This document shows positions 1 to 64,000 of a stretch of DNA of 64,000 nt, piece after piece. Position numbers and translations under genes: made by a program. The stretch lies in the NCBI GenBank assembly GCA_030681595.1, contig JAUXSB010000003.1, positions 31,207 to 95,206 of the forward strand, read 5' to 3'. Below the pieces are notes generated by a model. That model was not told the origin of the DNA, did not search any database, and saw nothing but the letters and a program-made list of their open reading frames with translations. The DNA is from Candidatus Omnitrophota bacterium. GTDB taxonomy: Bacteria; Omnitrophota; Gorgyraeia; Ghiorseimicrobiales; Ghiorseimicrobiaceae. Numbering within the stretch: the first letter of the stretch is position 1; the number at the start of each line of letters is the position of its first letter.

Positions 1-531
1 ACGGTAATTTTCAACGCTGGTGGCGGCGATATTCACGTTAATCCTGCGGATATTGCCCTTAGCGGTTTGCACTGCGTAAATCTCATTAATTGTTTGCCTG
101 ACATAATCGATATTGTTGTTTTCCGGGTCTTCTCCGAATTCAATTAACAGCCGCTTATGCCCCATATTGATTAAGGTTTCAACCTGTTCTTTTATTTCGA
201 ACGAAGAAAGTTTCTTGCGCGCCAGCCCTTTATTGCTGGTATGAAAGTTACAGTATCGGCAGTCATTGACGCAAAAATCAGAAATGTATAAGGGGGCAAA
301 AAATACGATCCTCTCGCCGTAAATTTGGTCTTTGACTAGGCTGGCAATCCCAAAAAGCTCCTCTTTAAAGCCGCTATGATTAAGATTTAAGAGGCATCCC
401 ACTTCCTCTAAACTTAACCCTTTTTTATTTTTGGCCTTATCAAGAATAGAGGTAATATCTTCTTGGCTGGTATTCTCTGTTTTTCTTAGAATACTAAAAA
501 TCTTATCTTCGTTGATTATATTTTGCGGCAT
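1..531 (-). CDS. Radical SAM enzyme of the ThiH/HydG (tyrosine-lyase) family, N-terminal part; gene runs off the window start
   Basis: I translated the minus strand from the ATG at 531-529. It reads MPQNIINEDKIFSILRKTENTSQEDITSILDKAKNKKGLSLEEVGCLLNL...RIVFFAPLYISDFCVNDCRYCNFHTSNK...MGHKRLLIEFGEDP...IRRINVNIAATSVENYR. The CxxxCxxC motif sits in the sequence context typical of ThiH/HydG. The ORF is missing from the supplied track because it is truncated. Confidence 0.6.
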   Translation of the reverse strand, partial: MPQNIINEDKIFSILRKTENTSQEDITSILDKAKNKKGLSLEEVGCLLNLNHSGFKEELFGIASLVKDQIYGERIVFFAPLYISDFCVNDCRYCNFHTSNKGLARKKLSSFEIKEQVETLINMGHKRLLIEFGEDPENNNIDYVRQTINEIYAVQTAKGNIRRINVNIAATSVENYR

Positions 532-539
532 ATTTTCCT

Positions 540-1292
540 TTATTTTCTATAATCAGAACAAACCGTACACTCGGGATCATTCTTTACTCTTAGCTTCTTA
601 AAATCCATGGACTTGCCGTCAAAGACAAGCAGCTGGTTATAAAGATTACCCTCCATACCAAGCAGGCATTTTAACACTTCGGTTGCCTGGATACATCCGA
701 TTATGCCGGGAGTTGCACCAACCACCGGGAATACCCCGACAGGCGGAGACTCAGGGAATATACAATGAAGACAGGCCGTGTAAGGAATACGTATAGTGGT
801 AACCCTGCCCTCAAAACCCCAGATGCTTGCGTGCACAAGAGCTATCTTTTTTTCGACACAAAACTTATTCAATACATAACGCGTAGGAAAATTATCCATA
901 CAGTCAACAATAACCGACGAATCGCCGGCCAATTCCGCGATACTCTCTTCGTCAATTTTTTTATCAAAAGCATCCACCTCTACATGAGGGTTTATTCTTC
1001 TTAGGGTCATTTTAGCGCTTAGCGCCTTATATTTACCTATGCGCGTATGAGTATGCAAAATCTGCCTGTTAAGGTTTGAGATTTCAAGCGTATCGTAATC
1101 ACAGATGCGTATCCTGCCGACTCCGGCAGCGGCTAAATATATCGCCGCGGGGCTGCCTAACCCGCCTGCCCCGGCAATAAAAACAGTAGATTTTTTTAAC
1201 CTCTCCTGCCCTTCTCTGCCCCAGCCGTCAAGAAGCATCTGGCGATGATAACGTTTTAATTCCGGGTTAGTCAGTATTTTTTTATCGGCCAT
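540..1292 (-). CDS. ThiF/MoeB/HesA-family E1-like adenylyltransferase
   Basis: 250 aa. It has RYHRQMLL, the Rossmann motif IAGAGGLGSPAAIYLAAAGVGRIRICDYD, NLNRQ, and two CxxC pairs (CLHC, CTVC), all typical of MoeB/ThiF. Confidence 0.8.
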   Translation of the reverse strand: MADKKILTNPELKRYHRQMLLDGWGREGQERLKKSTVFIAGAGGLGSPAAIYLAAAGVGRIRICDYDTLEISNLNRQILHTHTRIGKYKALSAKMTLRRINPHVEVDAFDKKIDEESIAELAGDSSVIVDCMDNFPTRYVLNKFCVEKKIALVHASIWGFEGRVTTIRIPYTACLHCIFPESPPVGVFPVVGATPGIIGCIQATEVLKCLLGMEGNLYNQLLVFDGKSMDFKKLRVKNDPECTVCSDYRK

Positions 1293-1300
1293 CGGCGGGG

Positions 1301-1786
1301 TTACTTTCTTAATTCATTATTAATAAATAAAGCTATCTTCCTTACAATTTCCTTTTTTTTCTTTTTAAGCTCGCGGCTTAAACCTTCACCAAAAGAAACA
1401 TCCTTTATTTGAATACCGGCAAGGTAAATTTTTGTTTTAACGCCTAATCTTTTAGAGAGCTCAAATAAATCTTTGAGGTTTAACTCATGAGAAGATACCG
1501 CCGGTAAATTTAAATCATATTCTATTTTTTCTAAATCAGAAATTATCAATTTACCGCAAGCTTGCCCCGCGTCTATGGCGTCAATTAAAAGGGCTTTATC
1601 GTAATCCATAAGGCGGGAAATAAGGTCGATGCTGGCACTACCGAAATTAAGGTAATCGATACCTTTTGTTTTTTGCAACGCTAAGAGGGAATCAAGGACA
1701 ACTATCCCGATTGCGTCGTCTCTGCGCGAAAGGCTGCCCAAACCAATTACGGCTTTTTTAGACACTTCGACTCTCTTCAGTGTCAA
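1301..1786 (-). CDS. [NiFe] hydrogenase maturation endopeptidase (HycI/FrhD/HoxW family)
   Basis: 161 aa. The N-terminus VIGLGSLSRRDDAIGIVV matches the GxGNxxxxDDGxG family pattern, with DAID further along. It overlaps the large-subunit stop by 4 nt. Confidence 0.75.
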   Translation of the reverse strand: MTLKRVEVSKKAVIGLGSLSRRDDAIGIVVLDSLLALQKTKGIDYLNFGSASIDLISRLMDYDKALLIDAIDAGQACGKLIISDLEKIEYDLNLPAVSSHELNLKDLFELSKRLGVKTKIYLAGIQIKDVSFGEGLSRELKKKKKEIVRKIALFINNELRK

Positions 1787-3156
1787 TGGTGAGCGTTAGG
1801 CAAACCATTGACAAATTTTACATCCAAAAGGTGTGTGGCGCATGATATGCAAGGGTCATATGAACGCGCGAGCATTTCCAAATCCAAAGTAATCTGCGCT
1901 TGGGTCCTTTTACCTAAAAGCTCGGGTACGAGTTTACGCATATCCGCCTCTAAATTACCCATGTTCTGGTTCGTAGGGATAACACAATTAGCGTAAGAAA
2001 TGTTGCCTTTATTATTTATTGTATAATCATGAAATAACGAACCGCGCGGTACCTCGACACAGCCTACGCCTGAATTAGGCTTGTATTTAATTTTGCGCAA
2101 CTCGCTCCTCTTTGGCCATGAAGAGACTACTGTTTTTTTACTTAAGCCGTCGCCGAGAATCTTCTCCATAATTACGATTGACTCTTCCAAGCAATGCACC
2201 CATTCTACCAGTTGTATCGCGGTATTTAGATAAGGGTTATAACACGGCGCCTTTAACCCTAATTCCTGTACCGCTTCTTTGGCCTTTTTATTTAATTTAG
2301 CGCCGTTATTATTAAAACGCGAAATTGCCCCCACGGCATACGGCTTATTATTAATAGTAGAGATCTTTGCCCGCGAGTGCTCCACCACAGTTTCGGTAAA
2401 TAATTTCTTGTAATCCTTTGCCTTTATTTTATTTCTGCCGTTTACGGCCAAATCCCCGTCATACATCGCATACTCCGTATCATTAGCAAGCGACATATAT
2501 TGGGTGGGGCGTTCAAACTTCGGAAATTTAAGTTTTTTAATTACCTTTAGTGTTTCCTCGCCATCTTTGCGCGCCTCCAGCATCATCTTATATAATTTTA
2601 CCAAGCCTTCCCGCGAAGGCAGCTGGGTTAAGCCGCCGATAACATAACTTATAGGATGGATATGGCGGCCGGCAAGGACTTCTCCGGCATAGTCGCTCAT
2701 CCGTTTCATGCGCAGGGCCGTCTCAATTACCGGCCGGTGCGTCTGAATCAGCGGTATTACGCTTTTTACGCCTAAAAGATCCGGTGCCACCAAAAAATAA
2801 ATATGCAGGATATGGCTATCCATCTGCTCGGTGTATAAAAGGAGCTTACGCAGCATCACTGCCTCGTCAGACGGCTCAACTCCTAAAGCGGCCTCTGCCG
2901 CCTTTATGCTGGCCAGGCTATGCCCGCAGGCGCAAATTCCGCAGATACGGCTGGTCAAATGCTGTGCCTCCCAGATAGAGCGGCCTACCAGCATTGACTC
3001 AAAAAAACGCGGCGACTCAATTACCTGAAATTCACATTTAGTGAGTTTTCCGTTTTTTACATCCACGACTATATTGCCGTGGCCTTCGACACGCGTAAGG
3101 TAATGTACGTCGACTTTAACATCCTTAGAATAAACTTTAGGCGAAACTTTGCTCAT
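1783..3156 (-). CDS. [NiFe] hydrogenase large (alpha) subunit, group 3b (sulfhydrogenase/NAD(P)-coupled) type
   Basis: 457 aa. It has the N-terminal RICGICACGHS motif and the C-terminal DPCISCATH motif, which are the two CxxC Ni-Fe ligand pairs. The surrounding order beta-gamma-delta-alpha matches the Pyrococcus hydBGDA arrangement. Confidence 0.9.
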   Translation of the reverse strand: MSKVSPKVYSKDVKVDVHYLTRVEGHGNIVVDVKNGKLTKCEFQVIESPRFFESMLVGRSIWEAQHLTSRICGICACGHSLASIKAAEAALGVEPSDEAVMLRKLLLYTEQMDSHILHIYFLVAPDLLGVKSVIPLIQTHRPVIETALRMKRMSDYAGEVLAGRHIHPISYVIGGLTQLPSREGLVKLYKMMLEARKDGEETLKVIKKLKFPKFERPTQYMSLANDTEYAMYDGDLAVNGRNKIKAKDYKKLFTETVVEHSRAKISTINNKPYAVGAISRFNNNGAKLNKKAKEAVQELGLKAPCYNPYLNTAIQLVEWVHCLEESIVIMEKILGDGLSKKTVVSSWPKRSELRKIKYKPNSGVGCVEVPRGSLFHDYTINNKGNISYANCVIPTNQNMGNLEADMRKLVPELLGKRTQAQITLDLEMLARSYDPCISCATHLLDVKFVNGLPNAHH

Positions 3157-3901
3157 ATTTATCTCCTGAGGAAGCGTTATATAAAGTAAAATGTTTTAAT
3201 ACATCTTCTAATTTTAATCCGTATTTTAATAATATATCTTTCTGGCCGTCGGAAGCCGGATTATCCACTAAGCCGCGGCAGCCATAGCAACGGTTGCCAT
3301 TATTTACACACCAGGAATTACAGCCTGCGCGCGTAACCGGGCCCATACACTCTTCATCTTTTTCATAGCGGCAGACATTTTCGTTCATCTTACATTCCAC
3401 GCAAACAGCGTAATTAGGCACTGTATAAGCTTTTCCTAAAAGCAGGCATTTTATCACCGAGACTATCTCAGGTATATACGGCGGACAGCCATTAATAACA
3501 TAATCAACTTTTACCACTTCTTGTATCGGCATAACCTTAATCGTATTCACTTTATCCGATTTTTCGCCGTAGACCCGCTTCTTAGCCAGCTCAAGCGAAT
3601 GGAGATTTTTGATCCCGTTTACCCCGCCGATTGAAGCACAAGCACCAAACGCTACCACAACCTTTGCCTTTTCCCTAATCTTTTTAATCCGTTTAACATC
3701 ATTATCCGTAGAGATGCTCCCCTCAACAAAGGCGATATCATAGTCATCACTCGCCTCCGACATCGCCTCGCGGAAATTTACAATATCCACCAATTTTACA
3801 AGCTCTAAAAGGCTGTTGCCCATATTAACAATCTGTAATTGACAGCCTTCGCAGTCAGTAAAATCAAAAAAAGCCAGCTTCGGCTTAGCTTGTTTTTTCA
3901 T
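3137..3901 (-). CDS. [NiFe] hydrogenase small (delta) subunit
   Basis: 254 aa. It contains FDFTDCEGCQ, GACASIGG and GCPP, plus a distal Cys cluster. Its ends overlap both neighbouring genes. Confidence 0.85.
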   Translation of the reverse strand: MKKQAKPKLAFFDFTDCEGCQLQIVNMGNSLLELVKLVDIVNFREAMSEASDDYDIAFVEGSISTDNDVKRIKKIREKAKVVVAFGACASIGGVNGIKNLHSLELAKKRVYGEKSDKVNTIKVMPIQEVVKVDYVINGCPPYIPEIVSVIKCLLLGKAYTVPNYAVCVECKMNENVCRYEKDEECMGPVTRAGCNSWCVNNGNRCYGCRGLVDNPASDGQKDILLKYGLKLEDVLKHFTLYNASSGDKYEQSFA

Positions 3902-4751
3902 GGCATTCTCCTTTAAAATCCCTTAGTTCATGATAGGTAAAAACCGGGCCTGACTGACAGACATATTTCCCTTCAATCTGGCAATGCCCGCATTTGCCCA
4001 ACCCGCAACGCATCCTGCGCTCAAGAGAAACTATAATTTGATGATCGGGGATAGTCTTCTTAAGCAGTTCCTTAATTACAAACTTATACATTATCGGCGG
4101 ACCCACTACCACGGCATAAGTCCTTGCCGGATTAATATCCACTCCCGGAATTAAAGTCGTAATTAAACCCACATTTCCCTTCCAGTCGGGATCTGCCATA
4201 TCTACCGTACAGTTAGATTTAATCTCAGCCCGCTTCATCCACTCGTTGGTCTCCTGCCAAAACAAGAAATCTTTCGGCGTCTTACATCCCAATAATATCT
4301 GCACATAGCCAAAATCATTCCTCTGGCTCATAACATACCTAATTAAAGAACGCAGCGGCACAATCCCCAAGCCTCCTGCGACGATAACCAAATCATACCC
4401 AAACATATTATCTATGGGAAACCCCCGGCCAAAAGGCCCCCTTATCCCGATGGTATCGCCCTTATCCAATTTATGCATTGCATTAGTCAAGGTGCCGACA
4501 TTTCTTACGGTTAAATCAAAAAATCCTTTATCCGTAGGAGATGAACAAATAGAAATCGGCGCCTCTGCGTAGCCAAAGATAGAAACCATTACAAACTGCC
4601 CCGGTTCATGGGCAAGGTTAATTTTTCCTTCAAGCTCTATCCGGAAAAACTTTTCCTTATCGGTAAGCATCTTTGTTTCGATAATCTTTCCCCGCATCGG
4701 CTTATAGGGGGATGTCTTCATTTTTTCTAAAAGTATTTCGCGGTCAATCAT
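3885..4751 (-). CDS. Hydrogenase gamma subunit, FAD/NAD(P)-binding ferredoxin-reductase-like with C-terminal 2Fe-2S Cys motif
   Basis: 288 aa. It has GQFVMV, RGPFG, VAGGLGIVPLRS, and the C-terminal motif RMRCGLGKCGHCQ, as in sulfhydrogenase gamma subunits and DsrB-like reductase subunits. Confidence 0.8.
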   Translation of the reverse strand: MIDREILLEKMKTSPYKPMRGKIIETKMLTDKEKFFRIELEGKINLAHEPGQFVMVSIFGYAEAPISICSSPTDKGFFDLTVRNVGTLTNAMHKLDKGDTIGIRGPFGRGFPIDNMFGYDLVIVAGGLGIVPLRSLIRYVMSQRNDFGYVQILLGCKTPKDFLFWQETNEWMKRAEIKSNCTVDMADPDWKGNVGLITTLIPGVDINPARTYAVVVGPPIMYKFVIKELLKKTIPDHQIIVSLERRMRCGLGKCGHCQIEGKYVCQSGPVFTYHELRDFKGECHEKTS

Positions 4752-4799
4752 CTTTTAACTCCTTTAATGAACCCCGCAGATGGCGGGGCAAATTCGGGT

Positions 4800-5858
4800 T
4801 TATAACTTATGCCGCTTCGTTCTATAAGTTATACCCTCATTTAAAAGCGCATTTACAGTATCAACAAGATTAATCTGCGCCATACAGGTACGCGTGCACC
4901 TTCCGCAACCGGTACAGAAATAACGGTTATATTTATCCACGGAATATTTAAACTTACGGTAATATCTGTGCTTTTGCCTGCCGTCGCGCCCATGCCTAAA
5001 ATCTTCGCCTCCGGCAACTTTAGCGAAATCGTCCATCTGGCAATAATTCCAGATACGGTACCTAATGCCTTCATTTAAAGATAGTTCCATTTCATCTACC
5101 ACGTCGAAACAATAACAGGTTGGGCACACCGCGGTGCAATTTCCGCAGGCAACACACCTCTTTCCCACATTCTGCCAAACTTTAGAGTTAAAGCCTCTGT
5201 CAAAGGCGTCATATACTACGGGAAGAGCATCCCCTAATTCCTCCTTGAACACCTTCTTTTTTTCTTCTCTTATTTGCTCAAGCAAAGAAACCTCTGATTC
5301 TTTTGCCTCCCGGATATAGCCTAAACCTGTAACCAAACCTTCGCCTTTTTCTGAATTGATATGAATAATAAAACTTTTGCCTAAGTCTGTCAGCATCAGG
5401 TCATATCCGCCGCGGGGATTATGATTCCCCATCGAAGCACAGTTGGCAAATTTGTCGCAATAGTTGAGGCATTCAATACCAATTATAGTCATCTTATCCT
5501 TACGATTTAAATAATTGGGGTCTTCCGGGCTATCCCTAAATACCACATCCATACACTGTATTCCGGCAATATCGCAAGTATGTACCCCAAAAAGTATATA
5601 TTCCTCAAAAACATCTATTGCCTTTGCGGTCTTAAAAGGCCGAACACTAAACTTCAGCAGTTTCTCTTTCTGGGGAAAATAATATTTCTTGGGAGGAAGT
5701 ATCGTAGGAATATATTCCAAACATACTTCACTGATATCCCTTACCGGCCTAAAAACAAAAGAATTTTCCTTCTTTCTGGGCGCATAAAGCCGGGCCCTAC
5801 TCTTTAAATGTTCGAGCCATTTGCTCAAGCCCTCTTTCTGAATAATTGCGTATTTCAC
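4800..5858 (-). CDS. Hydrogenase beta subunit, 4Fe-4S ferredoxin-domain protein
   Basis: It has two ferredoxin-type motifs, CVACGNCTAVCPTCYC and CTGCGRCTRTCM. I moved the start to the GTG at 5858 (VKYAIIQKEG...). The 13 extra codons in the track run through the conserved hairpin and the ATTGAGGAG ribosome-binding site of the leader element. Confidence 0.75.
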   Translation of the reverse strand: MKYAIIQKEGLSKWLEHLKSRARLYAPRKKENSFVFRPVRDISEVCLEYIPTILPPKKYYFPQKEKLLKFSVRPFKTAKAIDVFEEYILFGVHTCDIAGIQCMDVVFRDSPEDPNYLNRKDKMTIIGIECLNYCDKFANCASMGNHNPRGGYDLMLTDLGKSFIIHINSEKGEGLVTGLGYIREAKESEVSLLEQIREEKKKVFKEELGDALPVVYDAFDRGFNSKVWQNVGKRCVACGNCTAVCPTCYCFDVVDEMELSLNEGIRYRIWNYCQMDDFAKVAGGEDFRHGRDGRQKHRYYRKFKYSVDKYNRYFCTGCGRCTRTCMAQINLVDTVNALLNEGITYRTKRHKL

Positions 5859-5864
5859 AAAATT

Positions 5865-6040
5865 CTCCTCAATGAGCACATAAGTTACAGAACACAATGA
5901 TGTAACTTATAAGTGCGAATTGATCCCGTTGAGTGCCTAAAAATTATAGTATAGAATTTTTAGGCATATTACGAAACGGGATAGATCCGATTAATGAGCC
6001 CCGAAGCTTCGGGGCGAATTGATCCCAACGATATGTCGGG
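5865..6040 (-). promoter_or_regulatory. Conserved structured upstream element, copy A (with a tandem extra half-unit)
   Basis: Read on the minus strand, an outer stem CCCGTT/AACGGG encloses the palindrome TGCCTAAAAATT-CTATACTAT-AATTTTTAGGCA. This is followed by GGGATCAATTC, the hairpin GCACTTATAAGTTACA...TGTAACTTATGTGCTC, ATTGAGGAG and the GTG start. A second GGGATCAATTC plus the hairpin GCCCCGAAGCTTCGGGGC and TCATTAA lies at 5992-6026. Confidence 0.55.
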
Positions 6041-6046
6041 ATGGCT

Positions 6047-6289
6047 TCATTTAAAATTAATCTTGGTTATCTCAAACTCCGGGCCATATTTTACTTTCTT
6101 TATCACAATGGTTAAGCCTGACCATTTTGTGCCAGAAGTAACCTCTTTAAAATGTTCTAAAAAATGTTGTGCCGTAATAGCGCCGAATTCAGAAAGCGTT
6201 ACGTGTATCTTTTTAATCTTACGGCGTGTTTTGCTTTCCTCGTTTTTAAGGTATTTTAGGATATTATCAATAAGGTGCGTTTCATGCAT
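6047..6289 (-). CDS. HypA-like hydrogenase nickel-insertion factor lacking the zinc-finger module
   Basis: 80 aa. MHETHLIDNILKYLKNEE...KIKKIHVTLSEFGAI...FLEHFKEVTSGT follows the HypA N-terminal pattern (MHE..L...I......V.L.IGE...v....l.F.F). There are no Cys residues and no CxxC...CxxC motif. Confidence 0.5.
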   Translation of the reverse strand: MHETHLIDNILKYLKNEESKTRRKIKKIHVTLSEFGAITAQHFLEHFKEVTSGTKWSGLTIVIKKVKYGPEFEITKINFK

Positions 6290-6336
6290 ATAAGTTTTCT
6301 AGATTATGTTAAATTGTGAAATGTTTCACAAAGTAT

Positions 6337-6364
6337 ATATTACTGTAATATTTTTTATTGTCAA
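6337..6364 (-). promoter_or_regulatory. Putative sigma-70-type promoter for the HypA-like gene
   Basis: The minus strand reads TTGACA (6364-6359), a 16-nt spacer, then TAATAT (6342-6337), about 45 nt upstream of the ATG at 6289. Confidence 0.4.
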
Positions 6365-6372
6365 GAAAAATC

Positions 6373-6606
6373 TGCCAATGCCGCCGTTGGCGGCACCCCG
6401 CTATTCGGCGGTGGCTGGCGATTCCCGCCGTAGGCGAATCCGCCTACGGCGGAAGATTTTGCGCGATGCCGCACATACTTGTGCGGCGCAAGAAAATTTT
6501 ACAGACTTGCCGCGCCCGAACCCGCCCGACCAAACATTCGTCCAGTCCGACTTCGGCCTGCCCGAATTAAGTCTGGCGGGTCTGGCGGGTTCGGGCGCGG
6601 CGCAAG
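6373..6606. other. GC-rich island of four consecutive strong hairpins (candidate ncRNA or clustered REP-like hairpins)
   Basis: There is a perfect 18-bp stem, GCCGCGCCCGAACCCGCC (6509-6526) with GGCGGGTTCGGGCGCGGC (6584-6601). A 12-bp hairpin CCGCCGTAGGCG-aat-CGCCTACGGCGG lies at 6426-6453, and another hairpin at 6459-6491. Further GC stems lie at 6381-6420. Confidence 0.5.
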
Positions 6607-6643
6607 ATTTTTTTAAAAAGTTTTACCGGAAAATTAACCGTGC

Positions 6644-7900
6644 TTAATCTACCGAGATTGTTTTACTTGCCGAAGAAACATTCCCTTTGTTGTCGTAGGC
6701 AAATAAATAAACCCGGTAAAGGCCTTTCTTAGAAGGTAATTCTACTTTTGCCGCGCCATCTCTTATCGTCAAGGAAACATCTATGAAATCATTAACGTAA
6801 TATTGTAAGATGCCTTCGTGTGTGGTACTTAGTTTAATTTCATAGCGTAATCTATCCTTCTCCTCATCTTCAGCAAAAAACCTTACATCTATAATCTCGC
6901 CCGGTTTTACGCTGGCCCTATCCAGCGTAAAGAGTTTAATCTGTGGTGGCATATTCAATGGTTTTTTGCCGGTATAAAACTCATAGACAACCCAAAATGG
7001 CAGCCTTTTAAACATGGAATAATTTATATTCCACCATGTCATTGATTCCTGCGTTGTCTCGCCTAAATGAAAAACAAAGCCGCCTAAATTAAAACCCCTA
7101 AATTCCTCTATTTGACTGCAAAGCTCGCGATACCAGATTGCCTTTGCTTTATCATTAAGCTCAATTGCGGCGCCGTTTTCTTCCTTTCTGGATTGTGAAG
7201 CTATCGGCGGGCCAAATTCGCTTAAGGCATACGGCTTATTCATTTTTAAATAAAGATATGTACCGTGACAGGGGCGCAAAGTCGGGTACACATTCATTCC
7301 TATAATATCTACGGAGGGCATATATTCTTTTATATACTTTAGCTCCACATAGTTTGAGCCTGTATACATTACCGGATGTTTTGGGTCTATCTTATGGATT
7401 TTTTCTGCCAAATAATTTATAAATTTTGCCAAGGCAATTTTTTCATCCTCATCCTGCGTAAAAAATATGCACTCATTTCCTACGCCCCATATTAAGATAG
7501 CGTCGTGGCCTTTATATCGCTCGACATAATCCAGCACTTCCTTTTCTTTCTTCCGTTTATACCCGATGTCGAAATAGCTTACCCCCTTCTCCGGCAAGGC
7601 GCTGTTAATCCATATTCCTGCGCATACATAAATGCCGTATTTTCGCGCCTTCTCTAAATATTCTTCTGTCCCTTGATCTATGCCCCAGGTGCGTACAGTA
7701 TTTGCCCCTAATTCCTTAGCTAGCTTAAGATAATCTTCGCCGCCTTTACCCTTATGCAAGCCGCATCCAGCACCATTAATATAAAAAGGCGCTCCGTCAA
7801 CTAATAGCTGCCATGCGCCTTCCTCACCGTCAATTTTTACTTCTGTGCAATGCGCAATAGTGGAAAAAAATAAAAATAGCAAAGCAAAAAAACATCGCAT
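6644..7900 (-). CDS. Secreted glycoside hydrolase, clan GH-A TIM-barrel (GH5/GH2-like) with C-terminal beta-sandwich domain
   Basis: 418 aa. It has an N-terminal signal peptide (MRCFFALLFLFFSTIAHC). GANTVRTWG and WGVGNE (the Asn-Glu acid/base motif) are typical of GH-A enzymes. Confidence 0.55.
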   Translation of the reverse strand: MRCFFALLFLFFSTIAHCTEVKIDGEEGAWQLLVDGAPFYINGAGCGLHKGKGGEDYLKLAKELGANTVRTWGIDQGTEEYLEKARKYGIYVCAGIWINSALPEKGVSYFDIGYKRKKEKEVLDYVERYKGHDAILIWGVGNECIFFTQDEDEKIALAKFINYLAEKIHKIDPKHPVMYTGSNYVELKYIKEYMPSVDIIGMNVYPTLRPCHGTYLYLKMNKPYALSEFGPPIASQSRKEENGAAIELNDKAKAIWYRELCSQIEEFRGFNLGGFVFHLGETTQESMTWWNINYSMFKRLPFWVVYEFYTGKKPLNMPPQIKLFTLDRASVKPGEIIDVRFFAEDEEKDRLRYEIKLSTTHEGILQYYVNDFIDVSLTIRDGAAKVELPSKKGLYRVYLFAYDNKGNVSSASKTISVD

Positions 7901-7904
7901 AGCG

Positions 7905-8543
7905 CTAACCCTTCTTTTTTAACCTTTCCATATCCGAAGGTAATTCCGAATAGATATCTAAGCGTTTACCGGTTACGGGGTGATCAAAAGTAAGGCGGGA
8001 TGAATGAAGGGCAAGGCGCTTAAACTTTACCTCAAAATCCCTGCCGAAAGCAAATTTTCTTTCGCCTAATAGAGGATGGCCGATTTGCTTAAAATGAATG
8101 CGGATTTGGTTGGTCCTACCGGTGCGCGGGAAAACTTTAATCTCACTAAAACCATTAAAAAAATTCGCTACCTCAAAATCAGTAACGGCCAATTTTGGCT
8201 CTTCTCTCTCATCGTGCCTGATATAACTTTTTATGCGCCCCGAAGATTCTTTCAGTTTACCGCGCACAAAGGCGATATACTCCTTATATACTTTTTGCCG
8301 ATGGAAACTTTCCATCATTGCCTGCTGCGCTCTTTTAGTTTTAGCGTATATTATCAACCCGGAGGTCTGGCGGTCTAAGCGATGGCAGGGATAAAGCCGT
8401 AAATTTGGCTCTTTCTTTTCCGCCTCTTCATTAAGGATAGCAGTAAGGGTGCGGAATTCTTTTTTAGGAGTAGGGATTGTCAGAAGGCCGGAAGGCTTAT
8501 CCACGATAAGCAGATAGTCATCTTCATAGATAGTTTTGATCAT
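7905..8543 (-). CDS. RluA-family pseudouridine synthase
   Basis: 212 aa. It has the catalytic motif HRLDRQTSGLIIYAK, plus GRTNQIRIH. Confidence 0.85.
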   Translation of the reverse strand: MIKTIYEDDYLLIVDKPSGLLTIPTPKKEFRTLTAILNEEAEKKEPNLRLYPCHRLDRQTSGLIIYAKTKRAQQAMMESFHRQKVYKEYIAFVRGKLKESSGRIKSYIRHDEREEPKLAVTDFEVANFFNGFSEIKVFPRTGRTNQIRIHFKQIGHPLLGERKFAFGRDFEVKFKRLALHSSRLTFDHPVTGKRLDIYSELPSDMERLKKKG

Positions 8544-8547
8544 GTGT

Positions 8548-8582
8548 CAAGCTGCAAGCTGCAAGCTCCAAGCTGCAAGCTT
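8548..8582. repeat. Five tandem 7-bp units CAAGCTN
   Basis: The sequence reads caagctg caagctg caagctc caagctg caagctt, directly upstream (in the minus sense) of the rluA-like start. Confidence 0.8.
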
Positions 8583-8589
8583 TTAGCCT

Positions 8590-8650
8590 GAAGCCTGTGG
8601 CTTTGGCTATATTGAAAGCCAAACCACTGCCCTCTGGCTGGTGGCTTGTA
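8590..8650. repeat. Single copy of the 44-bp hairpin repeat family (GGCTTTGGCTATATTGAAAGCCAAACC core)
   Basis: gtggctttggctatattgaaagccaaaccactgcc at 8597-8632 has the same core as the tandem array at 35608-35794. Confidence 0.8.
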
Positions 8651-8679
8651 GCATGAAGCATATTTTCTCGCTACTTCTT

Positions 8680-10800
8680 TCATTTAAACAGACTATTCGA
8701 TACAATAAACGAGGCAAAAACGATAGAAATCATAGACATGAGCTTTATAAGAATATTTAAGCTCGGCCCTGAGGTATCTTTAAACGGATCCCCTACAGTA
8801 TCTCCGACAACACCTGCCTTATGCGCTAAAGAGCCCTTTCCGCCGAAATGCCCTTCTTCAATATATTTTTTGGCATTATCCCATGCGCCGCCAGAATTTG
8901 CCATCATTACCGCAAGGACAAAACCGCTGACAGTAGCGCCGGTTAAAAATCCGGCAACAGCGTTAACGCCTGCAATCATTCCTACTAAAATAGGGGCGAT
9001 TATGGCTAAGAGTGAAGGCAAAATCATTTCCTTTTGTGCTGCAGAGGTTGCGATATCTACGCAGCGCGCGTAATCCGGCTTTACCTCTCCAGACATAAGG
9101 CCGGCGATTTCTTTAAACTGACGACGCACCTCTACAACAATCTTGCCTGCGGCGCGGCCAACCGCGCGCATAGTCATAGAACAAAATAAAAACGGAAGCA
9201 TCCCGCCTAAAAATAAACCAACTAAGGTAGCCGGATTCATAATGCTCAGATCTAAAGAAATATTTAAGCCTTTCTCTTTTACGATTAGGCCTATCTGATC
9301 GCGGTAAGCGGCAATTAAGGCAAGAGCGGTAAGTGCTGCCGAACCGATAGCAAAGCCCTTACCGGTGGCAGCAGTAGTATTACCCAATGAATCCAAGGCA
9401 TCGGTCCTCTTTCTTACTTCCGGATCCAGATGCGACATCTCGGCATTGCCTCCGGCATTGTCAGCTACCGGCCCATAGGCATCGGTTGCCAAAGTAATCC
9501 CTAAAGTAGAAAGCATACCTACGGCAGAAATAGCAACGCCGTAAAGACCGATGGCAGGGTTTGCGGCTCCCCCGGATAAAAAATAACTTGCCAATATTGC
9601 TGCTGCAACGATAATTACCGGAAGCGCCGTAGACATCATTCCTACGGCAAGCCCGCCGATAATCACAGTTGCGGGGCCGGTTAAGGATTGCTCGGCAATA
9701 AAACGCGTAGGCTTAAACAAGCTTGAGGTATAATATTCAGTAGAGAGTCCGATTAACACGCCTGCCAATAAACCCGCCAATATCGACCAATAGACTCCGA
9801 TATGCTGCCAGCCTAAACAATTCCAAATAAGAAAAAACGAAATTACCGCCACTAAAAATGAACTGGTAAAAACTCCCTTACGTAAAGCCGCGAGTAATAC
9901 TCCTTGAGATGCCTCTTCGCGGCTTTGTACAAAAAACGTCCCAATTATGGAAGAAATTACCCCGACTGCCGCCATAACCATCGGCACCGTGACACCCGCA
10001 AGCCCCAAACCCGCAGCAACGCCTAAGGCGGAAGTCGCGACAATCGAGCCCACATAGGATTCATAAAGATCAGCGCCCATCCCGGCAACATCGCCTACGT
10101 TATCACCGACGTTATCGGCAATTACCGCCGGATTTCTCGGATCATCTTCAGGGATGCCCGCCTCAATTTTTCCTACTAAATCAGCTCCTACATCCGCGGC
10201 CTTGGTAAATATGCCTCCCCCGACTCTGGCAAAAAGCGCCTGGGAAGAAGCGCCCATGCCAAAACAAAGCATAGTTGAAGTAATCGCGGTAATCTTATCA
10301 ATTCCTATAGGTATCGGATGGCTAGAATAATACCAATTAAGAAAATAATACCAAATACTTAAATCCAAAAGGCCCAAACCGACCACGGTTAAACCCATTA
10401 CTGTCCCGCTGGAAAAAGCCACGCGCAGGCCGGAATTTAGGCTCTTCATTGCTGCGGCTGCCGTACGAGCCGAAGACTGTGTGGCAATAGCCATCCCGAT
10501 AAAACCGGAAAGCCCGGAAAATAAACCACCGGTTAAAAAAGCAAATGGCACAAAAATCACCAGATATTTATTCAGCGCCAAAACCAAAAGAATAAAAAAT
10601 ACTATTGCAAAAAATAAAAATACGCCTAAATATTGCCGCTTAAGGTAGGCCCACGCGCCGATTCTAACTGCCTGGGCGATTTCGCGCATTTGCGCGTTAC
10701 CTTCATCTTTTTTTAAAATTGACAACGCCAAATACAGCGCAAACAAAAGCGCTATGATCGAACTTATGGGCGCTAAATATAATATATCAAAACTAGACAT
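8680..10800 (-). CDS. hppA: Membrane-bound ion-translocating inorganic pyrophosphatase
   Basis: 706 aa and polytopic. It carries the signature motifs [31 protein letters not shown] and [17 protein letters not shown]. Confidence 0.93.
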
Positions 10801-10901
10801 TTATTCTTTTAACCCGAATCGTGCATTAAAAATGGATGAAGATTAGCCATATTCACCATGATCTAATGCACAATTTGGGTTTAACCCTCTTAAAATTTTT
10901 T

Positions 10902-10947
10902 GGGCCAGGCTTAATTCAGGTTCTTCTCTGATTTTAAAGCCTGGCCC
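10902..10947 (-). terminator. GC-rich hairpin downstream of the membrane-protein gene (possible terminator)
   Basis: The stem GGGCCAGGCTT/AAGCCTGGCCC has a 24-nt loop. On the minus strand it is followed by A6T4 rather than a clean U-tract, so the terminator call is weak. Confidence 0.3.
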
Positions 10948-10960
10948 CTTATTTATTATA

Positions 10961-11632
10961 TTATTTCTTTCTTAACTTTTCTACTGCCTCGGAAACCATT
11001 TTACCTACCAGATCCTTGCATCCTAAACCAAACGCCAAAGCAAATCCTATCCCTAAAGACGCCAAAACAATGGTTATTAAAATATTTATAACCGCGGCGC
11101 CTATACTAAGCTGCTCTAACGCAATCACTACCGCAAGGACAGCAATAGCCACTTCAACAACCTTGGCTAAAATCTTTGCTTGTTCAATTCCGGCGTTTAT
11201 TGCCGCGGTACGTACTGTTGCCGCTAAGAACGTTGAAAGGAATATACCTAGCGCCAAAACAATAATCGCGATAATAACATTGGGCACATACAGTACCATC
11301 CTGTTTAACAGGTCTGCGGCTACGGTCAAACCGACAGCATTAACCGCCACCATTATCACGATCAAGACAACCAGCCAATAACATATAGCCCCTATCAATT
11401 CCGCAAGAGTTAATTTTATACCGCCTTTACTCAAGAAAGAATTAGCCCCAATCTGATCTGCGATAGAATCAATCTTGATAAGCTTAAAAAGCCTGGTAAT
11501 TAAATTCTGTACAAGTTTGGCGATAAGCCAACCTATGACTAAAATTACAATTACCAAAAGCAAATTGCTCACTAAAGTACCAATACGGTTGAGCAGGTTA
11601 CTTACCGGCTCAAAAAGAATTGTTTTCCACAT
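10961..11632 (-). CDS. Multi-pass membrane protein of the 'conserved TM helix' / MscS-N-terminal-like type
   Basis: Repeated amphipathic and TM segments (LLLVIVILVIGWLIAKLVQNLITRLFK...). I moved the start to the ATG at 11632 (MWKTILF) because GAAAGGAGG lies 4 nt upstream. The track's extra 8 codons (MSSLKGGS) are a read-through of the conserved leader. Confidence 0.5.
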   Translation of the reverse strand: MWKTILFEPVSNLLNRIGTLVSNLLLVIVILVIGWLIAKLVQNLITRLFKLIKIDSIADQIGANSFLSKGGIKLTLAELIGAICYWLVVLIVIMVAVNAVGLTVAADLLNRMVLYVPNVIIAIIVLALGIFLSTFLAATVRTAAINAGIEQAKILAKVVEVAIAVLAVVIALEQLSIGAAVINILITIVLASLGIGFALAFGLGCKDLVGKMVSEAVEKLRKK

Positions 11633-11636
11633 ACTG

Positions 11637-11755
11637 CCTCCTTTCAATGACGACACAACTTATGGAGTCACGGACGGCATAAGTTGTATGTCGGAATTGA
11701 TGCCGAAAGCTACGAGAAAATTTGTAGCAAATTTTCGAGTGTTTTGCTTTCGGCG
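11637..11755 (-). promoter_or_regulatory. Conserved structured upstream element, copy B
   Basis: Read on the minus strand: CGCCGAAAGC-AAAACA-CTCGAAAATTTG-CTA-CAAATTTTCTCG-TA-GCTTTCGGC, then ATCAATTCC, the hairpin GACATACAACTTATG...CATAAGTTGTGTC, GTCATTGAAAGGAGG and the ATG. Confidence 0.55.
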
Positions 11756-11828
11756 CAATGCATAACTTACAAATTCCAAAACCTCCGGATGAACGAGTTA
11801 TTTACGCGTAGTAAAACCTACCTTTTCA

Positions 11829-13460
<1,632 letters not shown>

Positions 13461-13536
13461 TTATGGCTCTGTCAATATGCAAATTAAGCTATTTGCTTAA
13501 GGGCATCGGGAATACCTATCATTGTGGATCAAAAGA

Positions 13537-15117
13537 TTAGCCGGGCTTCTCGATATCCAAAAGCGCACTGACTATCTTTTTGTCAAAATGGGTCCCCGCC
13601 TCTTTCTTCAATATCGTAAGCGCTTCTTTCCGGGAATACGCCTTCCTATAAGGCCGGTCGGAAGTAAGCGCTTGATAGGCATCGGCTATGGCAACAATGC
13701 GGGCGCTTAAAGGGATTTCCCCGTCCTTTAAGCCCGAAGGATACCCCTGTCCGTCAACCCTCTCATGGTGATGCAGAATTATCGGCGCAACATCCCTTAA
13801 AAAATGCACCGCCCGGATAATCTCAGCGCCTATCTGTGGATGCGTTTTTATTATTTTATATTCTTCGAAACTAAGCTTACCTTTTTTCCGCAGTATTGCG
13901 TCGCTTATGCCTATCTTGCCGATATCATGCAAGACTGCCGCCCGCTCTAAGCTTTCCAGCATATTTTTAGTAAAACCCATTTTTTTGCCGATACTTAAAA
14001 CTATGGAAACCATCCGCTCGGCATGTTCGGCAGTATAATAATCCCTTGCTTCCAAAGATTTGGAAAAAGCATACATCGACTCAAGCACAGTCTGGTCTAC
14101 GCGCTGGCCCAGCTTAACTATCTTTCTTTTTAAAACTTCCACCTCTTTTCTGTGGTCAATCCTTGCTGCCTTCTTTCTTATATTTCTATACATAGAGCTA
14201 AAAAGCATCGCCCTGTTTCCACCGGACTCTTTGGCGCGCTGCAAAGCGTTATCAGCCGCATCAAGGATCTCCTTCGTAGTGGTTAAGCCGCTGTCCAGAG
14301 AAAAATTCGATACGCCCATACTTAGTTTAACCTTAATGGAAATCTTATCTATCTTAAAAATATGGTTATTTAAACGCTCAATTATTCTGCTTGCGATATA
14401 TAAAGCGTTTTTCTTTTCTGTCTGCGGCATTATTGCCACAAATTCTTCTCCGCCGTATCTGGTTAAAATATCGGTCCTGCGCAAGAGATTCCTGACGAAA
14501 TCAGTAAAATCCGACAACAACCTGTTACCTGTTTGATGGCCGTATACATCATTTATGGATTTAAAATAATCTATATCCATAAGCATAACCGAGAGGTTTA
14601 AAGAATGCCGCCTCGCCAACTCAATTTCCGAAGTAAGCCTCTCCATCATGTAGCGGTAATTATAAAGCCCCGTATGCGGGTCTCTCACCGCCAGCTCTCT
14701 GAGCTTTTCCATCTGCCTGCGGTTCTCTTCTTCTAACTTTTTGCGCTCGGTAATATCCCGGGAGATATGGGCAATTGCTTTTATACCACCCTTTTTGCCG
14801 AAGATCGGGTAAGTAATAATTTCTGAATAGTACATTTCCTTATTTTTGCCATGATGTAGATGTTCAGCCTTGGCTACCTTACCGGTCTTTATTGTCTCAA
14901 GCATAGGGCAGGCATCATTCGGCGGAAGGCACTGCGATGTCCTCCTGTGCGTAATCTCGTAACACTTCTTCCCTTTAATGTCTTTTAAGGAAAGGCCCTC
15001 TTTATCCAAATACTGTTTATTTACCGTAACAATTGTGTAATCTTTCGGATTAACAATTAACACTATATCCGAGATAGCGTCAATTATTTCTTTAAAAAGT
15101 TCTCTGGTGATTTTCAT
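13537..15117 (-). CDS. PAS - GGDEF - HD-GYP cyclic-di-GMP signalling protein
   Basis: 526 aa. An N-terminal PAS-like region is followed by the GGDEF active site RYGGEEF. The C-terminus has HDIGK and HHERVDGQGYP, the HD-GYP motifs. Confidence 0.85.
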   Translation of the reverse strand: MKITRELFKEIIDAISDIVLIVNPKDYTIVTVNKQYLDKEGLSLKDIKGKKCYEITHRRTSQCLPPNDACPMLETIKTGKVAKAEHLHHGKNKEMYYSEIITYPIFGKKGGIKAIAHISRDITERKKLEEENRRQMEKLRELAVRDPHTGLYNYRYMMERLTSEIELARRHSLNLSVMLMDIDYFKSINDVYGHQTGNRLLSDFTDFVRNLLRRTDILTRYGGEEFVAIMPQTEKKNALYIASRIIERLNNHIFKIDKISIKVKLSMGVSNFSLDSGLTTTKEILDAADNALQRAKESGGNRAMLFSSMYRNIRKKAARIDHRKEVEVLKRKIVKLGQRVDQTVLESMYAFSKSLEARDYYTAEHAERMVSIVLSIGKKMGFTKNMLESLERAAVLHDIGKIGISDAILRKKGKLSFEEYKIIKTHPQIGAEIIRAVHFLRDVAPIILHHHERVDGQGYPSGLKDGEIPLSARIVAIADAYQALTSDRPYRKAYSRKEALTILKKEAGTHFDKKIVSALLDIEKPG

Positions 15118-15131
15118 AGATTTAGCCCGAT

Positions 15132-15380
15132 TTAATGGTTTATATGCGGATGTTTTAGCTTATACCATTCGCAGAAAAAGCATTTCTCAATGCCGCGTTT
15201 ATCGCTGACTCTGCCGCAATATTGAGCCGCGACATGCCAACACTCTTTATCCGATTTATGGCTTTGGCGATATGGAAAGCCAAACCATTGCCTTGCCGGC
15301 TTATAGGCGGGGCAATTTTCTCTTGATTCTATTTTACATTCAAAATATTCCCAGCATGTTTTGGCATCTTTGTCAGGCAT
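15132..15380 (-). CDS. Small Cys-rich protein with two C-W motifs ('two-CW'-type)
   Basis: I take the start at the ATG at 15380 (MPDKDAKTCWEYFEC...CPAY...ECWHVAAQYCG...CFFCEWYK). The ATG overlaps the upstream kinase stop by 8 nt (ATGCCTGA). It is a paralog of 25662-25904. Confidence 0.55.
   Translation of the reverse strand: MPDKDAKTCWEYFECKIESRENCPAYKPARQWFGFPYRQSHKSDKECWHVAAQYCGRVSDKRGIEKCFFCEWYKLKHPHINH
15257..15304. repeat. Copy of the 44-bp hairpin repeat embedded in-frame in the two-CW gene
   Basis: ttatggctttggcgatatggaaagccaaaccattgccttgccggcttat is about 90% identical to the units at 35608-35794. It encodes KPARQWFGFPYRQSHK, a segment absent from the paralog. Confidence 0.75.
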
Positions 15381-16917
15381 GCTTTTTAGGTATAGTAAAG
15401 ATGAATTTGCTCCCCTCGCCCGGTTCCGACTCAACCCAAATTTTACCTTTATGCGCCTCAACAATTGCCTTTACTATGGATAAACCTAAGCCGGTTCCTC
15501 CCTGTTTACGTGATTCCCTATCGTATATTTGCTTAAATTTATCAAAAATTTTTTCCTGATCCTCTTTGGCTATGCCTTTTCCGGTATCAGAAACCGAACA
15601 CTCTATTGCTCCGGAAACATCTTTAACATCAATATGGATCCGGCCGTTTTCCGGAGTAAACTTAACCGCGTTAGAGATAAGATTAATAAAAACCTGCTCC
15701 AGCTTACTAAAATCTGCTAAAAACTCTACCCCTTCAGAAATAGAATAACCGGCGTTAAGATGCCGCTGCGCTATTAGAGGCTCAAAATCCGCCAGGCATT
15801 GTTGAATAAGCCGTTTTATATCTATCCGCTCTATATTTAGCTCATATTCTCCGGATTCTATTTTAGATAAATCCAACAGGTCTCCGGCCAAACCCAAGAG
15901 GCGGCTCGAAGTATTCCTGATTATTTCCAGGCATTGTTTCTGCTCTTCATTTATCGCGCCGGTTATCCCATCCAATACATTATTTACGCTTGCCTTGATT
16001 ATAGACAAAGGGGCCTTTAATTCATGGGTAACCATAGAAACAAAATCTGCCCGCATCTTCTCTATCGCCCTAATCTTACTGATATCTTTAAAAACCCAAA
16101 CGGCTCCGGTAACCCTGCTGTCGTTATCTTTTAATAATGAAAGACTGCTTAGGACAGGGATCTTCGCGTTGGGGCTGGGGCTTAATATAAATTCTGCCTC
16201 AAGAGTATTGCTGCCTGATGAAAGTAATTTTTCAAAATAGCAAACATTTTCGCATAGCGATCCAGAAAAAACCTGACAACACTCCCTGCCTAATACGTCC
16301 TTAGCCAAAAACCCGCTCATCAGTTCCATCGCGGGGTTAAAAGAGGTGATTTTTTTTTCGGAATCTAGGGTAATCAGGCCCTCGGTAAGGCTTAAAAGTA
16401 TAGCTTCAAGCTTTGTCTTTTCTAATGTCAGGCGATAGAGTTGCTTGTCTAAAAGGATGCTTACCTTAGAAAGGATCTCAACCGGATCCGAAGGAGAAAT
16501 AACCGCATCCGGTATGGCAATATCCCGCTTAGCCTTCCGGTAACCAGCAATAAATTTTTTAACTGTCTTTATGATTATTTCCGGAGTGTTAAAATCCTTA
16601 ACCATGAATTCATCTGCGCCGGTCTCAAGGCTCCAGAATTTTTCACTCTCTCCCTCCCGGCTGGTTAACATTAACACGGGTATACCAGAAATATCTTTAT
16701 CATCTTTAAGCAGGCGGCAAACCTGATAACCGTTCATCCGCGGCATAAATATATCCAAAAGTATTATATCCGGCCGCTCCCGATAAACGCTCCTGATGGC
16801 TTCGATTCCATCCGATGAAGTAACTGTCAAATACCCCTCATTTTTAAAAATGGAACTCAGCATATCCCTAACGGTAGGGCTGTCATCAGCGATTAAAATT
16901 TTCCCTTTATTATTCAT
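15373..16917 (-). CDS. Hybrid sensor: N-terminal receiver - PAS - histidine kinase
   Basis: 514 aa. The receiver region reads ILIADDSPTVRDML...LLDIFMPRMNG. It also has the H-box HELKAPL, the N-box NLISNAVKFT, and GTGLGLSIVK. Confidence 0.88.
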   Translation of the reverse strand: MNNKGKILIADDSPTVRDMLSSIFKNEGYLTVTSSDGIEAIRSVYRERPDIILLDIFMPRMNGYQVCRLLKDDKDISGIPVLMLTSREGESEKFWSLETGADEFMVKDFNTPEIIIKTVKKFIAGYRKAKRDIAIPDAVISPSDPVEILSKVSILLDKQLYRLTLEKTKLEAILLSLTEGLITLDSEKKITSFNPAMELMSGFLAKDVLGRECCQVFSGSLCENVCYFEKLLSSGSNTLEAEFILSPSPNAKIPVLSSLSLLKDNDSRVTGAVWVFKDISKIRAIEKMRADFVSMVTHELKAPLSIIKASVNNVLDGITGAINEEQKQCLEIIRNTSSRLLGLAGDLLDLSKIESGEYELNIERIDIKRLIQQCLADFEPLIAQRHLNAGYSISEGVEFLADFSKLEQVFINLISNAVKFTPENGRIHIDVKDVSGAIECSVSDTGKGIAKEDQEKIFDKFKQIYDRESRKQGGTGLGLSIVKAIVEAHKGKIWVESEPGEGSKFIFTIPKKHA

Positions 16918-18470
16918 TTTGGTTTTACTGTTTCTATGTTTTTTTTGCAGGCGGCAAGCAATACTCCCGTGGTGACATCTTCCGAAAAAACAACCACTTC
17001 GTCTTTAGGCCTCTTAGCTAATATCTCCGAAGCGTTTCTAAATTCCCGCTCTGCTTTTTTAAATCTTTTCTGGCAATAAAAAATATTCCCCAGGTTAAAA
17101 TAGGCTAAGGCCATCGCCGGGTTAATATAGATCACCTTCTGAAAACCCTCTATCGCCTTATCCAAATCGCCCAACCTATTGAAAAGTACCCCCATTAAAT
17201 AATAAGCCTCTATAAAAAGGTTATCCACCTTGATAATCCGCTTTAATTCAGCTACGGCTTTTGCGTATTCGGCTTGATTAGAAAGTATCGTGGCTTTGGC
17301 AAAATATGCCTGGGTAAACTCGCGGTCTTCGGAAATTATCTTGTCAAAAACCGTAAGGGCTCTGTCGTATTTTTTCTCCTTAAACAACCTTACCCCTTCT
17401 TCAAAATCCGCTAAGTGCGCATCAAGAGCGGGCTTCTTCTCCGGTTCTTCCTGCCTTAAGGCAGGTTCTGCTATTTCCGGCAGCTCTTCGGCAACATGTA
17501 ATACCGACTCCAGATCAAGCTCCGGAATATTTATAAAAGGTTTTTCTGTTTCAATGGCTGCGCCGATTTGTTTTCTGTGAATAAAAACGTGGGGGAATTC
17601 AACTGCGCGAAATTTATTGGAAATCTGCCACAGGCTTTCTGCCGGGCCGATAAAAAGATATCCTTCGTCATTTAAGCAATTATAAAAATTATCAATAATC
17701 TTTTTGGTATTGGCTAAATCAAAATAAATAAGCACATTACGGCAGAAAATTATATCCAGATCCTGCATGTCGCCTAAATCAAATTCATCTTTAGACAAAT
17801 TATGGCGGGCGAATTTAACCATCATTCTTAGCGAAGGGCTGACCTCATACTTATCTCCGGCCGGAATAAAATATTTCTCAAGGATTTCCGGGCCTAAATT
17901 TCTTACTGCCTTTTTACTATAAAGGCCGAGCCTTGCTTTTTCAAGGCGCTCTCTGTTCACATCGGTAGTAAATACCGAAACTGCCCCATAGGCTGCCTGC
18001 GGTATCGTTTCCAGGGCATTTATTGCTATGGTGTAAGGCTCCTCACCTGTTGAACATCCCGCAGACCATATCTTAATCACCGGCTCGATATGGCCCGCCT
18101 CATTCTGCTTTGAAAGTTTATTTAAACGAGCAAATTTCCTGCGCGCAATCTCCGGCAGGATAAACTCACGTAAAACATCAAAATGCGCGGGGGTCCTGAA
18201 AAAGTCTGTTTCTCCTACTGTAATCAAATCAAGAAGATTAAAAATCTCCCTTCTACCCTCTAATCCGGAAGTTAAAAAACTATAGTAATCAGCAAAAGAC
18301 CGCTTGCCTGCCTTTTCCATTCTTTCTACAAGGCTAAAAGAAAGCGAATCCTTCTGGTCGATATTAAAATATATGCCGCTTTCTTGTAAAATAATCGGTT
18401 GGAATAAAGCGAACTCTTCTTTGGTCAGGGCATTAGGGTTAACTTTAAGATCCGGCATAGTTAAGATCAA
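16914..18470 (-). CDS. cheR: CheR-type chemotaxis methyltransferase fused to C-terminal TPR repeats
   Basis: 518 aa. ETDFFR, IWSAGCSTGEEPYTIAI and IFCRNVLIYF are CheR motifs. The C-terminal ~170 aa are TPR-like (YFAKATIL...AYYLMGVLF...AYFNLGNIF). Confidence 0.85.
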   Translation of the reverse strand: MILTMPDLKVNPNALTKEEFALFQPIILQESGIYFNIDQKDSLSFSLVERMEKAGKRSFADYYSFLTSGLEGRREIFNLLDLITVGETDFFRTPAHFDVLREFILPEIARRKFARLNKLSKQNEAGHIEPVIKIWSAGCSTGEEPYTIAINALETIPQAAYGAVSVFTTDVNRERLEKARLGLYSKKAVRNLGPEILEKYFIPAGDKYEVSPSLRMMVKFARHNLSKDEFDLGDMQDLDIIFCRNVLIYFDLANTKKIIDNFYNCLNDEGYLFIGPAESLWQISNKFRAVEFPHVFIHRKQIGAAIETEKPFINIPELDLESVLHVAEELPEIAEPALRQEEPEKKPALDAHLADFEEGVRLFKEKKYDRALTVFDKIISEDREFTQAYFAKATILSNQAEYAKAVAELKRIIKVDNLFIEAYYLMGVLFNRLGDLDKAIEGFQKVIYINPAMALAYFNLGNIFYCQKRFKKAEREFRNASEILAKRPKDEVVVFSEDVTTGVLLAACKKNIETVKPK

Positions 18471-18472
18471 CT

Positions 18473-18841
18473 TTAATCAAGAACAAGCATGCTCTTGGCA
18501 GTATTAATTATCTCACGGGGGTCTGTTTCTTTAGTTACGTATTTATCCGCGCCACATTCTAAGCCTAAATTTTTGGAACTGTCGTCTTTTCTTCCGGTCA
18601 GCATCAATACTTTTATTTTTTTAAGTTTCACGTCTTTCTTAACCATCGCACAGACATGAAAACCGTCTAACTGGGGAAGCATTAAATCTAAAATTATCAA
18701 ATCCGGTATTTCCTTGCGAGCTACAGTTAAGGCGTCTACGCCGTTATTCGCGGTTAATATGGTATTTTCGCTATCCTCCAATCCTTTACTCAGCATCTGA
18801 ACTATTGTAGGGCTATCATCGACAATTAAGATCTTAGGCAT
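18473..18841 (-). CDS. cheY: CheY-like single-domain response regulator
   Basis: 122 aa. It has ILIVDDSPTIVQML, DLIILDLMLPQLDG and the conserved K in ADKYVTK. Confidence 0.85.
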   Translation of the reverse strand: MPKILIVDDSPTIVQMLSKGLEDSENTILTANNGVDALTVARKEIPDLIILDLMLPQLDGFHVCAMVKKDVKLKKIKVLMLTGRKDDSSKNLGLECGADKYVTKETDPREIINTAKSMLVLD

Positions 18842-19331
18842 TGCCTTCCCTCCTTCGAATACCCACGAGATGTCTTAATTCTTCCTCATCCAAGACTAAA
18901 TCTAAACTAAGAATAAAAACCATTTTGTCATCTTTTTTAGCTACTGCCTTAATGAAGCTATTTTTTACTTCTAGGTTTACCAGCGGCGGCGCCGCTTCAA
19001 CAGCCTCTTCAGGAATACTCGTTACCTCAAGTACGCTGTCTACAATAAGGCCGACTAAAGCATTTTTTATGCGTACGATCATAATTCGTGTTTCTTTATC
19101 AAATACCTGTTTCTTTAATTCAAAAAGTTTCCTTAAGTCAATAACTCCTATTATGTGGCCCCTTAAATTTATTACCCCTTCAATAAAAGGCGGCATCTTG
19201 GGTAAAGGAGAAATCTCCTGAATTTTTAAAACTTCTCTTATATTTTTAACATCTACCCCGAATCGTTCTTTGCCTAAAGTAAAAATCACCACGTTTAAAT
19301 TTTGCCTTTTTTCCTTAATGAAGTCTCCCAT
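18834..19331 (-). CDS. cheW: CheW coupling protein
   Basis: It has FTLGKERFGVDVKNIREV...INLRGHIIGVIDLRK. I placed the start at the ATG at 19331 (MGDFIKE), which is preceded by GGGGAAAG. The track uses an upstream TTG. Confidence 0.85.
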   Translation of the reverse strand: MGDFIKEKRQNLNVVIFTLGKERFGVDVKNIREVLKIQEISPLPKMPPFIEGVINLRGHIIGVIDLRKLFELKKQVFDKETRIMIVRIKNALVGLIVDSVLEVTSIPEEAVEAAPPLVNLEVKNSFIKAVAKKDDKMVFILSLDLVLDEEELRHLVGIRRREGNA

Positions 19332-19351
19332 AATCTTTCCCCGCAAACAAC

Positions 19352-20395
19352 CTACGAATTATTTATGAGTTCGTTGGCTATTTTATCAATGGGCAGCACC
19401 TTGTCTACCGCGCCCAGATCAATTGCCTCCTTGGGCATACCGAAAACTATGCAAGTTTTTTCATCTTGAGCGATAGTCTTACCGCCTGCTTCTTTAATTG
19501 CCTTAATGCCGCCTGCGCCGTCTCGGCCCATGCCGGTTAATATTACTCCCACGCTTTCATTCTTATAAACATCCGCCACTGACTTAAAAAGGATATCTGC
19601 GGATGGCTTAAAATTACCATAAGGCGCTTCGTCACTAAGTTCAATCGCCCCCGATTTTACTACCTTCATTTGAAAATCATTAGGCGCCACATAAGCTGTA
19701 CCCGCCTCGATACCTTCGTTATTCTCGGCTAATTTTATCTTAAGCGCACAGCAATTCGCCAGCCATTCCACCAATCCCTGGTCAAAACCTTTAGCAATAT
19801 GCTGGACTATCAGTATGCCCCAGGGAAAATTTTTAGGAATTCCGGTCAGAATAGAAGACAGGGCCTGAGGGCCTCCGGTAGAGGCGGCGATAGCCACAAT
19901 CTTTTTAAGCAATGCTTCTTTCGGAGGTGCCTGCCCTGATTTAACAGAGACTATAGGCACTGCTGATTTTTCTAACTTTGCCAAAGGGTGCTTGATTACT
20001 TTTACTTTAGACAAAAGCTTAATTTTATCAATAAGGGCGTCCTTTACTTTCTCTTCGATAAAGTCATTTTCAAAATTAATTTTCTCTACTACATCCAGCG
20101 CACCGAAAGAAATAGCCTTAAAAACCTCATCCATTTTACGCGGATAAGACGAAGTCAAAAGTAAAATAGGGGTAGGTTGGTAAGCCATGATCTGCTTAGT
20201 CGCTTCAACGCCGTTAATATCCGGCATCATAATATCCATCGTAATAATGTCCGGCTTAAGCGAAAAAGCAAGCTTTATCCCTTCTCTGCCGCTTGCGGCA
20301 ATACCAACAACTCTTAATTCCCGGTCAGAATCAAAAAGTTTTGTTAAGACCTTACTCACTAAAGGTGAATCCTCAACGATGAGAATGTTAATCAA
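19352..20395 (-). CDS. cheB: CheB protein-glutamate methylesterase (receiver + esterase)
   Basis: 347 aa. An N-terminal receiver domain is followed by the esterase motifs AIAASTGGPQAL, VQHI and LTGMGRDG. Confidence 0.9.
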   Translation of the reverse strand: MINILIVEDSPLVSKVLTKLFDSDRELRVVGIAASGREGIKLAFSLKPDIITMDIMMPDINGVEATKQIMAYQPTPILLLTSSYPRKMDEVFKAISFGALDVVEKINFENDFIEEKVKDALIDKIKLLSKVKVIKHPLAKLEKSAVPIVSVKSGQAPPKEALLKKIVAIAASTGGPQALSSILTGIPKNFPWGILIVQHIAKGFDQGLVEWLANCCALKIKLAENNEGIEAGTAYVAPNDFQMKVVKSGAIELSDEAPYGNFKPSADILFKSVADVYKNESVGVILTGMGRDGAGGIKAIKEAGGKTIAQDEKTCIVFGMPKEAIDLGAVDKVLPIDKIANELINNS

Positions 20396-20463
20396 ATTAT
20401 AAACCTCCTTTAAAATAAATGGCGCTAAAAAATTTAGCCAAAAACCTGCGCTTTTTTTATTTA

Positions 20464-21738
20464 TTACTCCAATTTAAATTTACTAATAGACGACTTAAAT
20501 GCCTCGGATAATTTATTCAACTGCATAGCGCTATTGGCTATCTGCTTGGCCGCCACAGCAAACTGCTTGGTAACCGTATCAATGTTTTTCATTGCCTCGG
20601 CGACTTGCGAGGAGGCGGTCTTCTGCTGCTGGGTAGCCAGCGAGATTTCCTTGGAAATCTTGGCACTGTCTTCTACCATCTTTAAACCTTCGGAAACTCC
20701 CTGCGTTGAGTCTTCTATGCCCATTACTACATTATTAGTCTCGGATTGTATTTCACCAATCAGCTGCCTAATCTCACCGGTAGACTCTATGGAACGCTCG
20801 GCTAATTTCCTTACCTCGGAAGCGACTACGGCAAAGCCGCGCCCTGCCTCTCCTGCGCGCGCCGCCTCAATAGCGGCATTTAAAGCCAAAAGGTTGGTCT
20901 GGCTTGAGAGGTCGTCAATCATGGAAGTAATCTTGCCGATGGCCTGCGATTTTTCGCCTAGGCATAAGATTTTCTTGGCGGCATCGGAAACTTTGGCGTT
21001 TATCTCTTTCATTTCAAGCAGGGTGCGCTCTGCGGCACGGGTGACGTTAAAGGCATTTTCGGCAATCGCTGTGGCTGTGCGGGAAAGCTCTTCCATCGTA
21101 GAAGTGGTTTCAGTAACAGCGGAAGCCTGCTCAGTTAAAGCTACGCTCTGCTCTTCGGCGGCAGAACGAATCTGCGTAGTTTCAGCGCTCACTTCCAAGC
21201 CAGCCTCACGAATTTGTTTAATCAACTCTTTCAGGCTTTTAATCATATGGTTGAAAGATTCTACCAGAGGCTTAAGCACAGGCAAGATATCTAAGGCCAT
21301 CTCCTGCGCCAGATTGTTTTCTTTCGAAGCATTTATTGTAAATACAGTTAACCTGCTTATGTCTTCCTCTAATTCCCTTCTTGCCCTAACCGCAGACCCC
21401 TCTTCCATCCTTTTATCTATAAGCATCTGATGCAAGATTTCAACGGTCTTATTAAAAGTCTCGGAGAATTTCCCAAACTCATCATTTGTTTTTACATCTA
21501 ATACTAAATCGTAATTACCCATAGCCAGGCCTTTAGAGGTAATCAATATTATGTCTATGGCGGCTACTATCCCGCGGATCTTCCGCCAGCTAAAAAAAAC
21601 ACATACCCCTACTAATACCAATTGTATCAACACCTTTAAAATTATGGGTATATTCAATAATCCCACCGCTAAAATTCCAAGCGAACCGGCAACAGTACAG
21701 CTGCCGCTTACCAAAATCAATTTATGCCTGACTAGCAT
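20464..21738 (-). CDS. Methyl-accepting chemotaxis protein (two TM, HAMP, no large sensor domain)
   Basis: 424 aa. It has the highly conserved signalling-domain core [40 protein letters not shown]. Confidence 0.9.
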
Positions 21739-21891
21739 TTAACACCCCCGTTTAAAAACTTAAAAATAAAAAGTAAAAAATAAAATATTATGACTGTTTG
21801 ATTCTCGCGATTTTTAAGCTTCAGTTGTCATTTTTTATTATTGGCTTTTAGTTTTTTATATTTAATATTTAATTTTTATTTTAGTTTTTAA

Positions 21892-24216
21892 CTATCCTGC
21901 CAGCCTCTCGATAGTCTCCAATAAATTAGTCTGGTCAAAGGCACTTTTAACAATATAAGCCTGGGCTCCTACTTCAATGCCGCGCCTCTTGTCTTCTTCT
22001 TTGGCAAGAGCCGTAACAAATATTAAAGGAATATCTTTATACTGCTCCTTTTGTTTAAAAGTCTTGCAAAATTCAAATCCGTCCATTCTCGGCATCTGCA
22101 CATCACAGACAATCAAATCATATTTTACCTGCGCTAATTTATCCAAAGCATCCAAACCGTCTATAGCGGTATTCACATGGTACCCTTGAGATTCCAAAAT
22201 ACTGCGTTCTAGTTCGCGCGTGGTAAGCGAATCCTCTACCACCAATATCTTCTTCTTTGCTTTCTCTTCTATTGAGAAAGTTTTCTGCTGAGCGAGTGCC
22301 GAATGGTCCATCCGGCTTGAAGCAATTAAATCCGCTACGTCTAAAATTACAATCACCTTGCCTGTCCCTAAAACCGTTGCCCCCGCGATGTTCTTGATTT
22401 TACCTAAATGCGGGCCTAAACTTTTAATGAATACCTCCTGCTCCGCCACAATGGTATCTACGATAAAACCAACCCGTTTTTCTAAAGAGGTAACGATAAT
22501 TACATTCAACTCTTCTTTATTTCTTCGTTCTTCATCTTCCTTAATTATGGCCGGTAAACCCAAAACATCGCTTAAACGCACCAATGCAACAGTACGCTCC
22601 CTTACCCGAATAGCCATTTTGTTCTCGACCGTAGAGATATCGGAGGGCTTAATTTTTAAAATCTCCTCTATTGAAAGCATAGGAAAAGCGTAGCTCTGAG
22701 CGTTAACATTAGCCAAAAGCACATCAATTATGGCGATAGTTAACGGCAATTCTAAAATTATCTTTGTACCCTTACCTTTTTCAAAAGTAATATGAACCTT
22801 ACCTTTTAACTTGTCGATCTGGGTCTTGACAATGTCTAACCCTACCCCTCTTCCGGAAATATCGGTGATAATAGGCGAGGTGGAAAACCCGCTCCTGAAA
22901 ATAAATAACGATACCTCTTCTTCGTTCATTTTATGTAATTCTATTTCTGAAGCCAGCCTCTTTTTAAGGATAATTTCTTTAATTTTATCAATATTTAAGC
23001 CCCGGCCGTCATCGGAAACCTCAATAACAACTTGGCCGCCTTCCTGGGCGGCATAAATGCGTATGGTTCCCTCCTCATTCTTACCGGCGGCCTTCCTTTC
23101 CTCGGGTAATTCTATCCCATGGTCAACGCAATTCCTCAAGATATGTATCAGCGGATCCTTTATTGCCTCCAGTACTTTTTTATCCAATTCCGTTTCATCC
23201 CCTTTTACTATCAGATTAATTTTTTTTGCCTGTTCAAATGCGATATCGCGCACCAGGCGCGGAAAATCGTCAAATATCGTTGAACACGAAAGCATCCTTA
23301 TCTCTTTCATCCGCTGTTGCAGCTCATCAATAATCGGATCCATGTGTATGGCTTCATTGGAAATTTCTTCAAATATAGCCGCCATTTCTTCCTTTATTTT
23401 TTCCGCGTCAACATTACACTGGTGCAAAACATCAAGGGAGCGCTTAAAATCAGCGCTGTTTTTAAAATCATCATTATTTTTAAAATCATCAAAAAAAACG
23501 GATAATCTCTTTTGGTGTTCTTTGGTAGACTTAGTTATTTTTTTAAGGGCGATTATTTTCTGCGATGCCTTAATTTTGTTTATCACCATCTCGCCTAACA
23601 GGTTAAGCAGCTTATTTATGCGGCTTAAAGAAACGCGCACATATTCGTCTATCGGCGCAGGCGAGGCTTGCGGCAGGGTGGAATTATTGACAGTTTCAAG
23701 AAAGCTCTCCTCTTTCTTTTTAATAACCTCCTCCTCGGCGGCAGGAGACTCTTTTTTCCTTTCCTCTTTTTTATCTTTTGCGCGGGATTGGGCCTTTAAT
23801 TCCTTATGCAGAGATTTACTATCCCTGCTTACTAAACATAATTCCAGCTCGCTGCATACCACGCTAACATCTATATCAACATGCTGGCCGCGTATAATCT
23901 TATCTAAAATGATTTTTATGGAATCTAAAGCTTTAAAAGTCTTATTTGCTATTTCCGATGAAAACTTCAAATTCTTTTCGGTTAGGGCGCCAAAAATATC
24001 CTCTATGCGGTGGGCGATCTCTTGTATCTCAAAAAAACCCATCATCCGGGCTACGCCTTTTAAAGTGTGCGCTACCCTAAAGAGCTCCTTTAGAAGCTCG
24101 GCATCATCAGGGTTTTTTTCCAAAACCACTAAACCCTTGCTTAATTTGCCTAAATGCTCCTCGGCTTCTGTCTTAAAAGTGGCGATAAACTCTGCCCTGT
24201 TAAATGCCCCTGACAT
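21892..24216 (-). CDS. cheA: CheA histidine kinase with C-terminal receiver domain (CheA-REC fusion)
   Basis: 774 aa. The domains run Hpt (FRVAHTLKGVARMMG), then HATPase (HILRNCVDHGIE, DDGRGL, GRGVGLD), then a CheW-like domain. The C-terminal REC domain reads ILVVEDSLTTRE...CDVQMPRMDG. Confidence 0.92.
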   Translation of the reverse strand: MSGAFNRAEFIATFKTEAEEHLGKLSKGLVVLEKNPDDAELLKELFRVAHTLKGVARMMGFFEIQEIAHRIEDIFGALTEKNLKFSSEIANKTFKALDSIKIILDKIIRGQHVDIDVSVVCSELELCLVSRDSKSLHKELKAQSRAKDKKEERKKESPAAEEEVIKKKEESFLETVNNSTLPQASPAPIDEYVRVSLSRINKLLNLLGEMVINKIKASQKIIALKKITKSTKEHQKRLSVFFDDFKNNDDFKNSADFKRSLDVLHQCNVDAEKIKEEMAAIFEEISNEAIHMDPIIDELQQRMKEIRMLSCSTIFDDFPRLVRDIAFEQAKKINLIVKGDETELDKKVLEAIKDPLIHILRNCVDHGIELPEERKAAGKNEEGTIRIYAAQEGGQVVIEVSDDGRGLNIDKIKEIILKKRLASEIELHKMNEEEVSLFIFRSGFSTSPIITDISGRGVGLDIVKTQIDKLKGKVHITFEKGKGTKIILELPLTIAIIDVLLANVNAQSYAFPMLSIEEILKIKPSDISTVENKMAIRVRERTVALVRLSDVLGLPAIIKEDEERRNKEELNVIIVTSLEKRVGFIVDTIVAEQEVFIKSLGPHLGKIKNIAGATVLGTGKVIVILDVADLIASSRMDHSALAQQKTFSIEEKAKKKILVVEDSLTTRELERSILESQGYHVNTAIDGLDALDKLAQVKYDLIVCDVQMPRMDGFEFCKTFKQKEQYKDIPLIFVTALAKEEDKRRGIEVGAQAYIVKSAFDQTNLLETIERLAG

Positions 24217-24219
24217 AGC

Positions 24220-25374
24220 TTAAGTTTCCCTATCTGCTATTTCTTCCCTGAATTTGACTACATGTTTTTTAAGATTATCCGCGAGATCATTCAGCTTGGT
24301 GGAACTAGCAACTGACTGCTTGGCCGCCACGGCAAACTGCTTGGTAACCGTATCGATGTTTTTCATTGCCTCGGCGACTTGCGAGGAGGCGGTCTTCTGC
24401 TGCTGGGTAGCCAGCGAGATTTCTTTGGAAATCTTAGCACTGTCTTCTACCATCTTTAAACCTTCGGAAACACCGCGTGTTGAATCTTCTATGCCCATTA
24501 CTACGCTGTTAGTTTCCGCCTGTATTTCATTAATCAGCTGCCTAATCTCCTCGGTGGACTCGACTGAACGCTCGGCTAATTTCCTTACCTCGGAAGCGAC
24601 TACGGCAAAGCCGCGCCCTGCCTCTCCTGCGCGCGCCGCCTCAATAGCGGCATTTAAAGCCAGGAGGTTGGTCTGGCTTGAGAGGTCGTCAATCATGGAA
24701 GTAATCTTGCCGATGGTCTGCGATTTTTCGCCAAGTGCCAATATTTTCTTGGCGGCATCGGAAACTTTGACGCTTATCTCTTTCATTTCAAGCAGGGTGC
24801 GCTCTGCGGCACGGGTGACGTTATACGCGTTTTCAGCGATAGATGAAGCGGTACGGGAGAGCTCTTCCATTGTGCTGGTAGTTTCAGTGACGGCGGAAGA
24901 CTGTTCAGAGGCACCCGAGGCCTGTTCTTCGGTCGAGGCCATTATTTGGGCAGCGCAGGAAGTTACTTCCAGGCTTGCCTGCTGGATCTGATACATTAAA
25001 TTTCTTATACTTGCTATCCTCTTTACTGCCGCTCCTTCTTCCATCCGTTTATCAATAAGCATCTCATGAAGGATATCTATGGTGCGGTTAAAACTTTCGG
25101 CGAATTTACCAAATTCATCCTTGGTTTTTATATCCAACACTAAATCATAGTTGCCATAATTAAGCCCTTTGGATACATCCACAATCAACTCTAAAGGCGC
25201 AAGAAGCCTAAAAATGCCATATATGATAAGAATTACGCTAACCGCTATTAAGATAAACTTTGAACCGAGGTTTAAAGAAGGGGTTAATTGCAGGGTGTCT
25301 ATCCAGAATAAGCCGATAAAAAGCAAAATAATAGCTGCGCCGGTGATTAATAATAATTTATACTTTACACGCAT
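24220..25374 (-). CDS. Methyl-accepting chemotaxis protein, paralog of 20464-21738
   Basis: 384 aa. It has the same signalling core. The 3' ~600 nt are nearly identical at DNA level to the other MCP. Confidence 0.9.
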
Positions 25375-25550
25375 AACTACCTCCTATCCCGCGTAAAAAA
25401 TTTTACTAAAAAATAAGTAAACTTTCATCGTCACGGCAGCCACAAAAATACCTGCTAAATAAATCAACTTTTCTGCCGGCCTGAAAGATTCTTTAAATAA
25501 ATGGGATCCGGTAGCCTTATTTAGCCTCTAAAAAACCTAGCGCGGGATTT

Positions 25551-25661
25551 ACCCCGTTAGAGAAACCGTCTTATTTTAGTCAGCGGTCATTACTAAATCC
25601 AACGATGGTCAAAACTCAGCGTCAGCGCAAACCATTAGAGAATTTCGTTCTCTAACGGGGT
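25551..25661. repeat. 111-bp element bounded by 14-bp terminal inverted repeats ACCCCGTTAGAGAA / TTCTCTAACGGGGT (copy 1)
   Basis: The left repeat is at 25551-25564 and the right repeat at 25648-25661. The element abuts the TAA stop (25664-25662) of the two-CW gene. A third TTAGAGAA at 25634 can pair locally with the right arm. Confidence 0.75.
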
Positions 25662-25904
25662 TTACTGACTAACCTTAATTTCATCCCCTTTACCGTGATC
25701 CTTATAGACCTTACAAATCTTACAAACGCTGACATCTATGCCGGATTCGCCTTTACAGATAGTACCTTTTATTATCCAGCAAGGATATTCCTGTTTTTTG
25801 TATGCCGCGCAACTTGGCGCCCCACCGGGCTTAATCTCACAACCTCTTACTTCCCAACAAGCTGTTTTTCCGGACCAGAATCCTGTTCCTTTTGGTAAAG
25901 CCAT
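25662..25904 (-). CDS. Small Cys-rich protein with two C-W motifs ('two-CW'-type)
   Basis: 80 aa: ...TACWEVRGC...SCAAYKKQEYPCWIIKGTICKG...VCKICKVYK. A strong RBS (GGGGAGG) lies 5 nt upstream of the ATG. Confidence 0.6.
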   Translation of the reverse strand: MALPKGTGFWSGKTACWEVRGCEIKPGGAPSCAAYKKQEYPCWIIKGTICKGESGIDVSVCKICKVYKDHGKGDEIKVSQ

Positions 25905-25908
25905 CTTT

Positions 25909-26028
25909 TCCTCCCCTCAATGACGGCATAACTTATGGAGCCAGAGACGACATAAGTTATCAGCCGGAATTGATCCCGATAGTTACAAGAAAATTTAGTA
26001 TAAATTTTCGCAGTGTTTTACTATCGGG
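25909..26028 (-). promoter_or_regulatory. Conserved structured upstream element, copy C
   Basis: Read on the minus strand: CCCGATAGT-AAAACA-CTGCGAAAATTT-ATA-CTAAATTTTCTTG-TA-ACTATCGGG, then ATCAATTCC, the hairpin GGCTGATAACTTATG...CATAAGTTATGCC, GTCATTGAGGGGAGG and the ATG. Confidence 0.55.
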
Positions 26029-26147
26029 ACAATGATCCCCGTCGGTTATCTTATCCTCTGCAATTCGAAGAATTACGAGGACTTAGTCCCTGAAATTGCT
26101 TCGCAATTTCTAGGGGCGAGACGGGACAAACCGACCTTTCTATTTTC

Positions 26148-26669
26148 TTACCTCTTTAAAGCAAAAATCTTTTCTACGTTTAAAATCGCGAAAAAAACAT
26201 CGCCGGATTTGCATTCTCCGACAATATATTCCGCCCGCTCCGGATCCAGCGTCTCCAGCGGCGGGTCGATATTATTTAATTCCACGTCTGCAACTTTAGA
26301 TATCTCATCTACGACTATGCCGGTTTCAAACTCGTTTGCGCGGATAACCAAGATCCGGCTTTCCCTGCCAATAGGCAGAGGTGTAAGACCGAATATCTTT
26401 TTTAAATCAGTAATAGATAAAATATTGCCTCTTAGGTTAACTATACCGGCAATATGTGCCGGCGCGCAAGGAAGATAGGTAAGTTCAAATATTTTTGCCA
26501 CATCTTTTACCTTAGAAATTTCAACCCCGTACCACTCCTTACCGAGCCTAAAATTAATAAAGCGGAGTTTCCGCGCTTCCGGCCGCCTCTCTTCATCATA
26601 AAAATCCTTATCAAGGCCAACCCCTGCTTCCAATGCAGCATCCTTATTTTGCGCTAATTGATTATCCAT
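26148..26669 (-). CDS. cheW: CheW coupling protein (second copy)
   Basis: 173 aa. It has FRLGKEWYGVEISKVKDV...VNLRGNILSITDLKK. Confidence 0.85.
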   Translation of the reverse strand: MDNQLAQNKDAALEAGVGLDKDFYDEERRPEARKLRFINFRLGKEWYGVEISKVKDVAKIFELTYLPCAPAHIAGIVNLRGNILSITDLKKIFGLTPLPIGRESRILVIRANEFETGIVVDEISKVADVELNNIDPPLETLDPERAEYIVGECKSGDVFFAILNVEKIFALKR

Positions 26670-26726
26670 AATTATGTTACAATAACATAAATAACGCTTT
26701 AAGGCAATTATTTTTACAGAGATATT

Positions 26727-27617
26727 TTAGTTCTTATACCTTCCTGAGACATTCGGCTTCGGCTCCATATGTATAATAACATCCGAAACACCTGAGATTT
26801 TATCTTTTATTTCTGTTTCTATTCTGTAACTTAATTTATGGGCGATATCCATACGCATATCATTCATTACTAAAACATGTAGGTCAACATGTATGTCATC
26901 ACATCTGCCGCGCGTACGGATCTTATGGACGCTCAAAACTCCTTCTATGGACATGGCTATTTCCTCTATCTTTTTTGTATCTACCACCGCTGAATCGCAA
27001 AGCACTAACGCGCTGTCCCTTAAAATCTCTACAGCGGCATGGGCGATAAATACCGAAATAAAGATAGCGATAAGCGGGTCCAGGAAATACCACCCTGACT
27101 TTACCGCGAATAATGCCGCAATTACAGAAAACGAAGTAAGTATATCCGCCTTAGTATGCGCGGAATCTGCTATTAATATATCGCTCTTTAGGCGCCTGCC
27201 TGCATTATATTCATAGAACACAACCATAAAATTAATAATTAAAGTGGCAAACATCACCGCAAAACTTAAAAAGTTCGCATCGGGGACAACCGGTTTGCGA
27301 AAACGCTCTATGCTTTCATGGATTATCCCGATACAGACAAAGAACAATAAAAATGCAATCCCTATAGAGGCGAACGTTTCGTACTTTTTGTGGCCGTATG
27401 GATGAGATTCGTCTTTCGGGCGCGAGGCAAGCCAGATACCCAGAAAGCCGATGATGTTTGATGCTCCATCAGACAAAGAATGATAACCGTCGGCGACCAT
27501 AGAACTGCTTTTAATAATATAGCCCATGATAAGTTTGGCCAAAGCGACCACCCAGTTTAAGGCTAATACATAAATAAGCAGCCTCTTTATTTCTAACGCC
27601 CTATTTTTGGCACCCAT
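26727..27617 (-). CDS. Cation diffusion facilitator (CDF) family metal efflux transporter
   Basis: 296 aa with six TM segments. It has the HSLSDGASN and HTKADILTS motifs and the C-terminal cytoplasmic domain (VHKIRTRG...HVDLHV). Confidence 0.85.
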   Translation of the reverse strand: MGAKNRALEIKRLLIYVLALNWVVALAKLIMGYIIKSSSMVADGYHSLSDGASNIIGFLGIWLASRPKDESHPYGHKKYETFASIGIAFLLFFVCIGIIHESIERFRKPVVPDANFLSFAVMFATLIINFMVVFYEYNAGRRLKSDILIADSAHTKADILTSFSVIAALFAVKSGWYFLDPLIAIFISVFIAHAAVEILRDSALVLCDSAVVDTKKIEEIAMSIEGVLSVHKIRTRGRCDDIHVDLHVLVMNDMRMDIAHKLSYRIETEIKDKISGVSDVIIHMEPKPNVSGRYKN

Positions 27618-27963
27618 ATTTATCCAATATCCCGTCTAACTGTTTGAGCATAAAAGGTTTTCTTAGAAATTCATCCACGCCGGCGACTTTCGCGAAAACT
27701 TCGCCTATATCCTTATACCCGGAAATCATAACCAACTTTGCCTGAGGATTTTCTTTTTTTATCGTCTTGATCAAATCTACGCCTGATAAATACGGCATAT
27801 CGCAATCAATAAATACAATATCATAGGTATCGCTTTCCACGCAACGCTTGGCTTCCCGTCCGTCAAAGGCAAGGCTTATTTCGTAATCATTATTTTTCTT
27901 CTTGAGGTATCTCTTCAGCGATAAACAATACTCTCTATCGTCGTCAGCAATAAGAATTTTCAT
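27601..27963 (-). CDS. Single-domain response regulator
   Basis: 120 aa. It has ILIADDDRE, DIVFIDCDMPYLSG and DEFLRKP. Confidence 0.8.
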   Translation of the reverse strand: MKILIADDDREYCLSLKRYLKKKNNDYEISLAFDGREAKRCVESDTYDIVFIDCDMPYLSGVDLIKTIKKENPQAKLVMISGYKDIGEVFAKVAGVDEFLRKPFMLKQLDGILDKYGCQK

Positions 27964-27975
27964 TTTTTATTTTTT

Positions 27976-28095
27976 ACCCCGTTAGAGATACCCTATCTAC
28001 TGCTTAAGACCAACTACTTATTTATAGAAGCTCTATTCTGTTTTTGCCTATCCCGTAATAGACGGCCATCTATGATGGCCTATCTCTAACGGGGT
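27976..28095. repeat. 120-bp element bounded by terminal inverted repeats ACCCCGTTAGAGATA / TATCTCTAACGGGGT (copy 2)
   Basis: The left repeat is at 27976-27990 and the right repeat at 28081-28095. The aldolase TAG stop (28088-28086) lies inside the right arm. The interior is unrelated to that of copy 1. Confidence 0.75.
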
Positions 28096-28877
28096 TTATG
28101 CTTTATCTCTTCATACAGCTCAAATGCCTGTTTTACCTTCGCCTTCTTATGTACGATTTCCCTCACTGCCATAATCATTCCAACAGGACAGTCAGATTGA
28201 AAAATATTCCTGCCCATATCCACCCCTATCGCTCCGTCGGACACTGCATTAAACGCCAGCTCCAGGGCAGCTTTTTCCTCAATTTTTTTTCCTCCGGCAA
28301 TAACCACCGGAACCGGGCATTCCTTAACTACCTGCGTAAAATTCTCGCAATAATAAGTTTTTACAAAATGCGCACCCAATTCCGCGGCAATCCTGCAACA
28401 CAGGCTCAAATAACGCGCGTCGCGGTTCATTTCTTTGCCTACGGCAGTAACTGCTAATACCGGAATGCCGTACTTTTGGCCTTCATCTACAAGATGAGCA
28501 AGGCTCAACAGCGTCTCTTTCTCGTATTCGCTACCCACAAATATCGAAAGAGCAACCGCGGAAACATTTAACCGTAAAGCATCCTCCATTGAAACAGTGA
28601 GCCCTTCGTTAGCTAAGGATTTTCCGATAACGCTTGTGCCTCCGGAAACGCGCAAAACAACCGGGACGTCATCTTGGGCATTAACGGACGCACGCAAGAT
28701 ACCCCGAGTAAGCATAAGAGAATCCGCGTACGGCAGAAGCGGCTTAATAGTTTCTTTCGGCTCTTCTAAACCTGAAGTAGGCCCTAAAAAATAACCATGG
28801 TCTATAGCCAGCATTACAGTACGTCCTGTCTCCGGTTTTATTATACGAGATAACCTGTTTTTTAATCCCCAATCCAT
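28086..28877 (-). CDS. Class I aldolase of the DhnA/FbaB/LsrF family
   Basis: It has MLAIDHG, VLRVSGG, the Schiff-base Lys context FVKTYY, and AGG. I placed the start at the ATG at 28877 (MDWGLKN), which is preceded by GAGGAGGAGG. The track's MSSLRRKS extension reads through the leader. Confidence 0.7.
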   Translation of the reverse strand: MDWGLKNRLSRIIKPETGRTVMLAIDHGYFLGPTSGLEEPKETIKPLLPYADSLMLTRGILRASVNAQDDVPVVLRVSGGTSVIGKSLANEGLTVSMEDALRLNVSAVALSIFVGSEYEKETLLSLAHLVDEGQKYGIPVLAVTAVGKEMNRDARYLSLCCRIAAELGAHFVKTYYCENFTQVVKECPVPVVIAGGKKIEEKAALELAFNAVSDGAIGVDMGRNIFQSDCPVGMIMAVREIVHKKAKVKQAFELYEEIKHKPR

Positions 28878-28883
28878 GGATTT

Positions 28884-29002
28884 CCTCCTCAATGACGACA
28901 TAATTTACGGAAACGAAGTTGACGTAAATTATATGTCGGAATTGATCCCGCCGAATGTACCAAAATTATAGAATATAATTTTGGTACATTTTATGAGGCG
29001 GG
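28884..29002 (-). promoter_or_regulatory. Conserved structured upstream element, copy D
   Basis: Read on the minus strand: CCGCC-TCATAA-AATGTACCAAAATTATA-TTC-TATAATTTTGGTACATT-CGGCGG, then GATCAATTCC, the hairpin GACATATAATTTACG...CGTAAATTATGTC, GTCATTGAGGAGGAGG and the ATG. Confidence 0.55.
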
Positions 29003-29013
29003 ATAAACATTAA

Positions 29014-30042
29014 TCATTTCTGCGGATAAATAATTACTTTCACCGATTCTTTTGCCTCACTGACTAATTTAAAACCCAAAGCCGTATCTTTAAGCGGAAG
29101 CCGGTGCGTAATCATTTTCTCTAAACTAAGGCGCCCGGATTTTATCCAATCTAGCGCCTCGATGTGGTCGCAAGGGCTGCCTGCGTATGAAGAAATAATT
29201 TTACGCTCTGTACGCCAAAAGAGCTTATTTACCGGTAAATTTACGGCCGCGTCTTTATCGGTAGGCGCAAAAAATATTATTGTCCCTGCCAAATCCACTG
29301 ATTCAAACGCCTGATTTATAGCACTTGTTGCTCCCGTGCATAAGATAACTACATCAGCAAACCTTCCTTTATTGAGCTGGTAAAACCCTTGAGGCGTAAA
29401 TTCTTTTGCGTTTACGGCAAAGTCTGCGCCTAACTCTTTAGCTTTACTAAGCCGATGCTCATTGATATCTACCGCTACAATTAAACCAGCACCGCTTGCC
29501 CGCGCAAGATGGATATGTAAAAGCCCGGCTATTCCGCTTCCAATAACTAAAATTGATTGGTTCTTAGATAGATCGGCAATTCTTTGAGCTCGCAAGACAC
29601 AGGCAAGCGGCTCAATAAATGTAGCCAAATCAAAAGAAATATTTTCCGGCAGGCGATATACGCCGTCACGCACATTTATCGCCGGCAGGCGCACATATTC
29701 TGAAAATCCCCCGGGATAAAAATTAGTTTTACGCAGCGTCTCGCAGACCGTCTGGTAGCCATTTTTACAATAATAACACTCGTTGCAAGGGACATGGTGC
29801 GAAGCAGAAACCCTATCGCCCGTATCATATCCTTTAACGCCTTCTCCAACCTCAGCAACAGTCGCGGCTATTTCATGGCCCAATACTAAAGGAACCTTAT
29901 CTTTCCTGTACCACTCCATCACATCAGAACCGCATATCCCTGATGCCTCAACGCGTAACAAAAGCTCGCCCCTGCCTATTTTAGGCTTATCCGTTTCTTC
30001 GATACGCACATCAGAATTGCTGTAATATTTTGCTATACGCAT
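29014..30042 (-). CDS. Zinc-dependent alcohol/polyol dehydrogenase (MDR family, threonine/sorbitol dehydrogenase-like)
   Basis: It has GICGSDV, GHE and the structural-Zn motif CNECYYCKNGYQTVC, plus the Rossmann motif VIGSGIAG. The start is probably the third in-frame ATG (MRIAKYY); the track begins at 30063. Confidence 0.8.
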   Translation of the reverse strand: MRIAKYYSNSDVRIEETDKPKIGRGELLLRVEASGICGSDVMEWYRKDKVPLVLGHEIAATVAEVGEGVKGYDTGDRVSASHHVPCNECYYCKNGYQTVCETLRKTNFYPGGFSEYVRLPAINVRDGVYRLPENISFDLATFIEPLACVLRAQRIADLSKNQSILVIGSGIAGLLHIHLARASGAGLIVAVDINEHRLSKAKELGADFAVNAKEFTPQGFYQLNKGRFADVVILCTGATSAINQAFESVDLAGTIIFFAPTDKDAAVNLPVNKLFWRTERKIISSYAGSPCDHIEALDWIKSGRLSLEKMITHRLPLKDTALGFKLVSEAKESVKVIIYPQK

Positions 30043-30202
30043 ATTCGTCATTCTTCCGAGCATGTTTAAATCTACTCGTCATTAAAATAAAAATGCTTCT
30101 GAAACTTTATAAAAAAGCGATAGATGTTTCTTTTGTCGCCCGATGTTTTTCACTTCGCTGGGCACATTTTAGGCGCAGGGATTTGCTTAAAAAACCACTC
30201 CT

Positions 30203-30778
30203 TCATCTTAAACAAAAGGTTTTGCCATCCATCATTTTTTCCAGCCAAAAAACCTTCGTTATTTCATGCACTTCAGTGCTTCCGACAAACAAAAAATCTA
30301 ATTTCGGCCCCATTTGTTTTAAATATTCCTCTAACAAAATAAACTCATCTTTTTGATCATCATAACGTGTTAAAATTAAACGGCCGCCGGATTCGAGCAT
30401 GTCGAGATATCTCTTTAAGTATTTTTCTTGGCCTCTTTTCCCCCTCAAATCAAAAGATGTACAGATAAAAGTAAATTTTCTCTTTGGTTTAAATTTATAT
30501 TTGTCAGCGACCATGAAATTCATTTTAAATCCGGGAATCTTTTCTTTGCACTCTCCTACAAGCTCTTTACTAATATCAATTCCGAAAGGTATGAGGGTAA
30601 TGCCTTTCTCCTGCGCCCAAATACATAAATCTCTGAGTAAAATACCATTTGCACACCCAACGTCAAGAAAAGTTCCGTCTTTATGAACGCCTTCTAAAAT
30701 TACTTCTCTTGCTTTTCGCCACATTTCTTTCGAATTCAGCCAGGAAGATCGCGTTAGTTCAACATCGCAATTATCCAT
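30203..30778 (-). CDS. Class I SAM-dependent methyltransferase
   Basis: 191 aa. FLDVGCANG is motif I, and there is an acidic loop at FGIDIS. Confidence 0.6.
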   Translation of the reverse strand: MDNCDVELTRSSWLNSKEMWRKAREVILEGVHKDGTFLDVGCANGILLRDLCIWAQEKGITLIPFGIDISKELVGECKEKIPGFKMNFMVADKYKFKPKRKFTFICTSFDLRGKRGQEKYLKRYLDMLESGGRLILTRYDDQKDEFILLEEYLKQMGPKLDFLFVGSTEVHEITKVFWLEKMMDGKTFCLR

Positions 30779-30838
30779 AAATTTTTTCCAGCGGCGCTTC
30801 GCTCACCGCAATCTTTCTCTATTCCAAGTCTAAATTTA

Positions 30839-30926
30839 CGGAGGCGGAAGGATTCGAACCTTCGATCCACTTGCGCAGACTCCGGTTTTCGAAACCGGTG
30901 CACTCAACCAACTATGCGACGCCTCC
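30839..30926 (-). tRNA. tRNA-Ser (anticodon CGA), class II with long variable arm, no encoded CCA
   Basis: The minus strand reads GGAGGCG-TC-GCA-TAGTTGGTTGAG-TGC-A-CCGGT-TTCGAAA-ACCGG-AGTCTGCGCAAGTGGATC-GAAGG-TTCGAAT-CCTTC-CGCCTCC-G. This folds into a full cloverleaf with a 3-bp D stem. Confidence 0.92.
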
Positions 30927-30935
30927 AAAATATTT

Positions 30936-31013
30936 CCGCCGAAGGCGAAACCTCGCCAAACTAAAAGTTTGGCGGGCGAGAACGGCCCGTTATGACCACT
31001 TCGGTACCTCTCC
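30936..31013 (-). other. tRNA-like 5' fragment followed by hairpins (not a complete tRNA)
   Basis: The minus strand starts GGAGAGGTACCGAAGTGGTCATAACGG, which looks like a class II acceptor plus D arm. It continues with CGGGC-CGTTCTC-GCCCG, CCAAAC-TTTTA-GTTTGG and GGCGA-GGTT-TCGCC. There is no T-arm and no CCTCTCC 3' acceptor strand. Confidence 0.35.
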
Positions 31014-31057
31014 AAAGTAAAAACAATAAATACAAAAACTAAAAATTAAGGAATCTT

Positions 31058-33265
31058 CTAGTAACTCTGCGAGCCCTCCTTGGGAGCATGGTAACCATTG
31101 CTAAACTCTACGCCATTTTCCGGAAACGCCTTTATCCTAAAAACCAAAAATATCTCTTCTCCGTATCCACGCCTTACATTATAATTAATCTCAACCTGCC
31201 AACAATGTAAATTTTTATATATTATATAGTTTTGCTCGCGGACACCGCCTGTCTCTCTTTCCCATCTTTCATAAACCCTAAACTTCCAATCCTCGTTTAA
31301 CCTATAAACAAGCTGGCCGGTAAATTGATTACGGTTATTTCTCTGATAGCGATAACCTGCGCCAAAAAAGTATTTGTAATCATCGCCTTCTGTTTTATGA
31401 TTTTCCTTATCGCCCATTAGCACCAAATCAAAGTTCGCGGCCTTAAAGGCACGGTCATCTTTGTCGTATTCTGAATCTGCCTCAAAACGCATCCATTCGT
31501 AAGGCGTAGCCTCAAAGTCAAAATTAATATTGCCAAATCTTGAACCTTGCGGCTTTAAGTGAAAATCATATCTGGTGTCCATGATAAACCTGACTAAATC
31601 TACGCTTTTTCCGCTGCGCTTGGTCTGCAATTTATTCTCTAGCCCCAAAGAGGCAGAATTAGACTTGGCTATGGAATCAATTCCATCAAAAGCAAAAAAT
31701 TTGGAAGAAGGCACTGTCGGCTCATGGATATACCCATAGCTTACCGAAGGCGTAATAACGTGGCGTAATTTATTAATGTCCAGTTTTAAAAAATCAGTCT
31801 TTGCGTCAAAAATACGGTAAAACTTAGTACTCATATCTATACCGGTATAAAAAGTACTGCGTAAAGCATCATCGCTTTCAGAATCCCTGTCCCTATCATA
31901 ATAGGTCTCTCTTAAAGCGACATAAGGGCTAGTCTCCACAAAACCGATTTTTTTAGGGTAGGAAAGCTGACTGTAGCTATCAATCCTGCTTACGTGATTG
32001 GTAGTATCGGACGGAGCGGCGGCCTTACTGTTTAAATTAACGACAGAGGCGACTCCGCTATAATAGAGCTTCGTTTCCCCTATTTCAGTGCTTGAAATAT
32101 CCCACTTTACTTCAGGCAGCTTTTCAGTTTCCGCCATAAATCTGTTTGTCCTCTTTTGGGCAAGAATGCTAAAAGTAGAAAAAGGCATGAGGCGTGTAAA
32201 TAAAAGATAAGAAGTATTGGTTACATCTTTTTCTTGTTCACGCAAAAAATAGTCATTCATAAAATTCGCATCGCTTAAACGGCTATACTCCAGTTTAAGG
32301 CTAGTGTCTTCATCCATATCCCACTTATGCCGCAGGCTGATCCTATACCTCTCCCGTTCAACTGTATTGCGGTTTTTTTCATCTACGTCTTCTTTCTTAA
32401 GTATTTCTTCGTTGATATTTTCCGAGAGGGAATTTATCCAAGGCTTCTTTAATTCCACATTTCTTTCATTCATATAATAAGTACGCAAGAACCCTTCGCC
32501 GAATAAATGCGTTTCGTATTTAGTGTCAAAACCGGAGGCGAAGTCCTTTCTTTCGCGGTAATCCAAATGGATCCTTCCGCGTAAATCCTCATTAAGATAA
32601 TACCTCCACGCGCTCAAAACATAATAACCCCAATCCTTAGACATCCCCGGAGTAACCGTAACCCTCGGGCGGTTGTCGTTTAAAGGGTGGACATAATTAG
32701 GCAGATAGGCAAGGGAAGAATTATAAAGCATGAAGTCGATACCGCGGGCGGTAACTTTTTCTCCTAAAGCAAAATCTATTTCTTTTGCCTTAAGCCTGTA
32801 ATGTGGCTTATCCCGGTCGCAGGTAGTAAAATACCCTTTATACATCCTTACCTCTTTATCTGATATTTTTTCCATGAGGTCCGCGGAAGCATAAAAAGGC
32901 AAAGATGTTAAGCGGGCGTTATCCATCGTCCCTTTTTGGGTATCTAAATTATAATTTGCTTCATCCGCTAATATTACGCTTCCTTCGCTCTCTATCCTGA
33001 CATTGCCAAAAGCGTGCGCGTCTTTAGTCTGTGTATTTACTGTCACTTTATCGCAGGTCAGCTTCGAGCCCTTATGGACAATAACGATATTTCCTTCAGC
33101 CAGAATTTTATTTTCTCCGCTGATAACTTCTACCTTATCACCGTCTACAATTATCGGCTCTATCTCTTCTGCGCAAAAACCAGAGGCGCTACCATAAGAT
33201 ATCAAAAACACCTGGATTAACGCAGCTATAACCCTGTTGTTTAAAAAATTTGAATTTAACCTCAA
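31058..33265 (-). CDS. lptD: LPS-assembly outer-membrane protein LptD (OstA family)
   Basis: 735 aa with a signal peptide. The N-terminal OstA-like beta-jellyroll reads AEGNIVIVHKGSKLTCDKVTVNTQTKDAHAFGNVRIE. A long aromatic-rich beta-barrel region follows, ending in an aromatic residue. Confidence 0.8.
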   Translation of the reverse strand: MRLNSNFLNNRVIAALIQVFLISYGSASGFCAEEIEPIIVDGDKVEVISGENKILAEGNIVIVHKGSKLTCDKVTVNTQTKDAHAFGNVRIESEGSVILADEANYNLDTQKGTMDNARLTSLPFYASADLMEKISDKEVRMYKGYFTTCDRDKPHYRLKAKEIDFALGEKVTARGIDFMLYNSSLAYLPNYVHPLNDNRPRVTVTPGMSKDWGYYVLSAWRYYLNEDLRGRIHLDYRERKDFASGFDTKYETHLFGEGFLRTYYMNERNVELKKPWINSLSENINEEILKKEDVDEKNRNTVERERYRISLRHKWDMDEDTSLKLEYSRLSDANFMNDYFLREQEKDVTNTSYLLFTRLMPFSTFSILAQKRTNRFMAETEKLPEVKWDISSTEIGETKLYYSGVASVVNLNSKAAAPSDTTNHVSRIDSYSQLSYPKKIGFVETSPYVALRETYYDRDRDSESDDALRSTFYTGIDMSTKFYRIFDAKTDFLKLDINKLRHVITPSVSYGYIHEPTVPSSKFFAFDGIDSIAKSNSASLGLENKLQTKRSGKSVDLVRFIMDTRYDFHLKPQGSRFGNINFDFEATPYEWMRFEADSEYDKDDRAFKAANFDLVLMGDKENHKTEGDDYKYFFGAGYRYQRNNRNQFTGQLVYRLNEDWKFRVYERWERETGGVREQNYIIYKNLHCWQVEINYNVRRGYGEEIFLVFRIKAFPENGVEFSNGYHAPKEGSQSY

Positions 33266-33289
33266 AGCTATTACGCCCTTTCTTTAATC

Positions 33290-34201
33290 TTACTCAATGA
33301 ATAATAATGCCGCGCCAATTATCCCCGCGTCCTGGCCTAATTTTGCCCTAACAATTTTTACGATATTTTTTGCCGGAGCCATCGCCCGCCCTATGACAAC
33401 TTTTTCTACGGCGTCAAAAAGAATACTCCCTGCGCCGGCAACCCCTCCGCCAATCACAATACAATCCGGATTAAAAAAGTTAACTATGCCGGATAAGCAT
33501 AAGCCTAAATAGCTGCCCACCTCCTGCCATAGTTTTCTCGCTTCTCTATTGCCATGCCTTGCTTTTTGAGTTAATTCTTCCAGCTTGATAGCGCCGAATA
33601 AAGCCTTTGCCTTCTTTAAAATGCGGCTGTTACCGATATAGCTTTCCAGGCATCCTTTTGCGCCGCAGCCGCACTTAGGCCCATCCGCGGCAACAGGAAT
33701 ATGCCCTATCTCTCCCGCAGAAAGGCTTGAACCGCGATAAAGCTTGCCCTCTACTATTATCCCTCCTCCTACGCCTGTACCTAAAGTCAAACAAACCATG
33801 TTACGGGATTTTTTCCCCGCCCCAAGTTTAAATTCAGCAAGCGTGATAAGATTTACGTCGTTATCAATTAATACAGGAAGGTGGATTTTCTGCCGGATAA
33901 TTCTGGCAAGAGAAACCTCCTTCCATCCGGCGATATTAGGGAAATAATGCACGATGCCTTTTTGGCTGTCTATCGGCCCGGGCAAACCTATACCTACACC
34001 CCGGACTTTTTCTTTACGTATCTTATGCTTATTTAATAAGTTTTGAATATAAAAAAGGAGTGCGTTAATGAGGCACTCTTTTCCGCGGAATTTCTGGGTA
34101 GAAAAAATAATCTTATCTTTAATTTTAAGCCTATTGTCTAGAAGCCCGATTTTAGTATTAGTCCCGCCTAAGTCTATACCAATGATAAAATCCTGGCTCA
34201 T
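33290..34201 (-). CDS. ROK-family sugar kinase (glucokinase-like)
   Basis: 303 aa. It has IGIDLGGTNTK, DNDVN, GTGVGGG and the Zn motif GHIPV...CGCGAKGCLE. Confidence 0.85.
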   Translation of the reverse strand: MSQDFIIGIDLGGTNTKIGLLDNRLKIKDKIIFSTQKFRGKECLINALLFYIQNLLNKHKIRKEKVRGVGIGLPGPIDSQKGIVHYFPNIAGWKEVSLARIIRQKIHLPVLIDNDVNLITLAEFKLGAGKKSRNMVCLTLGTGVGGGIIVEGKLYRGSSLSAGEIGHIPVAADGPKCGCGAKGCLESYIGNSRILKKAKALFGAIKLEELTQKARHGNREARKLWQEVGSYLGLCLSGIVNFFNPDCIVIGGGVAGAGSILFDAVEKVVIGRAMAPAKNIVKIVRAKLGQDAGIIGAALLFIE

Positions 34202-34314
34202 ATATAAGAGTATTTAAATTTATTAAGGTATAAAAATAAAAAACTTATTAAAAAATTATACCATTGAAAAATTTGAGAGGCAAGTTTTATTATTAAACAG
34301 TTAAACAAGTATTT

Positions 34315-35364
34315 TTAGGCAGGATTCACAAAGAAAAGCGAAGGGAATACATTCATCAGGATTATAAATATGGCAACTACTATTATCCAACCCGCCAACG
34401 CAGATAATATACTTAAAGCCGCTTCTTTCTTCAAAACTCTCCTGATATCGCAGGTAAGGCCGATGGCCGCCAGGGCCGCGCCGAAAATAATCTTATACCA
34501 TGGCTTAATCAGGGGCGAATATTGCTCTAGGGGCGTATAAGTAAAAAGCAGGGCCGCGCCAAAGAACAAATAAGCGATAGTTAAGCTGTATTTAATTACC
34601 GAAAGGCGTATCTCTGCGGTAGCTTTTTTTGACTTTAACTGATTCAAGAAAAGCACGATAAAACTAAACGGAAGGATGAGCGTGGTGCGGATATATTTAA
34701 CATTCAAGGCGAGCTTATCCAGGCCCTTTTCCATAAAAGTTCCTGCCGTCTGGACTAAGCCATCCTGATTAAAGGTCAACCCGCAGAATATGGCAAACTT
34801 TTCGCCATAAACATCGGCCGCGAAAAACAATTTATTCAGGAAAAATACACTGGCAAAAAATGACACCACGCCTACGAGAAGTATGCTGATAAGCGCTTTA
34901 GTCACATCTTCTTCCTCGGCATCAACCATGGGAGAACTTACCGCGATGGCGGCCACCCCGCATATAGCCGAGCCCACAGATGTAAGAAGGTTAGTCTTGT
35001 ACGTTACCTTGAGTAACTTATTAAGAAAATAAACTATTAAAAAAGTAAGCGCTGAATAAATTACGCATTGGAAGAGGATATCGCTGCCGATAACGCAGCA
35101 TAAAGCGATCTTTTTAAAATTAATCTCGGTGCCGTACAAAAACAAACCTACGGGCAAAAGAATATCTTTGCATAATGCCGTACCTATCCAAAGCGAATTT
35201 TTACGCGGAAAACAAGAACCGATAATAACGCCGATAATTACCGCGACAGCGAACGCGTTAATAAACTTATACAAACCGGATAACCAATAACTAAAAATAG
35301 ATATGCCCAAGGCAAGCAAAAAACCGGGTAACGCTAAAGCAAACAATCCCTTTTCTTTACCCAT
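34315..35364 (-). CDS. Polytopic membrane protein, possibly YeiH/UPF0324-type transporter
   Basis: 349 aa with about 10 predicted TM segments. The family assignment rests only on general resemblance. Confidence 0.35.
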   Translation of the reverse strand: MGKEKGLFALALPGFLLALGISIFSYWLSGLYKFINAFAVAVIIGVIIGSCFPRKNSLWIGTALCKDILLPVGLFLYGTEINFKKIALCCVIGSDILFQCVIYSALTFLIVYFLNKLLKVTYKTNLLTSVGSAICGVAAIAVSSPMVDAEEEDVTKALISILLVGVVSFFASVFFLNKLFFAADVYGEKFAIFCGLTFNQDGLVQTAGTFMEKGLDKLALNVKYIRTTLILPFSFIVLFLNQLKSKKATAEIRLSVIKYSLTIAYLFFGAALLFTYTPLEQYSPLIKPWYKIIFGAALAAIGLTCDIRRVLKKEAALSILSALAGWIIVVAIFIILMNVFPSLFFVNPA

Positions 35365-35593
35365 GGCTCTTTTCCCCTTCTTGGCTTAAACCAGATATAG
35401 TCAAACTATCGGTTTTAAGTATTTTTTTTGCTTCTTCGACAAGCTTTGTTTCCAGCTGCACGTCATCAGGCGTATCTTCGGAAAAACTCTCCACATCCTG
35501 GCCAAGCTTGAAACTCAACATCGCCACAGCCAGATTCTTAAAAACAGACCTCGCCTTTACTACATCAACTATCGCCTTAAGTTTTCCCGCCAT
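35357..35593 (-). CDS. Hypothetical small acidic protein
   Basis: 78-aa ORF that overlaps the downstream gene by 8 nt. I recognise no motif. Confidence 0.35.
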   Translation of the reverse strand: MAGKLKAIVDVVKARSVFKNLAVAMLSFKLGQDVESFSEDTPDDVQLETKLVEEAKKILKTDSLTISGLSQEGEKSHG

Positions 35594-35607
35594 AAATTAC
35601 CTTTGCA

Positions 35608-35794
35608 CTTATGGCTTTGGCTAAATTGAAAGCCAAACCATTGCCTTGTGGCTTATGGCTTTGGCTATATTGAAAGCCAAACCATTGCCTTGTGGCTTAT
35701 GCCTTTGGCTATATTGAAAGCCAAACCATTGCCTTGTGGCTTATGCCTTTGGCTATATTGAAAGCCAAACCATTGCCTTACCGGCTTATGCCTT
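35608..35794. repeat. Tandem array, 4.2 copies of a 44-bp hairpin unit
   Basis: The unit is CTTATGSCTTTGGCTATATTGAAAGCCAAACCATTGCCTTGTGG. Copies lie at 35608, 35652, 35696 and 35740, with a partial copy at 35785. Each unit contains the hairpin TGGCTTTGGCT-atattgaa-AGCCAAACCA. Confidence 0.9.
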
Positions 35795-36032
35795 ATTCAA
35801 ATTTACTATTTTAATTATATCAACTTTCTTCAAATATTGCAACCCAATAAATTACCGCGAGCCTTATTATAGTTATAGCACATAAATTAACTACTGGCGC
35901 AGAAAATAACGCCTTATACATAAGCGCATTAAGGTTACAAGACATTCTGCTATGCAGGCAACACTTCAACTTATCTTTCCGCATTAATGCTCATTTAAAT
36001 ATAATGCTGCTTATGAAAATATTAATGCAGTA

Positions 36033-36956
36033 TCACAAAAACCAGGTTATAAGCGCTCCGGAAAACATCCAAAAGGCAAAGGGCGTAGTTTTCTGAATAG
36101 TTCTTTCGGAATAAAAATCAATTATTTTCTTAAGCATAGGGAACAGCAGCATAATCAATACGGTCGATATGAATGTATTTTTTATTTCAAAAATAAATCT
36201 TTTATCCGTATACACAAAGTATAGTATCAAAAAAACAAAAGTAATCATTATAAATTTGGTATTTTTTTTAAACATTTTGGAAAGCTTTTTAAAAAGCAAT
36301 AGGGCGATCAACATCAAAATATTCTGATCGGGTAAAATCCTACCGATTAAATTTTGTAATGCTTGTCGTAAAACCTTAAAAGCTAGAAAAAGAGTAAGAA
36401 AGCCAAAAAAGACTTTGCTTAATTCAATTTTATTAAATTTACTCTTCTCTTTAATTAATTCTGCGGTTTGCTTCTTTAATTTCCCAAAATTAAATTTTTT
36501 AATAAAGTAGGCGCATGACCGCAAAAAAAGATAAGCTGTCGCCGGTATAAAAATACTTAACAACAATGAAAAGGAAGCAAAGTAATAATTAAAATAAACC
36601 CGAGAATACTGCCCCATTGGAATAAGGGCAGAATAGCAGATAAAAAGCTTCGCATCCCCTGCTCCCCACATCTTAAAATACCATAGCGAATATGCCACAA
36701 TTATACTCGTTATTAAATTAACGCACCATTTGTCAAAATTATGGACTAAACCAGAAGATATTTCTGCTAAAACATTATTCGTAATTCCGCTTAAGGACAG
36801 ATAATAAATAATCCAGGAGGATAAATATAAAACACATGCGTAGATTAATCCTATTAAAATCCACTTATTTCTGATTTTAGAATACCTTAAGTCTTCGTAA
36901 GACGTAACAAGCCCGATAAAGAAAATTATCGGCAAAAAAATAATATTATTAATCAT
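36033..36956 (-). CDS. A24-family (prepilin-peptidase/CpaA-TadV-like) aspartic membrane peptidase with an extended C-terminal TM region
   Basis: 307 aa and polytopic. The first Asp motif is YEDLRYSKIRNKW (D-x5-I-x-N) and the second is MWGAGDAKLF (GxGDxKL). Confidence 0.6.
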   Translation of the reverse strand: MINNIIFLPIIFFIGLVTSYEDLRYSKIRNKWILIGLIYACVLYLSSWIIYYLSLSGITNNVLAEISSGLVHNFDKWCVNLITSIIVAYSLWYFKMWGAGDAKLFICYSALIPMGQYSRVYFNYYFASFSLLLSIFIPATAYLFLRSCAYFIKKFNFGKLKKQTAELIKEKSKFNKIELSKVFFGFLTLFLAFKVLRQALQNLIGRILPDQNILMLIALLLFKKLSKMFKKNTKFIMITFVFLILYFVYTDKRFIFEIKNTFISTVLIMLLFPMLKKIIDFYSERTIQKTTPFAFWMFSGALITWFL

Positions 36957-37214
36957 ATAACTAATAAGCTTTGTTAAAATTTATTTTATTTATTCTTGTT
37001 TCTAAATTATTACTATTACAACACATTGGCAACAAACAAGTTATGTATTTTTTAAAGCATCGTTAATAAATAAGGTTATATCTTTGCAACGCATAACCAT
37101 AACGTAACGCATTGCATTACAATAAGTTGTGAAAGAAGATTTCGCAAGATGCCCCTATTTTTAATAAAGCCCTGTAATAAATATTCCTCACGTAATTTTT
37201 TCTGTATTAAAGAT

Positions 37215-37700
37215 TCAAATATTATTGGATAATATCTTTTCCGAAATTTCTAACACCAAGCTTTTCAACTTAGAAAAATTGTTAGCATTTAATTTTAGAT
37301 ATTTATAGTAATATATAACGTAATCATGGTTAAAAAGTATGCCGTTACTCAGTTTATATTCGCCAAGATGCCGTAAAGCGAAAGCTAAATCTATCCAGTT
37401 ATCAAGATTGTCGGGGTTACGAGAAATGGATTTTAAAAAATATTTCTTCGCCTGAGAAAAGTCTTCGGCGATATAATAAATATATCCTGCAAGCGAAAAG
37501 ATTGTTTCTATCTGTTCTTCTTTTAACCAATTTTTAATTTTCCCTTGCAACATTCTTAATTTCTCGGGAGAAGAAAAATAAAGAATGGATAACCGGTAGA
37601 AAAGCGAATCTATCCGTTCAATATAGCCAGAAATATAATTTGTCTGACGAGGCGAGAGATCAAAACCAGCAATATTTTTAAATTCGTTACATATATCCAT
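37215..37700 (-). CDS. TPR-repeat protein
   Basis: 161 aa. AGYIYYIAEDFSQAKKYFLKSISRNPDNLDNWIDLAFALRHLGEY fits the TPR consensus. Confidence 0.55.
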   Translation of the reverse strand: MDICNEFKNIAGFDLSPRQTNYISGYIERIDSLFYRLSILYFSSPEKLRMLQGKIKNWLKEEQIETIFSLAGYIYYIAEDFSQAKKYFLKSISRNPDNLDNWIDLAFALRHLGEYKLSNGILFNHDYVIYYYKYLKLNANNFSKLKSLVLEISEKILSNNI

Positions 37701-38770
37701 TAATTAAACTGAACAATAAAAGGTATCTCCGGGGCAAAATTTCTCCTCTGCCATCTGATCCTTCTTATCAACTTGCCATTATTCAAAATCACAACATCTC
37801 TATCCTCTAAAAATACACAGTTTCCTCTTTTTAAGTCACTTTCATAAAGGTTATTTTCAGACATTTGACCAATGAAGTAGACATCTTTATAATGTAACTT
37901 ACCATTTTTAATCTCGCCATCAAAGGCATAAAATTTTATTTCATAAAAGATTAATAGGGGTAGTTTTAAATGCCTATCAATCTTTTCTACAAATTCCGGC
38001 TCTTCCGCATAAATCGCTTTTTTTATTTTTCTGGCCAATTCTATCGTAGCCTTACAATTATAAGCACAAGGCATATGATAGATATAGGAATAGGTAATAT
38101 CCCTAGTACAAGGATTAGATAAATAATGGTATCTATTTTTCTTGGTATTCTTAAATGCTTCATAAAGATAACTATACTTATACCAGTTATTAAACTGTCG
38201 AAAAAAACCGACACAACATTTTGGATATCCAAGGTTATATCCAAATTTAAAAATATCTATACCAGGCCTATCAATTACTCTATGTTTGATTATTAAAGGA
38301 TACCATCCATCTCTAAAACAATTTTCTAAGTTACCTTTTGATTTAGCAATAAATACATGAACAAGGCCATCTTTGCTTGACCCATTAAACGGTAAGCCAA
38401 ATGCATAAGTCGTAGTTAGGCGTTTACCACCTATAACATTTTTTAAAATATTTTTCTTTTTTGACATCCTAAAAACAGTATCGGTCCTTACAATAAGACC
38501 ATAGCGTTTGCATATTCTACGGTATTCATCATATCTATCCACCCTTACCCAGTCGTCCATCGCTGGCTTTATCTCTTTCACTGTAGCCATTATATTCACT
38601 AACTGCCCACTGCCCTTAATCTGGACAAATTCTCTACAGAATTTTTTTGGATAATAGGATTCAAACATTATAGATATAATGAAACTCCATGGCTTTACAG
38701 ACGCAGCACCCAAGAACCGCCTGCGCTTCGTTTTAGCTATGCCTGAAAGCAGGCATAGCTGCGACATCAC
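37700..38770 (-). CDS. Hypothetical protein (unknown family) in radical SAM cluster
   Basis: 356-aa ORF tightly packed with its neighbours (shared ATGA-type junction at 37700). It contains GYPKCCVGFF and MPCAYNCKAT. The start is uncertain, with alternative Met codons downstream. Confidence 0.5.
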   Translation of the reverse strand: MMSQLCLLSGIAKTKRRRFLGAASVKPWSFIISIMFESYYPKKFCREFVQIKGSGQLVNIMATVKEIKPAMDDWVRVDRYDEYRRICKRYGLIVRTDTVFRMSKKKNILKNVIGGKRLTTTYAFGLPFNGSSKDGLVHVFIAKSKGNLENCFRDGWYPLIIKHRVIDRPGIDIFKFGYNLGYPKCCVGFFRQFNNWYKYSYLYEAFKNTKKNRYHYLSNPCTRDITYSYIYHMPCAYNCKATIELARKIKKAIYAEEPEFVEKIDRHLKLPLLIFYEIKFYAFDGEIKNGKLHYKDVYFIGQMSENNLYESDLKRGNCVFLEDRDVVILNNGKLIRRIRWQRRNFAPEIPFIVQFN

Positions 38771-38794
38771 GCCACAACGCTTTTTGCGGATAAC

Positions 38795-39766
38795 TTAAGC
38801 GCCTTTTATCGGCCTGAATTCTTCAGAGCCATATGCCTTTAAATAATGGACATATGGCCCAAGACAAAGGCTATTGAATACGCACCCACTACAAGAAACC
38901 ACCTTCCTTCTAGAGGTATATTTAAATGAATCATCTTTATTCTTTACACTCACCAAATAACCTCTGGAAATTTTTAATATTACGCATCTGAACATCTCCT
39001 TGTCAATCTTATTAATTATGCAAAATGGCATAGAGAGAAAATATCTTGCAAAATATATAAATAAATCAGAATGATAACGATATCTTTTTGTATACAACTC
39101 TACGGCTTTTTTAAAATACCTTATGACCTTTGTATATCTGGGCATTAGAAAATGGTAAAAAATAAGGGAAGCGGCATGCGGCCTATAATGATCTATCATA
39201 AAACGCATTCCAGGAAACTGTTCAATTTTAAGCCTTACCAAAGATGGAATATCCGCATAATTTTGCGTTAAAAAAATACCGTTTAATGTTACGGGTAAAT
39301 CAAACCGAGATAAATTGTTCAATGCCTCCATCAAATCAACAAATGAACCTGGAGAATTAGTTATCGCATCGTTTATCTTTGCAGTAGATCCGTAAATAGG
39401 AACATGAAATCCATTAGCTCCTGCCGTTACGACTTTCTTTAGAAAAACAAAATTCTTTAATTTTCTTCCCGTGGTTTGAACGGTGATATTTGTAAAAGAT
39501 AATTTACGCGCAAAAACTAATAAATCAATAATGGATGAACGGTTCAGTATTTCGTTACCCGTAAAGCATATCTTGCGAAAACCAAGCGACTTCGCAAGGC
39601 GTATCCTACATTTAATTGTATTTATATCATCCGGCTCATCATGGGTAAGTTGTTGCGTATTTTTTCCATGTACTAATCGGCTGTTCTGACAAAACACGCA
39701 AGAGTTATCGCATTGCGAATCTAATACTAAAATTATTTCATCGTTGTTTTGGAGAATAGGCATCAC
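38795..39766 (-). CDS. Small radical SAM protein, paralog S13 (divergent)
   Basis: It has CDNSCVFC (CxxxCxxC), with FTGNEIL in place of GGEP. The C-terminal signature is CSGCVFNSLCLGPYVHYLKAYGSEEFRPIK. Confidence 0.7.
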   Translation of the reverse strand: MMPILQNNDEIILVLDSQCDNSCVFCQNSRLVHGKNTQQLTHDEPDDINTIKCRIRLAKSLGFRKICFTGNEILNRSSIIDLLVFARKLSFTNITVQTTGRKLKNFVFLKKVVTAGANGFHVPIYGSTAKINDAITNSPGSFVDLMEALNNLSRFDLPVTLNGIFLTQNYADIPSLVRLKIEQFPGMRFMIDHYRPHAASLIFYHFLMPRYTKVIRYFKKAVELYTKRYRYHSDLFIYFARYFLSMPFCIINKIDKEMFRCVILKISRGYLVSVKNKDDSFKYTSRRKVVSCSGCVFNSLCLGPYVHYLKAYGSEEFRPIKGA

Positions 39767-40650
39767 TTAACAGGTTTAAACTCTTGCCACCCAAAAAACT
39801 CAGGATATTCACGCCAGGGTCCCTCGCAAATTTTGAAATATTTGCATTCTTCACACTTCGGCCCTTTAAGTTTTCCATGTTCTCTGCGCCACTGGTTAAA
39901 ATTGGTTATCGGTTTAATATCAAATACCTTGGTTTCAGGAATAATCGCTTCACTAGCACAATTGGCATATTCGCTTAAAAAACAATACGGTATGGCTTCA
40001 GTTTTTGGCATTTTTTTCTTCCTAATGCCAATTTCCAGGCCGCGTTTTAAATAAAGAATAATATCTTTTTTCTGCGGTATTAGCCAACTATGATTCGCTA
40101 ATGCGTTTCCTAAAATATGAGGAAAGGAAAAACGATATTCAACCACCCCTAAGCCAACTAACATCAAAGCAATCTTAGGTAAAAAGCGGTAATTCAATGC
40201 AGTAATAACTGTATTAGTAAATACTACGCGACCAGAAGAAAGGAGATGCTTAATACCACAAATCGTCTGAGCGAAACTTCCCCTCGCTCCCGTATGGCTA
40301 TCATGCAACTCAGCATTATGTCCATGTACCGATATAGTAAAAAGACTTGCACCTGCCTCTATCATTTTTTTACAAAAATCTTTATACCTAAACATTCTTC
40401 CGTTGCTTTGAATATGAACAATATATCCTAACTTTTTAGAATATCTTACCAAGTCTATGATATCAAAACGTATTGTAGGTTCTCCACCTGTAAAAATTAC
40501 CTCTTTATAACTATCTTTCGAATCAGCTAAAATAGTTTCTATCTGTGAGCGCGCCATATCGTTGTAGATTTTGCGCTTGTTACCTTGGACACAAAAACTA
40601 CAGTGGTTATTACATCTAAAACTAATTTTTATATCCAGCCTCTTATGCAT
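39763..40650 (-). CDS. Small radical SAM protein, paralog S12
   Basis: It has RCNNHCSFCVQG, FTGGEPT, SVHGHNAELHD and IPYCFL. The C-terminus is CEECKYFKICEGPWREYPEFFGWQEFKPVK. Its closest paralog is 55967-56872. Confidence 0.85.
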   Translation of the reverse strand: MHKRLDIKISFRCNNHCSFCVQGNKRKIYNDMARSQIETILADSKDSYKEVIFTGGEPTIRFDIIDLVRYSKKLGYIVHIQSNGRMFRYKDFCKKMIEAGASLFTISVHGHNAELHDSHTGARGSFAQTICGIKHLLSSGRVVFTNTVITALNYRFLPKIALMLVGLGVVEYRFSFPHILGNALANHSWLIPQKKDIILYLKRGLEIGIRKKKMPKTEAIPYCFLSEYANCASEAIIPETKVFDIKPITNFNQWRREHGKLKGPKCEECKYFKICEGPWREYPEFFGWQEFKPVK

Positions 40651-40681
40651 ACATCTATCCTAACCTTAATTATCCGTTGTC

Positions 40682-41614
40682 TTACGGCTCGCTTTTAACA
40701 TGTTTTATTGTCTCTTCTTTGGAAACAAAAACAGCGTATAGTTCTTGCGAAGAAAAATATTTATCCATCGCATAAAGGCCGGGACATATTTCATTCAAAA
40801 AACAAACACTACAACACTCAACCTTGCCATATGACCATCCTCTTTGGACTTTAAGGCCCTTTTCATCTAAGAAATAAATCGCGCGCTTCTCTCTCTTTAT
40901 TATTTTTCTGGCTTCCGTAGAACAATGTGCAAAATCAGCCATGTAACATAAGGGTACGCGTTCCGCCCTAAAAGTTCTCTTTTGCTCGGCTAAAAAATGC
41001 ATTGCCCTATTGAGCTCTAATTCAAAATCTATCAGTCGGGGAATCGTATCGGGATTTTCTGATGCGCGGTTCATCGAAGGGTCAATATTATTCCAGATAA
41101 AATGGCGAATAAACGGATATCTATTCACAAGCCACGCCGTAATTCTGCTTAAATGATCGGCATTATATTTATTAATCACGGTAATAACATCAACCTGCAA
41201 ATTTAACTTTTTGGCATTGTTAAGCGTTTTTTTAATGTTACATAAAGAATCCTTGTTCTCAGTAAGAAAACCCTGAATATCAGCACTATCAGAGTAGATG
41301 GATAAATTGATATGGTTTAATCCTGCCTCTGCCAATGAGTTAATATATTTAAAGTCGGCTGTTTTTTGGCCATTCGTTATTATTCTGACTGGAAAATTTT
41401 TGTTTGTTGCATACGCGATCAATTCAATGAGATCTGGATATAGGGTCGGCTCTCCTCCGCTTAAAATAACCCCATCGCAACCTATCTTGACATAATAATC
41501 AATTAACTCCTTAGCTTTCTTAAGAGATATGGTTTTATCAAACGACGGATTAGAACAAAATCTGCATTTTTGATTACAAATACGCGTAACCTGTATATAA
41601 GCTAATTCGGCCAT
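40682..41614 (-). CDS. Small radical SAM protein, paralog S11
   Basis: It has ICNQKCRFCSNP, LSGGEPTLYP and VPLCYM. The C-terminus is CCSVCFLNEICPGLYAMDKYF. Confidence 0.85.
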   Translation of the reverse strand: MAELAYIQVTRICNQKCRFCSNPSFDKTISLKKAKELIDYYVKIGCDGVILSGGEPTLYPDLIELIAYATNKNFPVRIITNGQKTADFKYINSLAEAGLNHINLSIYSDSADIQGFLTENKDSLCNIKKTLNNAKKLNLQVDVITVINKYNADHLSRITAWLVNRYPFIRHFIWNNIDPSMNRASENPDTIPRLIDFELELNRAMHFLAEQKRTFRAERVPLCYMADFAHCSTEARKIIKREKRAIYFLDEKGLKVQRGWSYGKVECCSVCFLNEICPGLYAMDKYFSSQELYAVFVSKEETIKHVKSEP

Positions 41615-41618
41615 GTTT

Positions 41619-42644
41619 TCAGTAATTGCATTTATGTTTATGCTTGTTTTTTATTTCTGAATCAAATATGCTAATCCGCTCTAAAGTATGCAATATTTCT
41701 TTCGGATTTTTATCTGAAAGCGTTAGATTAAAATTAGGATAAACTTTTAGATAATCTCTTCTTACCCCCGGGCATATTTCACACAAAGAACAGCCTCTGC
41801 ATTCTCTGTATTTATAAAAATCTTCTTTGGCGATATCATTTTGAGTCCTGAGATTATTTATCCCGCGCGAATCAAGATATAAGTTATTATGATATAAATT
41901 TTCTTTTAATTCAACACTGGACCATTCATAAGAAGAGAGGATACATAACGGAAAACCGCAAGCAGAAATTTTATCCGTAGGGTTATCCCCTCCTAACGCC
42001 TTTAACGCTTTTAAAAGATAAGGCTGAATCTTATTTAGCGGAGGAAGTATCTTTTTGTAAAAAGTACTGTCATTGCCGCCTAAATCCATAAATTTAAATT
42101 TTACCCTGAATGGCGTATGCCTTAATATTTTTTTAAGATGAGTCGCCATGCCCTCTAATTCTTTATAATTCAAGCTATTAATTACCGTGTTGAAATTAAT
42201 CGCTAGCCTTTCTCTTATCTTTTTATTATCCTTATTAAATGATTCGATATTTAGTAAAGCCTTTTCCTGTAAAGAATGGCAAAACTTATTTCTTGATATG
42301 GCATTTGCAACCTTTGGGATATGCGAGTGAAAAGAAAAATTTATCTGCACGACTCCGCCTTTAATAACCTTAACTAAAAAATCATAGTAACTAAGCATTG
42401 AACCGTTAGTTGTAACCTTAAGTTTTAAATTACATTTTTTGGCTTCTTCCAATATTTTTAAAAAATCTGGCCTAATGAATGATTCCCCGGTCATTAACAT
42501 AACTGTATCTTCCTTGTAACTCTTAACTTTTTGAAACAATTGCCTAATTTCTCCAAAAGAAAGATCTTTTTTATGCTTATGCTGCCTATCCAGACAAAAT
42601 AAACAGTTGAAATTACATTTTTGGGTAATGCCTGTAATAATCAT
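41619..42644 (-). CDS. Small radical SAM protein, paralog S10
   Basis: It has KCNFNCLFCLD, LMTGESF and FPLCIL. The C-terminus is CRGCSLCEICPGVRRDYLKVY. Confidence 0.8.
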   Translation of the reverse strand: MIITGITQKCNFNCLFCLDRQHKHKKDLSFGEIRQLFQKVKSYKEDTVMLMTGESFIRPDFLKILEEAKKCNLKLKVTTNGSMLSYYDFLVKVIKGGVVQINFSFHSHIPKVANAISRNKFCHSLQEKALLNIESFNKDNKKIRERLAINFNTVINSLNYKELEGMATHLKKILRHTPFRVKFKFMDLGGNDSTFYKKILPPLNKIQPYLLKALKALGGDNPTDKISACGFPLCILSSYEWSSVELKENLYHNNLYLDSRGINNLRTQNDIAKEDFYKYRECRGCSLCEICPGVRRDYLKVYPNFNLTLSDKNPKEILHTLERISIFDSEIKNKHKHKCNY

Positions 42645-44734
42645 TAATTTTCTATCGGCTTTAAATCAGAAAACGAATAAATTAATGCGTATTCTCGCCA
42701 TACGCCATTACAAAAATTATATAAATTACATTTAACACAATTTGGCCCCTTAATTTTGCCTAAATTTAAATTATTTTCCCGCGAATTAAATCTTAAAGTA
42801 TTTTCGGTATATTCCACACATTGGCTAAGGTACTTATGCCATCCTCCTATACATAACGGGACACCGCAATATGGATTAAATATCATTAAATCACATTTTT
42901 TAGCCAGCTCGACTGCCTTTTTGATATAGGGAGAGATTATTCCATATGACGGTATAAGATACTTATTTATTAATGCCCGCTCCCGCGGCTGGATAACCGA
43001 AAGCGAGATATTTTTAATTTGGGGAAATTTATTATGAACAAATTTTATGTATTCGGGTAACTCTTTGTAATTTTGGGTAGTTATAACCGGATTTAAGGTA
43101 ACATCAATATTTAATTCTAATGAATTCCTAATCCCTGCGATAGCCATATCGAAGGCACCCTCCAACCCTACCAGCTTATCATGAATTCCAGGTACTGAAG
43201 AATGCAGGCTAATAAATAGCTTATTCAGCCCGGCATATTTCAATTTTTTTAAATAATCGTTATCGGATAGCCTTATCGCGTTAGTTTGAACCTGAACTAT
43301 TTTTACTCCTTTTCTATGGGCATATTTTATCAACTCCGAAAGGTCTTTTCTCAGGGTAGGCTCACCGCCGGTAATATCCAACTCCAACCTTAATTCCTTA
43401 TCAAGTGCGGTCAAGCGGCCTATTTCAAGTTTAGCCTGTTTAGTCGAAAGCTCTTTTAGAGCATACGATTCCGGAGGAACATTACAAAATAAACATCCGG
43501 CATTACACGCTGAGCCTAATCGTAAAAGCTTATATGGGGAGTTTTTCTTGACATCACCAATACTAATTTTCTTTAACCCGGCTTTAATCGGTGATAAAAC
43601 CTCAAATCCGTGCTTACGGATATAATTACACTGCATTCCAGCACAGCCTGCCATATGTTTGCACTCCTTGCATCTTTTACTTTTCAAAAAATATCTGTGT
43701 TGAATATAAAAATCAAGAAACTTTAAAATATCTTTATTTTTTTGGTCATTTTGCACATATACTGCCGGCCTGCCCGAATATCCCGGTTCATTTATTTCCC
43801 CTAAACAAAAAGGGGAGGCATGCGAAAGTATTTTATTTTTTTTCTTTAATTCTATTAAATCCTTACAAAAATTTTCTAAAAAACAAAACCGGCACCTCAA
43901 GCCTTTACAATCCATCACTTTGCCTTTAAAAAGAAAATTATTAAACATATCCTTGCGGCCGCCTACTTCATCGTATAATTTAGCCGGGTGCTGGATTAAA
44001 TATTCAAATCCTTCAAGATACTGCGGGGGGAAACGATTTGTCCATATATGTAGCCGCGGATCTTTGGATAGCATAAAAGCTTTGCGCAAAAATTTAATTG
44101 ATTTTTGAATATCATAAAAGAGAATATCCCTCTTAGCCCATGCTTGCCCAAATGGGATAACTTGCAAAAGATCAAACTCATATACGCCCAAATTAATAAA
44201 GAATTCTAAAATACTTGCTAAATACATTACATTAATTTTGTTTATCACAATATCAACACTAACAATCAAATCTTTTTCTTTTAAAGCATTAACTAAGGCT
44301 ACTAACGACTGCTGAAATGATCCCGGTACTTTAGTTTGTTGATCATGAAGCCTGCTATTATGCCCATGCAGCGAAAAGGTTATTTCTGATACACCGCTTT
44401 CTATTGCCTGCTTTAAGAAGCTCTGGTAGGCAAACATCCGGCCATTGGTAATAACTTGAATATGGCTGTATCCTAATGTCCTCGCCATATTAACAATATT
44501 AAAAAAATCCGGATGGATTGTTGGTTCTCCCCCGCTTAAAACAACTCGTCTTATCCCTAAACCTCTGCCTTTTTGTAAATCGGCTTTGATCTTCTCTAAA
44601 GGGATTACGCTCCCATCATGGGCTTCTTTATCTAAACAAAAGAGGCAGCGGTTATTACAACCCCGGGTTAGCCGTACCCAGTGTCTTTTTACCTGTGGTA
44701 TAATTTCTCGTTGCATAGAATAGCCTTTTATCAT
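42644..44734 (-). CDS. Fused di-domain radical SAM protein (paralogs S8 + S9 in one 696-aa polypeptide)
   Basis: There are two complete units. Unit 1 has GCNNRCLFCLDK...LSGGEPT...CKECKHMAGCAGMQCNYIRKHGFEVLSPIK. Unit 2 has ACNAGCLFCNVP...ITGGEPT...VPLCIGG...CVKCNLYNFCNGVWREYALIYSFSDLKPIEN. Confidence 0.85.
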   Translation of the reverse strand: MIKGYSMQREIIPQVKRHWVRLTRGCNNRCLFCLDKEAHDGSVIPLEKIKADLQKGRGLGIRRVVLSGGEPTIHPDFFNIVNMARTLGYSHIQVITNGRMFAYQSFLKQAIESGVSEITFSLHGHNSRLHDQQTKVPGSFQQSLVALVNALKEKDLIVSVDIVINKINVMYLASILEFFINLGVYEFDLLQVIPFGQAWAKRDILFYDIQKSIKFLRKAFMLSKDPRLHIWTNRFPPQYLEGFEYLIQHPAKLYDEVGGRKDMFNNFLFKGKVMDCKGLRCRFCFLENFCKDLIELKKKNKILSHASPFCLGEINEPGYSGRPAVYVQNDQKNKDILKFLDFYIQHRYFLKSKRCKECKHMAGCAGMQCNYIRKHGFEVLSPIKAGLKKISIGDVKKNSPYKLLRLGSACNAGCLFCNVPPESYALKELSTKQAKLEIGRLTALDKELRLELDITGGEPTLRKDLSELIKYAHRKGVKIVQVQTNAIRLSDNDYLKKLKYAGLNKLFISLHSSVPGIHDKLVGLEGAFDMAIAGIRNSLELNIDVTLNPVITTQNYKELPEYIKFVHNKFPQIKNISLSVIQPRERALINKYLIPSYGIISPYIKKAVELAKKCDLMIFNPYCGVPLCIGGWHKYLSQCVEYTENTLRFNSRENNLNLGKIKGPNCVKCNLYNFCNGVWREYALIYSFSDLKPIEN

Positions 44735-45693
44735 TTAATTGCCCTGAATTCGCCCCAGCCAACCTTTTCGGCATAAAGATTATCTATACCGCTGCATTTA
44801 TAATAATATTTGCATGGTTTACAGCTTTTATTTTTTATATTCCTTGATTCACGAGGTAATATTTCTACTCTTTTATTTTTAACCTGAAGTGGGATTTCGG
44901 ATTCCCCGACGTAATTTTCATAACCTACCATCAAACAAAGCGGCACAGGAGATATCTGTATAACGCCGGATAATCTAAACAGCTTATCTACTTTTAACCT
45001 ATCAATTACATTCCTAACTTCTTTAGCTACATCCAAATAAGTAACAAATAACTGACTGAAGAATCTTTCTGCGTTGCCGGAATACATTGGCATATTTAAC
45101 ACAATGCTATCTACTTTATTAAACGGTAAGATTTTTCTTAAGAAATTTTCAATATCTCTGTAGTTAATTTTTGTCATGGTAAAATTAACATTAAGCCGAA
45201 ATCTATATTTTTCCTTTAAAGAGACCATGTTGCATAACCCTTGCCATGTTTGTTCAAATGCACCGCTGCTACGAGTTAAGGCATCATGGATTTTTTTATT
45301 ACTCCCGTGAAGAGAAATATTAATCTCATTTAGCCCGCTATCTAATAATTCAATGCAAAAGTTTTTATATCTTAATAAACGCCCGTTTGTCTGTAGGCAA
45401 ATATCTTTATATCCCCACTTCTTAGATAATCTTATGAAATAAAGTAAGCCCTTATTCAGCGTTGACTCTCCCCCCGTAAATGATATGGAATCGACTTCTT
45501 TTGTTTTTCTTCCATCTCTTTTAAACATATCCAGATTTAAAAATGGTTCTCCGTTGACACTGCAATAATATTTTGACAACATATTCTGGCCATTAATACA
45601 ATCGCGATCACAGCAAAAAATACAATTATTGTTACAACACCCGCTGGTTTTAATATGAATTCTACTATCAGGGCTTATAATTACGTTATCCAT
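44731..45693 (-). CDS. Small radical SAM protein, paralog S7
   Basis: It has CCNNNCIFCCD, FTGGEST, SLHGSNKKIHD and VPLCLM. The C-terminus is CKPCKYYYKCSGIDNLYAEKVGWGEFRAIK. Confidence 0.85.
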   Translation of the reverse strand: MDNVIISPDSRIHIKTSGCCNNNCIFCCDRDCINGQNMLSKYYCSVNGEPFLNLDMFKRDGRKTKEVDSISFTGGESTLNKGLLYFIRLSKKWGYKDICLQTNGRLLRYKNFCIELLDSGLNEINISLHGSNKKIHDALTRSSGAFEQTWQGLCNMVSLKEKYRFRLNVNFTMTKINYRDIENFLRKILPFNKVDSIVLNMPMYSGNAERFFSQLFVTYLDVAKEVRNVIDRLKVDKLFRLSGVIQISPVPLCLMVGYENYVGESEIPLQVKNKRVEILPRESRNIKNKSCKPCKYYYKCSGIDNLYAEKVGWGEFRAIK

Positions 45694-45696
45694 TCT

Positions 45697-47055
45697 CTAA
45701 CGGTAAAAAAATAATGCGTAGATATATTTTTCTTCCGGCTTATCAAAATAAAAACAAATGTAATCATCAAAAATCTTTATTTTTCCAAGCCGCTTTAAAG
45801 CGTAAATAGCATAAGGAAAGGCAACAAAAATACTTGTACCAAACACAGCCTCAAATATTTTTTGAGGAACCTTGGATTCTAAGGCTAAATGATTTATTAT
45901 AAATTTTATCATCGCCTCTTTTTTCCTTAATATTCTACCCTCATATATTTTACTATCAAACTCAAAATGCCTCGGTTGCTTAACTTGACGATACTCCAGC
46001 ATACCATGTATATACGACCTGGAAAATGTTCCCAGGCCAAAGGTACACCCTGCGTATTCACCGGAATAATCTTGGGAAAAACTAGAGTCAAGATGTTCCT
46101 TATGGCGAAAGCCCCAATGGAACCTGGCAGGGTCAAAAGAGTCCGCTACATAGCCGAATTTCCGGCTTAATACACGCATAATTTTTAATGCCCGTGAAAT
46201 CATGGATGGATAATGCTTTTGAAAATAATCTGCGCGGCTCATCTTGAAATATTTACGCAGATATCCGTCATTAGGCGGCATTAAACCATAGACAACGATA
46301 TTATAAGGCCTTAATTTAGCAATTTCAGAAAAACTTTTTGTAAAGCCATTTGGGCTATCCCCTGCGAGACCGGCTATTAAATCGACACTAATATCCCTAA
46401 AACCATTTTCTTTTACCAGCCCAATTGCTTTTTTAATGCTCGCGTAATCCTGATAGTCCCTTTTATGAATTTTTAAAACCTTAGCATTTAAAGTTTGCAC
46501 GCCAAAACTAACTCTATTAAATCCAAAATGCTTAAGTAAGCTCAATCTTGAATTTCTTGTACTGCCTGGATTACATTCGGCTGTTTTTTGGCTATCGCCA
46601 CAAAATGAAAAATACCGGAAAAGATTTGTGAGAACCTTATCAAGTTGTTTGCTGTTTAAAATACTTGGTGTACCGCCTCCGACATAAAGATTACGGAATT
46701 TAATTTGGCTGAATGTATCGGAAAAAAAACACATATTCTCAATCAAATAATCCACATACCGGTCTATCTCTCTCCTGTCTCTTGCTGTCTGCGAAGGATA
46801 CGAACAATAAACACATTTTGACTGACAAAATGGGATATGGATGTAGAAATCGATATCGCACGGGTTGTTTTTATTTTTAGCATACTGGATAAATTTAGCC
46901 CAATAATCTTTAATTAGGCGGGGGCTAATCTGCCGGTTATAATCGGAATATGTATGCAGTTGATTAATATCATAAAAATAATCCCTCCGCCTAAGAATAT
47001 TTTCAAAATACGACACCTCATTCCTTAATATTTTTAAAATGTTGTTATCGCTCAT
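45697..47055 (-). CDS. HemN-like (oxygen-independent coproporphyrinogen oxidase family) radical SAM enzyme, copy 2
   Basis: 452 aa. It has YIHIPFCQSKCVYCSY, LYVGGGTPS and NRVSFGVQT, the classic HemN/HemZ-family motifs. Confidence 0.8.
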   Translation of the reverse strand: MSDNNILKILRNEVSYFENILRRRDYFYDINQLHTYSDYNRQISPRLIKDYWAKFIQYAKNKNNPCDIDFYIHIPFCQSKCVYCSYPSQTARDRREIDRYVDYLIENMCFFSDTFSQIKFRNLYVGGGTPSILNSKQLDKVLTNLFRYFSFCGDSQKTAECNPGSTRNSRLSLLKHFGFNRVSFGVQTLNAKVLKIHKRDYQDYASIKKAIGLVKENGFRDISVDLIAGLAGDSPNGFTKSFSEIAKLRPYNIVVYGLMPPNDGYLRKYFKMSRADYFQKHYPSMISRALKIMRVLSRKFGYVADSFDPARFHWGFRHKEHLDSSFSQDYSGEYAGCTFGLGTFSRSYIHGMLEYRQVKQPRHFEFDSKIYEGRILRKKEAMIKFIINHLALESKVPQKIFEAVFGTSIFVAFPYAIYALKRLGKIKIFDDYICFYFDKPEEKYIYALFFYR

Positions 47056-47063
47056 ATGAATAA

Positions 47064-47990
47064 CTAAATAGGGCTTAATTCTTTATCGCCAAATTCTTTA
47101 TAATAACGCTTAAATATTCCCCCGCAGATATTCTTCTTTGCGCAACGCTGGCATACAACTGTATAGATCCTCCCCCTAACCGGCCTGTACGAATGCGTAA
47201 CCTTAAGAAATCTTTGGCTACTTCTATGCATCTTTTCGATTGTCGTCCGGGGAGACCACCAAAGATCATTAGAACAGCCCTGATAATTATTCAATATACA
47301 AAGCGGTATCCCAAAAAATCTAACAACCAAAGAATTCCTATCGGCTTCGGATATAATTGTTCTAATGTTTTCTTTAATTAACTTAAGGGGCACGGATAGC
47401 TCGCAAAAATTATCCAAAGCATTGCCTTCAGGAGCAATATTAGAAATGAGTATCTGCTTTATTTTTTTGAAATTAGAGATAAATTTGATTATGCGATCTA
47501 GCGATCCAAAATTATACCGCGTCAATACGATATTAACAATGCCGAATATGTCTTTCGGATGCCTATCTATATTTTTTAACGCACGAAGCAAATTATCAAA
47601 ACTATGTTCGTTATTTGTATGAAAATTATGGAGTTTAGCGCTGTGGCCATGCAAAGAGAAGCAGAACTCATCAACATAATTTAAGGCCTCCCGAGTGAAA
47701 TCTTTTAAATAAAATAATCCTCCGTTACTCGTAGTATAAGTTTTATAGCCTTTAGTTTTTGCTAATTTAACTATTTCCACAAAATCGGGATGAAAAGTCG
47801 GTTCTCCTCCGGTAAAAGTAACATGATTAATTCTTCCCTTGTGATATTTTTCCAAAACGTTATTTACAACCGATTTCGGCAAAAAATACCCTTTAAACTT
47901 TATTAGCTGCTTATGCTCACTGCAAAAAATACAGTTATTTACGCAATCATAGGATATATGCAATTCTAATCGTTGTATATTATTTTCCAT
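47064..47990 (-). CDS. Small radical SAM protein, paralog S6
   Basis: It has DCVNNCIFCSEH, FTGGEPTFHP, SLHGHSAKLHN and IPLCIL. The C-terminus is CQRCAKKNICGGIFKRYYKEFGDKELSPI. Confidence 0.85.
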   Translation of the reverse strand: MENNIQRLELHISYDCVNNCIFCSEHKQLIKFKGYFLPKSVVNNVLEKYHKGRINHVTFTGGEPTFHPDFVEIVKLAKTKGYKTYTTSNGGLFYLKDFTREALNYVDEFCFSLHGHSAKLHNFHTNNEHSFDNLLRALKNIDRHPKDIFGIVNIVLTRYNFGSLDRIIKFISNFKKIKQILISNIAPEGNALDNFCELSVPLKLIKENIRTIISEADRNSLVVRFFGIPLCILNNYQGCSNDLWWSPRTTIEKMHRSSQRFLKVTHSYRPVRGRIYTVVCQRCAKKNICGGIFKRYYKEFGDKELSPI

Positions 47991-47994
47991 ATCA

Positions 47995-48912
47995 TTATTT
48001 AATCGGCTTTATTTCGCGATCACCATAATATTTTAGGTATATATCCCAAACACCTTTACACTTATCAGCAATCTTACAAAATAAACATTTTCTAATTTTT
48101 ATTCGATTAATTATTTTTTTTGACTCGATATTTTCGTACTGTTCAATTTTATTTTTAGATATCAACCGAGGCGTACTTTCAAACGAATATTCATTTTCCT
48201 CGATAGTACCGGATATCTGCTTAAGATAGTCCCCAAAATAGCATAAGCAGGGAACATTTAAAGCCGCATAGCTAACCTCATCATCTAACCGCCCAATATC
48301 TAAAAATTTGCGAATATAATACGCGGCTGTAGAAATACGCGGCGTATATTTATAAAAATCACGCGGGGAACTAACATAAATGAGGCATGCCGTTTTTATC
48401 CCAACACGATAGATTAACTTACCTATATCATATAAATATTTATAATTCTGCTTAACAATTACCGTGTTTGTACCTATATTATCAAACCCGAATTTCCTAA
48501 GGTTGGCAATCCCTTCCTTAAGATGTTTAAAGCTCCCCTCTACCTGCGATAGATAATCGTGTAATTTTGCATTATGCCCGTTGATCGTAAAGATTATACG
48601 AGAAATTCCTGCCTCAATAGCCCTACGAGTAAAATCTTCATAAGAGAAAAACCTGCCATTTGTAGTCAAAGTGATATTTTGAAAACCTATATTTTTGGCA
48701 AATTTTAGCAAATAAAAAAAGTCCGGCCTAATCGTAACCTCCCCCCCGGCAAAAAAAGCATCAACAGCCCCAGCTTTTTTCGCTTCTTTAATCTCCCGCA
48801 TTATTTCCTGTGTCGTTTTAACAGGAATACCCCTATATGCCCTATCGCCGCAAAAACGGCAATAATTATTACAGGAATAACCGGTAAGAAATTTTGCTGT
48901 TTTATCTTGCAT
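47995..48912 (-). CDS. Small radical SAM protein, paralog S5
   Basis: It has SCNNYCRFCGD, FAGGEVT, TINGHNAKLHD and VPCLCY. The C-terminus is CLFCKIADKCKGVWDIYLKYYGDREIKPIK. Confidence 0.85.
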   Translation of the reverse strand: MQDKTAKFLTGYSCNNYCRFCGDRAYRGIPVKTTQEIMREIKEAKKAGAVDAFFAGGEVTIRPDFFYLLKFAKNIGFQNITLTTNGRFFSYEDFTRRAIEAGISRIIFTINGHNAKLHDYLSQVEGSFKHLKEGIANLRKFGFDNIGTNTVIVKQNYKYLYDIGKLIYRVGIKTACLIYVSSPRDFYKYTPRISTAAYYIRKFLDIGRLDDEVSYAALNVPCLCYFGDYLKQISGTIEENEYSFESTPRLISKNKIEQYENIESKKIINRIKIRKCLFCKIADKCKGVWDIYLKYYGDREIKPIK

Positions 48913-48922
48913 TGATAATAGT

Positions 48923-50455
48923 TTATTGCTTGGAGTTAGAGTTGAAGCACCGATTGTACTGCCCGCATTCTCGGCAAAATCCCCGCCATAAGTTTAAATT
49001 GAGATTATCCACCATAAGGCGACTTTGTGTTAACGCCGCAAGATATTTCGATTTCTTATAAATACAATAGATCTCGGAATGATACAACTTCAAAATTTCG
49101 CTGATATCGGCTTCGGAAAAAAATTCTGTGCAATATGGGATGACGGATAAATTAGATTTGGAGAAATTATAAAAATCCTTTAAGGAATTTACTTTACTTA
49201 ATACTCCGTATTTTTCTGGATAAAGGAATAGTGGAGAAGCAGGGTCAATCGCAGTTGAGTCCTGGCGTATTTCAACATTCGCTAATCTATTCCGTATGGA
49301 ATTAATGAATTTTAATGTTTCATATATATTTTTTTTTGTTTCAAAAGGCAAACCCGCGGAAAACGATAAGCATAATTTAAGATTTTTTTTATTGGCATAC
49401 AATAAAATCTCTAATATTTCATTATTTGAATAGCCCGCCTCTTTATTCATTTTCCTGATTTTTCGCGATCCGCTTTCTAAAAAAATTGAAATAATTGACC
49501 CCCTTTGAAATGTTTTCGCGAATTCGTCAATAAATACCTTTGTTGATAATCTGCAATCACCAAAATTTATAGTTAGGTCGATTTTATTTTTCCGTATTTC
49601 TTTAAACAAATCCATAAAATATGCATCATTCTGGCTCACCGCATACATATGCAGTTTATTGATATTATATTTTTTCAGTCTTTTTAAATCCTTAATCACA
49701 TATTTCACATCGGCAAAAACAATTTTACTTCTCTTGTTAATATTTTTTTGGGCCGAACACCCTCCCCCACAAAAAGAACAGCTCCTGACGCATCCCCGGC
49801 TAGCAGTATAATAAAATATTGGTTCGCTATCCTTATTGTTTAAATCCATAGAGAAGAATCTTATATATTTATCGTGGTTACGAATAAGTTTAAAGTTCGC
49901 ATATGATAATCTGTTAATTATGGCTTTGCCGGCAACATAAGTATGGGGGTTTTCAACTATGCCTTCACCGTCTCTCCATACCAAGTTCGGGATAAGGCGC
50001 AACCCCTCCGGAGATTTACTTCGGATACTATTTAAAAGCGCTAATAAAGGGATTTCCGCATCACCCTTGATGACAAAATCTATTTCTTTATATGTACGCA
50101 TAATTTCAGTGGCGAAAAGTGAAGCCGTCATCCCGCCTACTATCACCGTAATCTTTTTAATCCCGCGTTTTAAATATTTAATCGCCTCCAATACTTCGTA
50201 TGTATGCTGATACCAATGAAGATCAAATAATACTGCCCAATAACCTCTACTTATAACAAAATTTTTCAAGTCAAAACTGGGATTTAAGCTTTTTTCCAGG
50301 CCCAGATGAATAATAGACGGTTTAAAGCTATTTTTTGATAAATAGTCTGCGATGCCTATCATGCCGCGAGGCATCAATTTTATGCTAGGATTTTTCCCCT
50401 CTCTGGATACATGGACAAAACAAACTTTATTATTAAGCTTAAGGTTAGCAGCCAT
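48923..50455 (-). CDS. B12-binding-domain radical SAM enzyme (class B)
   Basis: 510 aa. The N-terminal Rossmann-like cobalamin-binding region reads VIVGGMTASLFATEIM...DFVIKGDAEIPLLALL. This is followed by ASRGCVRSCSFCGG and a C-terminal CRECGQYNRC. Confidence 0.75.
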   Translation of the reverse strand: MAANLKLNNKVCFVHVSREGKNPSIKLMPRGMIGIADYLSKNSFKPSIIHLGLEKSLNPSFDLKNFVISRGYWAVLFDLHWYQHTYEVLEAIKYLKRGIKKITVIVGGMTASLFATEIMRTYKEIDFVIKGDAEIPLLALLNSIRSKSPEGLRLIPNLVWRDGEGIVENPHTYVAGKAIINRLSYANFKLIRNHDKYIRFFSMDLNNKDSEPIFYYTASRGCVRSCSFCGGGCSAQKNINKRSKIVFADVKYVIKDLKRLKKYNINKLHMYAVSQNDAYFMDLFKEIRKNKIDLTINFGDCRLSTKVFIDEFAKTFQRGSIISIFLESGSRKIRKMNKEAGYSNNEILEILLYANKKNLKLCLSFSAGLPFETKKNIYETLKFINSIRNRLANVEIRQDSTAIDPASPLFLYPEKYGVLSKVNSLKDFYNFSKSNLSVIPYCTEFFSEADISEILKLYHSEIYCIYKKSKYLAALTQSRLMVDNLNLNLWRGFCRECGQYNRCFNSNSKQ

Positions 50456-50536
50456 TTAAAAGCGTGAAAATGTGTTTTCTTTCGAATAAATACGCAAATT
50501 ACTGTGAATCATTTTTTTAAATTTACGGTTATCCCC

Positions 50537-50775
50537 CTAGGTGTTTAAAAGTATATCCCGTATAGACGAAGAGGTTTTTCCGATATCATCCAAACTTTTT
50601 ATATCATTCACTGTGCCAAAATAAAATTCTCTTTTTAGCTTTTTAAATTTAGTCTCAAGCAATGGCCCCCCACAAAATATATCCCCCCGTCGCAATCAAC
50701 AGCCGGTTCAGAAGATATGATCCGCTCACCTTCCCGAATTTTGAAATTCGCTATAAAATTAATAATCTATTGATA
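50537..50775 (-). pseudogene. Possible decayed or frameshifted small ORF in the only large intergenic gap of the cluster
   Basis: Two overlapping minus-strand frames read ...EGERIISSEPAVDCDGGIYFVGG and GGPLLETKFKKLKREFYFGTVNDIKSLDDIGKTSSSIRDILLNT*. Adding one G in the G6 tract (50666-50671 on plus) would fuse them. No canonical start codon is present. Confidence 0.25.
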
Positions 50776-50800
50776 CTGGGTAAAACTTGCGTATCCATAA

Positions 50801-51742
50801 TCATTTTATCGGCTTTAATTCTGAATCGCCGTATAGCTTATAATAAGGCCGAAAAATTCCTTTGCAAAAATTATTTTTTTTACATACCCTGCATAATCTG
50901 GTTTTAGCGGCCATTGGGGTAGAGCGATTAATTTTTCGCAGGCGCAAAGAACCTTTCTTGTACTCCATTCTATCGTATTGCTCGTTAGCCTCTGCACTAC
51001 AATCATCTATATTGCCTGAAAAATCAGGCAGTACACAAGAAGGAACCCCAAAAATCCTGATATTCATCTTCAGGATTTGAGCTAAATTAAAAATGAGATG
51101 CGCTTTTTTTTCCCATTTACTTAACCTTACCGTATATTCCATGATAAATTTTTTATTTGCCGTTACGGGGACCATATTTGAAAATAACACCCTCTTTACT
51201 CCCAAATTATGCAACCCTATAATTATATCTTTTAAATATGGAAAATTATATTTTGTGACTACGGAGTTAGTTAATAAGTTAATTCGCGGATTTATGTCCA
51301 GGATATTCCGTAAGGCGCCGATTACTTTTTTGAAACTTCCGGGATTATTGGTATGACTATCATGAAGCCCAGCATTATGGCCATGCATAGAAATAACTAT
51401 CTCATCAATAAATGGGACTACCTTAGCCGCGAAAGAATACGAACTAAGCATAACGCCATTAGTGTTAAGATGCACCTCAAAACCATGGCTTTTTGCGGCA
51501 TAAAGAACATCGAAAAAATACGGATACAGCGTCGGTTCTCCCCCGGTAATAAATAGTGAACTATATTTCCCGGAATTTTTTTTAAAGAATGCGGTAATCC
51601 TATTCAAAGCAAAAGGTTGTAGGCTAAGATTCTCCTGTGCTCTGTTATCGGCTTCCAAACAAAAATCGCAATTGTTGGTACAGGCATAAGAAAGCATTAT
51701 TTCTAAGCGCTTTATTTGCTTACTCTTCTTCAATGTATGCAT
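50801..51742 (-). CDS. Small radical SAM protein, paralog S4
   Basis: It has ACTNNCDFCLE, ITGGEPTLYP, SMHGHNAGLHD and VPSCVL. The C-terminus is CRVCKKNNFCKGIFRPYYKLYGDSELKPIK. Confidence 0.85.
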   Translation of the reverse strand: MHTLKKSKQIKRLEIMLSYACTNNCDFCLEADNRAQENLSLQPFALNRITAFFKKNSGKYSSLFITGGEPTLYPYFFDVLYAAKSHGFEVHLNTNGVMLSSYSFAAKVVPFIDEIVISMHGHNAGLHDSHTNNPGSFKKVIGALRNILDINPRINLLTNSVVTKYNFPYLKDIIIGLHNLGVKRVLFSNMVPVTANKKFIMEYTVRLSKWEKKAHLIFNLAQILKMNIRIFGVPSCVLPDFSGNIDDCSAEANEQYDRMEYKKGSLRLRKINRSTPMAAKTRLCRVCKKNNFCKGIFRPYYKLYGDSELKPIK

Positions 51743-53114
51743 CTAAGTCTTGATGTTCTATATCATTAATTCTACTTTTAGCAACAGAATACTTACTTTT
51801 AAAAATATTCATAACTTTTTTGCTGTAAAAAATTTTGGATAAGATAAAATACTGTTTTTTATCCTTAAAATTTGGCCGAAAAATTAAACTGCTGTCTAAA
51901 CAATTTAAATTTCGCTTTAAAAAACTAATTTCTTTTTTAAAGGCCGGATTAAAATCAACGCCAAACAGCTTAAAAAACTTTCTTTTGTTTATCCCTTGAT
52001 AAAGAAACTTAATAATATAATATCTGCTTTCTTCATCCCTGTTCATTTTATAGCCATTATATAACTGGGCTGATTTAAAATAATTATTAATACCGGTTGA
52101 TAAACGGTAACATCTGTTTGCAAACGCATAAGATATCGCGCCGTATCCTAAGCCCAAAATAGATACCTTAAAATCTGGGGACTCAAATAAATTAATCTGC
52201 GGGTTTATTGCTTCCTTTGATAAAGCCGACCCTGCGCGGCCGATGCTTTTATAGCCAGAAAATTTCTCTAAAATATTTCTCTTGATATCAACCATCATCT
52301 TCCTTCTTCTTATGTCGCGTTGCGTAAATTTAAAATTTTTCCTTGAAAATAAGGTATTTTTATCTGGCAAAAAAGGATTAACATGAATAATATCGGGGTG
52401 CAATTTAACAACCATCAATAATGATTTAACGAATGACTGTATTGTCTGCCCCGGTAAGCCAGCCATTAAATCAATATTCAAATACGGAATGCCTATTTCT
52501 CTTGCCTGAGTAAACGCTCGGTAAACTGAATCTCGGGTTTGTTTTCTCGCCATCTTTACCAATACTTTTTTATCCAGTGTTTCTACGCCGATAGTCAGGC
52601 GCTTTAATCCTAGATCCTTAAGTAATCTTAACTTACCGCTATCAAGAGAATTCGGATGCGCATCAATGGCGAATAAAAAATAATCCTCAAAGCAGAACTT
52701 TCCTTTTATGTATTGAATCAAATCTGCAATCTGCTGGTTTCTCAATACAGTCGGCGTGCCTCCTCCTATATATAAAGAACTAAATTTAATGCCCCTGAAT
52801 AGGCTATGAAAAGAATCGATTTCTTTCTTTAAAGCTCCCAGGTAAGTATCAAGCTGAGAGAAACTCGATAGCGGGAAAGAAACACAATTACAATAAACGC
52901 ATTTTGTCTGGCAAAAAGGAATATGTATATAAAGGCATATTTTATTAAGACGGGGGTCTCGCTTTAAATTACGGGCAACGTTTTTCCATGATTTAATAAT
53001 CTCATCCTTGCTAACATTAGACCAAATCAAAGGCGGAGGATATAATACGGGATAACCATCTTCCAAAGAATGCAATGTGATATTTGTAAAAAGCGCATTA
53101 TCCATAATATCCAT
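51720..53114 (-). CDS. HemN-like radical SAM enzyme, copy 1
   Basis: 464 aa. It has LYIHIPFCQTKCVYCNC, LYIGGGTPT and KRLTIGVET. It is a paralog of 45697-47055. Confidence 0.8.
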   Translation of the reverse strand: MDIMDNALFTNITLHSLEDGYPVLYPPPLIWSNVSKDEIIKSWKNVARNLKRDPRLNKICLYIHIPFCQTKCVYCNCVSFPLSSFSQLDTYLGALKKEIDSFHSLFRGIKFSSLYIGGGTPTVLRNQQIADLIQYIKGKFCFEDYFLFAIDAHPNSLDSGKLRLLKDLGLKRLTIGVETLDKKVLVKMARKQTRDSVYRAFTQAREIGIPYLNIDLMAGLPGQTIQSFVKSLLMVVKLHPDIIHVNPFLPDKNTLFSRKNFKFTQRDIRRRKMMVDIKRNILEKFSGYKSIGRAGSALSKEAINPQINLFESPDFKVSILGLGYGAISYAFANRCYRLSTGINNYFKSAQLYNGYKMNRDEESRYYIIKFLYQGINKRKFFKLFGVDFNPAFKKEISFLKRNLNCLDSSLIFRPNFKDKKQYFILSKIFYSKKVMNIFKSKYSVAKSRINDIEHQDLDAYIEEE

Positions 53115-54082
53115 TAATTAATAGACGTGAAATCGTCAACGCCAAAATTATCGATATAATCTTTATATGGCCCGATACAGCTGTTCCTTCTCTTGCAATC
53201 CAGGCATTTATCAATCGGGGGATTTTGAATAATTACCTCCTTAGCATATAAATTGGGGTAAGAATCTAAATTTAAAACTTTTTTATCAAACGCAATACAA
53301 AATGGAAGTTCGGAAGAAGCGTCGTTTAGTTTACCGAATCTCTCCAAAACACAAACCGGAAAACCACGGAGAAATTCTTTTGACTTTTTTAGCTTGAAGA
53401 ATAAATTACGATACGGAACCATTAAATCCTTATAGTTAATGTCCTTGGGAAATGGATGAAATTTAACATGGATGAACCCATCAAAAAAAAATCTTGGGAA
53501 GGCATAATTACAAAACCCGAGAATATCATCTAAAAAACAATAATTTTGCTTTAATACAATGGAATGAAGATTGATATTCAACTCCCTAATCTTATTTAAT
53601 GCGCGTAAAACGCTGACAAGCGCTTCAAATGAACCTTTTTTCCGGACAACTCTGTCATGCACTCTAGCATCGGCGCCATAAATCGGTATATAGAAATTAA
53701 ATTTTAAAGGCAGACGCAAGATATTATCTAATGTATCTTTTTGTCCTAATTTTAACCCGGAAGTATGCAGATTGACTTCTTCATAGCCAAGCTTATGGCT
53801 AAAATTTAAAATTTGCGCTATAAATGGATGTGCCAGAGGCTCATCACCGCTTAAAAATATCTTTTTTAACTTTAGCCGCCTTCCAATGGCTAAAAGCCCT
53901 TTTATCCTAAACAATTCGCTATTAAGGCTATTATTTTTAATTTTACCCGGCTTACCGGGATAATTGGAAGTGCAAAAAATACAGTCATAGTCGCATTTAC
54001 TTGAAATTGGCAGAAGCGCATATTCAATTTTATTTAAAAGGGGCAAATTCTTTGTCACCATAGATTTTAAGGTATTCTTCAA
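53114..54082 (-). CDS. Small radical SAM protein, paralog S3
   Basis: It has KCDYDCIFCTS, LSGDEPLAHP, IYGADARVHD and FPVCVL. The C-terminus is CLDCKRRNSCIGPYKDYIDNFGVDDFTSIN. It overlaps the upstream gene by 32-53 nt, depending on which start is used. Confidence 0.8.
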   Translation of the reverse strand: MKNTLKSMVTKNLPLLNKIEYALLPISSKCDYDCIFCTSNYPGKPGKIKNNSLNSELFRIKGLLAIGRRLKLKKIFLSGDEPLAHPFIAQILNFSHKLGYEEVNLHTSGLKLGQKDTLDNILRLPLKFNFYIPIYGADARVHDRVVRKKGSFEALVSVLRALNKIRELNINLHSIVLKQNYCFLDDILGFCNYAFPRFFFDGFIHVKFHPFPKDINYKDLMVPYRNLFFKLKKSKEFLRGFPVCVLERFGKLNDASSELPFCIAFDKKVLNLDSYPNLYAKEVIIQNPPIDKCLDCKRRNSCIGPYKDYIDNFGVDDFTSIN

Positions 54083-54977
54083 AGATTCCTCCGCATACAG
54101 AAAATAGCCGGCATTTTATACATTTAGCGATTTTTATTCTCGACATATCAATTATATTGCTGGAAAAATTTGATATTGATTTTCGCGTGCTTATTTCCCT
54201 ATTCCAAAGGCACATTTCTGAGTCATTCTTAAACCTTTTACCTATCCTCATCTCTGGCTCATAAACTTCAAAAGCATACATAAAATTATCCTTGCCTAAA
54301 ATACATAACGGCACGCCCCCGAATCTTAACGGTATCCCGGATTCTTTTGAATATTCTGCCAATTTAAGGATATATTGCTTAAGCTTACTAAAATTTACTA
54401 CTAAATTTTTATAATCGTTTTTCGCATTTCCGCTAGGGACCAAATTTAAGTACCTTACGCAGCGGGGGCTATATTTAGACACGACTTTAAATATATCCAG
54501 CAATGACGCGGCATTATGTTTTGTTATGGTTACATTTACAAGAAATGCTTTTTTATAATATTTCCTAACATTTTTAAAAGCTTTTATCAATATCTTAAAA
54601 CTATTCTTATTGCCGGTATGTAAATTATGCACATATTCATCCGGGCCTTGTATTGAAAGGCACAAATCGTCGATATATTCAAAAGCCCTATTGCAAAAAA
54701 CTTTATCGGTAAACATAACACCATTCGATATAACATAAATTTGATAATTTAGATTTTTTGCGGCATGTAAAATTTCAAGAAACTTAGAATGCAAAGTTGG
54801 TTCTCCTCCCATAAAATGGACTAAACGCGCTCCCCGCTTTTTCTCTTTTTTCAGAACTTTTATTATAAATCCAAACGGGAGTTCACTATTATCAAACCTT
54901 GAATTCTCGCTGCAAAAAATACAGTTATTTGAACATTTATTCGCGATAAATAATTCTATCCTGTTTATTTTAAACAT
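54030..54977 (-). CDS. Small radical SAM protein, paralog S2
   Basis: It has KCSNNCIFCSEN, FMGGEPTLHS, SIQGPDEYVHN and VPLCIL. The C-terminus is CIKCRLFSVCGGIFEEYLKIYGDKEFAPFK. Confidence 0.85.
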   Translation of the reverse strand: MFKINRIELFIANKCSNNCIFCSENSRFDNSELPFGFIIKVLKKEKKRGARLVHFMGGEPTLHSKFLEILHAAKNLNYQIYVISNGVMFTDKVFCNRAFEYIDDLCLSIQGPDEYVHNLHTGNKNSFKILIKAFKNVRKYYKKAFLVNVTITKHNAASLLDIFKVVSKYSPRCVRYLNLVPSGNAKNDYKNLVVNFSKLKQYILKLAEYSKESGIPLRFGGVPLCILGKDNFMYAFEVYEPEMRIGKRFKNDSEMCLWNREISTRKSISNFSSNIIDMSRIKIAKCIKCRLFSVCGGIFEEYLKIYGDKEFAPFK

Positions 54978-55977
54978 ATGATTTATGTTTTATGGAAAAA
55001 TGCAGGTCTGCCTTATAATTCATGCCCTGATTTCGTTTCCTGTCCGTACTGATAATGCATGGATACATAACAAAATCATTTTTATCGCAAATTTTAATAA
55101 GATCTTCAATCGCGTTAAGATGAGATCTTAAATTCCAGCATTTCAAAAAATTAAAAATCTCTTTGTACGAGCTACTGAAATCGGAAATATTGTTTTCGTA
55201 AATTTTTAATATTTTTAACGGAATAAGGTGGCCGCCCTTATCAAAACGGTATGCGATTTGGTAAAAAGCGGACTTTTCTTTTGTGAATTTTTCAAAGAAA
55301 TTTTCAAAATAAGCATACTGCCGCCAAGTAAGCAGGTCTCTATACCTGCCTAAACTCAAATGCTTTGAATAATTGTATATTTTAATGCTGTATGTTGAAT
55401 CGCAAAAAAAATCTATCCCAATAACACTTATTAAATAATCTTTTAAGGCAGTAATAATATCTTCGCCATTAAAATTTATAATTTTACTAATAGTTGAAAT
55501 TTTGTTAAGCCTGCTCTTTTGAGAATCAGAAATGAGTAATTCTTCTAAGTATATTTTTAATCTTGGGTATGAGCCTATAGGCCAATCCATGCCGAATGTG
55601 GTCTGATGTTTATCCCTAACTTTTATCGCATTGAAAATCTCTTTAAGCTTGAGTGTGTTGTAGCGTGTTTTATAATTATAATTCAATACGTTAAAAGCAT
55701 TAATTATTTTTTTATCAAATGATTGTTTTTCATTATAATTGTTGTAGGTAAACCTAAAATTTGAAATATGGTCATACCCTTTGATTAAAGAAAAGGAAAA
55801 GTCAAATTTAAAATGCGCCGGGACATCTCTATGGTTGGAATGTTTTATTATCGAATCTTTTACTGCGCTTACAACTTTTTTATTAATGCTACCGCCTATC
55901 TCGCCTAACAGATAGCCTATAATATTCGAGATGGATAAAAAAAATAAACGATTTCTATTTATTGCGCTATCGCCCAT
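54970..55977 (-). CDS. Hypothetical protein (unknown family) embedded between radical SAM genes
   Basis: 335-aa ORF that overlaps both neighbours (8 and 11 nt). It has no Cys motif and no feature I recognise. Confidence 0.5.
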   Translation of the reverse strand: MGDSAINRNRLFFLSISNIIGYLLGEIGGSINKKVVSAVKDSIIKHSNHRDVPAHFKFDFSFSLIKGYDHISNFRFTYNNYNEKQSFDKKIINAFNVLNYNYKTRYNTLKLKEIFNAIKVRDKHQTTFGMDWPIGSYPRLKIYLEELLISDSQKSRLNKISTISKIINFNGEDIITALKDYLISVIGIDFFCDSTYSIKIYNYSKHLSLGRYRDLLTWRQYAYFENFFEKFTKEKSAFYQIAYRFDKGGHLIPLKILKIYENNISDFSSSYKEIFNFLKCWNLRSHLNAIEDLIKICDKNDFVMYPCIISTDRKRNQGMNYKADLHFSIKHKSYV

Positions 55978-56872
55978 ATTTTTTTAGGACAGGGACAAAT
56001 TCTGACCAGCCAAATTTTTCAGGATACTCTTTCCACGGCCCTTCACAAATTTTATAATGATAGCAATGCCTGCAAGACAAATTCTTCGCTTTTCCTTCTT
56101 TTTTACGTACTTTCGTAAAATCATCGATAACCTTTCCAAGGTCATAAATTATTGTTTCGGGTATAATCTTTTCAGCGATATAATCTTCATAGCCTTGCAT
56201 GAAACAATAAGGTATTGCTTCTGTCATGACTTTTTTATTAGCCTTGATACCTATACCCAAACCTTCCTTAACATAGGGCATAACCATTGAAATTCTCGGC
56301 ACAACAGAATAAAAATTATCGCCTGCCGAACCGGCAGCATGGACAAATGCAAATTGAAATTGGTCAACGCCAAGTTTTACCAAAAGCTCAGCGATTTGCG
56401 CTAGATGCCTATAATTAGGTTTAGTAATAACCGTGTTAGTGATTACAGTTTGATTTCGTTGTTTTAAATTTATTATTCCCGCGACAGTCTCGTTAAAGCT
56501 GCCGGCAGAAGAAGTCAAATAATCATGGACTTGGGCGATATGCCCATGGAGTGCCGGAGAAAATTCATTCGCCCCTGCGGCAATAATTTCATCGCAAAAC
56601 TTTTTATAATAGAATATCCTGCCGTTAGTTTGTATTTGGATAATTTTAAATTTCAATCTTTTGGCATGGCCAACCAAATCTAAAATATCGCTTCGTATTG
56701 TAGGCTCGCCTCCGGTAAAAACAACCCCATCGCAGTCTCGCCTGGCATCCTCTAAAATCTTCTTTATAGCAAGAGTATCTTTATCGCTTTGCAGGTGTCT
56801 CTTCTTGCCCTGGACGCAAAACCGGCAATGGTTATTGCAAGCAAATCCGATTTTAATATCAACTCTTTTCAT
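55967..56872 (-). CDS. Small radical SAM protein, paralog S1
   Basis: It has ACNNHCRFCVQG, FTGGEPT, ALHGHIAQVHD and IPYCFM. The C-terminus is CRHCYHYKICEGPWKEYPEKFGWSEFVPV. Confidence 0.85.
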   Translation of the reverse strand: MKRVDIKIGFACNNHCRFCVQGKKRHLQSDKDTLAIKKILEDARRDCDGVVFTGGEPTIRSDILDLVGHAKRLKFKIIQIQTNGRIFYYKKFCDEIIAAGANEFSPALHGHIAQVHDYLTSSAGSFNETVAGIINLKQRNQTVITNTVITKPNYRHLAQIAELLVKLGVDQFQFAFVHAAGSAGDNFYSVVPRISMVMPYVKEGLGIGIKANKKVMTEAIPYCFMQGYEDYIAEKIIPETIIYDLGKVIDDFTKVRKKEGKAKNLSCRHCYHYKICEGPWKEYPEKFGWSEFVPVLKKYGR

Positions 56873-57842
56873 TTTTAAGGTAGCGCACGAAAGATGTTAA
56901 AACTTTATCTACTGCCATTGTAGAATCAAAAATCGGCTTAGAGACGCCCTCTTTAATTATTTGCCTAATATTTGCCAAACCGGGAAAATGAGTTTTTATA
57001 AAAGGAAGGCTTCTAACGGACCCGATCTTAAGTTGTTTTCTAAAAGGGGCGAAATATTTAGCCAAAAATAAATTATTTGTGAAAATGTCGCCATTACAGT
57101 CAACGACTAAACCGGCGTTAAATAAAGGAACGGTATTCGTAAAGTCTAAATTCCTAATATAGATATCCATTTTATTTCTGTTCCCTAGTATAAATCTTGC
57201 GATTTTATAAAAATTATTTTTCAACAATTTTATTTTATTTTTATCCCAATAAATAAAATAAGCCGGCAAAAAGTTAAAACGATTAAAACCCAGCTTCAGG
57301 ACATAGATAAAATTATTATAAAATACCTCTGCGGTATTGGGCGCAATAACCATATTTATAGTTACGCGGCCCGGATAAGAAGAAAAGAGTTTGTGTCTAT
57401 TTAAAATTATTGTATCAAACGATTCTTTTTTATTCTTTGTAATCCTATTGCGTAATTGGGTATCTCGATCGCCATCTAAACTTATAATTAATTCTATATC
57501 CCTGTTTGTCTTTAAAAAATCTATGATTTTATTGTTTAATAACGACCCGTTGGTCGTCAGTTGAAATTGAATTTTTTTATGCAAAATTTCCGCTTTTTTT
57601 CTTGCGAATATTATAATATCCCTTAGCAAAGCAAAATTCATTAATGGCTCGCCGCCGGAAAATTTGATTAAACAATTATCGGGCGCGATTTTCAAAAAAA
57701 AATCTACGGATATTATGGCGATATCATAATTTATCTTTGAAAAATCACGTATGGTTGGACAATACCGGCACTGGAAATTACAGCGATGGTTTATTATAAT
57801 TATTAGTTGCGGGGGGAGCGAATTAATATTACCATTGGCCAT
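56859..57842 (-). CDS. Radical SAM enzyme, HxsC-like (no full SPASM Cys set)
   Basis: It has HRCNFQCRYCPT, FSGGEPLMNF and VDCNGDIF. I placed the start at the ATG at 57842 (MANGNINS). This overlaps the precursor stop by 14 nt. The track's longer N-terminus (MAPMAPMAP...) is the HGS-repeat DNA read in another frame. Confidence 0.65.
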   Translation of the reverse strand: MANGNINSLPPQLIIIINHRCNFQCRYCPTIRDFSKINYDIAIISVDFFLKIAPDNCLIKFSGGEPLMNFALLRDIIIFARKKAEILHKKIQFQLTTNGSLLNNKIIDFLKTNRDIELIISLDGDRDTQLRNRITKNKKESFDTIILNRHKLFSSYPGRVTINMVIAPNTAEVFYNNFIYVLKLGFNRFNFLPAYFIYWDKNKIKLLKNNFYKIARFILGNRNKMDIYIRNLDFTNTVPLFNAGLVVDCNGDIFTNNLFLAKYFAPFRKQLKIGSVRSLPFIKTHFPGLANIRQIIKEGVSKPIFDSTMAVDKVLTSFVRYLKNEKS

Positions 57843-58125
57843 GAGAACCATGGGAACTATGGGAGCCATGGGAGCCATGGGAGCCATGCGGAGTGCCCGA
57901 ATTATGCCCTCCTCTGCCGGCTGTAACAAGAGCATTAGCATGGTTATTATGCGAAGCATGGCTGGCAGCCTGGGCAGAATCAGGCTTAAACATCGCGGAT
58001 AAAACAGCTAAAGATATCCCTATCTTAGCGATATCCTTTTTGCTAATTTTACCTTCTTCTCTTAAAAGGAAATCTTTTATTTGCTTCTTGATCCGCGGTA
58101 ACCTACTTTCGTTTTTTTCTTTCAT
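57829..58125 (-). CDS. His-Xaa-Ser repeat peptide (HxsA-like), candidate RiPP precursor
   Basis: 98 aa. The N-terminus is charged (MKEKNESRLPRIKKQIKDFLLREEGKISKKD) and is followed by the hydrophobic segment IAKIGISLAVLSAMF. The C-terminus is ASHASHNNHAN...HNSGTPHGSHGSHGSHSSHGSHGQW. The DNA has 9-bp tandem CATGGCTCC repeats. A G8 tract lies 4 nt upstream of the ATG. Confidence 0.65.
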   Translation of the reverse strand: MKEKNESRLPRIKKQIKDFLLREEGKISKKDIAKIGISLAVLSAMFKPDSAQAASHASHNNHANALVTAGRGGHNSGTPHGSHGSHGSHSSHGSHGQW

Positions 58126-58154
58126 CGTACCCCCCCCTTGCTTATAGCTAGAAA

Positions 58155-58895
58155 CTACTCTACCGGCTGTCTATCGGCTTCTTTAGAAAAACTATCTTTT
58201 GAAGCTGGATAATACTGTTCAAAGAAATTTCTAAAACTTTTGCATTTCTTGCAAACACTCTCATCCCGTGATACGCTGCCTTTACATAACATGCTAAGGT
58301 ATTCATCGCTTATCTCATTACACTTATTAACATCATTAGTTTCCAACGCCTGTATATAATAAACCCTACCGGTGCACTTCTTATCCCCTTTACTGCAATA
58401 CTTAGGGTCTCTAAGCCTAAGCGCCATACAGTCATTTTTCTGGTCCTTACTTATTGAATTATCACACGCAGCAACATCTTGAGCAAAAAAACTGTCCGCT
58501 ACTTTACGGCAATCTACGGCAGTTGGTTTACCTTCCTGTTTCTGGCAGGCCTCCATAAACTTCTGGGTAACAGAACCCATCACAACCAGTTCGCTAAAAA
58601 ATCTGTGGAAACCATAGAAATTACGCCTACATAAATTAGCTTCATCTTTCGATAAATTATTGCATACACTTACGTTATCTCTAGCGGCTGCTAAACACGT
58701 CAGATATGTATCTAAAAAACCCTGCCTTTTCGAATAACCTTCAAATATAACTTTACTTAAATTGTCTATATTAAAATCATTGATTGCTTGTTCCTTGGCA
58801 TTATCTTCGGCCAAAGCATTACAATTATTAAACCCAACTAAAAAGCATCCACCCAACAAAGCTATTACTAAAAACCTGAATATGAAAGTTTTCAT
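58155..58895 (-). CDS. Secreted or lipoprotein-like Cys-rich protein (about 15 Cys)
   Basis: I placed the start at the ATG at 58895 (MKTFIFRFLVIALLGGCF), which forms an ATGA overlap with the upstream stop. It has a signal peptide with a lipobox-like LLGGC. Cys residues are spread throughout, including CKKC. Confidence 0.55.
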   Translation of the reverse strand: MKTFIFRFLVIALLGGCFLVGFNNCNALAEDNAKEQAINDFNIDNLSKVIFEGYSKRQGFLDTYLTCLAAARDNVSVCNNLSKDEANLCRRNFYGFHRFFSELVVMGSVTQKFMEACQKQEGKPTAVDCRKVADSFFAQDVAACDNSISKDQKNDCMALRLRDPKYCSKGDKKCTGRVYYIQALETNDVNKCNEISDEYLSMLCKGSVSRDESVCKKCKSFRNFFEQYYPASKDSFSKEADRQPVE

Positions 58896-60361
58896 AGCGC
58901 CGCCTTTCCTTTCGTGCAATCTTTTACCCAGCGTTCAAATATATTCTTATATTGACTATTCTGTAATTTTTCAAAGAGATAGTCCAAAATCGCGCCGTTA
59001 ATCTTACATCTTCCATTAAAAGGCTGAAATATATTTTTGCTTTCCGTATAATTTAATAAAGGGCACACACCGCAATATGGTTTATAGACACATTGGCTGC
59101 ACTCAGGGATATTATCTAAACAGGAGCTTATACACATCGCCTTAACAGTTGGATGCTCAATTATATTTTTATATGTGTCGGTTTTTACGTTTCCGACCTT
59201 AAATGATTCATCTCCTAGCCTGCTAAGCATCCTGCCTTCGTCGCATGTGTAGATATCACCGTTATAATTATAAGCTACTTGGCCGATACCGGCGCCGCAA
59301 GGAGAGCGCATATCCATATAGCCGGGGTCATAATCAGTAAGTATTTTATATAGGAATATGAACGCCGTCCTCTCGTAAAAATTGCTTCCTTTTAAATTTA
59401 ACTCTAAGATATAATCCAGGGATTCTTTATAAAACTCAATAAATTCTCCCCACGAATACGCGAGGCTATCCGCCTTGGGCGCCAATGCAAATGTGGACAA
59501 GGGACGTAAATGGATACAATCTAATCCACCCTTTATATACTCATCAATAATCTCTTTGGAATGGCCGAAACAACGATTGGTCACCGTCAATAATGCATTT
59601 GGGCGGTGCTTAAAACCCGTTTTTTCAAATTCTATTTTTATCTTCCTAAGCCACTTTACGGTATTGCGGTAGCTATTGATATTCTTATTAAGGCTTACGC
59701 GATTTCTATTATGTATATGTTCCGGGCCATCAAGCGATGTACAAATACTTACGTCATTTTTTATTAAAAATTTTAATATCTCATCTGTTAAACAACTCAA
59801 ATTAGAAACAAGAGAAAGCGTTAATTTTTTTTCTTTATTCTTATTTTTTTTCTTGGCATATTCAATTATAAATTTTACTGTATTAAAATTAAGTAACGGC
59901 TCTCCTCCTTGAAATTCGATAGTAATTTCGGGGGCCGGAAATTCAAAAATTTTATCAACAACAGACTTGGCTGTCGGGATATCCATATCTAAACCGGCCG
60001 TCTTAATGCCTCCGGAGTTAGCTTGACAATAGGCGCATTTGTGGTCGCATCTTAATGTTACCACTATTATATGCAAGCTAGTCCCTCGAGATAAAAAATC
60101 GTGCTTGTTTGCATATTTGGCAATTAACTTATCAAAATCTAATTTATTACGCACAAAACTTTTGTTTATAAGCTCATCGTATTTAACCTCATCCTGCTTC
60201 ATAATCTCGTTAATCTCTCCCTTTATGAAGCTATTAAACCAGCCCGGTTTTAAAAAACAGTATTCTCCTACATCATTAGTGACAAGATAGCTGCCGTTAA
60301 ACCTCTTGAAACGAAAGTATGAAACCGCTTTCTTGTCAATCAAATTTACATCTATAGCCAT
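58892..60361 (-). CDS. Radical SAM/SPASM-domain peptide maturase, HxsB-like
   Basis: 489 aa. An N-terminal ~95-aa extension precedes RCDHKCAYCQA and FQGGEPLLNF. The C-terminal SPASM-type motifs are CGAGIGQ...YTCDEG...CSQCVYKPYCGVCP. Confidence 0.7.
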   Translation of the reverse strand: MAIDVNLIDKKAVSYFRFKRFNGSYLVTNDVGEYCFLKPGWFNSFIKGEINEIMKQDEVKYDELINKSFVRNKLDFDKLIAKYANKHDFLSRGTSLHIIVVTLRCDHKCAYCQANSGGIKTAGLDMDIPTAKSVVDKIFEFPAPEITIEFQGGEPLLNFNTVKFIIEYAKKKNKNKEKKLTLSLVSNLSCLTDEILKFLIKNDVSICTSLDGPEHIHNRNRVSLNKNINSYRNTVKWLRKIKIEFEKTGFKHRPNALLTVTNRCFGHSKEIIDEYIKGGLDCIHLRPLSTFALAPKADSLAYSWGEFIEFYKESLDYILELNLKGSNFYERTAFIFLYKILTDYDPGYMDMRSPCGAGIGQVAYNYNGDIYTCDEGRMLSRLGDESFKVGNVKTDTYKNIIEHPTVKAMCISSCLDNIPECSQCVYKPYCGVCPLLNYTESKNIFQPFNGRCKINGAILDYLFEKLQNSQYKNIFERWVKDCTKGKAAL

Positions 60362-60561
60362 TCTTTATTACTCCATAAGGCATAATTGGCAAACTCGTCA
60401 ACAAATACTTTTTTAAAATCTTGATCAATATCATTTATTTCTACCTGCGTATAGTTTTTAGTATTTTTAATTATAAATTTCGCCAAATGGGCATAAGCCG
60501 AAACTGCCGCTTTAACCGCCCTCCTATTATATAATTTATTATTAAACTTTAGATTCCACAT
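60352..60561 (-). CDS. Small HxsD-like protein (short paralog)
   Basis: 69 aa. ...AVKAAVSAYAHLAKFII...VEINDI...FVDEFANYALW resembles the HxsD pattern, in which a strand-rich N-terminus is followed by an F-x-N-E/D-x-x-D/N-Y-x-L-R-like motif. Confidence 0.4.
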   Translation of the reverse strand: MWNLKFNNKLYNRRAVKAAVSAYAHLAKFIIKNTKNYTQVEINDIDQDFKKVFVDEFANYALWSNKEWL

Positions 60562-60967
60562 TATCTTTTTTTACTTTTTTATTTTTACCGTATTTATCTT
60601 CCCAGGGCACAGCTATCCCAAGCGGATCATCGCGATAATCCAGCTTTTCATCAGAAGAAAACAAATCAAAATTTGAATCCGGCGGAGTAGAGTATAGGGC
60701 ACGGGCAACAACATATTCGCGTATCTTCTTATTATTTTTACTTACTATACACCTTAAAGCAGAATATAATAGTTCATTCATAAAGCTATCTTTCAGTAAC
60801 TCTATTTGCCTATCGGAAAGTTTCTTTTTGGGCTTAAGCGAAACTACCACCTTCTCGTCTTTACCGGCATCTAAATCCAGAAAAAAATAAATAGAATCAA
60901 TAAAAAGATAACACGTGCTTAAAATGGCTTCTAACGGATATATTTTGGTTCTTAGTTCTATTTTCAT
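60542..60967 (-). CDS. HxsD-like protein
   Basis: 141 aa. IYPLEAILSTCYLFIDSIYFFLD...VVVSLKPK...LKDSFMNELLYSALRCIVSKNNKKIREYVVARAL matches my recollection of the HxsD family (LLNDYxLRE-type motif). Confidence 0.55.
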   Translation of the reverse strand: MKIELRTKIYPLEAILSTCYLFIDSIYFFLDLDAGKDEKVVVSLKPKKKLSDRQIELLKDSFMNELLYSALRCIVSKNNKKIREYVVARALYSTPPDSNFDLFSSDEKLDYRDDPLGIAVPWEDKYGKNKKVKKDNVESKV

Positions 60968-61010
60968 GCCTCACCTTTTTTAAAAAGCTAATCTGGATAT
61001 CACTACAATA

Positions 61011-61601
61011 CTATGTTTCACAACACATCATCGATCCGGCTTTAGGCAAAACCATATCCGTACAGCTTGTGCTAGCTGCTGAAGTAGTGCAAGTCCCGCC
61101 TTGCGTAAAAGGTATATAAGACAAGCGTGAAGTGCAACTCTCCCCCGCATCAGTACAGACACCATTATTATTCCAATCGCCGCATTGCATCAACGAAGGA
61201 ACATCATTAGCAGTAAAAGTCATCAGACGACAACCGAGTCCTGCGGCTTGAATTCGCGCAAGCTGAGCAGTCCGAATATTCCAGAAAGTTACAGTATTTG
61301 AGAATGTCGCTCCATCACTAATTCTTATCTCTAAATCATTAGCTCCGGCATCACCGCCGATACCGATTACATCTCCATAACCTGTCCTAACTATGGCGAA
61401 ATTCGGCCACCAAGTAACATCACCAACAGGAAAACCAACCCTAGCTCGTTGCGCTTCAAGGTCTCCGTAAACCCCAAAAGGCGAAGGGTAATAATTAGTG
61501 ATGGTGATATCTTCAGCTTGAGATAAAACAGGGGATGCGGAAAATAAAAGGCAGGAAAAAGAAAAAAGAAAAACAGCAACAATTAATTTTACCTTTTGCA
61601 T
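61011..61601 (-). CDS. Secreted hypothetical protein with Cys-rich C-terminus
   Basis: 196 aa. It has a Sec signal peptide with an LSQA|ED cleavage site and a Thr/Ser/Cys-rich tail ending MMCCET. GC content looks higher than in the neighbouring cluster. Confidence 0.5.
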   Translation of the reverse strand: MQKVKLIVAVFLFSFSCLLFSASPVLSQAEDITITNYYPSPFGVYGDLEAQRARVGFPVGDVTWWPNFAIVRTGYGDVIGIGGDAGANDLEIRISDGATFSNTVTFWNIRTAQLARIQAAGLGCRLMTFTANDVPSLMQCGDWNNNGVCTDAGESCTSRLSYIPFTQGGTCTTSAASTSCTDMVLPKAGSMMCCET

Positions 61602-61674
61602 AAAAGATAATTAGTGATACTTTATGATATAATTTTAATTTACAACTTAAATATACCTCAATTACCCACGGCTG

Positions 61675-62997
61675 TCAACTTATTTTTGCCTTGCTTTTAA
61701 GCTTTCCAATCATTACGCCTGAAGCACATTCCACTAAGAGCGCTTTTATTAACCTGTTTTTTAAATCAGCGCGGCTTTTAATCAAAACTTTAATATAGTT
61801 ATCTGTATGGCCCTGCCAAAAATACGGCTCTTCTTTAGAACGGTTTTCAATAAGCACAAAAGGTTCCTTACCTAGAAACCTCTTTCGATAAACCAAAGAA
61901 CAATCGTTGGCGACACCTTTAAGATATGCCGCTCTGCGTTTAACTGTTTGCGGCGCGATATTACTTTTAAATTTTTTTGCCGCGGCCGTAGGCTCTCTTC
62001 TGGAATAACAAAAGATATGTGTCCTTAGGGGGTTAATCTCCCTGATTAAATTAACGGTGTTTTGAAAATTTTCTTCGCTCTCACAAGGAAAACCTACTAA
62101 GACATCAGTAGTAATAGCAATACCTTCAATCAACCCTTTTATCTCATTAATCAGCCGTAAGTACGTGGCGCTATCATAATTACGATTCATCATTTTTAAA
62201 ATACTGTCGTCGCCTGACTGCAGCGGAATATGCAAATGCCGGCATAATTTTTTCGAACTGCGTAATTTTCTAATTAAGGCGGCATTAACATCCATTGGCT
62301 CAATAGAGCTTAAGCGGATGCGTAAAAGGCCGCCGATATTTTCCAGGCTTTCTATTACTTCAACTAAATTTGCCTCCTGAAGGCCATCCTTACCGTAGGA
62401 ACCTAAGCATATGCCGCATAAGACGATCTCTTTAACCCCGGTTTTTACCAAACGCTCTGCCTCAAGCGTAACCTCTGAAAGCGTACGGCTGCGGGACCGC
62501 CCACGCACATAAGGGACTTTACAGAAACTGCAAAAGTTGTTGCAGCCATCTTGTATTTTTAAAAAAGCGCGGGTATTACCTTTAAAAACGCCTATACCAT
62601 CAGGAAAAAAGCTTTTAGAGATGATGAAATCTACATCGGGCACACCGGAAAGAGACGGGGCATCTTTTTGCGCTAAACACCCTGTTACAATAATTTTAGC
62701 ATCGGGATTTTCTCTTTTTATGCGCCGGATAAGCTCACGGCTCTTTGCATCGGCAACAGCAGTAACTGTACAGGTATTAATCAGGCAGAAACGCGAAGGA
62801 CAACCGTTATCAAGCTCTTCAAAACCGGCGCGCATAAAGCGTGCCCTGATGCTCTGTGTATCGTATTGATTGACTTTACAACCAAGAGTATAAAATTTAA
62901 TGGTTCGACTACGTGCTTCGACAGGCTCAGCATCCTGAGCGGAGTCGAAGGACTCACCATTAATCCTGAGCGAAGTCGAATGGTTAATTGTTTTCAT
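61675..62997 (-). CDS. mtaB: MiaB-family methylthiotransferase, MtaB-like
   Basis: It has FYTLGCKVNQYD (UPF0004 domain), the radical SAM motif DGCNNFCSFCKVP, and a TRAM-like C-terminus. An unusual ~32-aa N-terminal extension is encoded by repeat-like DNA. Confidence 0.8.
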   Translation of the reverse strand: MKTINHSTSLRINGESFDSAQDAEPVEARSRTIKFYTLGCKVNQYDTQSIRARFMRAGFEELDNGCPSRFCLINTCTVTAVADAKSRELIRRIKRENPDAKIIVTGCLAQKDAPSLSGVPDVDFIISKSFFPDGIGVFKGNTRAFLKIQDGCNNFCSFCKVPYVRGRSRSRTLSEVTLEAERLVKTGVKEIVLCGICLGSYGKDGLQEANLVEVIESLENIGGLLRIRLSSIEPMDVNAALIRKLRSSKKLCRHLHIPLQSGDDSILKMMNRNYDSATYLRLINEIKGLIEGIAITTDVLVGFPCESEENFQNTVNLIREINPLRTHIFCYSRREPTAAAKKFKSNIAPQTVKRRAAYLKGVANDCSLVYRKRFLGKEPFVLIENRSKEEPYFWQGHTDNYIKVLIKSRADLKNRLIKALLVECASGVMIGKLKSKAKIS

Positions 62998-63032
62998 CCC
63001 TTAGAAATTATATCCCGCAGAAATATCAATTT

Positions 63033-63770
63033 CTAACGGGACAGGTACAACTTTATAAAACTCACAACTGCTATCGCGGCAGTTTCCACACGCATTACCA
63101 AATCCCCTAATGAAACCGGGATAAATCCTTTTTGCACCGCTAGCTCAACTTCCTGAACGCTGAAATCGCCTTCTGGCCCAATAAGGATCAGTATTTCTTT
63201 ATAATCAGAACGTATAAAAACATCTTTTAGGGGCTTGTGGCTTCCGCCTAAAGTAGGTATCAATTTCAAATCAAAATCACCTGCCTTGGAGAAAACTTCC
63301 CCTATTCCTCTAACCGGCTCAACAATGGGCAAGCCGCTTCTCTGGCTCTGTTTGCTTGCGCTTAAAGCAATTTTTTGCCAACGCTGATGATGTTTTTCTT
63401 TCTGCTCATTGTTCCACCTGACAACAGTATGTTCTGTCAGAAGAGGGATTATTCTATTTGCTCCCAATTGGGTAAGCTTATCTATAATATCATCCATCTT
63501 GCTACTCTTAGGCACAGCGCAGGCGATGGCGATATTTATCTTGTTATCTCTTGTAGCAGCTGTCTTAATTTTTTGTATCTTTACAGCGACAAAATCCGGA
63601 TTTATTTTATGAATCGCACCTTCATATTCATAACCTTTATCATTAAACACAACAACCTTATCATTTACCTTCATACGTAAGACATTTTTGATATGATGCA
63701 GCTCTTTTGTATCTTTAATATAGATATAGCTGCCTGTTATATCAGCATTTCCACAATAAAATCTCTTCAT
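63033..63770 (-). CDS. rsmE: 16S rRNA (uracil1498-N3)-methyltransferase RsmE
   Basis: 245 aa. It has the PUA-like N-terminus (HHIKNVLRMK) and the C-terminal SPOUT motifs IGPEGDFS and RVETAAI. Confidence 0.85.
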   Translation of the reverse strand: MKRFYCGNADITGSYIYIKDTKELHHIKNVLRMKVNDKVVVFNDKGYEYEGAIHKINPDFVAVKIQKIKTAATRDNKINIAIACAVPKSSKMDDIIDKLTQLGANRIIPLLTEHTVVRWNNEQKEKHHQRWQKIALSASKQSQRSGLPIVEPVRGIGEVFSKAGDFDLKLIPTLGGSHKPLKDVFIRSDYKEILILIGPEGDFSVQEVELAVQKGFIPVSLGDLVMRVETAAIAVVSFIKLYLSR

Positions 63771-64000
63771 TATTCGGAGAATACTTCTGCGGTGAAGGTA
63801 TAGAGCTCAGTATCCTTATCTTTCCAGGCATCTGGGGGCAATCCGGCCTTATGGGAGCAAAGATTAGAAAGGAATTCTTCGCGGCTCCAGCCGGTTTCAG
63901 CAGCAACTTGCGGAAGGAATACCCCGGAATAAAAACCTTTTTTTACGATTACGCCGTGTTTACCCATAATAATATTAGCGGGGTTAAATTCACGCGCAGG
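63770..64000 (-). CDS. AMMECR1-domain protein, C-terminal part; gene runs off the window end
   Basis: GVFLPQVAAETGWSREEFLSNLCSHKAGLPPDAW is the conserved AMMECR1 C-terminal region. The frame stays open to position 64000. Confidence 0.75.
   Translation of the reverse strand, partial: PAREFNPANIIMGKHGVIVKKGFYSGVFLPQVAAETGWSREEFLSNLCSHKAGLPPDAWKDKDTELYTFTAEVFSE

What the first reader, a model, noticed from the sequence alone, without database searches (positions are those of the whole stretch)
35608..35794. 44-bp hairpin repeat: 4.2 tandem copies, a solo copy at 8590-8650, and an in-frame copy inside a coding sequence at 15257-15304
The unit is CTTATGSCTTTGGCTATATTGAAAGCCAAACCATTGCCTTGTGG, which contains the hairpin TGGCTTTGGCT/AGCCAAACCA. 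It is tandemly repeated immediately upstream of the 35593 gene and occurs once downstream of rluA.

A copy about 90% identical lies inside the two-CW gene, where it encodes KPARQWFGFPYRQSHK. Aligned with the paralog at 25662-25904, this segment falls exactly where the paralog has nothing (CPAYK[...]ECW versus CAAYKKQEYPCW). This looks like a REP/MITE-like element that inserted into an ORF and was tolerated as a linker between the two CW motifs.
Basis: seen in the sequence. Interest (0 to 1): 0.6.

Follow-up and report, generated by a model that had tools for sequence, protein, structure and literature searches.

The report
Hairpin repeat that inserts into genes
A 45-base hairpin repeat found across Omnitrophota bacteria copies itself next to TTAT sites, between genes and also in-frame inside many unrelated genes (here a small two-CW protein), much like the Rickettsia palindromic elements but a third of their size.

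Summary
The window (a Candidatus Omnitrophota MAG) carries six copies at three loci. These are a 4.2-copy array (35608-35794), a diverged solo copy (8595-8642) and an in-frame copy (15256-15304) in the two-CW gene.

A syntenic ortholog and eight other homologs lack exactly those 15 codons. The family unit is 45 nt: a bulged 11-bp hairpin plus a 3-bp hairpin, both supported by covariation, with TTAT at both ends.

Scans of public genomes and metagenomes gave 103 distinct strong copies, almost all in Omnitrophota. At least 27 lie inside long ORFs, in five of the six reading frames and in both orientations. Hosts include TsaD, RibF, GltB, DinB and ApbE.

TsaD orthologs form a 0/1/2-copy series. 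The empty site reads TTTAT|CGG and the filled site has exactly +45 nt, so this is site-specific insertion.

No terminal inverted repeats and no flanking transposase were found. A RAYT-like Y1 transposase is common in the phylum, but its link to the element is unproven. No paper or Pfam/NCBIfam model describes it.

It is a new small relative of REP and Rickettsia-palindromic-element type selfish DNA.

The parts
35608..35794 (+). Tandem array of 4.2 head-to-tail copies. Three are 44-nt units. The last copy, 35740-35789, is full length and ends ...CCGGCTTAT. The array lies between a promoter-like site and the start codon of the 78-aa gene.
   Evidence: TRF; repeat families D2/D4; nhmmer and CM hits; sequence read.
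15256..15304 (+). Single full-length copy (TTAT + 41 nt + TTAT) inside the two-CW gene. It is read on the opposite strand as KPARQWFGFPYRQSH. The net insertion is 45 nt.
   Evidence: Absent from the syntenic ortholog and 8 other homologs.
8595..8642 (+). Solo copy of a diverged subfamily. It has the same hairpin, but the 3' part is ACTGCCCTCTGGCT. It sits in the spacer between the pyrophosphatase gene and the RluA-family gene.
   Evidence: 64 bits with model R1.
15132..15380 (-). Host gene: an 82-aa two-CW-like Cys/Trp-rich protein. It sits in an operon between a histidine kinase (15373-16917) and a PAS-GGDEF-HD protein (13537-15117). The reading frame is intact through the insert.
   Evidence: (NF045718, 24.4 bits, below the cutoff of 35).
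25662..25904 (-). Paralogous two-CW-like gene without the insert.
35357..35593 (-). 78-aa gene whose presumed 5' untranslated leader carries the array. The array ends 15 nt before the ATG. Two other contigs (L122 and L123, identical to each other over the 200 nt read) encode the identical protein with no array upstream and have TATAAG at the corresponding place.
35814..35842 (-). Sigma-70-like promoter match (TTGCAA-17-TG-TATAAT, 10 of 12) about 20 nt upstream of the array. If it is used, the array is transcribed as part of the leader.
   Evidence: This is a consensus match only and the role is inferred.

Best explanation
The repeat is a copy of a small, non-coding, mobile palindromic DNA element that is spread through Omnitrophota genomes.

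**Anatomy**
- The unit is 45 nt, which equals 15 codons.
- It has a bulged 11-bp hairpin (ATGG-C-TTTGGCT / AGCCAAA-CCAT) with an 8-nt loop.
- A 3-bp mini-hairpin (GCC/GGC) follows.
- The element ends in TTAT and is always preceded by TTAT.

**Behaviour**
- New copies are added exactly next to a pre-existing TTAT. This gives either a 4-bp TTAT duplication or insertion 3' of TTAT.
- Each copy ends in TTAT, so it recreates a target. This could explain the head-to-tail arrays.
- The unit is a multiple of three and five of its six frames lack stop codons. Insertions into genes therefore keep the reading frame, add a 15-residue loop, and often survive.

**In this window**
- One copy landed in the short linker between the two Cys/Trp halves of a two-CW protein and is translated as KPARQWFGFPYRQSH.
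- An array expanded in the leader of a 78-aa gene.
- An older, diverged copy sits in an intergenic spacer.

**Shown versus inferred**
- Shown: the family, its structure, the insertion, the target site and the in-frame tolerance.
- Inferred, at about 0.3: movement goes through single-stranded DNA, catalysed in trans by a Y1/HUH tyrosine transposase. The candidate is the RAYT-like Y1_Tnp + DnaA_C-HTH protein family that is common in Omnitrophota.
For: **Family and ends**
- The core pattern was found in 16 true loci from 9 species-level assemblies (8 labelled Omnitrophota), and in 101 metagenome stretches.
- There are 103 distinct strong copies with sharp boundaries. Information content falls to background left of TTAT and right of TTA(T).

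**Insertion**
- TsaD orthologs of 88-98% identity form a series. The empty site is CCT TTTAT CGGATTGG. The one-copy allele has +45 nt and the two-copy allele +90 nt at the same point.
- Against the solved T. maritima TsaD (6nak_B), residues 129-157 have no counterpart.
- An AlphaFold model (pLDDT 85.5) has its only segment below 50 at residues 130-155, which is the insert.
- The two-CW insert is missing in the syntenic ortholog and in all other homologs.

**Coding compatibility**
- 27 of 102 copies have at least 60 open codons on both sides, and 21 more lie near an ORF end.
- All five open frames are used.
- The split is 16 on the same strand and 11 on the opposite strand. This matches the 3:2 ratio expected from open frames alone.
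- Hosts are unrelated: TsaD, RibF (twice, in opposite orientations), GltB, a FadB-like protein, DinB, ApbE, glycosyltransferases and a protein of more than 4,200 aa.
- Tandem periods are mainly 45 (13 cases) and 42 (14 cases).

**Structure**
- 7 of 15 pairs show changes on both sides, against 2.0 in shuffles, and 91.6% of cells are paired.
- Slid controls give 23-51% paired.
- The predicted DNA and RNA folds match the proposed structure.

**Candidate enzyme**
- L061 encodes a Y1_Tnp + DnaA_C protein (Pfam 46 bits; NCBIfam REP_Tyr_transpos 79 bits against a cutoff of 80) 210 nt from a copy.
- This protein family is abundant in Omnitrophota.
Against: - No autonomous partner was identified.
- Four other RAYT-like loci (L127, L130, L132, L134) have no copy nearby.
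- A phmmer search with E. coli RayT against all ORFs of the fetched DNA gave only the L061 hit.
- One adjacency in about 0.75 Mb of DNA is within chance.
- Classical REPs flank their RAYT as inverted pairs, whereas these copies are direct tandem repeats.
- TTAT duplication and insertion 3' of TTAT cannot be told apart from sequence alone.
- Whether the in-frame copies are translated is inferred from intact frames only. No protein or RNA data were available.
- The collection scans used an exact core pattern, so the counts are biased towards well-conserved copies.
- Whole-genome copy numbers are unknown.
Confidence: 0.8

Rival explanations
1. The hairpin is mainly a host-selected cis-acting signal, such as an mRNA stabiliser or attenuator, or a binding site for a DNA or RNA protein, as proposed for some REPs. 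On this view the copies persist because they do something useful, not because they are selfish.
For: - The stem is maintained by compensatory changes across subfamilies.
- The array lies between a promoter-like site and a start codon.
- Sequence is about 90% or more conserved across species.
- The orthologous copies in L002 and L003 differ at 1 of 49 nt, while the flanking 100 nt on each side are 81% identical.
Against: - Orientation relative to transcription inside genes is as expected by chance.
- Copies sit in five frames within unrelated enzymes.
- Presence, absence and copy number vary between close orthologs.
- In the L002/L003 alignment, other stretches of the same gene are also about 98% identical, so the extra conservation is not decisive.
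- No Rfam family matches.
Confidence: 0.12
2. The 45 nt are removed at the RNA level as a mini-intron recognised through its hairpin, so the host proteins do not contain the extra 15 residues.
For: The structure is conserved, and copies occur inside essential genes such as TsaD.
Against: - The net insert is always a multiple of three.
- The stop-containing frame is never used among 27 interior copies.
- The opposite-strand frame ISR(Q)GNG... is used only by variants that lack its stop codon.
- These constraints would be unnecessary if the RNA were spliced.
- Both orientations occur in genes.
Confidence: 0.03
3. The resemblance arises from local slippage or minisatellite expansion, or from assembly or binning artefacts that paste a repeat into contigs, and not from transposition.
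For: - Tandem arrays with variable copy number exist.
- Contigs often end at copies.
Against: - About 100 dispersed loci have unrelated flanks.
- The same in-frame insert is recovered in independent assemblies and sources. Examples are P0016 on 7 contigs and the TsaD alleles from NCBI, JGI, ENA and Logan.
- Frames are preserved.
- Junctions at TTAT are exact.
Confidence: 0.03
4. The coding segment is ancestral to the two-CW family and the intergenic copies derive from it, or the similarity is convergent.
For: None beyond the shared sequence.
Against: - All nine homologs, including the syntenic ortholog, lack the segment.
- The element is found in five frames in unrelated genes.
Confidence: 0.01

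Closest known systems
Rickettsia palindromic elements (RPE-1 to RPE-10; Ogata et al. 2000, as reviewed in PMC10969869)
   Same: - Palindromic, non-autonomous repeats found both between genes and in-frame inside many unrelated housekeeping genes.
- They add a peptide segment that the protein fold tolerates.
- The mobilising enzyme is unknown.
   Different: - RPEs are about 100-150 bp and restricted to obligate intracellular Rickettsia.
- This element is 45 nt with one main hairpin, forms head-to-tail arrays, has a defined TTAT site, and occurs in Omnitrophota.
- Its peptides match no NCBIfam or Pfam model.
- There is no sequence relationship.
REP / REPIN elements mobilised by RAYT (REP-associated tyrosine transposases)
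   Same: - A short (20-50 nt) imperfect palindrome with a short conserved single-stranded tail.
- Many dispersed copies, and clusters of copies.
- A RAYT-like Y1 transposase family is present in the same phylum, and one such gene lies next to a copy.
   Different: - REPs are by definition extragenic and typically occur as inverted pairs flanking or near their RAYT.
- Here at least 26% of copies are inside ORFs and clusters are direct tandem repeats.
- Four of five RAYT-like loci examined have no copy nearby.
IS200/IS605-family elements and their miniature derivatives (PATEs)
   Same: - A subterminal hairpin and no terminal inverted repeats.
- Insertion at a specific tetranucleotide, here TTAT.
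- From my own knowledge, IS608 uses TTAC, ISDra2 uses TTGAT, and some family members use TTAT.
   Different: - Those elements have distinct left and right end hairpins and are at least 100 nt even when miniature.
- No TnpA or TnpB gene bounded by these ends was found.
Intragenic MITEs of other bacteria (ERIC, BOX, Coxiella QMITE1; reviewed in PMC10969869)
   Same: They occasionally form in-frame fusions with host ORFs.
   Different: They have terminal inverted repeats, are larger, and are rarely intragenic.

Membership tests
REP / REPIN-RAYT system | Short imperfect palindrome, repeated many times | tested here: met
   11-bp bulged stem with covariation. 103 distinct strong copies in the fetched DNA. 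Three loci in 64 kb of the window.
REP / REPIN-RAYT system | Confined to extragenic space | tested here: not met
   27 of 102 copies are interior to long ORFs and 21 more lie near ORF ends. Verified in TsaD and the two-CW gene.
REP / REPIN-RAYT system | Cognate RAYT gene flanked by or associated with the repeats | tested here: inconclusive
   One RAYT-like gene lies 210 nt from a copy (L061). Four other RAYT-like loci have none. Whole genomes could not be scanned.
REP / REPIN-RAYT system | Inverted pairs (REPINs) as the replicating unit | tested here: not met
   Clusters are head-to-tail with periods of 42-45 nt. Only a few chance-like inverted pairs were seen.
MITE | Terminal inverted repeats | tested here: not met
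   The ends GGCTTTGGC... and ...CTTACCGGC are not complementary. The palindrome is internal.
MITE | Target-site duplication | tested here: inconclusive
   TTAT is at both ends and once in the empty site. This fits either a 4-bp duplication or insertion 3' of TTAT.
MITE | Related autonomous IS with the same ends | tested here: not met
   None was found in about 0.75 Mb around copies. There were no matches in IMG/VR viral contigs.
Rickettsia palindromic elements | In-frame insertion into unrelated protein-coding genes with the fold retained | tested here: met
Rickettsia palindromic elements | Sequence homology to RPE families, size about 100-150 bp, genus Rickettsia | tested here: not met
   The unit is 45 nt. 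Peptides from all five frames hit no NCBIfam or Pfam model. From my own knowledge, NCBIfam includes RPE domain models. The host is Omnitrophota.
IS200/IS605-derived miniature element (PATE) | Subterminal hairpin(s), no TIR, insertion at a fixed tetra- or pentanucleotide | tested here: met
IS200/IS605-derived miniature element (PATE) | Y1 transposase that recognises these ends | not testable with these tools
   This needs whole-genome co-occurrence analysis and biochemistry. Only a candidate family was found.
CRISPR array | Repeats separated by unique spacers | tested here: not met
   Units abut with no spacer.
two-CW domain protein (NCBIfam NF045718), host gene | Score above the curated cutoff; two C-W motifs with conserved Cys | tested here: inconclusive
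   24.4 bits (window gene) and 25.0 bits (paralog) against a cutoff of 35. C9, W10, C15, C23, C47, C67 and C70 are invariant across homologs.

The most novel reading that the evidence does not exclude
Omnitrophota carry an active family of 15-codon, stop-free, 'coding-compatible' hairpin elements. On this reading they are mobilised in trans, through single-stranded DNA, by the phylum's RAYT-like Y1 transposase fused to a DnaA-type helix-turn-helix domain, and they insert 3' of TTAT. Unit lengths of 45 and 42 nt and the open frames would then be adaptations to very gene-dense small genomes. This would make the family a continuing source of new surface loops in essential proteins.
Probability: 0.25. 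Interest if true: 0.75.

Novelty: new variant of a known kind. Interest (0 to 1): 0.6.

Why it matters
- It extends 'selfish DNA inside protein-coding genes', so far best known from Rickettsia, to an uncultivated phylum of very small bacteria.
- The element is only 45 nt long and has a defined TTAT insertion site.
- Natural 0/1/2-copy alleles exist in an essential gene. Together these make the mobility mechanism and protein tolerance to loop insertion directly testable.
- Practically, these copies break metagenome assemblies.
- They also add 15-residue segments that can confuse homology searches and family cutoffs. Both two-CW proteins in the window score below the NCBIfam cutoff.

Tried and rejected
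- **Rfam.** A gathering-threshold scan of the window found only a tRNA.
- **Peptide families.** Trimer translations of the five open frames hit nothing credible in NCBIfam or Pfam.
- **Viral contigs.** A scan with the core pattern gave 0 matches, so there is no sign of a phage vehicle.
- **Genes between copies.** Inverted or same-strand copies in L069, L083, L094, L053, L064, L056, L033 and L090 enclose a DEAD-box helicase, a PIN-like protein, an ATPase, two-component regulators, a CxxCxxCC protein and aspartate-semialdehyde dehydrogenase. None is a transposase.
- **E. coli RayT.** A phmmer search against 3,159 six-frame ORFs gave one weak hit, the L061 gene.
- **Other RAYT-like loci.** Four further loci showed no flanking copies and no shared hairpins.
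- **AlphaFold of the two-CW protein.** The model was too poor to use (pLDDT 54.5). Its lowest-confidence stretch, residues 30-47, does overlap the insert.
- **RibF against solved structures.** The insert falls in a loop that already varies in length, so there is no clean gap.
- **Extra conservation of the L002/L003 copy.** It looked significant without gaps. The gapped alignment shows neighbouring gene stretches equally conserved, so I do not rely on it.
- **L122/L123 as an empty site for the array.** The protein is identical and TATAAG is at the right place, but the upstream DNA is too diverged for a clean junction.
- **Literature.** Searches for Omnitrophota/Omnitrophica with palindromic, REP or MITE terms found nothing relevant.

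Full report
**1. Observation**

The 29-nt hairpin core occurs six times at up to 3 mismatches, at 8598, 15259, 35612, 35656, 35700 and 35744. All are on the + strand, and none is expected in shuffles.

A covariance model built later (R1) was run without filters. It finds exactly these six copies at three loci and nothing else above noise.

The ORF 15132-15380 on the - strand reads MPDKDAKTCWEYFECKIESRENCPAYKPARQWFGFPYRQSHKSDKECW.... The paralog 25662-25904 reads ...CAAYKKQEYPCW....

Three details need correcting:
- The 44-nt period is a local 1-nt-shorter variant of a 45-nt family unit.
- The solo copy (8595-8642) belongs to a diverged subfamily.
- Every gene nearby is on the - strand. The solo copy therefore lies upstream of the RluA-family gene and downstream of the pyrophosphatase gene.

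**2. Is the copy in the two-CW gene an insertion?**

The word-indexed protein search found only the protein itself. It is a hypothetical protein of a Candidatus Omnitrophota MAG, on a 307-kb contig.

The exhaustive representative search found P0002 (62 aa, 65% identity), P0003 (71 aa) and more distant 60-90-aa relatives. In the alignment all nine homologs, including the window's paralog, lack exactly KPARQWFGFPYRQSH. The Cys and Trp positions on either side are invariant.

P0002 is encoded in the same gene order: response-regulator/PAS histidine kinase, two-CW, PAS-GGDEF-HD, CTP synthase. It is therefore a positional ortholog without the insert. The DNA alignment shows a 45-nt gap.

The insertion reading is supported.

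**3. The element is a family spread through Omnitrophota**

A scan of one genome per species with CTTTGGC-N6-GAAAGCCAAACCA returned 19 loci.
- Sixteen are true copies, from nine assemblies.
- Eight of those assemblies are labelled Omnitrophota or Omnitrophica, and one is a short contig binned as Gottesmanbacteria.
- The other three loci match only the core and look like chance hits.

A metagenome scan returned 101 more stretches.

A profile search of all fetched DNA gave 187 hits, of which 103 are distinct strong copies. Conservation is about 90% or more inside the element and falls to background within one or two bases at each side. The left edge is TTAT (information 1.4-1.9 bits). The right edge is TTA(T), with the final T present in 72% of copies.

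Weaker hits define a second subfamily. It has a 6-nt loop and the tail ACTGCCCTCTGGCTTGT, with a unit of about 42 nt. The window's solo copy resembles it in its 3' half.

**4. Structure**

The unit folds into a bulged 11-bp stem (ATGG-C-TTTGGCT / AGCCAAA-CCAT) with an 8-nt or 6-nt loop, followed by a 3-4-bp stem (GCC/GGC). Both DNA and RNA predictions give this fold, with z-scores of about -3.

I tested covariation on 53 diverse copies:
- 91.6% of cells are paired, against 23-51% when partners are slid.
- 7 of 15 pairs show changes on both sides, against 2.0 in shuffles.
- Examples are A:T to G:C at the stem base, TT/AA to GC/GC, and G:C to C:G, A:T or T:A.

I hand-picked these sequences for diversity, so the numbers are indicative. 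The compensatory variants are nonetheless plain in the raw copies.

**5. Many copies are inside genes, in frame**

- Five of the six frames of the consensus unit are free of stop codons. One of these is open only in the G variant of the tail.
- Of 102 distinct strong copies, 27 have at least 60 open codons on both sides.
- A further 21 lie near an end of a long ORF.
- All five open frames are used. The peptides are YGFGYMESQTIALPAY, MALAIWKAKPLPYRL, LWLWLYGKPNHCLTGL, ISRQGNGLAFHIAKAI and KPVRQWFGFPYSQSH.
- Orientation splits 16 on the same strand and 11 on the opposite strand. That is the 3:2 ratio expected from open frames alone, so there is no bias relative to transcription.
- Host proteins are unrelated. 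They include TsaD, RibF (two independent insertions in opposite orientations), glutamate synthase, glucan phosphorylase, a FadB-like enzyme, O-antigen ligase, an amine oxidase, ApbE, DNA polymerase IV, glycosyltransferases and an ORF of more than 4,200 codons.
- Intragenic copies are as close to the consensus as the others, with a mean of 1.0 against 2.7 mismatches over 41 positions.
- Tandem periods cluster at 45 (13 cases) and 42 (14 cases), both multiples of three. The window's 44 is a minority type.

**6. Direct evidence of insertion and its target**

TsaD homologs of the L012 protein form an allelic series. P0017, P0019 and P0020 (322-324 aa) have ...PALPF-IGLVVSGGH. P0016 has one extra FMALAKRKAKPLPCRL. 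L012 and P0013 have two.

At the DNA level:
- Empty allele: CCT TTTAT CGGATTGG.
- One-copy allele: CCT TTTAT [GGCTTTGGCTAAAAGGAAAGCCAAACCATTACCTTGCCGGCTTAT] CGGATTGG.
- Two-copy allele: the bracketed 45 nt twice.

The event therefore adds exactly 45 nt beside a pre-existing TTAT. The same TTAT flanks are seen at all three window loci.

Against the solved Thermotoga TsaD, residues 129-157 of the two-copy protein have no counterpart. An AlphaFold model of P0013 is confident overall (pLDDT 85.5, pTM 0.82). Its only segment below 50 is at residues 130-155, which is the insert. The insert behaves as an extruded, probably disordered loop.

The two-CW model was too poor to use (pLDDT 54.5). Its lowest-confidence stretch, residues 30-47, overlaps the insert.

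**7. The array in the window**

A good sigma-70-like match (TTGCAA-17-TG-TATAAT) lies about 20 nt upstream of the array on the - strand. The array ends 15 nt before the ATG of the 78-aa gene. If the promoter is real, the array forms most of the leader.

Two other contigs (L122 and L123, identical to each other over the 200 nt read) encode the identical 78-aa protein. They have no array and carry TATAAG at the corresponding place. This is consistent with an empty site. The upstream DNA is too diverged for a clean junction, so I treat it as suggestive only.

**8. How it moves (inferred)**

There are no terminal inverted repeats. No transposase gene lies between paired copies. No viral contig carries the element.

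A hairpin with a fixed tetranucleotide at the junction is the signature of elements handled as single strands by Y1/HUH tyrosine transposases. These are the IS200/IS605 TnpA proteins and the REP-associated RAYTs. This rests on my knowledge of those families.

A search of all fetched ORFs with E. coli RayT gave one hit. It is L061 357-1298.
- It matches Pfam Y1_Tnp (46 bits) plus a DnaA C-terminal helix-turn-helix domain.
- It scores 79 bits on NCBIfam REP_Tyr_transpos, against a cutoff of 80.
- I read HYH and Y-x3-NP motifs in its sequence.
- It ends 210 nt from an in-frame element copy in the next gene.

This protein family is very common in Omnitrophota metagenomes. Most members lie on contigs of 1-2 kb.

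However, four other loci encoding such proteins have no element nearby. One adjacency in about 0.75 Mb of DNA is within chance. I therefore rate the Y1-transposase mechanism at about 0.3. I leave open whether TTAT is duplicated or is a 3'-of-target site.

Each unit ends in TTAT. Either model lets a new copy insert directly after an old one, which could account for the head-to-tail arrays.

**9. Rivals**

- **Host-selected function.** This is not excluded for particular copies such as the leader array. As a general explanation it fits poorly with random orientation in genes, five frames, unrelated hosts and copy-number polymorphism. The apparent extra conservation of the L002/L003 copy is not decisive, because nearby gene segments are equally conserved.
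- **RNA-level excision.** This is unlikely. Insert length and frame usage show the constraints expected of translated sequence.
- **Slippage or assembly artefact.** This cannot explain about 100 dispersed loci with exact TTAT junctions recovered by independent assemblies.
- **Origin from the coding sequence.** This is refuted.

**10. Comparison and novelty**

The closest known behaviour is that of the Rickettsia palindromic elements. These are palindromic repeats found in-frame in many unrelated genes (Ogata et al. 2000, as summarised in PMC10969869). This element is unrelated in sequence, a third of their size, forms tandem arrays and has a defined target.

It resembles REPs in size and shape but is not extragenic and does not form inverted pairs. 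It fails the terminal-inverted-repeat criterion for MITEs.

I found no paper on such repeats in Omnitrophota. No Pfam or NCBIfam model matches the encoded peptides.

I class it as a new variant of a known kind, with moderate-to-high interest. The window's own instance is one modest in-frame insertion. The family behind it is a clean, testable system for selfish DNA in coding sequence.

Noticed in passing
window 11640-11790, 25895-26050, 28890-29030, 5885-6000 (- strand): A conserved leader of about 110 nt lies upstream of four genes, including the two-CW paralog. It has a large palindrome (CCCGATAG...CTATCGGGATCAATTCCG), a second hairpin (ATAACTTATGTCGTC / ATAAGTTATGCCGTC) and a ribosome-binding site. 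It looks like a shared regulator-binding or 5'-UTR element. There is no Rfam match at gathering threshold.
   Followed up: partly
window 8548-8581: The heptamer CAAGCTG is repeated 4.9 times directly beside the solo element, between it and the RluA-family start codon. More GCTNNNN-like heptads continue into the element's flank.
   Followed up: no
window ~40400-56800 (- strand): At least eight paralogous genes share a conserved 60-nt stretch (repeat family D1, which encodes a GGEP-type radical-SAM-like motif). This suggests a large cluster of radical SAM enzymes.
   Followed up: no
window 57838-57893: The 9-nt repeat GCCATGGGA occurs 6.1 times inside overlapping ORFs.
   Followed up: no
window 20515-20814 and 24289-24588; also 21389-21537 and 25025-25173: These segments are 88% and 74% identical and lie within two paralogous genes (20464-21738 and 24220-25374) about 3.7 kb apart.
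   Followed up: no
TsaD homologs P0015 and P0018 (alignment A4, columns 122-140): A second insertion of 19 aa (FTPSETAGQPKERKMFLMG) lies about ten residues upstream of the element site in some TsaD alleles. It may be another coding-compatible repeat family.
   Followed up: no
L061 357-1298; P0133-P0252: A family of about 314-aa Y1_Tnp + DnaA_C helix-turn-helix (RAYT-like) proteins is very abundant in Omnitrophota metagenomes. Most members are on contigs of 1-2 kb, as expected for repeat-flanked or multi-copy genes.
   Followed up: partly
right flank of element copies (positions +1 to +4 after TTAT), e.g. L009 7882-7885: There is a weak preference for CGG(T) just after the element: C in 38, G in 46 and G in 38 of 83 copies. 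CGG is also present in the empty TsaD site (TTTAT|CGG). With the element's CCG it can form a CCG-GCTTAT-CGG mini-palindrome, which may be part of target recognition.
   Followed up: partly
L015 4898-4946 and L025 1111-1160: The riboflavin kinase loop of RibF was hit twice independently by the element, in opposite orientations, in different lineages. This marks an insertion-tolerant loop.
   Followed up: partly

What the first reader, a model, noticed from the sequence alone, without database searches (positions are those of the whole stretch)
36033..60967. About 25 kb, 25-gene co-directional block with 18 radical-SAM domains built on a His-Xaa-Ser (Hxs)-like core
Seventeen of the 25 consecutive minus-strand genes encode radical SAM enzymes, each with CxxxCxxC. 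They make 18 domains because one gene is a fusion.

The transcription order is:
- HxsD-like, short HxsD-like, HxsB-like SPASM maturase, Cys-rich secreted protein, HxsA-like His-x-Ser peptide, HxsC-like
- S1, an unknown protein, S2, S3, HemN-like 1, S4
- a 345-bp gap
- B12-rSAM, S5, S6, HemN-like 2, S7, the S8/S9 fusion, S10, S11, S12, S13
- an unknown protein, a TPR protein, then the A24 peptidase

Apart from that gap and the roughly 260-bp spacer between the TPR gene and the A24 peptidase gene, junctions are 31 bp or less, or overlap, which implies translational coupling.

The Hxs system as I recall it from the TIGRFAMs/NCBIfam definitions has only two radical SAM partners (HxsB and HxsC). 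I do not recognise an Hxs core extended by 15 further radical SAM genes (16 domains) of three classes, and this density is extreme even for RiPP clusters.

Two readings are possible. One is a hyper-modified RiPP, with the His/Ser/Gly-rich core or the Cys-rich proteins as substrate. The other is a non-peptide product such as a tetrapyrrole, lipid or cofactor, given the HemN-like and BchE-like members.
Basis: partly seen in the sequence, partly recalled or inferred. Interest (0 to 1): 0.95.

Follow-up and report, generated by a model that had tools for sequence, protein, structure and literature searches.

The report
Expanded His-Xaa-Ser radical-SAM maturation cluster
An uncultured Omnitrophota bacterium carries a much enlarged version of the His-Xaa-Ser (Hxs) system: one small His/Ser-rich precursor peptide sits beside 17 intact radical-SAM enzyme genes, 13 of them (14 domains) diverged copies of the HxsC maturase, the most seen in about 130 related loci.

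Summary
There are 25 consecutive minus-strand genes, and 17 of them (18 domains) are intact radical SAM (rSAM) enzymes.

The core is a true Hxs system of the NCBIfam "HxsA4" type. HxsD, HxsD-like, HxsB and HxsA4 all score above their curated cut-offs.

Its "HxsC-like" gene (56859-57959) is an HxsB-like rSAM without a SPASM domain. The real HxsC homologues are the 13 small "S" genes (14 domains). They share HxsC's Cys architecture but lack its N-terminal domain.

The cluster has a conserved frame, found in many Omnitrophota: a secreted protein, HxsD, HxsD-like, HxsB, a Cys-rich lipoprotein-like protein, HxsA4, the HxsB-like rSAM and S1 at the head; S12, a DUF483-like protein, a TPR protein and an A24-like GxGD peptidase at the tail. 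Between head and tail lies a variable rSAM middle of 4 to about 10 domains elsewhere and 18 here.

One "unknown" gene is predicted to have an ABBA prenyltransferase fold.

The best reading is cytoplasmic hyper-modification of one exported HxS-repeat peptide. Its biological role is unknown; antiphage defence is only an analogy with the E. coli HXS system.

I rate it a new variant of a known kind. No paper describing it was found.

The parts
61011..61601 (-). Secreted Cys-rich 196-aa protein.
   Evidence: It has a signal-peptide-like N-terminus and 9 Cys. It has no family hit. Weak homologues (30-45% identity) precede HxsD in at least eleven related loci. An 11/12 sigma-70-like site lies just upstream at 61678-61650, but site counts in the region are not above shuffles.
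60542..60967 (-). HxsD
   Evidence: TIGR03976 scores 55.4, above the cut-off of 50. It is 30% identical to canonical Aeromonas HxsD.
60352..60561 (-). HxsD-like small protein (69 aa)
   Evidence: NF038315 HxsD_rel scores 64.8, above the cut-off of 41. It is conserved after HxsD in related loci.
58892..60361 (-). HxsB, a radical SAM/SPASM maturase
   Evidence: TIGR03978 scores 490, above the cut-off of 370, over its full length. It is 38% identical to canonical HxsB. The 100%-identical database entry is named HxsB from a Candidatus Omnitrophota MAG.
58155..58919 (-). Cys-rich, lipoprotein-like secreted protein (254 aa)
   Evidence: It has no family hit. It has a signal peptide with LGGC and 15 Cys. 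It is conserved between HxsB and HxsA4 in Omnitrophota, with about 10 conserved Cys columns.
57829..58125 (-). HxsA4 precursor (98 aa): conserved Lys-rich leader, a hydrophobic segment, an AxA site, and a His/Ser/Gly core with 7 HxS triplets ending HGQW
   Evidence: NF038313 scores 60.7, above the cut-off of 55. The leader motif is conserved in 23 homologues. It is the only His-repeat ORF in the window.
57838..57893 (-). 9-bp tandem repeat (CATGGCTCC on the coding strand, encoding His-Gly-Ser) inside hxsA4, with variable copy number
   Evidence: Tandem Repeats Finder reports period 9 and 6.1 copies. An independent assembly of the same organism has one more copy.
56859..57959 (-). HxsB-like radical SAM enzyme without SPASM cysteines ("R" class). 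The likely start is 57842.
   Evidence: Its best NCBIfam hits are PapB (130 bits), CcpM and HxsB (82 bits), all confined to the N-terminal half. Canonical HxsB hits it at 28% identity and canonical HxsC does not hit it. Orthologues follow HxsA4 in related loci, up to 53% identity.
55967..56872 (-). S1, an HxsC4-like rSAM and the most conserved HxsC paralogue
   Evidence: HxsC4 scores 166 bits and HxsC 104 bits, both below cut-off. It is the best window match of canonical HxsC, at 28% over 234 aa with E 6e-20. Orthologues of 50-70% identity occur in 33 loci.
54970..55977 (-). ABBA-fold (aromatic prenyltransferase-like) protein
   Evidence: It has no HMM hit. The AF2 model has pLDDT 79 and five alpha-beta-beta-alpha units. 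Foldseek against the PDB gives probability 1.0 and TM about 0.7 to DMATS, IptA and PriB, and TM 0.53-0.60 to the cyanobactin prenyltransferases PirF/PagF/PatF and the histidine prenyltransferase FunA. Only 4 relatives exist in 5.8 billion proteins, and it is followed by an S2-type rSAM in all three loci where its neighbours are visible.
54030..54977 (-). S2, an HxsC-like rSAM
   Evidence: HxsC scores 87.7 and HxsC4 86.8. All motifs are kept. L132 has an 87%-identical orthologue and L130 a 60%-identical partial one.
53114..54082 (-). S3, an HxsC-like rSAM
   Evidence: HxsC4 scores 65.7 and HxsC 62.3. Motifs are kept. L132 has an 85%-identical orthologue.
51720..53114 (-). HemN-like (class C) rSAM 1
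   Evidence: Best hits are the STM4012 family (183 bits), HemZ (169) and HemW (152), all below cut-off. Pfam Radical_SAM scores 77 bits.
50801..51742 (-). S4, an HxsC-like rSAM
   Evidence: HxsC4 scores 116.5. Motifs are kept.
50456..50800 (.). 345-bp intergenic gap, possibly an internal promoter region
   Evidence: It has no Rfam match. No repeat or peptide-like ORF of note was found. Promoter-like sites are not above the shuffled expectation.
48923..50455 (-). B12-binding (class B) rSAM
   Evidence: TIGR04190 scores 175 bits, below the cut-off of 500; BchE scores only 36 bits. Pfam B12-binding scores 31.5 (just under its cut-off of 32.1) and Radical_SAM scores 63.
47995..48912 (-). S5, an HxsC-like rSAM
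   Evidence: HxsC4 scores 117. Motifs are kept.
47064..47990 (-). S6, an HxsC-like rSAM
   Evidence: HxsC scores 98.7. Orthologues reach 60% identity.
45697..47055 (-). HemN-like (class C) rSAM 2
   Evidence: STM4012 scores 151, HemZ 150 and HemW 140. L010 has a 59%-identical orthologue.
44731..45693 (-). S7, an HxsC-like rSAM
   Evidence: HxsC4 scores 161. Orthologues reach 56% identity.
42644..44734 (-). S8/S9, a fusion of two HxsC-like rSAM domains
   Evidence: It has two CxxxCxxC motifs. HxsC4 scores 217 and HxsC 187 over two to three stretches. Fusion orthologues are 58% identical in L010 and 63% in L049.
41619..42644 (-). S10, an HxsC-like rSAM and the most divergent
   Evidence: HxsC4 scores 58.6 and HxsC 43.6; its top hit is viperin-like at 65.8. 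L049 has a 56%-identical orthologue.
40682..41614 (-). S11, an HxsC-like rSAM
   Evidence: HxsC scores 84.5. L010 and L013 have 61%-identical orthologues, and 28 loci have a match of at least 40%.
39763..40650 (-). S12, an HxsC4-like rSAM and a close paralogue of S1 (50% identity). In related loci it sits directly before the DUF483-like gene.
   Evidence: HxsC4 scores 144. Orthologues of 60-61% identity occur in L008, L009, L011 and L012.
38795..39766 (-). S13, an HxsC-like rSAM
   Evidence: HxsC4 scores 84.9. Motifs are kept. No close orthologue was found.
37700..38770 (-). DUF483-like Cys/His-rich protein. The likely start is 38668 (322 aa).
37215..37700 (-). Small TPR protein, the constant partner of the DUF483-like gene
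   Evidence: TPR hits are near or below the Pfam cut-offs. Orthologues of 55-68% identity follow the DUF483-like gene in L008-L012 and many other loci.
36033..36956 (-). A24-like GxGD membrane aspartyl peptidase, the last gene of the system
   Evidence: Pfam Peptidase_A24 scores 24.3, below its cut-off of 26.5. D22 and G100-D101-A-K103 are invariant in 18 homologues. Orthologues of 44-61% identity lie directly after the TPR gene in L008-L013, and the peptidase is present in most S1/S8/S11 loci.

Best explanation
This is an expanded HxsA4-type His-Xaa-Ser maturation system in a Candidatus Omnitrophota chromosome.

**Shown.**
- There is one 98-aa precursor, HxsA4. It has a conserved Lys-rich leader (LPxIKKxIKDFLxxEEGKISKK), a short hydrophobic segment preceded by a near-invariant Gly and followed by AxA, and a roughly 45-residue His/Ser/Gly core with 7 HxS triplets.
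- HxsD, an HxsD-like protein and HxsB are present.
- There is an HxsB-like rSAM without a SPASM domain.
- There are 14 HxsC-homologous domains. They are old, diverged paralogues with orthologues in other genomes.
- There are two HemN-like rSAMs, one B12-binding rSAM and one protein predicted to have an ABBA prenyltransferase fold.
- The tail is conserved: a DUF483-like protein, a TPR protein and an A24-like GxGD peptidase.

**Inferred.**
- The rSAM enzymes modify the HxS core in the cytoplasm, guided by the leader and by the HxsD-type partners. This follows the HxsC-HxsD complex and the +8 Da SHRSS modification of the E. coli HXS system.
- HxsB and the HxsC-type enzymes probably make His- or Ser-centred cross-links. 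The HemN-like and B12 enzymes probably add carbon (C-methylation or methylene transfer). The ABBA protein may prenylate an aromatic residue, for example the C-terminal Trp or a His.
- The membrane GxGD peptidase then removes the leader at the conserved Gly, on the cytoplasmic face.
- The modified peptide ends up outside the cytoplasm, possibly together with the Cys-rich lipoprotein-like protein.

**Biological role.** It is untested. A periplasmic antiviral barrier, as for HXS, is the nearest analogy.
For: **Family scores.** HxsD, HxsD_rel, HxsB and HxsA4 all exceed their curated cut-offs.

**S domains are HxsC homologues.** Twelve of the 13 S genes (all but S10) best match HxsC4 or HxsC. Canonical HxsC hits 11 of the 13 S domains and shares the P.C + CxxCx5C(C)G motif. 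All 13 S domains are intact, and they are 18-35% identical to each other. Yet they have 50-70% identical orthologues elsewhere.

**Head and tail are conserved around a variable middle.**
- L009 is a minimal 12-gene version with 4 rSAMs.
- L010 has 8 rSAM domains, including HemN2, the S8S9 fusion and S11 orthologues.
- L004 shares the upstream flank (Memo/AMMECR1, RsmE, MtaB) and L017 shares the downstream flank (YeiH, ROK).

**Tail peptidase.** The A24-like protein keeps both catalytic Asp motifs in 18 homologues and recurs with S1, S8 and S11.

**Precursor.** The HxsA4 leader and the Gly before the hydrophobic segment are conserved in 23 homologues. There is only one precursor-like ORF in the window.

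**Prenyltransferase-like protein.** The fold assignment rests.

**Precedents from papers.**
- HxsB, HxsC and HxsD mature HxsA, and HxsC binds HxsD (PMC13128918).
- rSAM/SPASM cyclophane synthases cross-link His C2 to a beta-carbon in three-residue motifs (PMC11499958 abstract).
Against: - No enzyme-substrate link is shown for any of the 18 domains.
- All S scores are far below the HxsC and HxsC4 cut-offs, so their chemistry may differ.
- Total His count in the precursor does not track rSAM number across 9 loci (rho -0.38). The strict HxS count tracks it only weakly (rho 0.73, p 0.03; tiny hand-counted sample).
- HxsA4 lacks the peptidoglycan-binding domain of canonical HxsA.
- The flanks are housekeeping genes, not a defence island.
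- S-type rSAMs with the DUF483-like and TPR pair also occur without a visible Hxs core. In Ca. Velamenicoccus they sit with a glycosyltransferase fusion and a CoA-ligase-like gene.
- PatF-type ABBA proteins can be catalytically inactive.
- Cleavage by the A24-like peptidase at the Gly is inferred from position and motif only.
Confidence: 0.7

Rival explanations
1. There are several substrates. Only a few enzymes (HxsB, the HxsB-like rSAM and S1) act on HxsA4. Most S paralogues modify other proteins, such as the two Cys-rich secreted proteins (58155-58919 and 61011-61601) or targets encoded elsewhere.
For: - Two Cys-rich secreted proteins are conserved in the cluster.
- Total His count in the precursor does not scale with rSAM number.
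- Minimal systems work with 4 rSAMs.
- S-type genes occur with the DUF483-like and TPR pair but without a visible Hxs core.
Against: - The Cys pattern of the 254-aa protein looks like paired structural disulfides of an exported helical protein.
- There is no second leader-bearing peptide in the window.
- HxsC-family enzymes are so far linked only to HxS proteins.
Confidence: 0.15
2. The array makes a non-peptide product (a cofactor, lipid or tetrapyrrole derivative). The Hxs genes are a separate neighbour.
For: - HemN-like and B12-rSAM enzymes are present.
- The nearest solved structures to S1 include BlsE and the GDGT-MAS (tetraether) synthase.
- Velamenicoccus-type relatives carry glycosyltransferase and CoA-ligase-like genes.
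Against: - The Hxs head and the peptidase tail bracket the array in many genomes.
- The S domains are HxsC homologues.
- The HemN-like and B12 scores are far below every tetrapyrrole family cut-off.
- The block has no sugar, lipid or isoprenoid-backbone genes.
Confidence: 0.07
3. The paralogues are redundant or back-up copies. Duplicated HxsC maturases do the same reaction and are kept by an arms race, for example with viral inhibitors, rather than each adding a distinct modification.
For: - The canonical HXS system is an antiphage system.
- The middle of the array gains and loses modules between relatives.
- The hxsA4 repeat number varies between near-identical strains.
Against: - The paralogues are only 18-35% identical to each other, yet each has 50-70% identical orthologues in other genomes, including archaea. 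That pattern suggests long-kept distinct functions.
- Gene order is colinear between genomes.
Confidence: 0.08

Closest known systems
Canonical HXS / His-Xaa-Ser system (HxsD-HxsB-HxsC-HxsA; Haft and Basu TIGRFAMs definition, as cited in PMC9062424; antiphage function shown in E. coli, Li et al. 2026, PMC13128918)
   Same: - HxsD and HxsB are true members by curated cut-off.
- The substrate carries tandem His-Xaa-Ser triplets and an export signal.
- The S enzymes are HxsC homologues with the same rSAM core and the same C-terminal Cys motif.
   Different: - There are 26 genes instead of 4.
- There are 14 HxsC-like domains, and they lack HxsC's N-terminal domain of about 105 aa.
- HxsA4 is a 98-aa peptide with a long conserved leader and no peptidoglycan-binding domain.
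- Extra parts are an HxsB-like rSAM, two HemN-like rSAMs, a B12-rSAM, an ABBA-fold protein, a DUF483-like protein, a TPR protein, an A24-like peptidase and two Cys-rich secreted proteins.
- The hosts are Omnitrophota and other ultra-small lineages rather than Pseudomonadota, which hold 99.7% of canonical systems.
NCBIfam HxsA4 / HxsC4 / HxsD_rel models (NF038313, NF038332, NF038315). These are bioinformatic definitions only.
   Same: HxsA4 and HxsD_rel score above cut-off. S1, S4, S5 and S6 align end to end with the HxsC4 profile.
   Different: - No S domain approaches the HxsC4 cut-off. The best single domain scores 166 against 500.
- No paper mentioning HxsA4 or HxsC4 was found.
- The array, the peptidase and the DUF483-like/TPR tail are not part of any definition I could find.
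rSAM/SPASM three-residue cyclophane (triceptide) synthases acting on His, e.g. HtkB and HaaB (PMC11499958)
   Same: - They are SPASM maturases that act on repeated three-residue motifs starting with an aromatic residue or His.
- HxsB weakly matches the XyeB, GrrM, FxsB and YhhB models at 45-59 bits.
   Different: HxsB is a distinct equivalog. The Hxs chemistry is unsolved: +8 Da in E. coli, not the -2 Da of a simple cross-link.
Multi-rSAM RiPP pathways with prenylation (from my own knowledge: the polytheonamide enzymes PoyB, PoyC and PoyD; cyanobactin F-type prenyltransferases)
   Same: One leader-bearing peptide is tailored by several rSAM classes, including B12-dependent C-methyltransferases. 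An ABBA-fold enzyme sits in the cluster.
   Different: The number of rSAM genes here (17) is several times higher. No dedicated ABC exporter or C39 protease is present. A GxGD membrane peptidase is present instead.

Membership tests
His-Xaa-Ser (Hxs) system, canonical | HxsB radical SAM/SPASM maturase (TIGR03978) | tested here: met
   It scores 490 bits against a cut-off of 370, over the full length. It is 38% identical to Aeromonas HxsB.
His-Xaa-Ser (Hxs) system, canonical | HxsD (TIGR03976) | tested here: met
   It scores 55.4 bits against a cut-off of 50.
His-Xaa-Ser (Hxs) system, canonical | HxsC radical SAM maturase (TIGR03977) at the curated cut-off | tested here: not met
   The best single-domain score is 104 (S1), and the two-domain fusion scores 187, against a cut-off of 267.9. 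The domains are homologous and share the Cys motif, but the N-terminal domain of about 105 aa is absent.
His-Xaa-Ser (Hxs) system, canonical | A protein with tandem His-Xaa-Ser repeats encoded in the cluster | tested here: met
   The product of 57829-58125 has 7 HxS triplets.
His-Xaa-Ser (Hxs) system, canonical | [quoted passage not shown] | tested here: not met
   The order here is sec-D-d-B-Y-A-R-S1 and onward, 26 genes in all. HxsA4 is 98 aa and, read directly, has no room for such a domain; compare canonical HxsA.
His-Xaa-Ser (Hxs) system, canonical | Blocks phage DNA entry | not testable with these tools
   The only support is analogy. PADLOC 2023 has no Hxs model and gave only generic viperin-level rSAM hits.
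HxsA4-type variant (NCBIfam) | HxsA4 (NF038313) | tested here: met
   It scores 60.7 bits against a cut-off of 55, covering profile positions 2-93 of 93.
HxsA4-type variant (NCBIfam) | HxsD_rel (NF038315) | tested here: met
   It scores 64.8 bits against a cut-off of 41.
HxsA4-type variant (NCBIfam) | HxsC4 (NF038332) at the curated cut-off | tested here: not met
   Scores run from 56 to 217 bits against a cut-off of 500. HxsC4 is the best hit of 8 of the 13 S genes.
Type IV prepilin peptidase family (Peptidase A24, GxGD aspartyl proteases) | Pfam A24 at the gathering score, and two catalytic Asp with the second in GxGD | tested here: inconclusive
   Pfam scores 24.3 against a cut-off of 26.5. 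However, D22 and G100-D101 are invariant in 18 homologues.
ABBA aromatic prenyltransferases | PT-barrel of five alpha-beta-beta-alpha units | tested here: met
   The AF2 model has pLDDT 79 and 10 strands in 5 hairpins. Foldseek gives probability 1.0 and TM about 0.7 to DMATS, IptA and PriB. The fold is predicted only; activity is not shown.
BchE / HemN tetrapyrrole enzymes | Curated cut-offs of TIGR02026 (BchE) and TIGR00538 (HemN) | tested here: not met
   BchE scores 36 against a cut-off of 481. HemN scores 154 and 138 against a cut-off of 325.

The most novel reading that the evidence does not exclude
All 18 radical-SAM domains, plus the prenyltransferase-like protein, act on the roughly 45-residue HxS core of a single peptide. 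That would make it the most heavily rSAM-tailored ribosomal product known. The modular "Hxs4" toolkit (HxsC paralogues, a GxGD leader peptidase and a DUF483-like protein) would be exchanged between ultra-small bacteria (Omnitrophota, Patescibacteria) and DPANN archaea, and used for a cell-envelope function such as virus exclusion or host attack.
Probability: 0.3. Interest if true: 0.85.

Novelty: new variant of a known kind. Interest (0 to 1): 0.68.

Why it matters
- The chemistry of the Hxs modification is still unsolved. In E. coli it is +8 Da on SHRSS, and no in-vitro reconstitution has been achieved. The antiphage paper reports that more than 99.8% of systems have just four proteins.
- This locus and its relatives show a second, modular form of the system, found almost entirely outside Pseudomonadota. 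In it the HxsC maturase has radiated into many long-lived orthologous groups. It also brings in a membrane GxGD peptidase, a conserved Cys/His protein with no informative fold match in the PDB, and sometimes a prenyltransferase-like protein.
- It offers natural "add-one-enzyme" series: 4, 7-8, about 10 and 18 rSAM domains around the same precursor type. These could be used to work out what each HxsC-type enzyme does.
- It links Hxs biology to uncultured ultra-small bacteria and archaea.

Tried and rejected
- **Genome scan with HxsB alone.** The genome-contig scan with the single HxsB protein found nothing. The alignment-based scan with the DUF483-like family did work.
- **RNA elements.** Rfam found no riboswitch or other RNA element in the gaps. 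The only hit in the window is tRNA-Ser.
- **Promoters and terminators.** Counts were not above the shuffled expectation.
- **PADLOC.** It gave only generic viperin-level rSAM hits.
- **Literature.** I found no paper on HxsA4 or HxsC4, or on rSAM arrays in Omnitrophota or Velamenicoccus.
- **One paralogue per HxS repeat.** The test was inconclusive.
- **Recently acquired island.** I considered this because of the low GC. I rejected it as the simple reading, because relatives carry the cluster between the same flanking genes (L004 upstream, L017 downstream).
- **Phage-borne origin.** Viral contigs hold only 24-28% identical relatives.
- **Actinobacterial homologues.** DUF483-like homologues in Spirillospora and Mycolicibacterium sit in a different context and were not pursued.

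Full report
**1. Observation**

The block 36033-60967 holds 25 consecutive minus-strand ORFs. Translation shows CxxxCxxC in 17 of them. The 696-aa product of 42644-44734 carries the motif twice, so there are 18 domains.

All 17 match radical SAM (rSAM) profiles. NCBIfam E-values run from about 1e-16 to 1e-147. Pfam Radical_SAM scores 49-77 bits in the four rSAM genes I scanned.

The 345-bp gap is 50456-50800 and the 258-bp spacer is 36957-37214. There are two start-site corrections:
- The gene 37700-38770 most likely starts at residue 35, because its homologues are 322-324 aa. That leaves 126 bp after S13.
- The gene 56859-57959 most likely starts at 57842, overlapping hxsA4 by 14 nt.

Co-directionality is not special. 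Every real gene in the 64-kb window is on the minus strand. The rest of the window encodes housekeeping and chemotaxis proteins: LptD, an alcohol dehydrogenase, CheA, an MCP, CheR, CTP synthase and H+-PPase. GC is 0.30-0.37 in the block and 0.39-0.46 outside it.

**2. Origin**

The HxsB protein is 100% identical to a GenBank entry named [quoted passage not shown] on a 307-kb contig. An independent Logan assembly (L001) carries the same locus.

**3. The core is a true Hxs system of the HxsA4 type**

Four genes exceed their curated NCBIfam cut-offs:

| Gene | Model | Score | Cut-off |
|---|---|---|---|
| 60542-60967 | HxsD | 55.4 | 50 |
| 60352-60561 | HxsD_rel | 64.8 | 41 |
| 58892-60361 | HxsB | 490 | 370 |
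| 57829-58125 | HxsA4 | 60.7 | 55 |

To compare directly, I fetched a canonical operon, hxsD-hxsB-hxsC-hxsA on Aeromonas salmonicida plasmid 4. Canonical HxsB is 38% identical to the window's HxsB.

**4.

The product of 56859-57959 best matches the N-terminal rSAM cores of PapB, CcpM, anSME-type enzymes and HxsB. It has no SPASM cysteines. Canonical HxsB hits it at 28% identity, and canonical HxsC does not hit it at all.

The real HxsC homologues are the small "S" genes.
- Twelve of the 13 S genes (all but S10) have HxsC4 (NF038332) or HxsC (TIGR03977) as their best NCBIfam match.
- Canonical HxsC hits 11 of the 13 S domains. S1 is the best, at 28% over 234 aa with E 6e-20.
- Canonical HxsC shares their architecture: an rSAM core, a conserved P.C, and a C-terminal CxxCx5C(C)G. 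I infer that these four Cys hold one auxiliary Fe-S cluster of the twitch type.

The S domains differ from canonical HxsC in lacking its N-terminal domain of about 105 aa. They also score far below both curated cut-offs, so they are homologues and not members.

**5. The paralogues are old and intact**

The 13 S domains are 18-35% identical to one another; only S1 and S12 reach 50%. All keep CxxxCxxC and the C-terminal Cys motif, while GGEP varies in five of them. Yet individual paralogues have much closer orthologues in other genomes:

| Paralogue | Best orthologue identity |
|---|---|
| S1 | 70% |
| S8 / S9 | 63-64% (58% over the whole fusion in L010) |
| S11 | 61% |
| S12 | 61% |
| S6 | 60% |
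| S7 | 56% |
| S10 | 56% |
| HemN-like 2 | 59% |

The segment S1-unk335-S2-S3 recurs at 83-90% identity in another sample (L132).

**6. Comparative anatomy**

I anchored searches on HxsB, on the tail gene 37700-38770 and on the S8/S9 fusion. Together these gave about 130 loci.

Omnitrophota relatives share a frame:
- Head: secreted protein, HxsD, HxsD-like, HxsB, Cys-rich lipoprotein-like protein, HxsA4, HxsB-like rSAM, S1.
- Variable middle.
- Tail: S12, DUF483-like protein, TPR protein, A24-like peptidase.

Examples along the continuum:
- L009 holds the whole system in 10.9 kb with only 4 rSAM genes.
- L010 has 8 rSAM domains, including HemN2, S8S9 and S11 orthologues in the same order as here.
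- L004 shares the upstream flank (Memo/AMMECR1, RsmE, MtaB) and shows at least 9 rSAM domains in its first 10 kb.
- L017 shares the downstream flank (YeiH, ROK).

So the tail genes, including the A24-like peptidase, belong to the system. The gene 61011-61601 upstream probably belongs to it too.

In views of at most 23 kb, the largest count elsewhere is 10 co-directional rSAM domains (L064, L049). The typical count is 4-7, and the recurrent minimal set is HxsB, the HxsB-like enzyme, S1, S8 and S11. The same-size view of the window, 10 kb either side of the S8/S9 fusion, holds 14 complete rSAM domains plus most of S2. The window is therefore the extreme of a continuum and not a singleton. Other views are truncated at 10 kb per side, so larger arrays elsewhere cannot be excluded.

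**7. Distribution**

The DUF483-like gene, and with it S-type rSAMs, occurs in:
- Omnitrophota, including the complete genome of Ca. Velamenicoccus archaeovorus;
- MAGs labelled Planctomycetia, Elusimicrobia and UBP9;
- Patescibacteria;
- DPANN archaea. Woesearchaeota loci have S1 and S8 orthologues at 55% and 48% identity.

By contrast, 99.7% of canonical HXS systems are in Pseudomonadota, and more than 99.8% have just four proteins.

**8. The precursor**

HxsA4 homologues (23 distinct sequences) share these parts:
- a Lys-rich N-terminus with LPxIKKxIKDFLxxEEGKI(S/T)KK;
- a near-invariant Gly directly before a 12-16-residue hydrophobic segment;
- an AxA-type site;
- a His-rich core that ends in (HxS)n plus HGQW, GGWC or a similar Trp-containing tail.

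It is the only such ORF in the window.

The HGS triplets are encoded by a 9-bp tandem repeat. Its copy number differs between the window and L001 (3 against 4 perfect copies), and between L002 and L003.

**9. Accessory proteins**

*A24-like protein.* It scores just under the Pfam cut-off (24.3 against 26.5). It nevertheless keeps D22 and G-x-G-D101-A-K in all 18 homologues, which are the two catalytic Asp of GxGD and prepilin peptidases. Its constant presence, together with the conserved "K-x-G | hydrophobic" site of HxsA4, suggests that it removes the leader. This is an inference.

*The "unknown" gene 54970-55977.* It has no HMM hit and only four relatives in 5.8 billion proteins. Its model (pLDDT 79) is a five-fold alpha-beta-beta-alpha barrel. 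The model matches aromatic prenyltransferases with Foldseek probability 1.0. TM is about 0.7 to DMATS, IptA and PriB, and the hits include the cyanobactin prenyltransferases PirF, PagF and PatF and the histidine prenyltransferase FunA. In the three loci where its neighbours are visible, it is followed by an S2-type rSAM.

*The Cys-rich 254-aa protein.* It has a signal peptide with a lipobox-like LGGC and about 10 conserved Cys columns. I read it as a disulfide-stabilised exported partner rather than a substrate.

**10. Mechanism**

*Shown:*
- the parts list;
- the homology of the S domains to HxsC;
- the conserved frame around a variable middle;
- the intactness of all genes.

*Taken from the literature:*
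- HxsC binds HxsD.
- The product acts in the periplasm against phage DNA entry (PMC13128918).
- rSAM/SPASM enzymes can cross-link His C2 to a beta-carbon in three-residue motifs (PMC11499958).

*Inferred for this locus:*
- Leader-guided cytoplasmic modification of the HxS core by HxsB, the HxsB-like enzyme and up to 14 HxsC-type domains.
- Carbon additions by the HemN-like and B12 enzymes, and possibly prenylation.
- Leader removal by the GxGD peptidase, then exposure outside the cytoplasm. No ABC exporter or C39 protease is present.

Whether all the enzymes act on HxsA4 is open. Across nine loci, rSAM number does not follow total His count (rho -0.38) and follows the strict HxS count only weakly (rho 0.73, p 0.03; tiny hand-counted sample).

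The biological role is unknown. The flanks are housekeeping genes, PADLOC gave nothing specific, and viral contigs carry only distant relatives.

**11. Rivals**

- A non-peptide product is unlikely. The head and tail bracket the array, the S domains are HxsC homologues, and the BchE and HemN scores are far below their cut-offs.
- Chance juxtaposition is refuted by synteny.
- Gene decay is refuted.
- Multiple substrates, or redundancy among the paralogues, remain possible.

**12. Novelty**

GenBank and NCBIfam already name the core genes. The HxsA4, HxsC4 and HxsD_rel models show that curators noticed the variant. I found no paper that mentions HxsA4 or HxsC4, or rSAM arrays in Omnitrophota. 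These features appear to be undescribed:
- the frame with a GxGD peptidase, a DUF483-like protein and a TPR protein;
- the radiation of HxsC into many orthologous groups;
- the 18-domain extreme;
- the prenyltransferase-like member.

My verdict is a real and robust new variant of a known kind. It is high in interest for rSAM and RiPP enzymology, and its function is untested.

Noticed in passing
window 57838-57893; L001 7780-7990; L002 12161-12457 vs L003 7985-8263: The His-Gly-Ser triplets of hxsA4 are encoded by a 9-bp tandem repeat. Its copy number differs between two assemblies of the same organism (98 vs 101 aa) and between two near-identical relatives (98 vs 92 aa). This is either strain-level length variation of the substrate core or an assembly effect.
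   Followed up: partly
window 54970-55977; L132 923-1930; L130 5316-6278: A very rare protein (4 relatives in 5.8 billion) is predicted to have an ABBA aromatic prenyltransferase fold. In all three loci where its neighbours are visible it is followed by an S2-type rSAM.
   Followed up: yes
L036 and L048 (Woesearchaeota), L035 (Micrarchaeota), L040 (Nanohaloarchaea), L018 and L047 (Patescibacteria): DPANN archaea and CPR bacteria carry the DUF483-like gene. Most of them also carry S-type rSAMs at 30-58% identity to the Omnitrophota proteins. This suggests exchange between domains among ultra-small organisms. MAG contamination was not excluded.
   Followed up: partly
L022 (Ca. Velamenicoccus archaeovorus LiM, NZ_CP019384.1, 895753-916709): The only named genus among the Omnitrophota loci has a related cluster. 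It holds several SPASM-type rSAMs, an HxsB-like rSAM, the DUF483-like gene, a glycosyltransferase-S fusion (702 aa), a TPR protein and a CoA-ligase-like gene. It also has two roughly 340-aa genes that I read by eye as U32-peptidase-like. No Hxs core is visible within 10 kb.
   Followed up: partly
L038 (Spirillospora sp.), L045 (Mycolicibacterium rhodesiae JS60): The DUF483-like and TPR pair also occurs in Actinomycetota at 27-31% identity, next to other rSAM genes and without Hxs genes.
   Followed up: no
L013 7488-8227: The S9 half of the S8/S9 fusion is split into 67-aa and 181-aa pieces in the UBA9636 MAG. This is either a pseudogene or a sequencing error.
   Followed up: no
L008 7732-9024; L002 19328-20320; L006 16192-19839: Related arrays carry other tailoring genes: a YcaO protein in L008, a U32-peptidase-like protein in L002 and L006, and an asparagine synthase and a GT2 glycosyltransferase in L006.
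   Followed up: no
window 36000-62000 vs flanks: GC drops by about 7 points across the cluster. Yet relatives carry the cluster between the same flanking genes: MtaB/RsmE upstream in L004, and YeiH/ROK downstream in L017.
   Followed up: partly
window 13537-25374; 30838-30927: Downstream of the cluster lies a chemotaxis and signalling block (a PAS-GGDEF-HD protein, a hybrid histidine kinase, CheR-TPR, CheA-CheW-REC and an MCP) and a tRNA-Ser(CGA). All of it is on the minus strand.
   Followed up: no
window 50456-50800: The 345-bp gap before the B12-rSAM gene holds only a 52-aa ORF with no homologue that I could find. It has no Rfam match, so there is no cobalamin or SAM riboswitch there.
   Followed up: partly

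Follow-up and report, generated by a model that had tools for sequence, protein, structure and literature searches.

An A24-like intramembrane protease gene closing an Omnitrophota Hxs radical SAM cluster: a candidate leader peptidase for an HxsA4-type precursor

Peptidases of family A24 are known from textbooks for their part in type IV pili, type II secretion and archaella. In the 64,000-nucleotide stretch of Omnitrophota DNA analysed here (hereafter, the window), a gene of this type is the last one of a low-GC Hxs island rich in radical SAM genes, and this raises the question of which protein such an enzyme would cleave in these surroundings. We addressed it by considering in turn the protein itself, the cluster to which its gene belongs, the distribution of this association among genomes, and the peptide that would be its substrate.

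The gene (36033..36956; all the genes and motifs located below lie on the minus strand) encodes a 307-aa protein, as described in the first-pass annotation of this DNA, and was assigned to A24-like GxGD intramembrane aspartyl proteases with approximately ten TM helices. The two catalytic Asp motifs reported in that annotation were found as well. Motif 1, EDLRYSKIRNKW (residues 21-32, 36861-36896), lies at the cytoplasmic end of TM1 and carries D22 (36891-36893), while motif 2, GAGDAKLF (residues 98-105, 36642-36665; WGAGDAKLF in context), is of the GxGD form and carries D101 (36654-36656). Both catalytic Asp are conserved across homologues, and D22, N30, G100, D101 and K103 are invariant among 47 of them, with identities down to 29%. 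In a positive-inside analysis, loop 1 is predicted to be cytoplasmic, and the K/R richness of loops 1, 5, 7 and 9 puts both D22 and D101 on the cytoplasmic side, where A24 enzymes have their catalytic Asp.

An extra region, ~150 aa long and containing several TM helices, had also been reported; it is real, but rather than C-terminal it is probably better read as a family-specific insertion ahead of the last helix (residues ~140-290, 36087..36539), on the basis of AF2 secondary structure, loop charges and a Pfam domain ending near residue 132. Helices of the AF2 secondary structure cover residues ~128-306. Lying between the GxGD helix and the final one, the insertion consists of an amphipathic, K-rich cytoplasmic segment together with four to five added TM helices (i.e. 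a doubling of the TM helix number). The term insertion seems preferable to C-terminal extension because the last helix bears an invariant PFAxW motif resembling the canonical PFGP-type motif. It occurs as PFAFWMFSG (36057..36083), with A294 and W296 invariant and F293, F298 and G300 conserved in at least 90% of sequences, and is presumably the counterpart of the PFGP motif that canonical A24 enzymes carry in their final TM helix.

Membership in peptidase family A24 (MEROPS clan AD; PF01478) was accepted on the basis of family-level Pfam matches and of the fold. The search with the Pfam Peptidase_A24 HMM, suggested beforehand as a check, succeeded for the family but not formally for this protein: 37 of the 47 members match PF01478 (best E 2e-7), whereas the 307-aa protein itself obtains 24.3 bits (E 4.4e-5), i.e. 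a sub-threshold score with regard to the gathering score of 26.5. A fold comparison recovered FlaK (structure 3S0X), in agreement with a polytopic FlaK-like membrane fold whose active site is at the cytoplasmic face. Sequence similarity to FlaK was undetectable even with the family profile, and a PDB search with this profile returned nothing, even at E<=10. Compared with FlaK, PibD and EppA, the archaeal A24B preflagellin/prepilin peptidases, the window protease has the ~150-aa insertion with its four to five TM helices, and its partners are Hxs radical SAM genes instead of archaellin or pilin genes.

Within bacteria, TadV/CpaA, the Flp prepilin peptidases, are likewise A24 enzymes restricted to the protease domain, with motif 1 D-L-x-x-x-x-I-x-N and motif 2 G-x-G-D-x-K-L. 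They are encoded in tad/cpa pilus loci and, without a methyltransferase domain, cut Flp prepilins at G↓xxxxEY (the arrow marks the cut). Unlike them, the window protease has no tad locus, its candidate substrate has no Flp motif, and it is about twice as long. PilD/GspO/ComC (A24A, bifunctional peptidase and N-methyltransferase) belong to the same Pfam family and have the same catalytic motifs, but the window protease lacks their N-terminal Cys-rich methyltransferase region and their pilus/T2SS linkage, and its candidate substrate lacks the F/M-T-L-I-E motif. Indeed, no PilD-type N-terminal methyltransferase domain is present: the protein opens with TM1, motif 1 starts at residue 21 and no second domain was detected. 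The family formed by the window protease and its homologues is discrete, with about 1,000 clusters at 50% identity (971 at E<=1e-10) from which canonical A24 families stay unmerged, and it was found in Omnitrophota, CPR/Patescibacteria and DPANN archaea. Its members are named 'prepilin peptidase' or 'CpaA' in databases (NCBI, JGI), the label 'CpaA' being given to some of them by JGI. No NCBIfam model matches this protein or three divergent members, nor does any PADLOC model match the A24-like protein.

The cluster of the window was then surveyed from its head to the protease gene. It opens with a Cys-rich secreted protein of 196 aa (61011..61601), whose homologue in the syntenic locus L090 is placed likewise, and continues with HxsD (60542..60967; TIGR03976, 55.4 bits, cutoff 50), an HxsD-like small protein of 69 aa (60352..60561; NF038315, 64.8 bits, cutoff 41; a predicted gene in both L090 and L094) and the radical SAM/SPASM maturase HxsB (58892..60361; TIGR03978, 490 bits, cutoff 370). 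A second Cys-rich secreted protein (254 aa, 58155..58919), with an ordinary Sec-type signal peptide, no Pfam or NCBIfam match and homologues in some Hxs loci only, lies between HxsB and the HxsA4-type His-Xaa-Ser repeat precursor (98 aa, 57829..58125; NCBIfam NF038313, 60.7 bits, cutoff 55), i.e. the proposed substrate. An array of 16 radical SAM genes comes next (38795..57839), with 12 HxsC/HxsC4-like (one of them double-domain), two HemN-like, one B12-binding and one SPASM-type-like, and with an unknown gene in its midst (54970-55977). The cluster ends with a DUF483-like protein of 322 aa (37700..38668) displaying an invariant CC...HxPCxxxC and not recognisable as a protease, by fold either, a TPR protein of 161 aa (37215..37700; Pfam TPR) encoded immediately upstream of the protease, and the protease gene itself. 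These last three form a conserved trio in Omnitrophota (L001, L005, L007, L011 and L090).

HxsA4, HxsB and HxsD score above their curated cutoffs, which makes this cluster an Hxs system of the HxsA4 variant. The 39 kb of the window outside the cluster gave only one weak generic match. The HxsC paralogues, whose best match is HxsC4/HxsC, are to be regarded as HxsC-like and not as equivalogs, because all of them score below the curated cutoffs (85-217 bits versus 500 or 268). No ABC or C39 exporter, nor any dedicated exporter, is encoded in the cluster, and the A24-like enzyme is its sole recognisable protease. PADLOC returned generic viperin-like radical SAM matches only, and none of the components of this Hxs variant is modelled in PADLOC 2.0.

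Canonical HXS was described in 2026 as an antiphage defence with the organisation HxsD-HxsB-HxsC-HxsA; 99.8% of these systems consist of the four genes only, without a protease, and HxsA acts in the periplasm only after a cut of non-canonical type near its N-terminus, made by an unidentified protease (PMC13128918). Both systems combine a His-Xaa-Ser repeat protein with HxsD, HxsB and radical SAM enzymes of the HxsC kind. However, the canonical HxsA carries a peptidoglycan-binding domain and a signal peptide of 22 residues, whereas the window precursor is of the short HxsA4 type with a different, long conserved leader; in the window, HxsC is expanded to 12 paralogues, and HemN-like and B12 radical SAM genes and the A24-like protease are added.

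The AT-rich composition of the protease gene matches that of the cluster, as had been proposed: its GC3 is 0.34, within the range of the cluster genes (0.30-0.36) and against 0.42-0.48 for the left-flank genes, which places it inside the Hxs island. A 258-bp gap separates the TPR gene from the protease gene in the window, unlike in homologues, where the protease gene touches or overlaps the one upstream of it; when the TPR-A24 junction was aligned with those of L090 and L001, the window was found to carry an extra spacer. Scanning positions 35300-38000 for promoters and terminators gave fewer promoter-like sites than in shuffled sequences, one weak hairpin in the gap, and no convincing promoter or terminator. 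Given this gap, the protease gene could nevertheless be transcribed independently.

Co-occurrence of an A24 gene at homologous clusters had been named beforehand as a check, and the outcome was strongly positive. Hxs-type neighbours, i.e. HxsC-like radical SAM arrays and/or HxsD-HxsB-HxsA, were found in 80 of the 82 non-redundant loci with a family member, in Omnitrophota, CPR/Patescibacteria and DPANN archaea alike. HxsC-like radical SAM genes, strictly defined, average 3.7 per locus (at least three in 55/82) and are usually located directly upstream on the same strand. Same-strand radical SAM matches average 3.85 upstream of the protease versus 0.54 downstream, where the genes vary between loci. 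The association was also seen in all seven metagenomic contexts (7/7), and minimal layouts exist, such as HxsD-B-A-A-A24 (L020), HxsD-A-A24 (L072), A24-A (L081) and, in archaea, A24-HxsD-HxsB-HxsA, all of them joining the protease to HxsA. Searching from the precursor led to the same protease gene, at the cluster end; the leader-only protein search, of limited reach with so short a query in a word index, gave seven matches, and this precursor-to-protease test amounts to one lineage plus the protease-anchored loci. HxsA4 was detected in 24 of the 82 loci, the 10-kb flanks examined largely missing the head of long clusters, and direct protease-precursor pairing concerns a minority of loci at this flank size. 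The A24-like gene is not a recognised Hxs component, its association being documented through synteny, but it is encoded, in the manner of a RiPP leader peptidase, together with a precursor and modifying enzymes.

HxsA4 is the only leader-bearing ORF of the window. Precursors of this kind are organised as a lysine-rich leader of ~36 residues, a hydrophobic segment of 10-23 residues, an AxA site and the HxS repeats, and the linked HxsA4-type precursors share the leader consensus FLxSEEGKISKKxIx[KR][IL]-G. In the window, the leader (residues 1-36, 58018..58125) ends with K34-I35-G36, which suggests a candidate cut G36↓I37 where the charged leader gives way to the hydrophobic segment. When 30 distinct precursors were aligned, a small residue was found at a fixed position of this boundary (G in 24, A in four and S in two), preceded at two residues by K/R in 20 of them, and K[IL]G was present in all seven further precursors. 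A24 enzymes cut where a charged leader meets a hydrophobic segment, and the PilD-type cut after Gly at such a junction served as a model for the proposed HxsA4 site. Bacterial PilD-type enzymes favour G at -1; the proposed -1 position is A or S in 6/30 precursors. What sets HxsA4, as putative substrate, apart from the substrates of FlaK/PibD/EppA is its long conserved leader (~36 aa), its short hydrophobic segment and the AxA site downstream. In the window, this site is A51-Q52-A53 (57967..57975); it is signal-peptidase-I-like, comes after the short hydrophobic segment and immediately precedes the HxS repeats; by inspection, most precursors have an AxA site, and the uncharged stretch after the Gly is short (median ~13 residues). 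Since the hydrophobic segment is short and followed by AxA, HxsA4 resembles an ordinary Sec/SPase I substrate, for which a further protease would not be strictly necessary. Small ORFs of L001 were suspected to be alternative precursors and were rejected, as they are transposase fragments.

From these comparative data, we consider it probable that the gene encodes an active and dedicated GxGD (A24-fold) intramembrane protease, which would process the leader/signal region of HxsA4 on the cytoplasmic side of the membrane and would have no part in pilus biogenesis. The first-pass annotation had put forward a dedicated intramembrane leader peptidase as a candidate role, and comparative genomics argues in its favour through the linkage in 80/82 loci, the invariant Asp pair and the conserved small residue. 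That annotation left the choice of substrate between the cluster's peptide and its secreted proteins; the HxsA4 peptide is the likely one, because the two Cys-rich proteins have ordinary short Sec signal peptides and some minimal systems retain the protease without them. We found neither a paper nor a curated model that connects A24 enzymes with Hxs or RiPP maturation, and a role in peptide leader trimming has probably not been described previously for this protease family.

The mechanism that we propose can be outlined as follows. HxsB, HxsD and the many HxsC-like enzymes would modify the repeats in the cytoplasm, with the leader as a handle, by extension from canonical HXS (PMC13128918). The hydrophobic segment of HxsA4 would enter the membrane in an N-in/C-out orientation, like a prepilin or a Sec signal anchor, and the D22/D101 protease would cut at or beside the small residue (G36↓I37), which would free the leader from the membrane-embedded part. 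A cut at AxA on the outer face, probably by signal peptidase I, would release the modified HxS peptide; either order of the two cuts would be possible. Speculatively, the four to five extra TM helices may dock the non-pilin substrate. A more specific version, which we put forward tentatively and with less confidence, is that this is the first aspartyl (GxGD, A24-fold) intramembrane protease recruited as a dedicated leader peptidase for a radical-SAM-modified peptide or effector system, cutting at [KR]-[IL]-G↓, with the extra TM helices coupling it to membrane passage.

Among the alternatives, the one that survives best, although we regard it as unlikely, keeps HxsA4 as the substrate but differs in order and purpose. 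After export by Sec, SPase I would first release HxsA4 at AxA, and the A24-like enzyme would then cut, inside or at the membrane, the unusually long leader-plus-signal fragment left over (~53 residues), in order to remove this remnant and recycle or release the leader from the maturases, i.e. as housekeeping rather than product maturation. Such an order would agree with the AxA-type site that most precursors have behind a short hydrophobic region of Sec-like character, and the linkage and active-site evidence fits it equally well. It also has a precedent among GxGD proteases, as eukaryotic signal peptide peptidase is one of them and works after signal peptidase. Signal peptide peptidase (SPP), which removes signal-peptide remnants, and presenilin (A22) share GxGD diaspartyl intramembrane catalysis with the window protease, but A22 and A24 are different families with opposite membrane orientations of the active-site helices, and no sequence or fold match of the window protease to A22 SPP/presenilin was obtained. 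Moreover, the A24-family enzymes characterised so far cleave intact precursors at the cytoplasmic edge, not remnants, and a prepilin-type site typically shows such a conserved Gly with fixed spacing. Discussion of the GxGD clan is found in PMC2947513.

It is quite improbable that the protease targets something other than HxsA4, be it another cluster product, such as a Cys-rich secreted protein or a membrane partner, or a target from elsewhere. Cys-rich secreted proteins do co-occur with it in L008, L011, L015, L017, L041, L050 and L090, but their short ordinary Sec signals have no small residue at a leader/hydrophobic junction, and they are missing where minimal systems keep the protease with HxsD/B/A. 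As main substrates, the two proteins of the window were thus rejected. Very improbable, too, is a non-proteolytic role in which protease activity would be lost or irrelevant and the A24-like scaffold would act as an exporter, a maturase dock or an immunity protein. The family-specific insertion, with its doubling of the TM helices, and the lack of a dedicated exporter in the cluster would suit this role, but 47 sequences (at least 29% identity) show no variation in the catalytic Asp pair, the GxGD Gly, the next Lys or the motif-1 Asn, so that catalysis is hard to dispense with, and an exporter is not required because HxsA4 already bears a Sec-type signal.

Least of all can we retain, as highly improbable, an ordinary prepilin/Flp peptidase for pilins or pseudopilins encoded elsewhere, with an incidental radical SAM neighbourhood, as the names given by NCBI and JGI might suggest, since the Hxs linkage is kept in 80/82 loci from Omnitrophota, CPR and DPANN while outer neighbours vary, the family is discrete and unmerged with canonical A24 families, the gene shares the island composition, and the protein has the 150-aa insertion and no PilD-type methyltransferase region. 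The earlier statement that no pilin, secretin or ATPase gene occurs in the 64-kb window holds for all ORFs of at least 130 aa, and no such gene is adjacent to the protease in eight contexts with Pfam-annotated gene tables. A prepilin peptidase would have pilin, pseudopilin, Flp or archaellin substrates and an assembly locus as partners, and these are not the partners of this gene. In favour of the ordinary role, T2SS/T4P/Tad genes are common in Omnitrophota (10.64898/2026.06.07.730766), and L090 has genuine type IV pseudopilins (MKRG↓FTLLE) with T2SSF ~8.5 kb past the cluster start, beyond housekeeping genes and ~17 kb from the protease gene. Pilin genes are thus probably present elsewhere in such genomes, but they cannot account for an Hxs linkage kept across three superphyla. 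The window position matching the L090 pseudopilins would lie just past 64000.

If HxsA4 leader processing by the A24-like protease is correct, it would name the kind of enzyme behind the 'non-canonical N-terminal processing' of the HXS antiphage system, at least in this variant. As the HxsA4 variant brings along both a candidate protease of its own and a precisely located candidate site, the HXS N-terminal cleavage step becomes directly testable. A discrete and widespread subfamily with radical SAM partners would also extend A24 biology to peptide/effector maturation. With regard to RiPPs, the M50 metalloproteases EpeP and TglG/TmoG, reviewed in PMC10885120, are likewise membrane-embedded and encoded in peptide-modification clusters, including radical SAM ones, and are thought to couple cleavage with export; they are zinc metalloproteases of a different fold, whereas the enzyme is a GxGD aspartyl one here. 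An aspartyl intramembrane class would be added to the known RiPP leader proteases, as the 2023 review of these enzymes includes no aspartyl, A24 or prepilin-type enzyme (PMC10885120). Renaming family members from 'prepilin peptidase' to 'Hxs-associated A24-like peptidase' would stop false pilus inference in the genomes that carry them.

Its members come mostly from Omnitrophota, CPR and DPANN, lineages of ultrasmall and largely episymbiotic organisms in which radical SAM arrays are hugely expanded, with 17 genes here.

The open reading frame at 36033-36956 (minus strand, 307 aa), which encodes the A24-like protease, was recovered exactly as the first-pass annotation had described it. It ends a low-GC block (GC 0.345 versus 0.42 in the flanks) in which every gene from 61601 down to 36033 is on the minus strand. 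The reported AT-rich, cluster-like composition of the gene was confirmed: its GC3 is 0.34, within the 0.30-0.36 of the cluster genes, and left-flank genes have 0.42-0.48. The block is a His-Xaa-Ser (Hxs) system. In order of transcription, its genes encode a Cys-rich secreted protein, HxsD (TIGR03976, above cutoff), a 69-aa HxsD-like protein (NF038315), HxsB (TIGR03978, 490 bits), a second Cys-rich secreted protein, the 98-aa HxsA4 precursor (NF038313, above cutoff), 16 further radical SAM proteins (12 HxsC/HxsC4-like, two HemN-like, one B12-binding and one SPASM-type-like), a DUF483-like protein, a TPR protein and finally the A24-like protease. Outside the island, the window carries hydrogenase, pyrophosphatase, chemotaxis and housekeeping genes. 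The chemotaxis set (16914-26669, upstream of the island) is complete, i.e. CheR-TPR, CheW, CheB, two MCPs, a CheA-CheY fusion and another CheW, and no flagellar or pilus genes were found beside it in the window. An intergenic tandem repeat (35608-35794; 44-bp unit, 4.2 copies, 96% identity) just downstream of the A24-like gene lies at the exact junction of the low-GC island with normal-GC DNA and could be a boundary mark or an integration scar.

In the HxsA4 precursor (57829-58125, minus strand), the only leader-bearing ORF in the window, a junction resembling that of prepilins precedes a site of the signal-peptidase type. Thirty distinct HxsA4-type precursors, all encoded at the homologous loci described below, begin with the well-conserved motif P-x-[IL]-K-K-x-[IL]-x-x-F-L-x-S-E-E-G-K-I-[ST]-K-K-x-[IMA]-x-[KR]-[IL]-G. 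It is followed by 10-23 uncharged residues (median about 13), in most cases by an AxA-like site, and then by the His-Xaa-Ser repeats. At fixed spacing from the EEGKI core, the charged/hydrophobic junction residue is G in 24, A in four and S in two, with K or R two positions ahead in 20 of the 30; all seven additional precursors have K-[IL]-G. A24 peptidases have one substrate requirement, a small residue, classically Gly, at the leader/hydrophobic junction. In the window precursor this junction reads K34-I35-G36, with a candidate cut between G36 and I37, and is followed by A51-Q52-A53. The A24-like enzyme is the sole recognisable protease in the cluster, and no dedicated exporter was found among the cluster genes. 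Considered as a possible alternative, the DUF483-like protein gave a confident predicted model with no informative fold match.

We propose that the A24-like protease probably severs the HxsA4 leader at the membrane. Radical SAM enzymes would first modify HxsA4 in the cytoplasm, its hydrophobic segment would then enter the membrane N-in/C-out, the protease would sever the leader of about 36 residues at or next to G36, and signal peptidase I would free the modified repeat peptide outside. An A24 cut preceding the AxA cut would amount to prepilin-like maturation, and one following it to clearing of the kind performed by signal peptide peptidase. The latter order, in which a long leader-signal remnant is cleared, is the main rival, although we consider it unlikely. 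The idea of a dedicated intramembrane leader peptidase for the radical SAM cluster, raised with reservations in the first-pass annotation, is supported by co-occurrence at homologous clusters, cleavage itself being proposed from sequence.

Several features of the precursors deserve mention. The radical SAM ORF after HxsA4 (56859-57959, minus strand) enters the HxsA4 gene by about 120 nt in another frame; the 'MAPMAPMAP' N-terminus of this longest ORF consists of frame-shifted HxS repeats, and the true start is probably the Met of 'MANGNINS', near 57840. The Logan gene call adopted the 363-aa ORF and missed HxsA4 altogether, a pitfall in annotating HxsA-type precursors. A separate assembly, made from a sequencing run of the same organism (L094, 7654 onward), gives an HxsA4 of 101 aa, with one extra GSH repeat, versus 98 in the window, which suggests that the number of HxS repeats varies or that assembly slipped within them. 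In two Woesearchaeota HxsA proteins (L061, 14716-15315; L069, 6850-7422), the same leader is paired with Peptidase_S74 (E 8.7e-18), the 'chaperone of endosialidase' domain, at the C-terminus. Phage tail fibres typically carry this self-cleaving chaperone of trimerisation, and its presence suggests that the HxS repeats of these archaeal lineages may form fibres of three chains. The leader also precedes quite different cores (L057, 1993-2643; L073, 5590-6081 and 7085-7552; L078, 18573-19058), i.e. a 216-aa Cys/Asp/Ser-rich protein with few HxS repeats, or HxS repeats followed by Cys-rich tails, so this pairing of leader and protease may act on cargoes of different kinds.

Linkage of the A24-fold enzyme to HxsA4-type systems is conserved. 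In seven of seven homologues chosen across 62-30% identity, the gene either immediately follows or is embedded in a run of 5-10 radical SAM genes of the same orientation, with an upstream-gene spacing of -17 to +48 bp; the downstream neighbours differ (AspRS, RecA, SMC, PGK or an HD-domain sensor). A wider scan with one genome per species gave 220 relatives, from which the best 80 loci were retained, covering Omnitrophota, many CPR/Patescibacteria (protein of about 400 aa) and DPANN archaea (350-380 aa). HMMs made from the window's cluster genes were mapped onto all loci. The co-occurrence that the first-pass annotation had itself proposed to check was found, with Hxs-type neighbours at 80 of 82 non-redundant loci; the exceptions are an uninformative 2-kb contig (L033) and a 24.6-kb contig without any Hxs-type match (L067). 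Same-strand radical SAM matches averaged 3.85 upstream and 0.54 downstream per locus. At a strict 50-bit threshold, 72 loci had at least one HxsC-like gene and 55 at least three, the baseline being a single weak generic match in the 39 kb of window outside the cluster. A search from the precursor leader yielded L090, a syntenic Omnitrophota locus with the whole system in 12 kb, ending with DUF483-like, TPR and 304-aa genes, the last scoring 416 bits against the family HMM and overlapping the TPR gene by 8 nt. The most telling evidence comes from minimal arrangements: HxsD-HxsB-HxsA-HxsA-A24 (L020), HxsD-HxsA-A24 (L072), A24-HxsA (L081) and, in several archaea, A24-HxsD-HxsB-HxsA. Because of these minimal gene sets, a substrate other than HxsA4 is quite improbable; as for the two Cys-rich proteins, their signal peptides are short and ordinary, and the minimal systems lack them.

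Cluster content varies among loci. The L090 cluster (7809-17029) has only six radical SAM genes versus 17 (18 domains) in the window (38795-60361), both flanked by the same RsmE/MiaB-like and DUF483-like/TPR/A24 landmarks, which indicates that HxsC-like paralogues have multiplied recently and on a large scale. In L001, mutator-type transposase fragments and a YcaO gene (4330-4887, 6294-7586) lie between radical SAM genes, evidence that mobile elements have remodelled the cluster and that it has taken up additional enzymes of peptide modification. At the divergent locus L008 (13483-14172), another radical SAM gene, a gene for a DUF483 protein and one for a site-2 protease (Peptidase_M50) come after the A24-like gene, giving that neighbourhood a second intramembrane protease.

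Regarding the protease itself, both A24 motifs reported earlier were found, i.e. EDLRYSKIRNKW (residues 21-32) and GAGDAKLF (residues 98-105). The Pfam check was mixed: PF01478 (Peptidase_A24) aligned to residues 11-132 (E 4.4e-5) at 24.3 bits, just below the gathering score of 26.5 bits, but was matched by 37 of 47 aligned homologues. As this match alone is marginal, membership was tested further. An NCBIfam search returned no matching model; a homologue search gave 117 relatives, about 100 of them full-length (300-320 aa) and mostly from Omnitrophota, and the window protease is itself an NCBI MAG protein labelled 'prepilin peptidase'. D22, N30, W92, W97, G100, D101, K103, F105, L111, P113, F136, A294 and W296 are invariant across the 47 homologues (down to 29% identity). 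Loops 1, 5, 7 and 9 are K/R-rich (family averages 2.6, 5.4, 3.5 and 2.0 K+R, versus 0.6-1.2 for loops 2, 4, 6 and 8), which, as in A24 enzymes, puts both D22 and GxGD on the cytoplasmic side of the membrane. Homologue conservation and topology identify the protein, at the sequence level, as a genuine A24-fold GxGD protease whose diaspartyl site is intact and faces the cytoplasm; with its catalytic residues invariant, a non-catalytic membrane role is hard to credit. The extra C-terminal region of about 150 aa noted at first pass is real but is probably not a tail, since the last helix bears an invariant PFAxW, which we take to be the counterpart of PFGP in the final A24 helix of PilD-type sequences. 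We therefore read the architectural novelty as an insertion of 4-5 helices (about residues 140-290). At E<=1e-10, an exhaustive profile search gave 971 clusters (50% identity); the family is fairly large, yet it stays separate from the canonical A24 families, which are far larger.

Its fold and active site place the window protein in the A24 family; it falls outside the functional definition of prepilin, Flp and preflagellin peptidases, because it has no pilus partners, methyltransferase domain or nearby pilin-type substrate. In line with the first-pass annotation, pilin, secretin, T2SS-E and T2SS-F genes are absent among ORFs of at least 130 aa across the 64-kb window, a negative that covers the window only, the counterpart of the L090 pseudopilin region being just past position 64000. 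That region (L090, 1-2469) holds T2SSF and four type IV pseudopilin-like genes (MKRG|FTLLE), some 8.5 kb past the point where the Hxs cluster begins and about 17 kb from the protease gene. Pilins elsewhere in these genomes probably exist, T4P/Tad being often encoded by Omnitrophota (10.64898/2026.06.07.730766); an ordinary pilin peptidase adjacent by chance is nevertheless very unlikely, because Hxs synteny spans phyla.

The A24-like protease is not recognised as an Hxs component in NCBIfam, PADLOC or the HXS paper (PMC13128918), and a full-text literature search on Hxs, Omnitrophota radical SAM, and prepilin peptidase with RiPP found no linking paper. None of the RiPP leader proteases in a 2023 review is an aspartyl, A24 or prepilin-type enzyme; the intramembrane ones it cites are M50 metalloproteases (PMC10885120). 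We therefore regard the protein as having a protease fold that is already known, enlarged by an insertion specific to its family and placed in a functional context that is both new and conserved. In canonical HXS, N-terminal cleavage of HxsA needs HxsB/C/D, the protease responsible was not identified, and 99.8% of systems have no fifth gene (PMC13128918); the variant in the window brings its own candidate protease.
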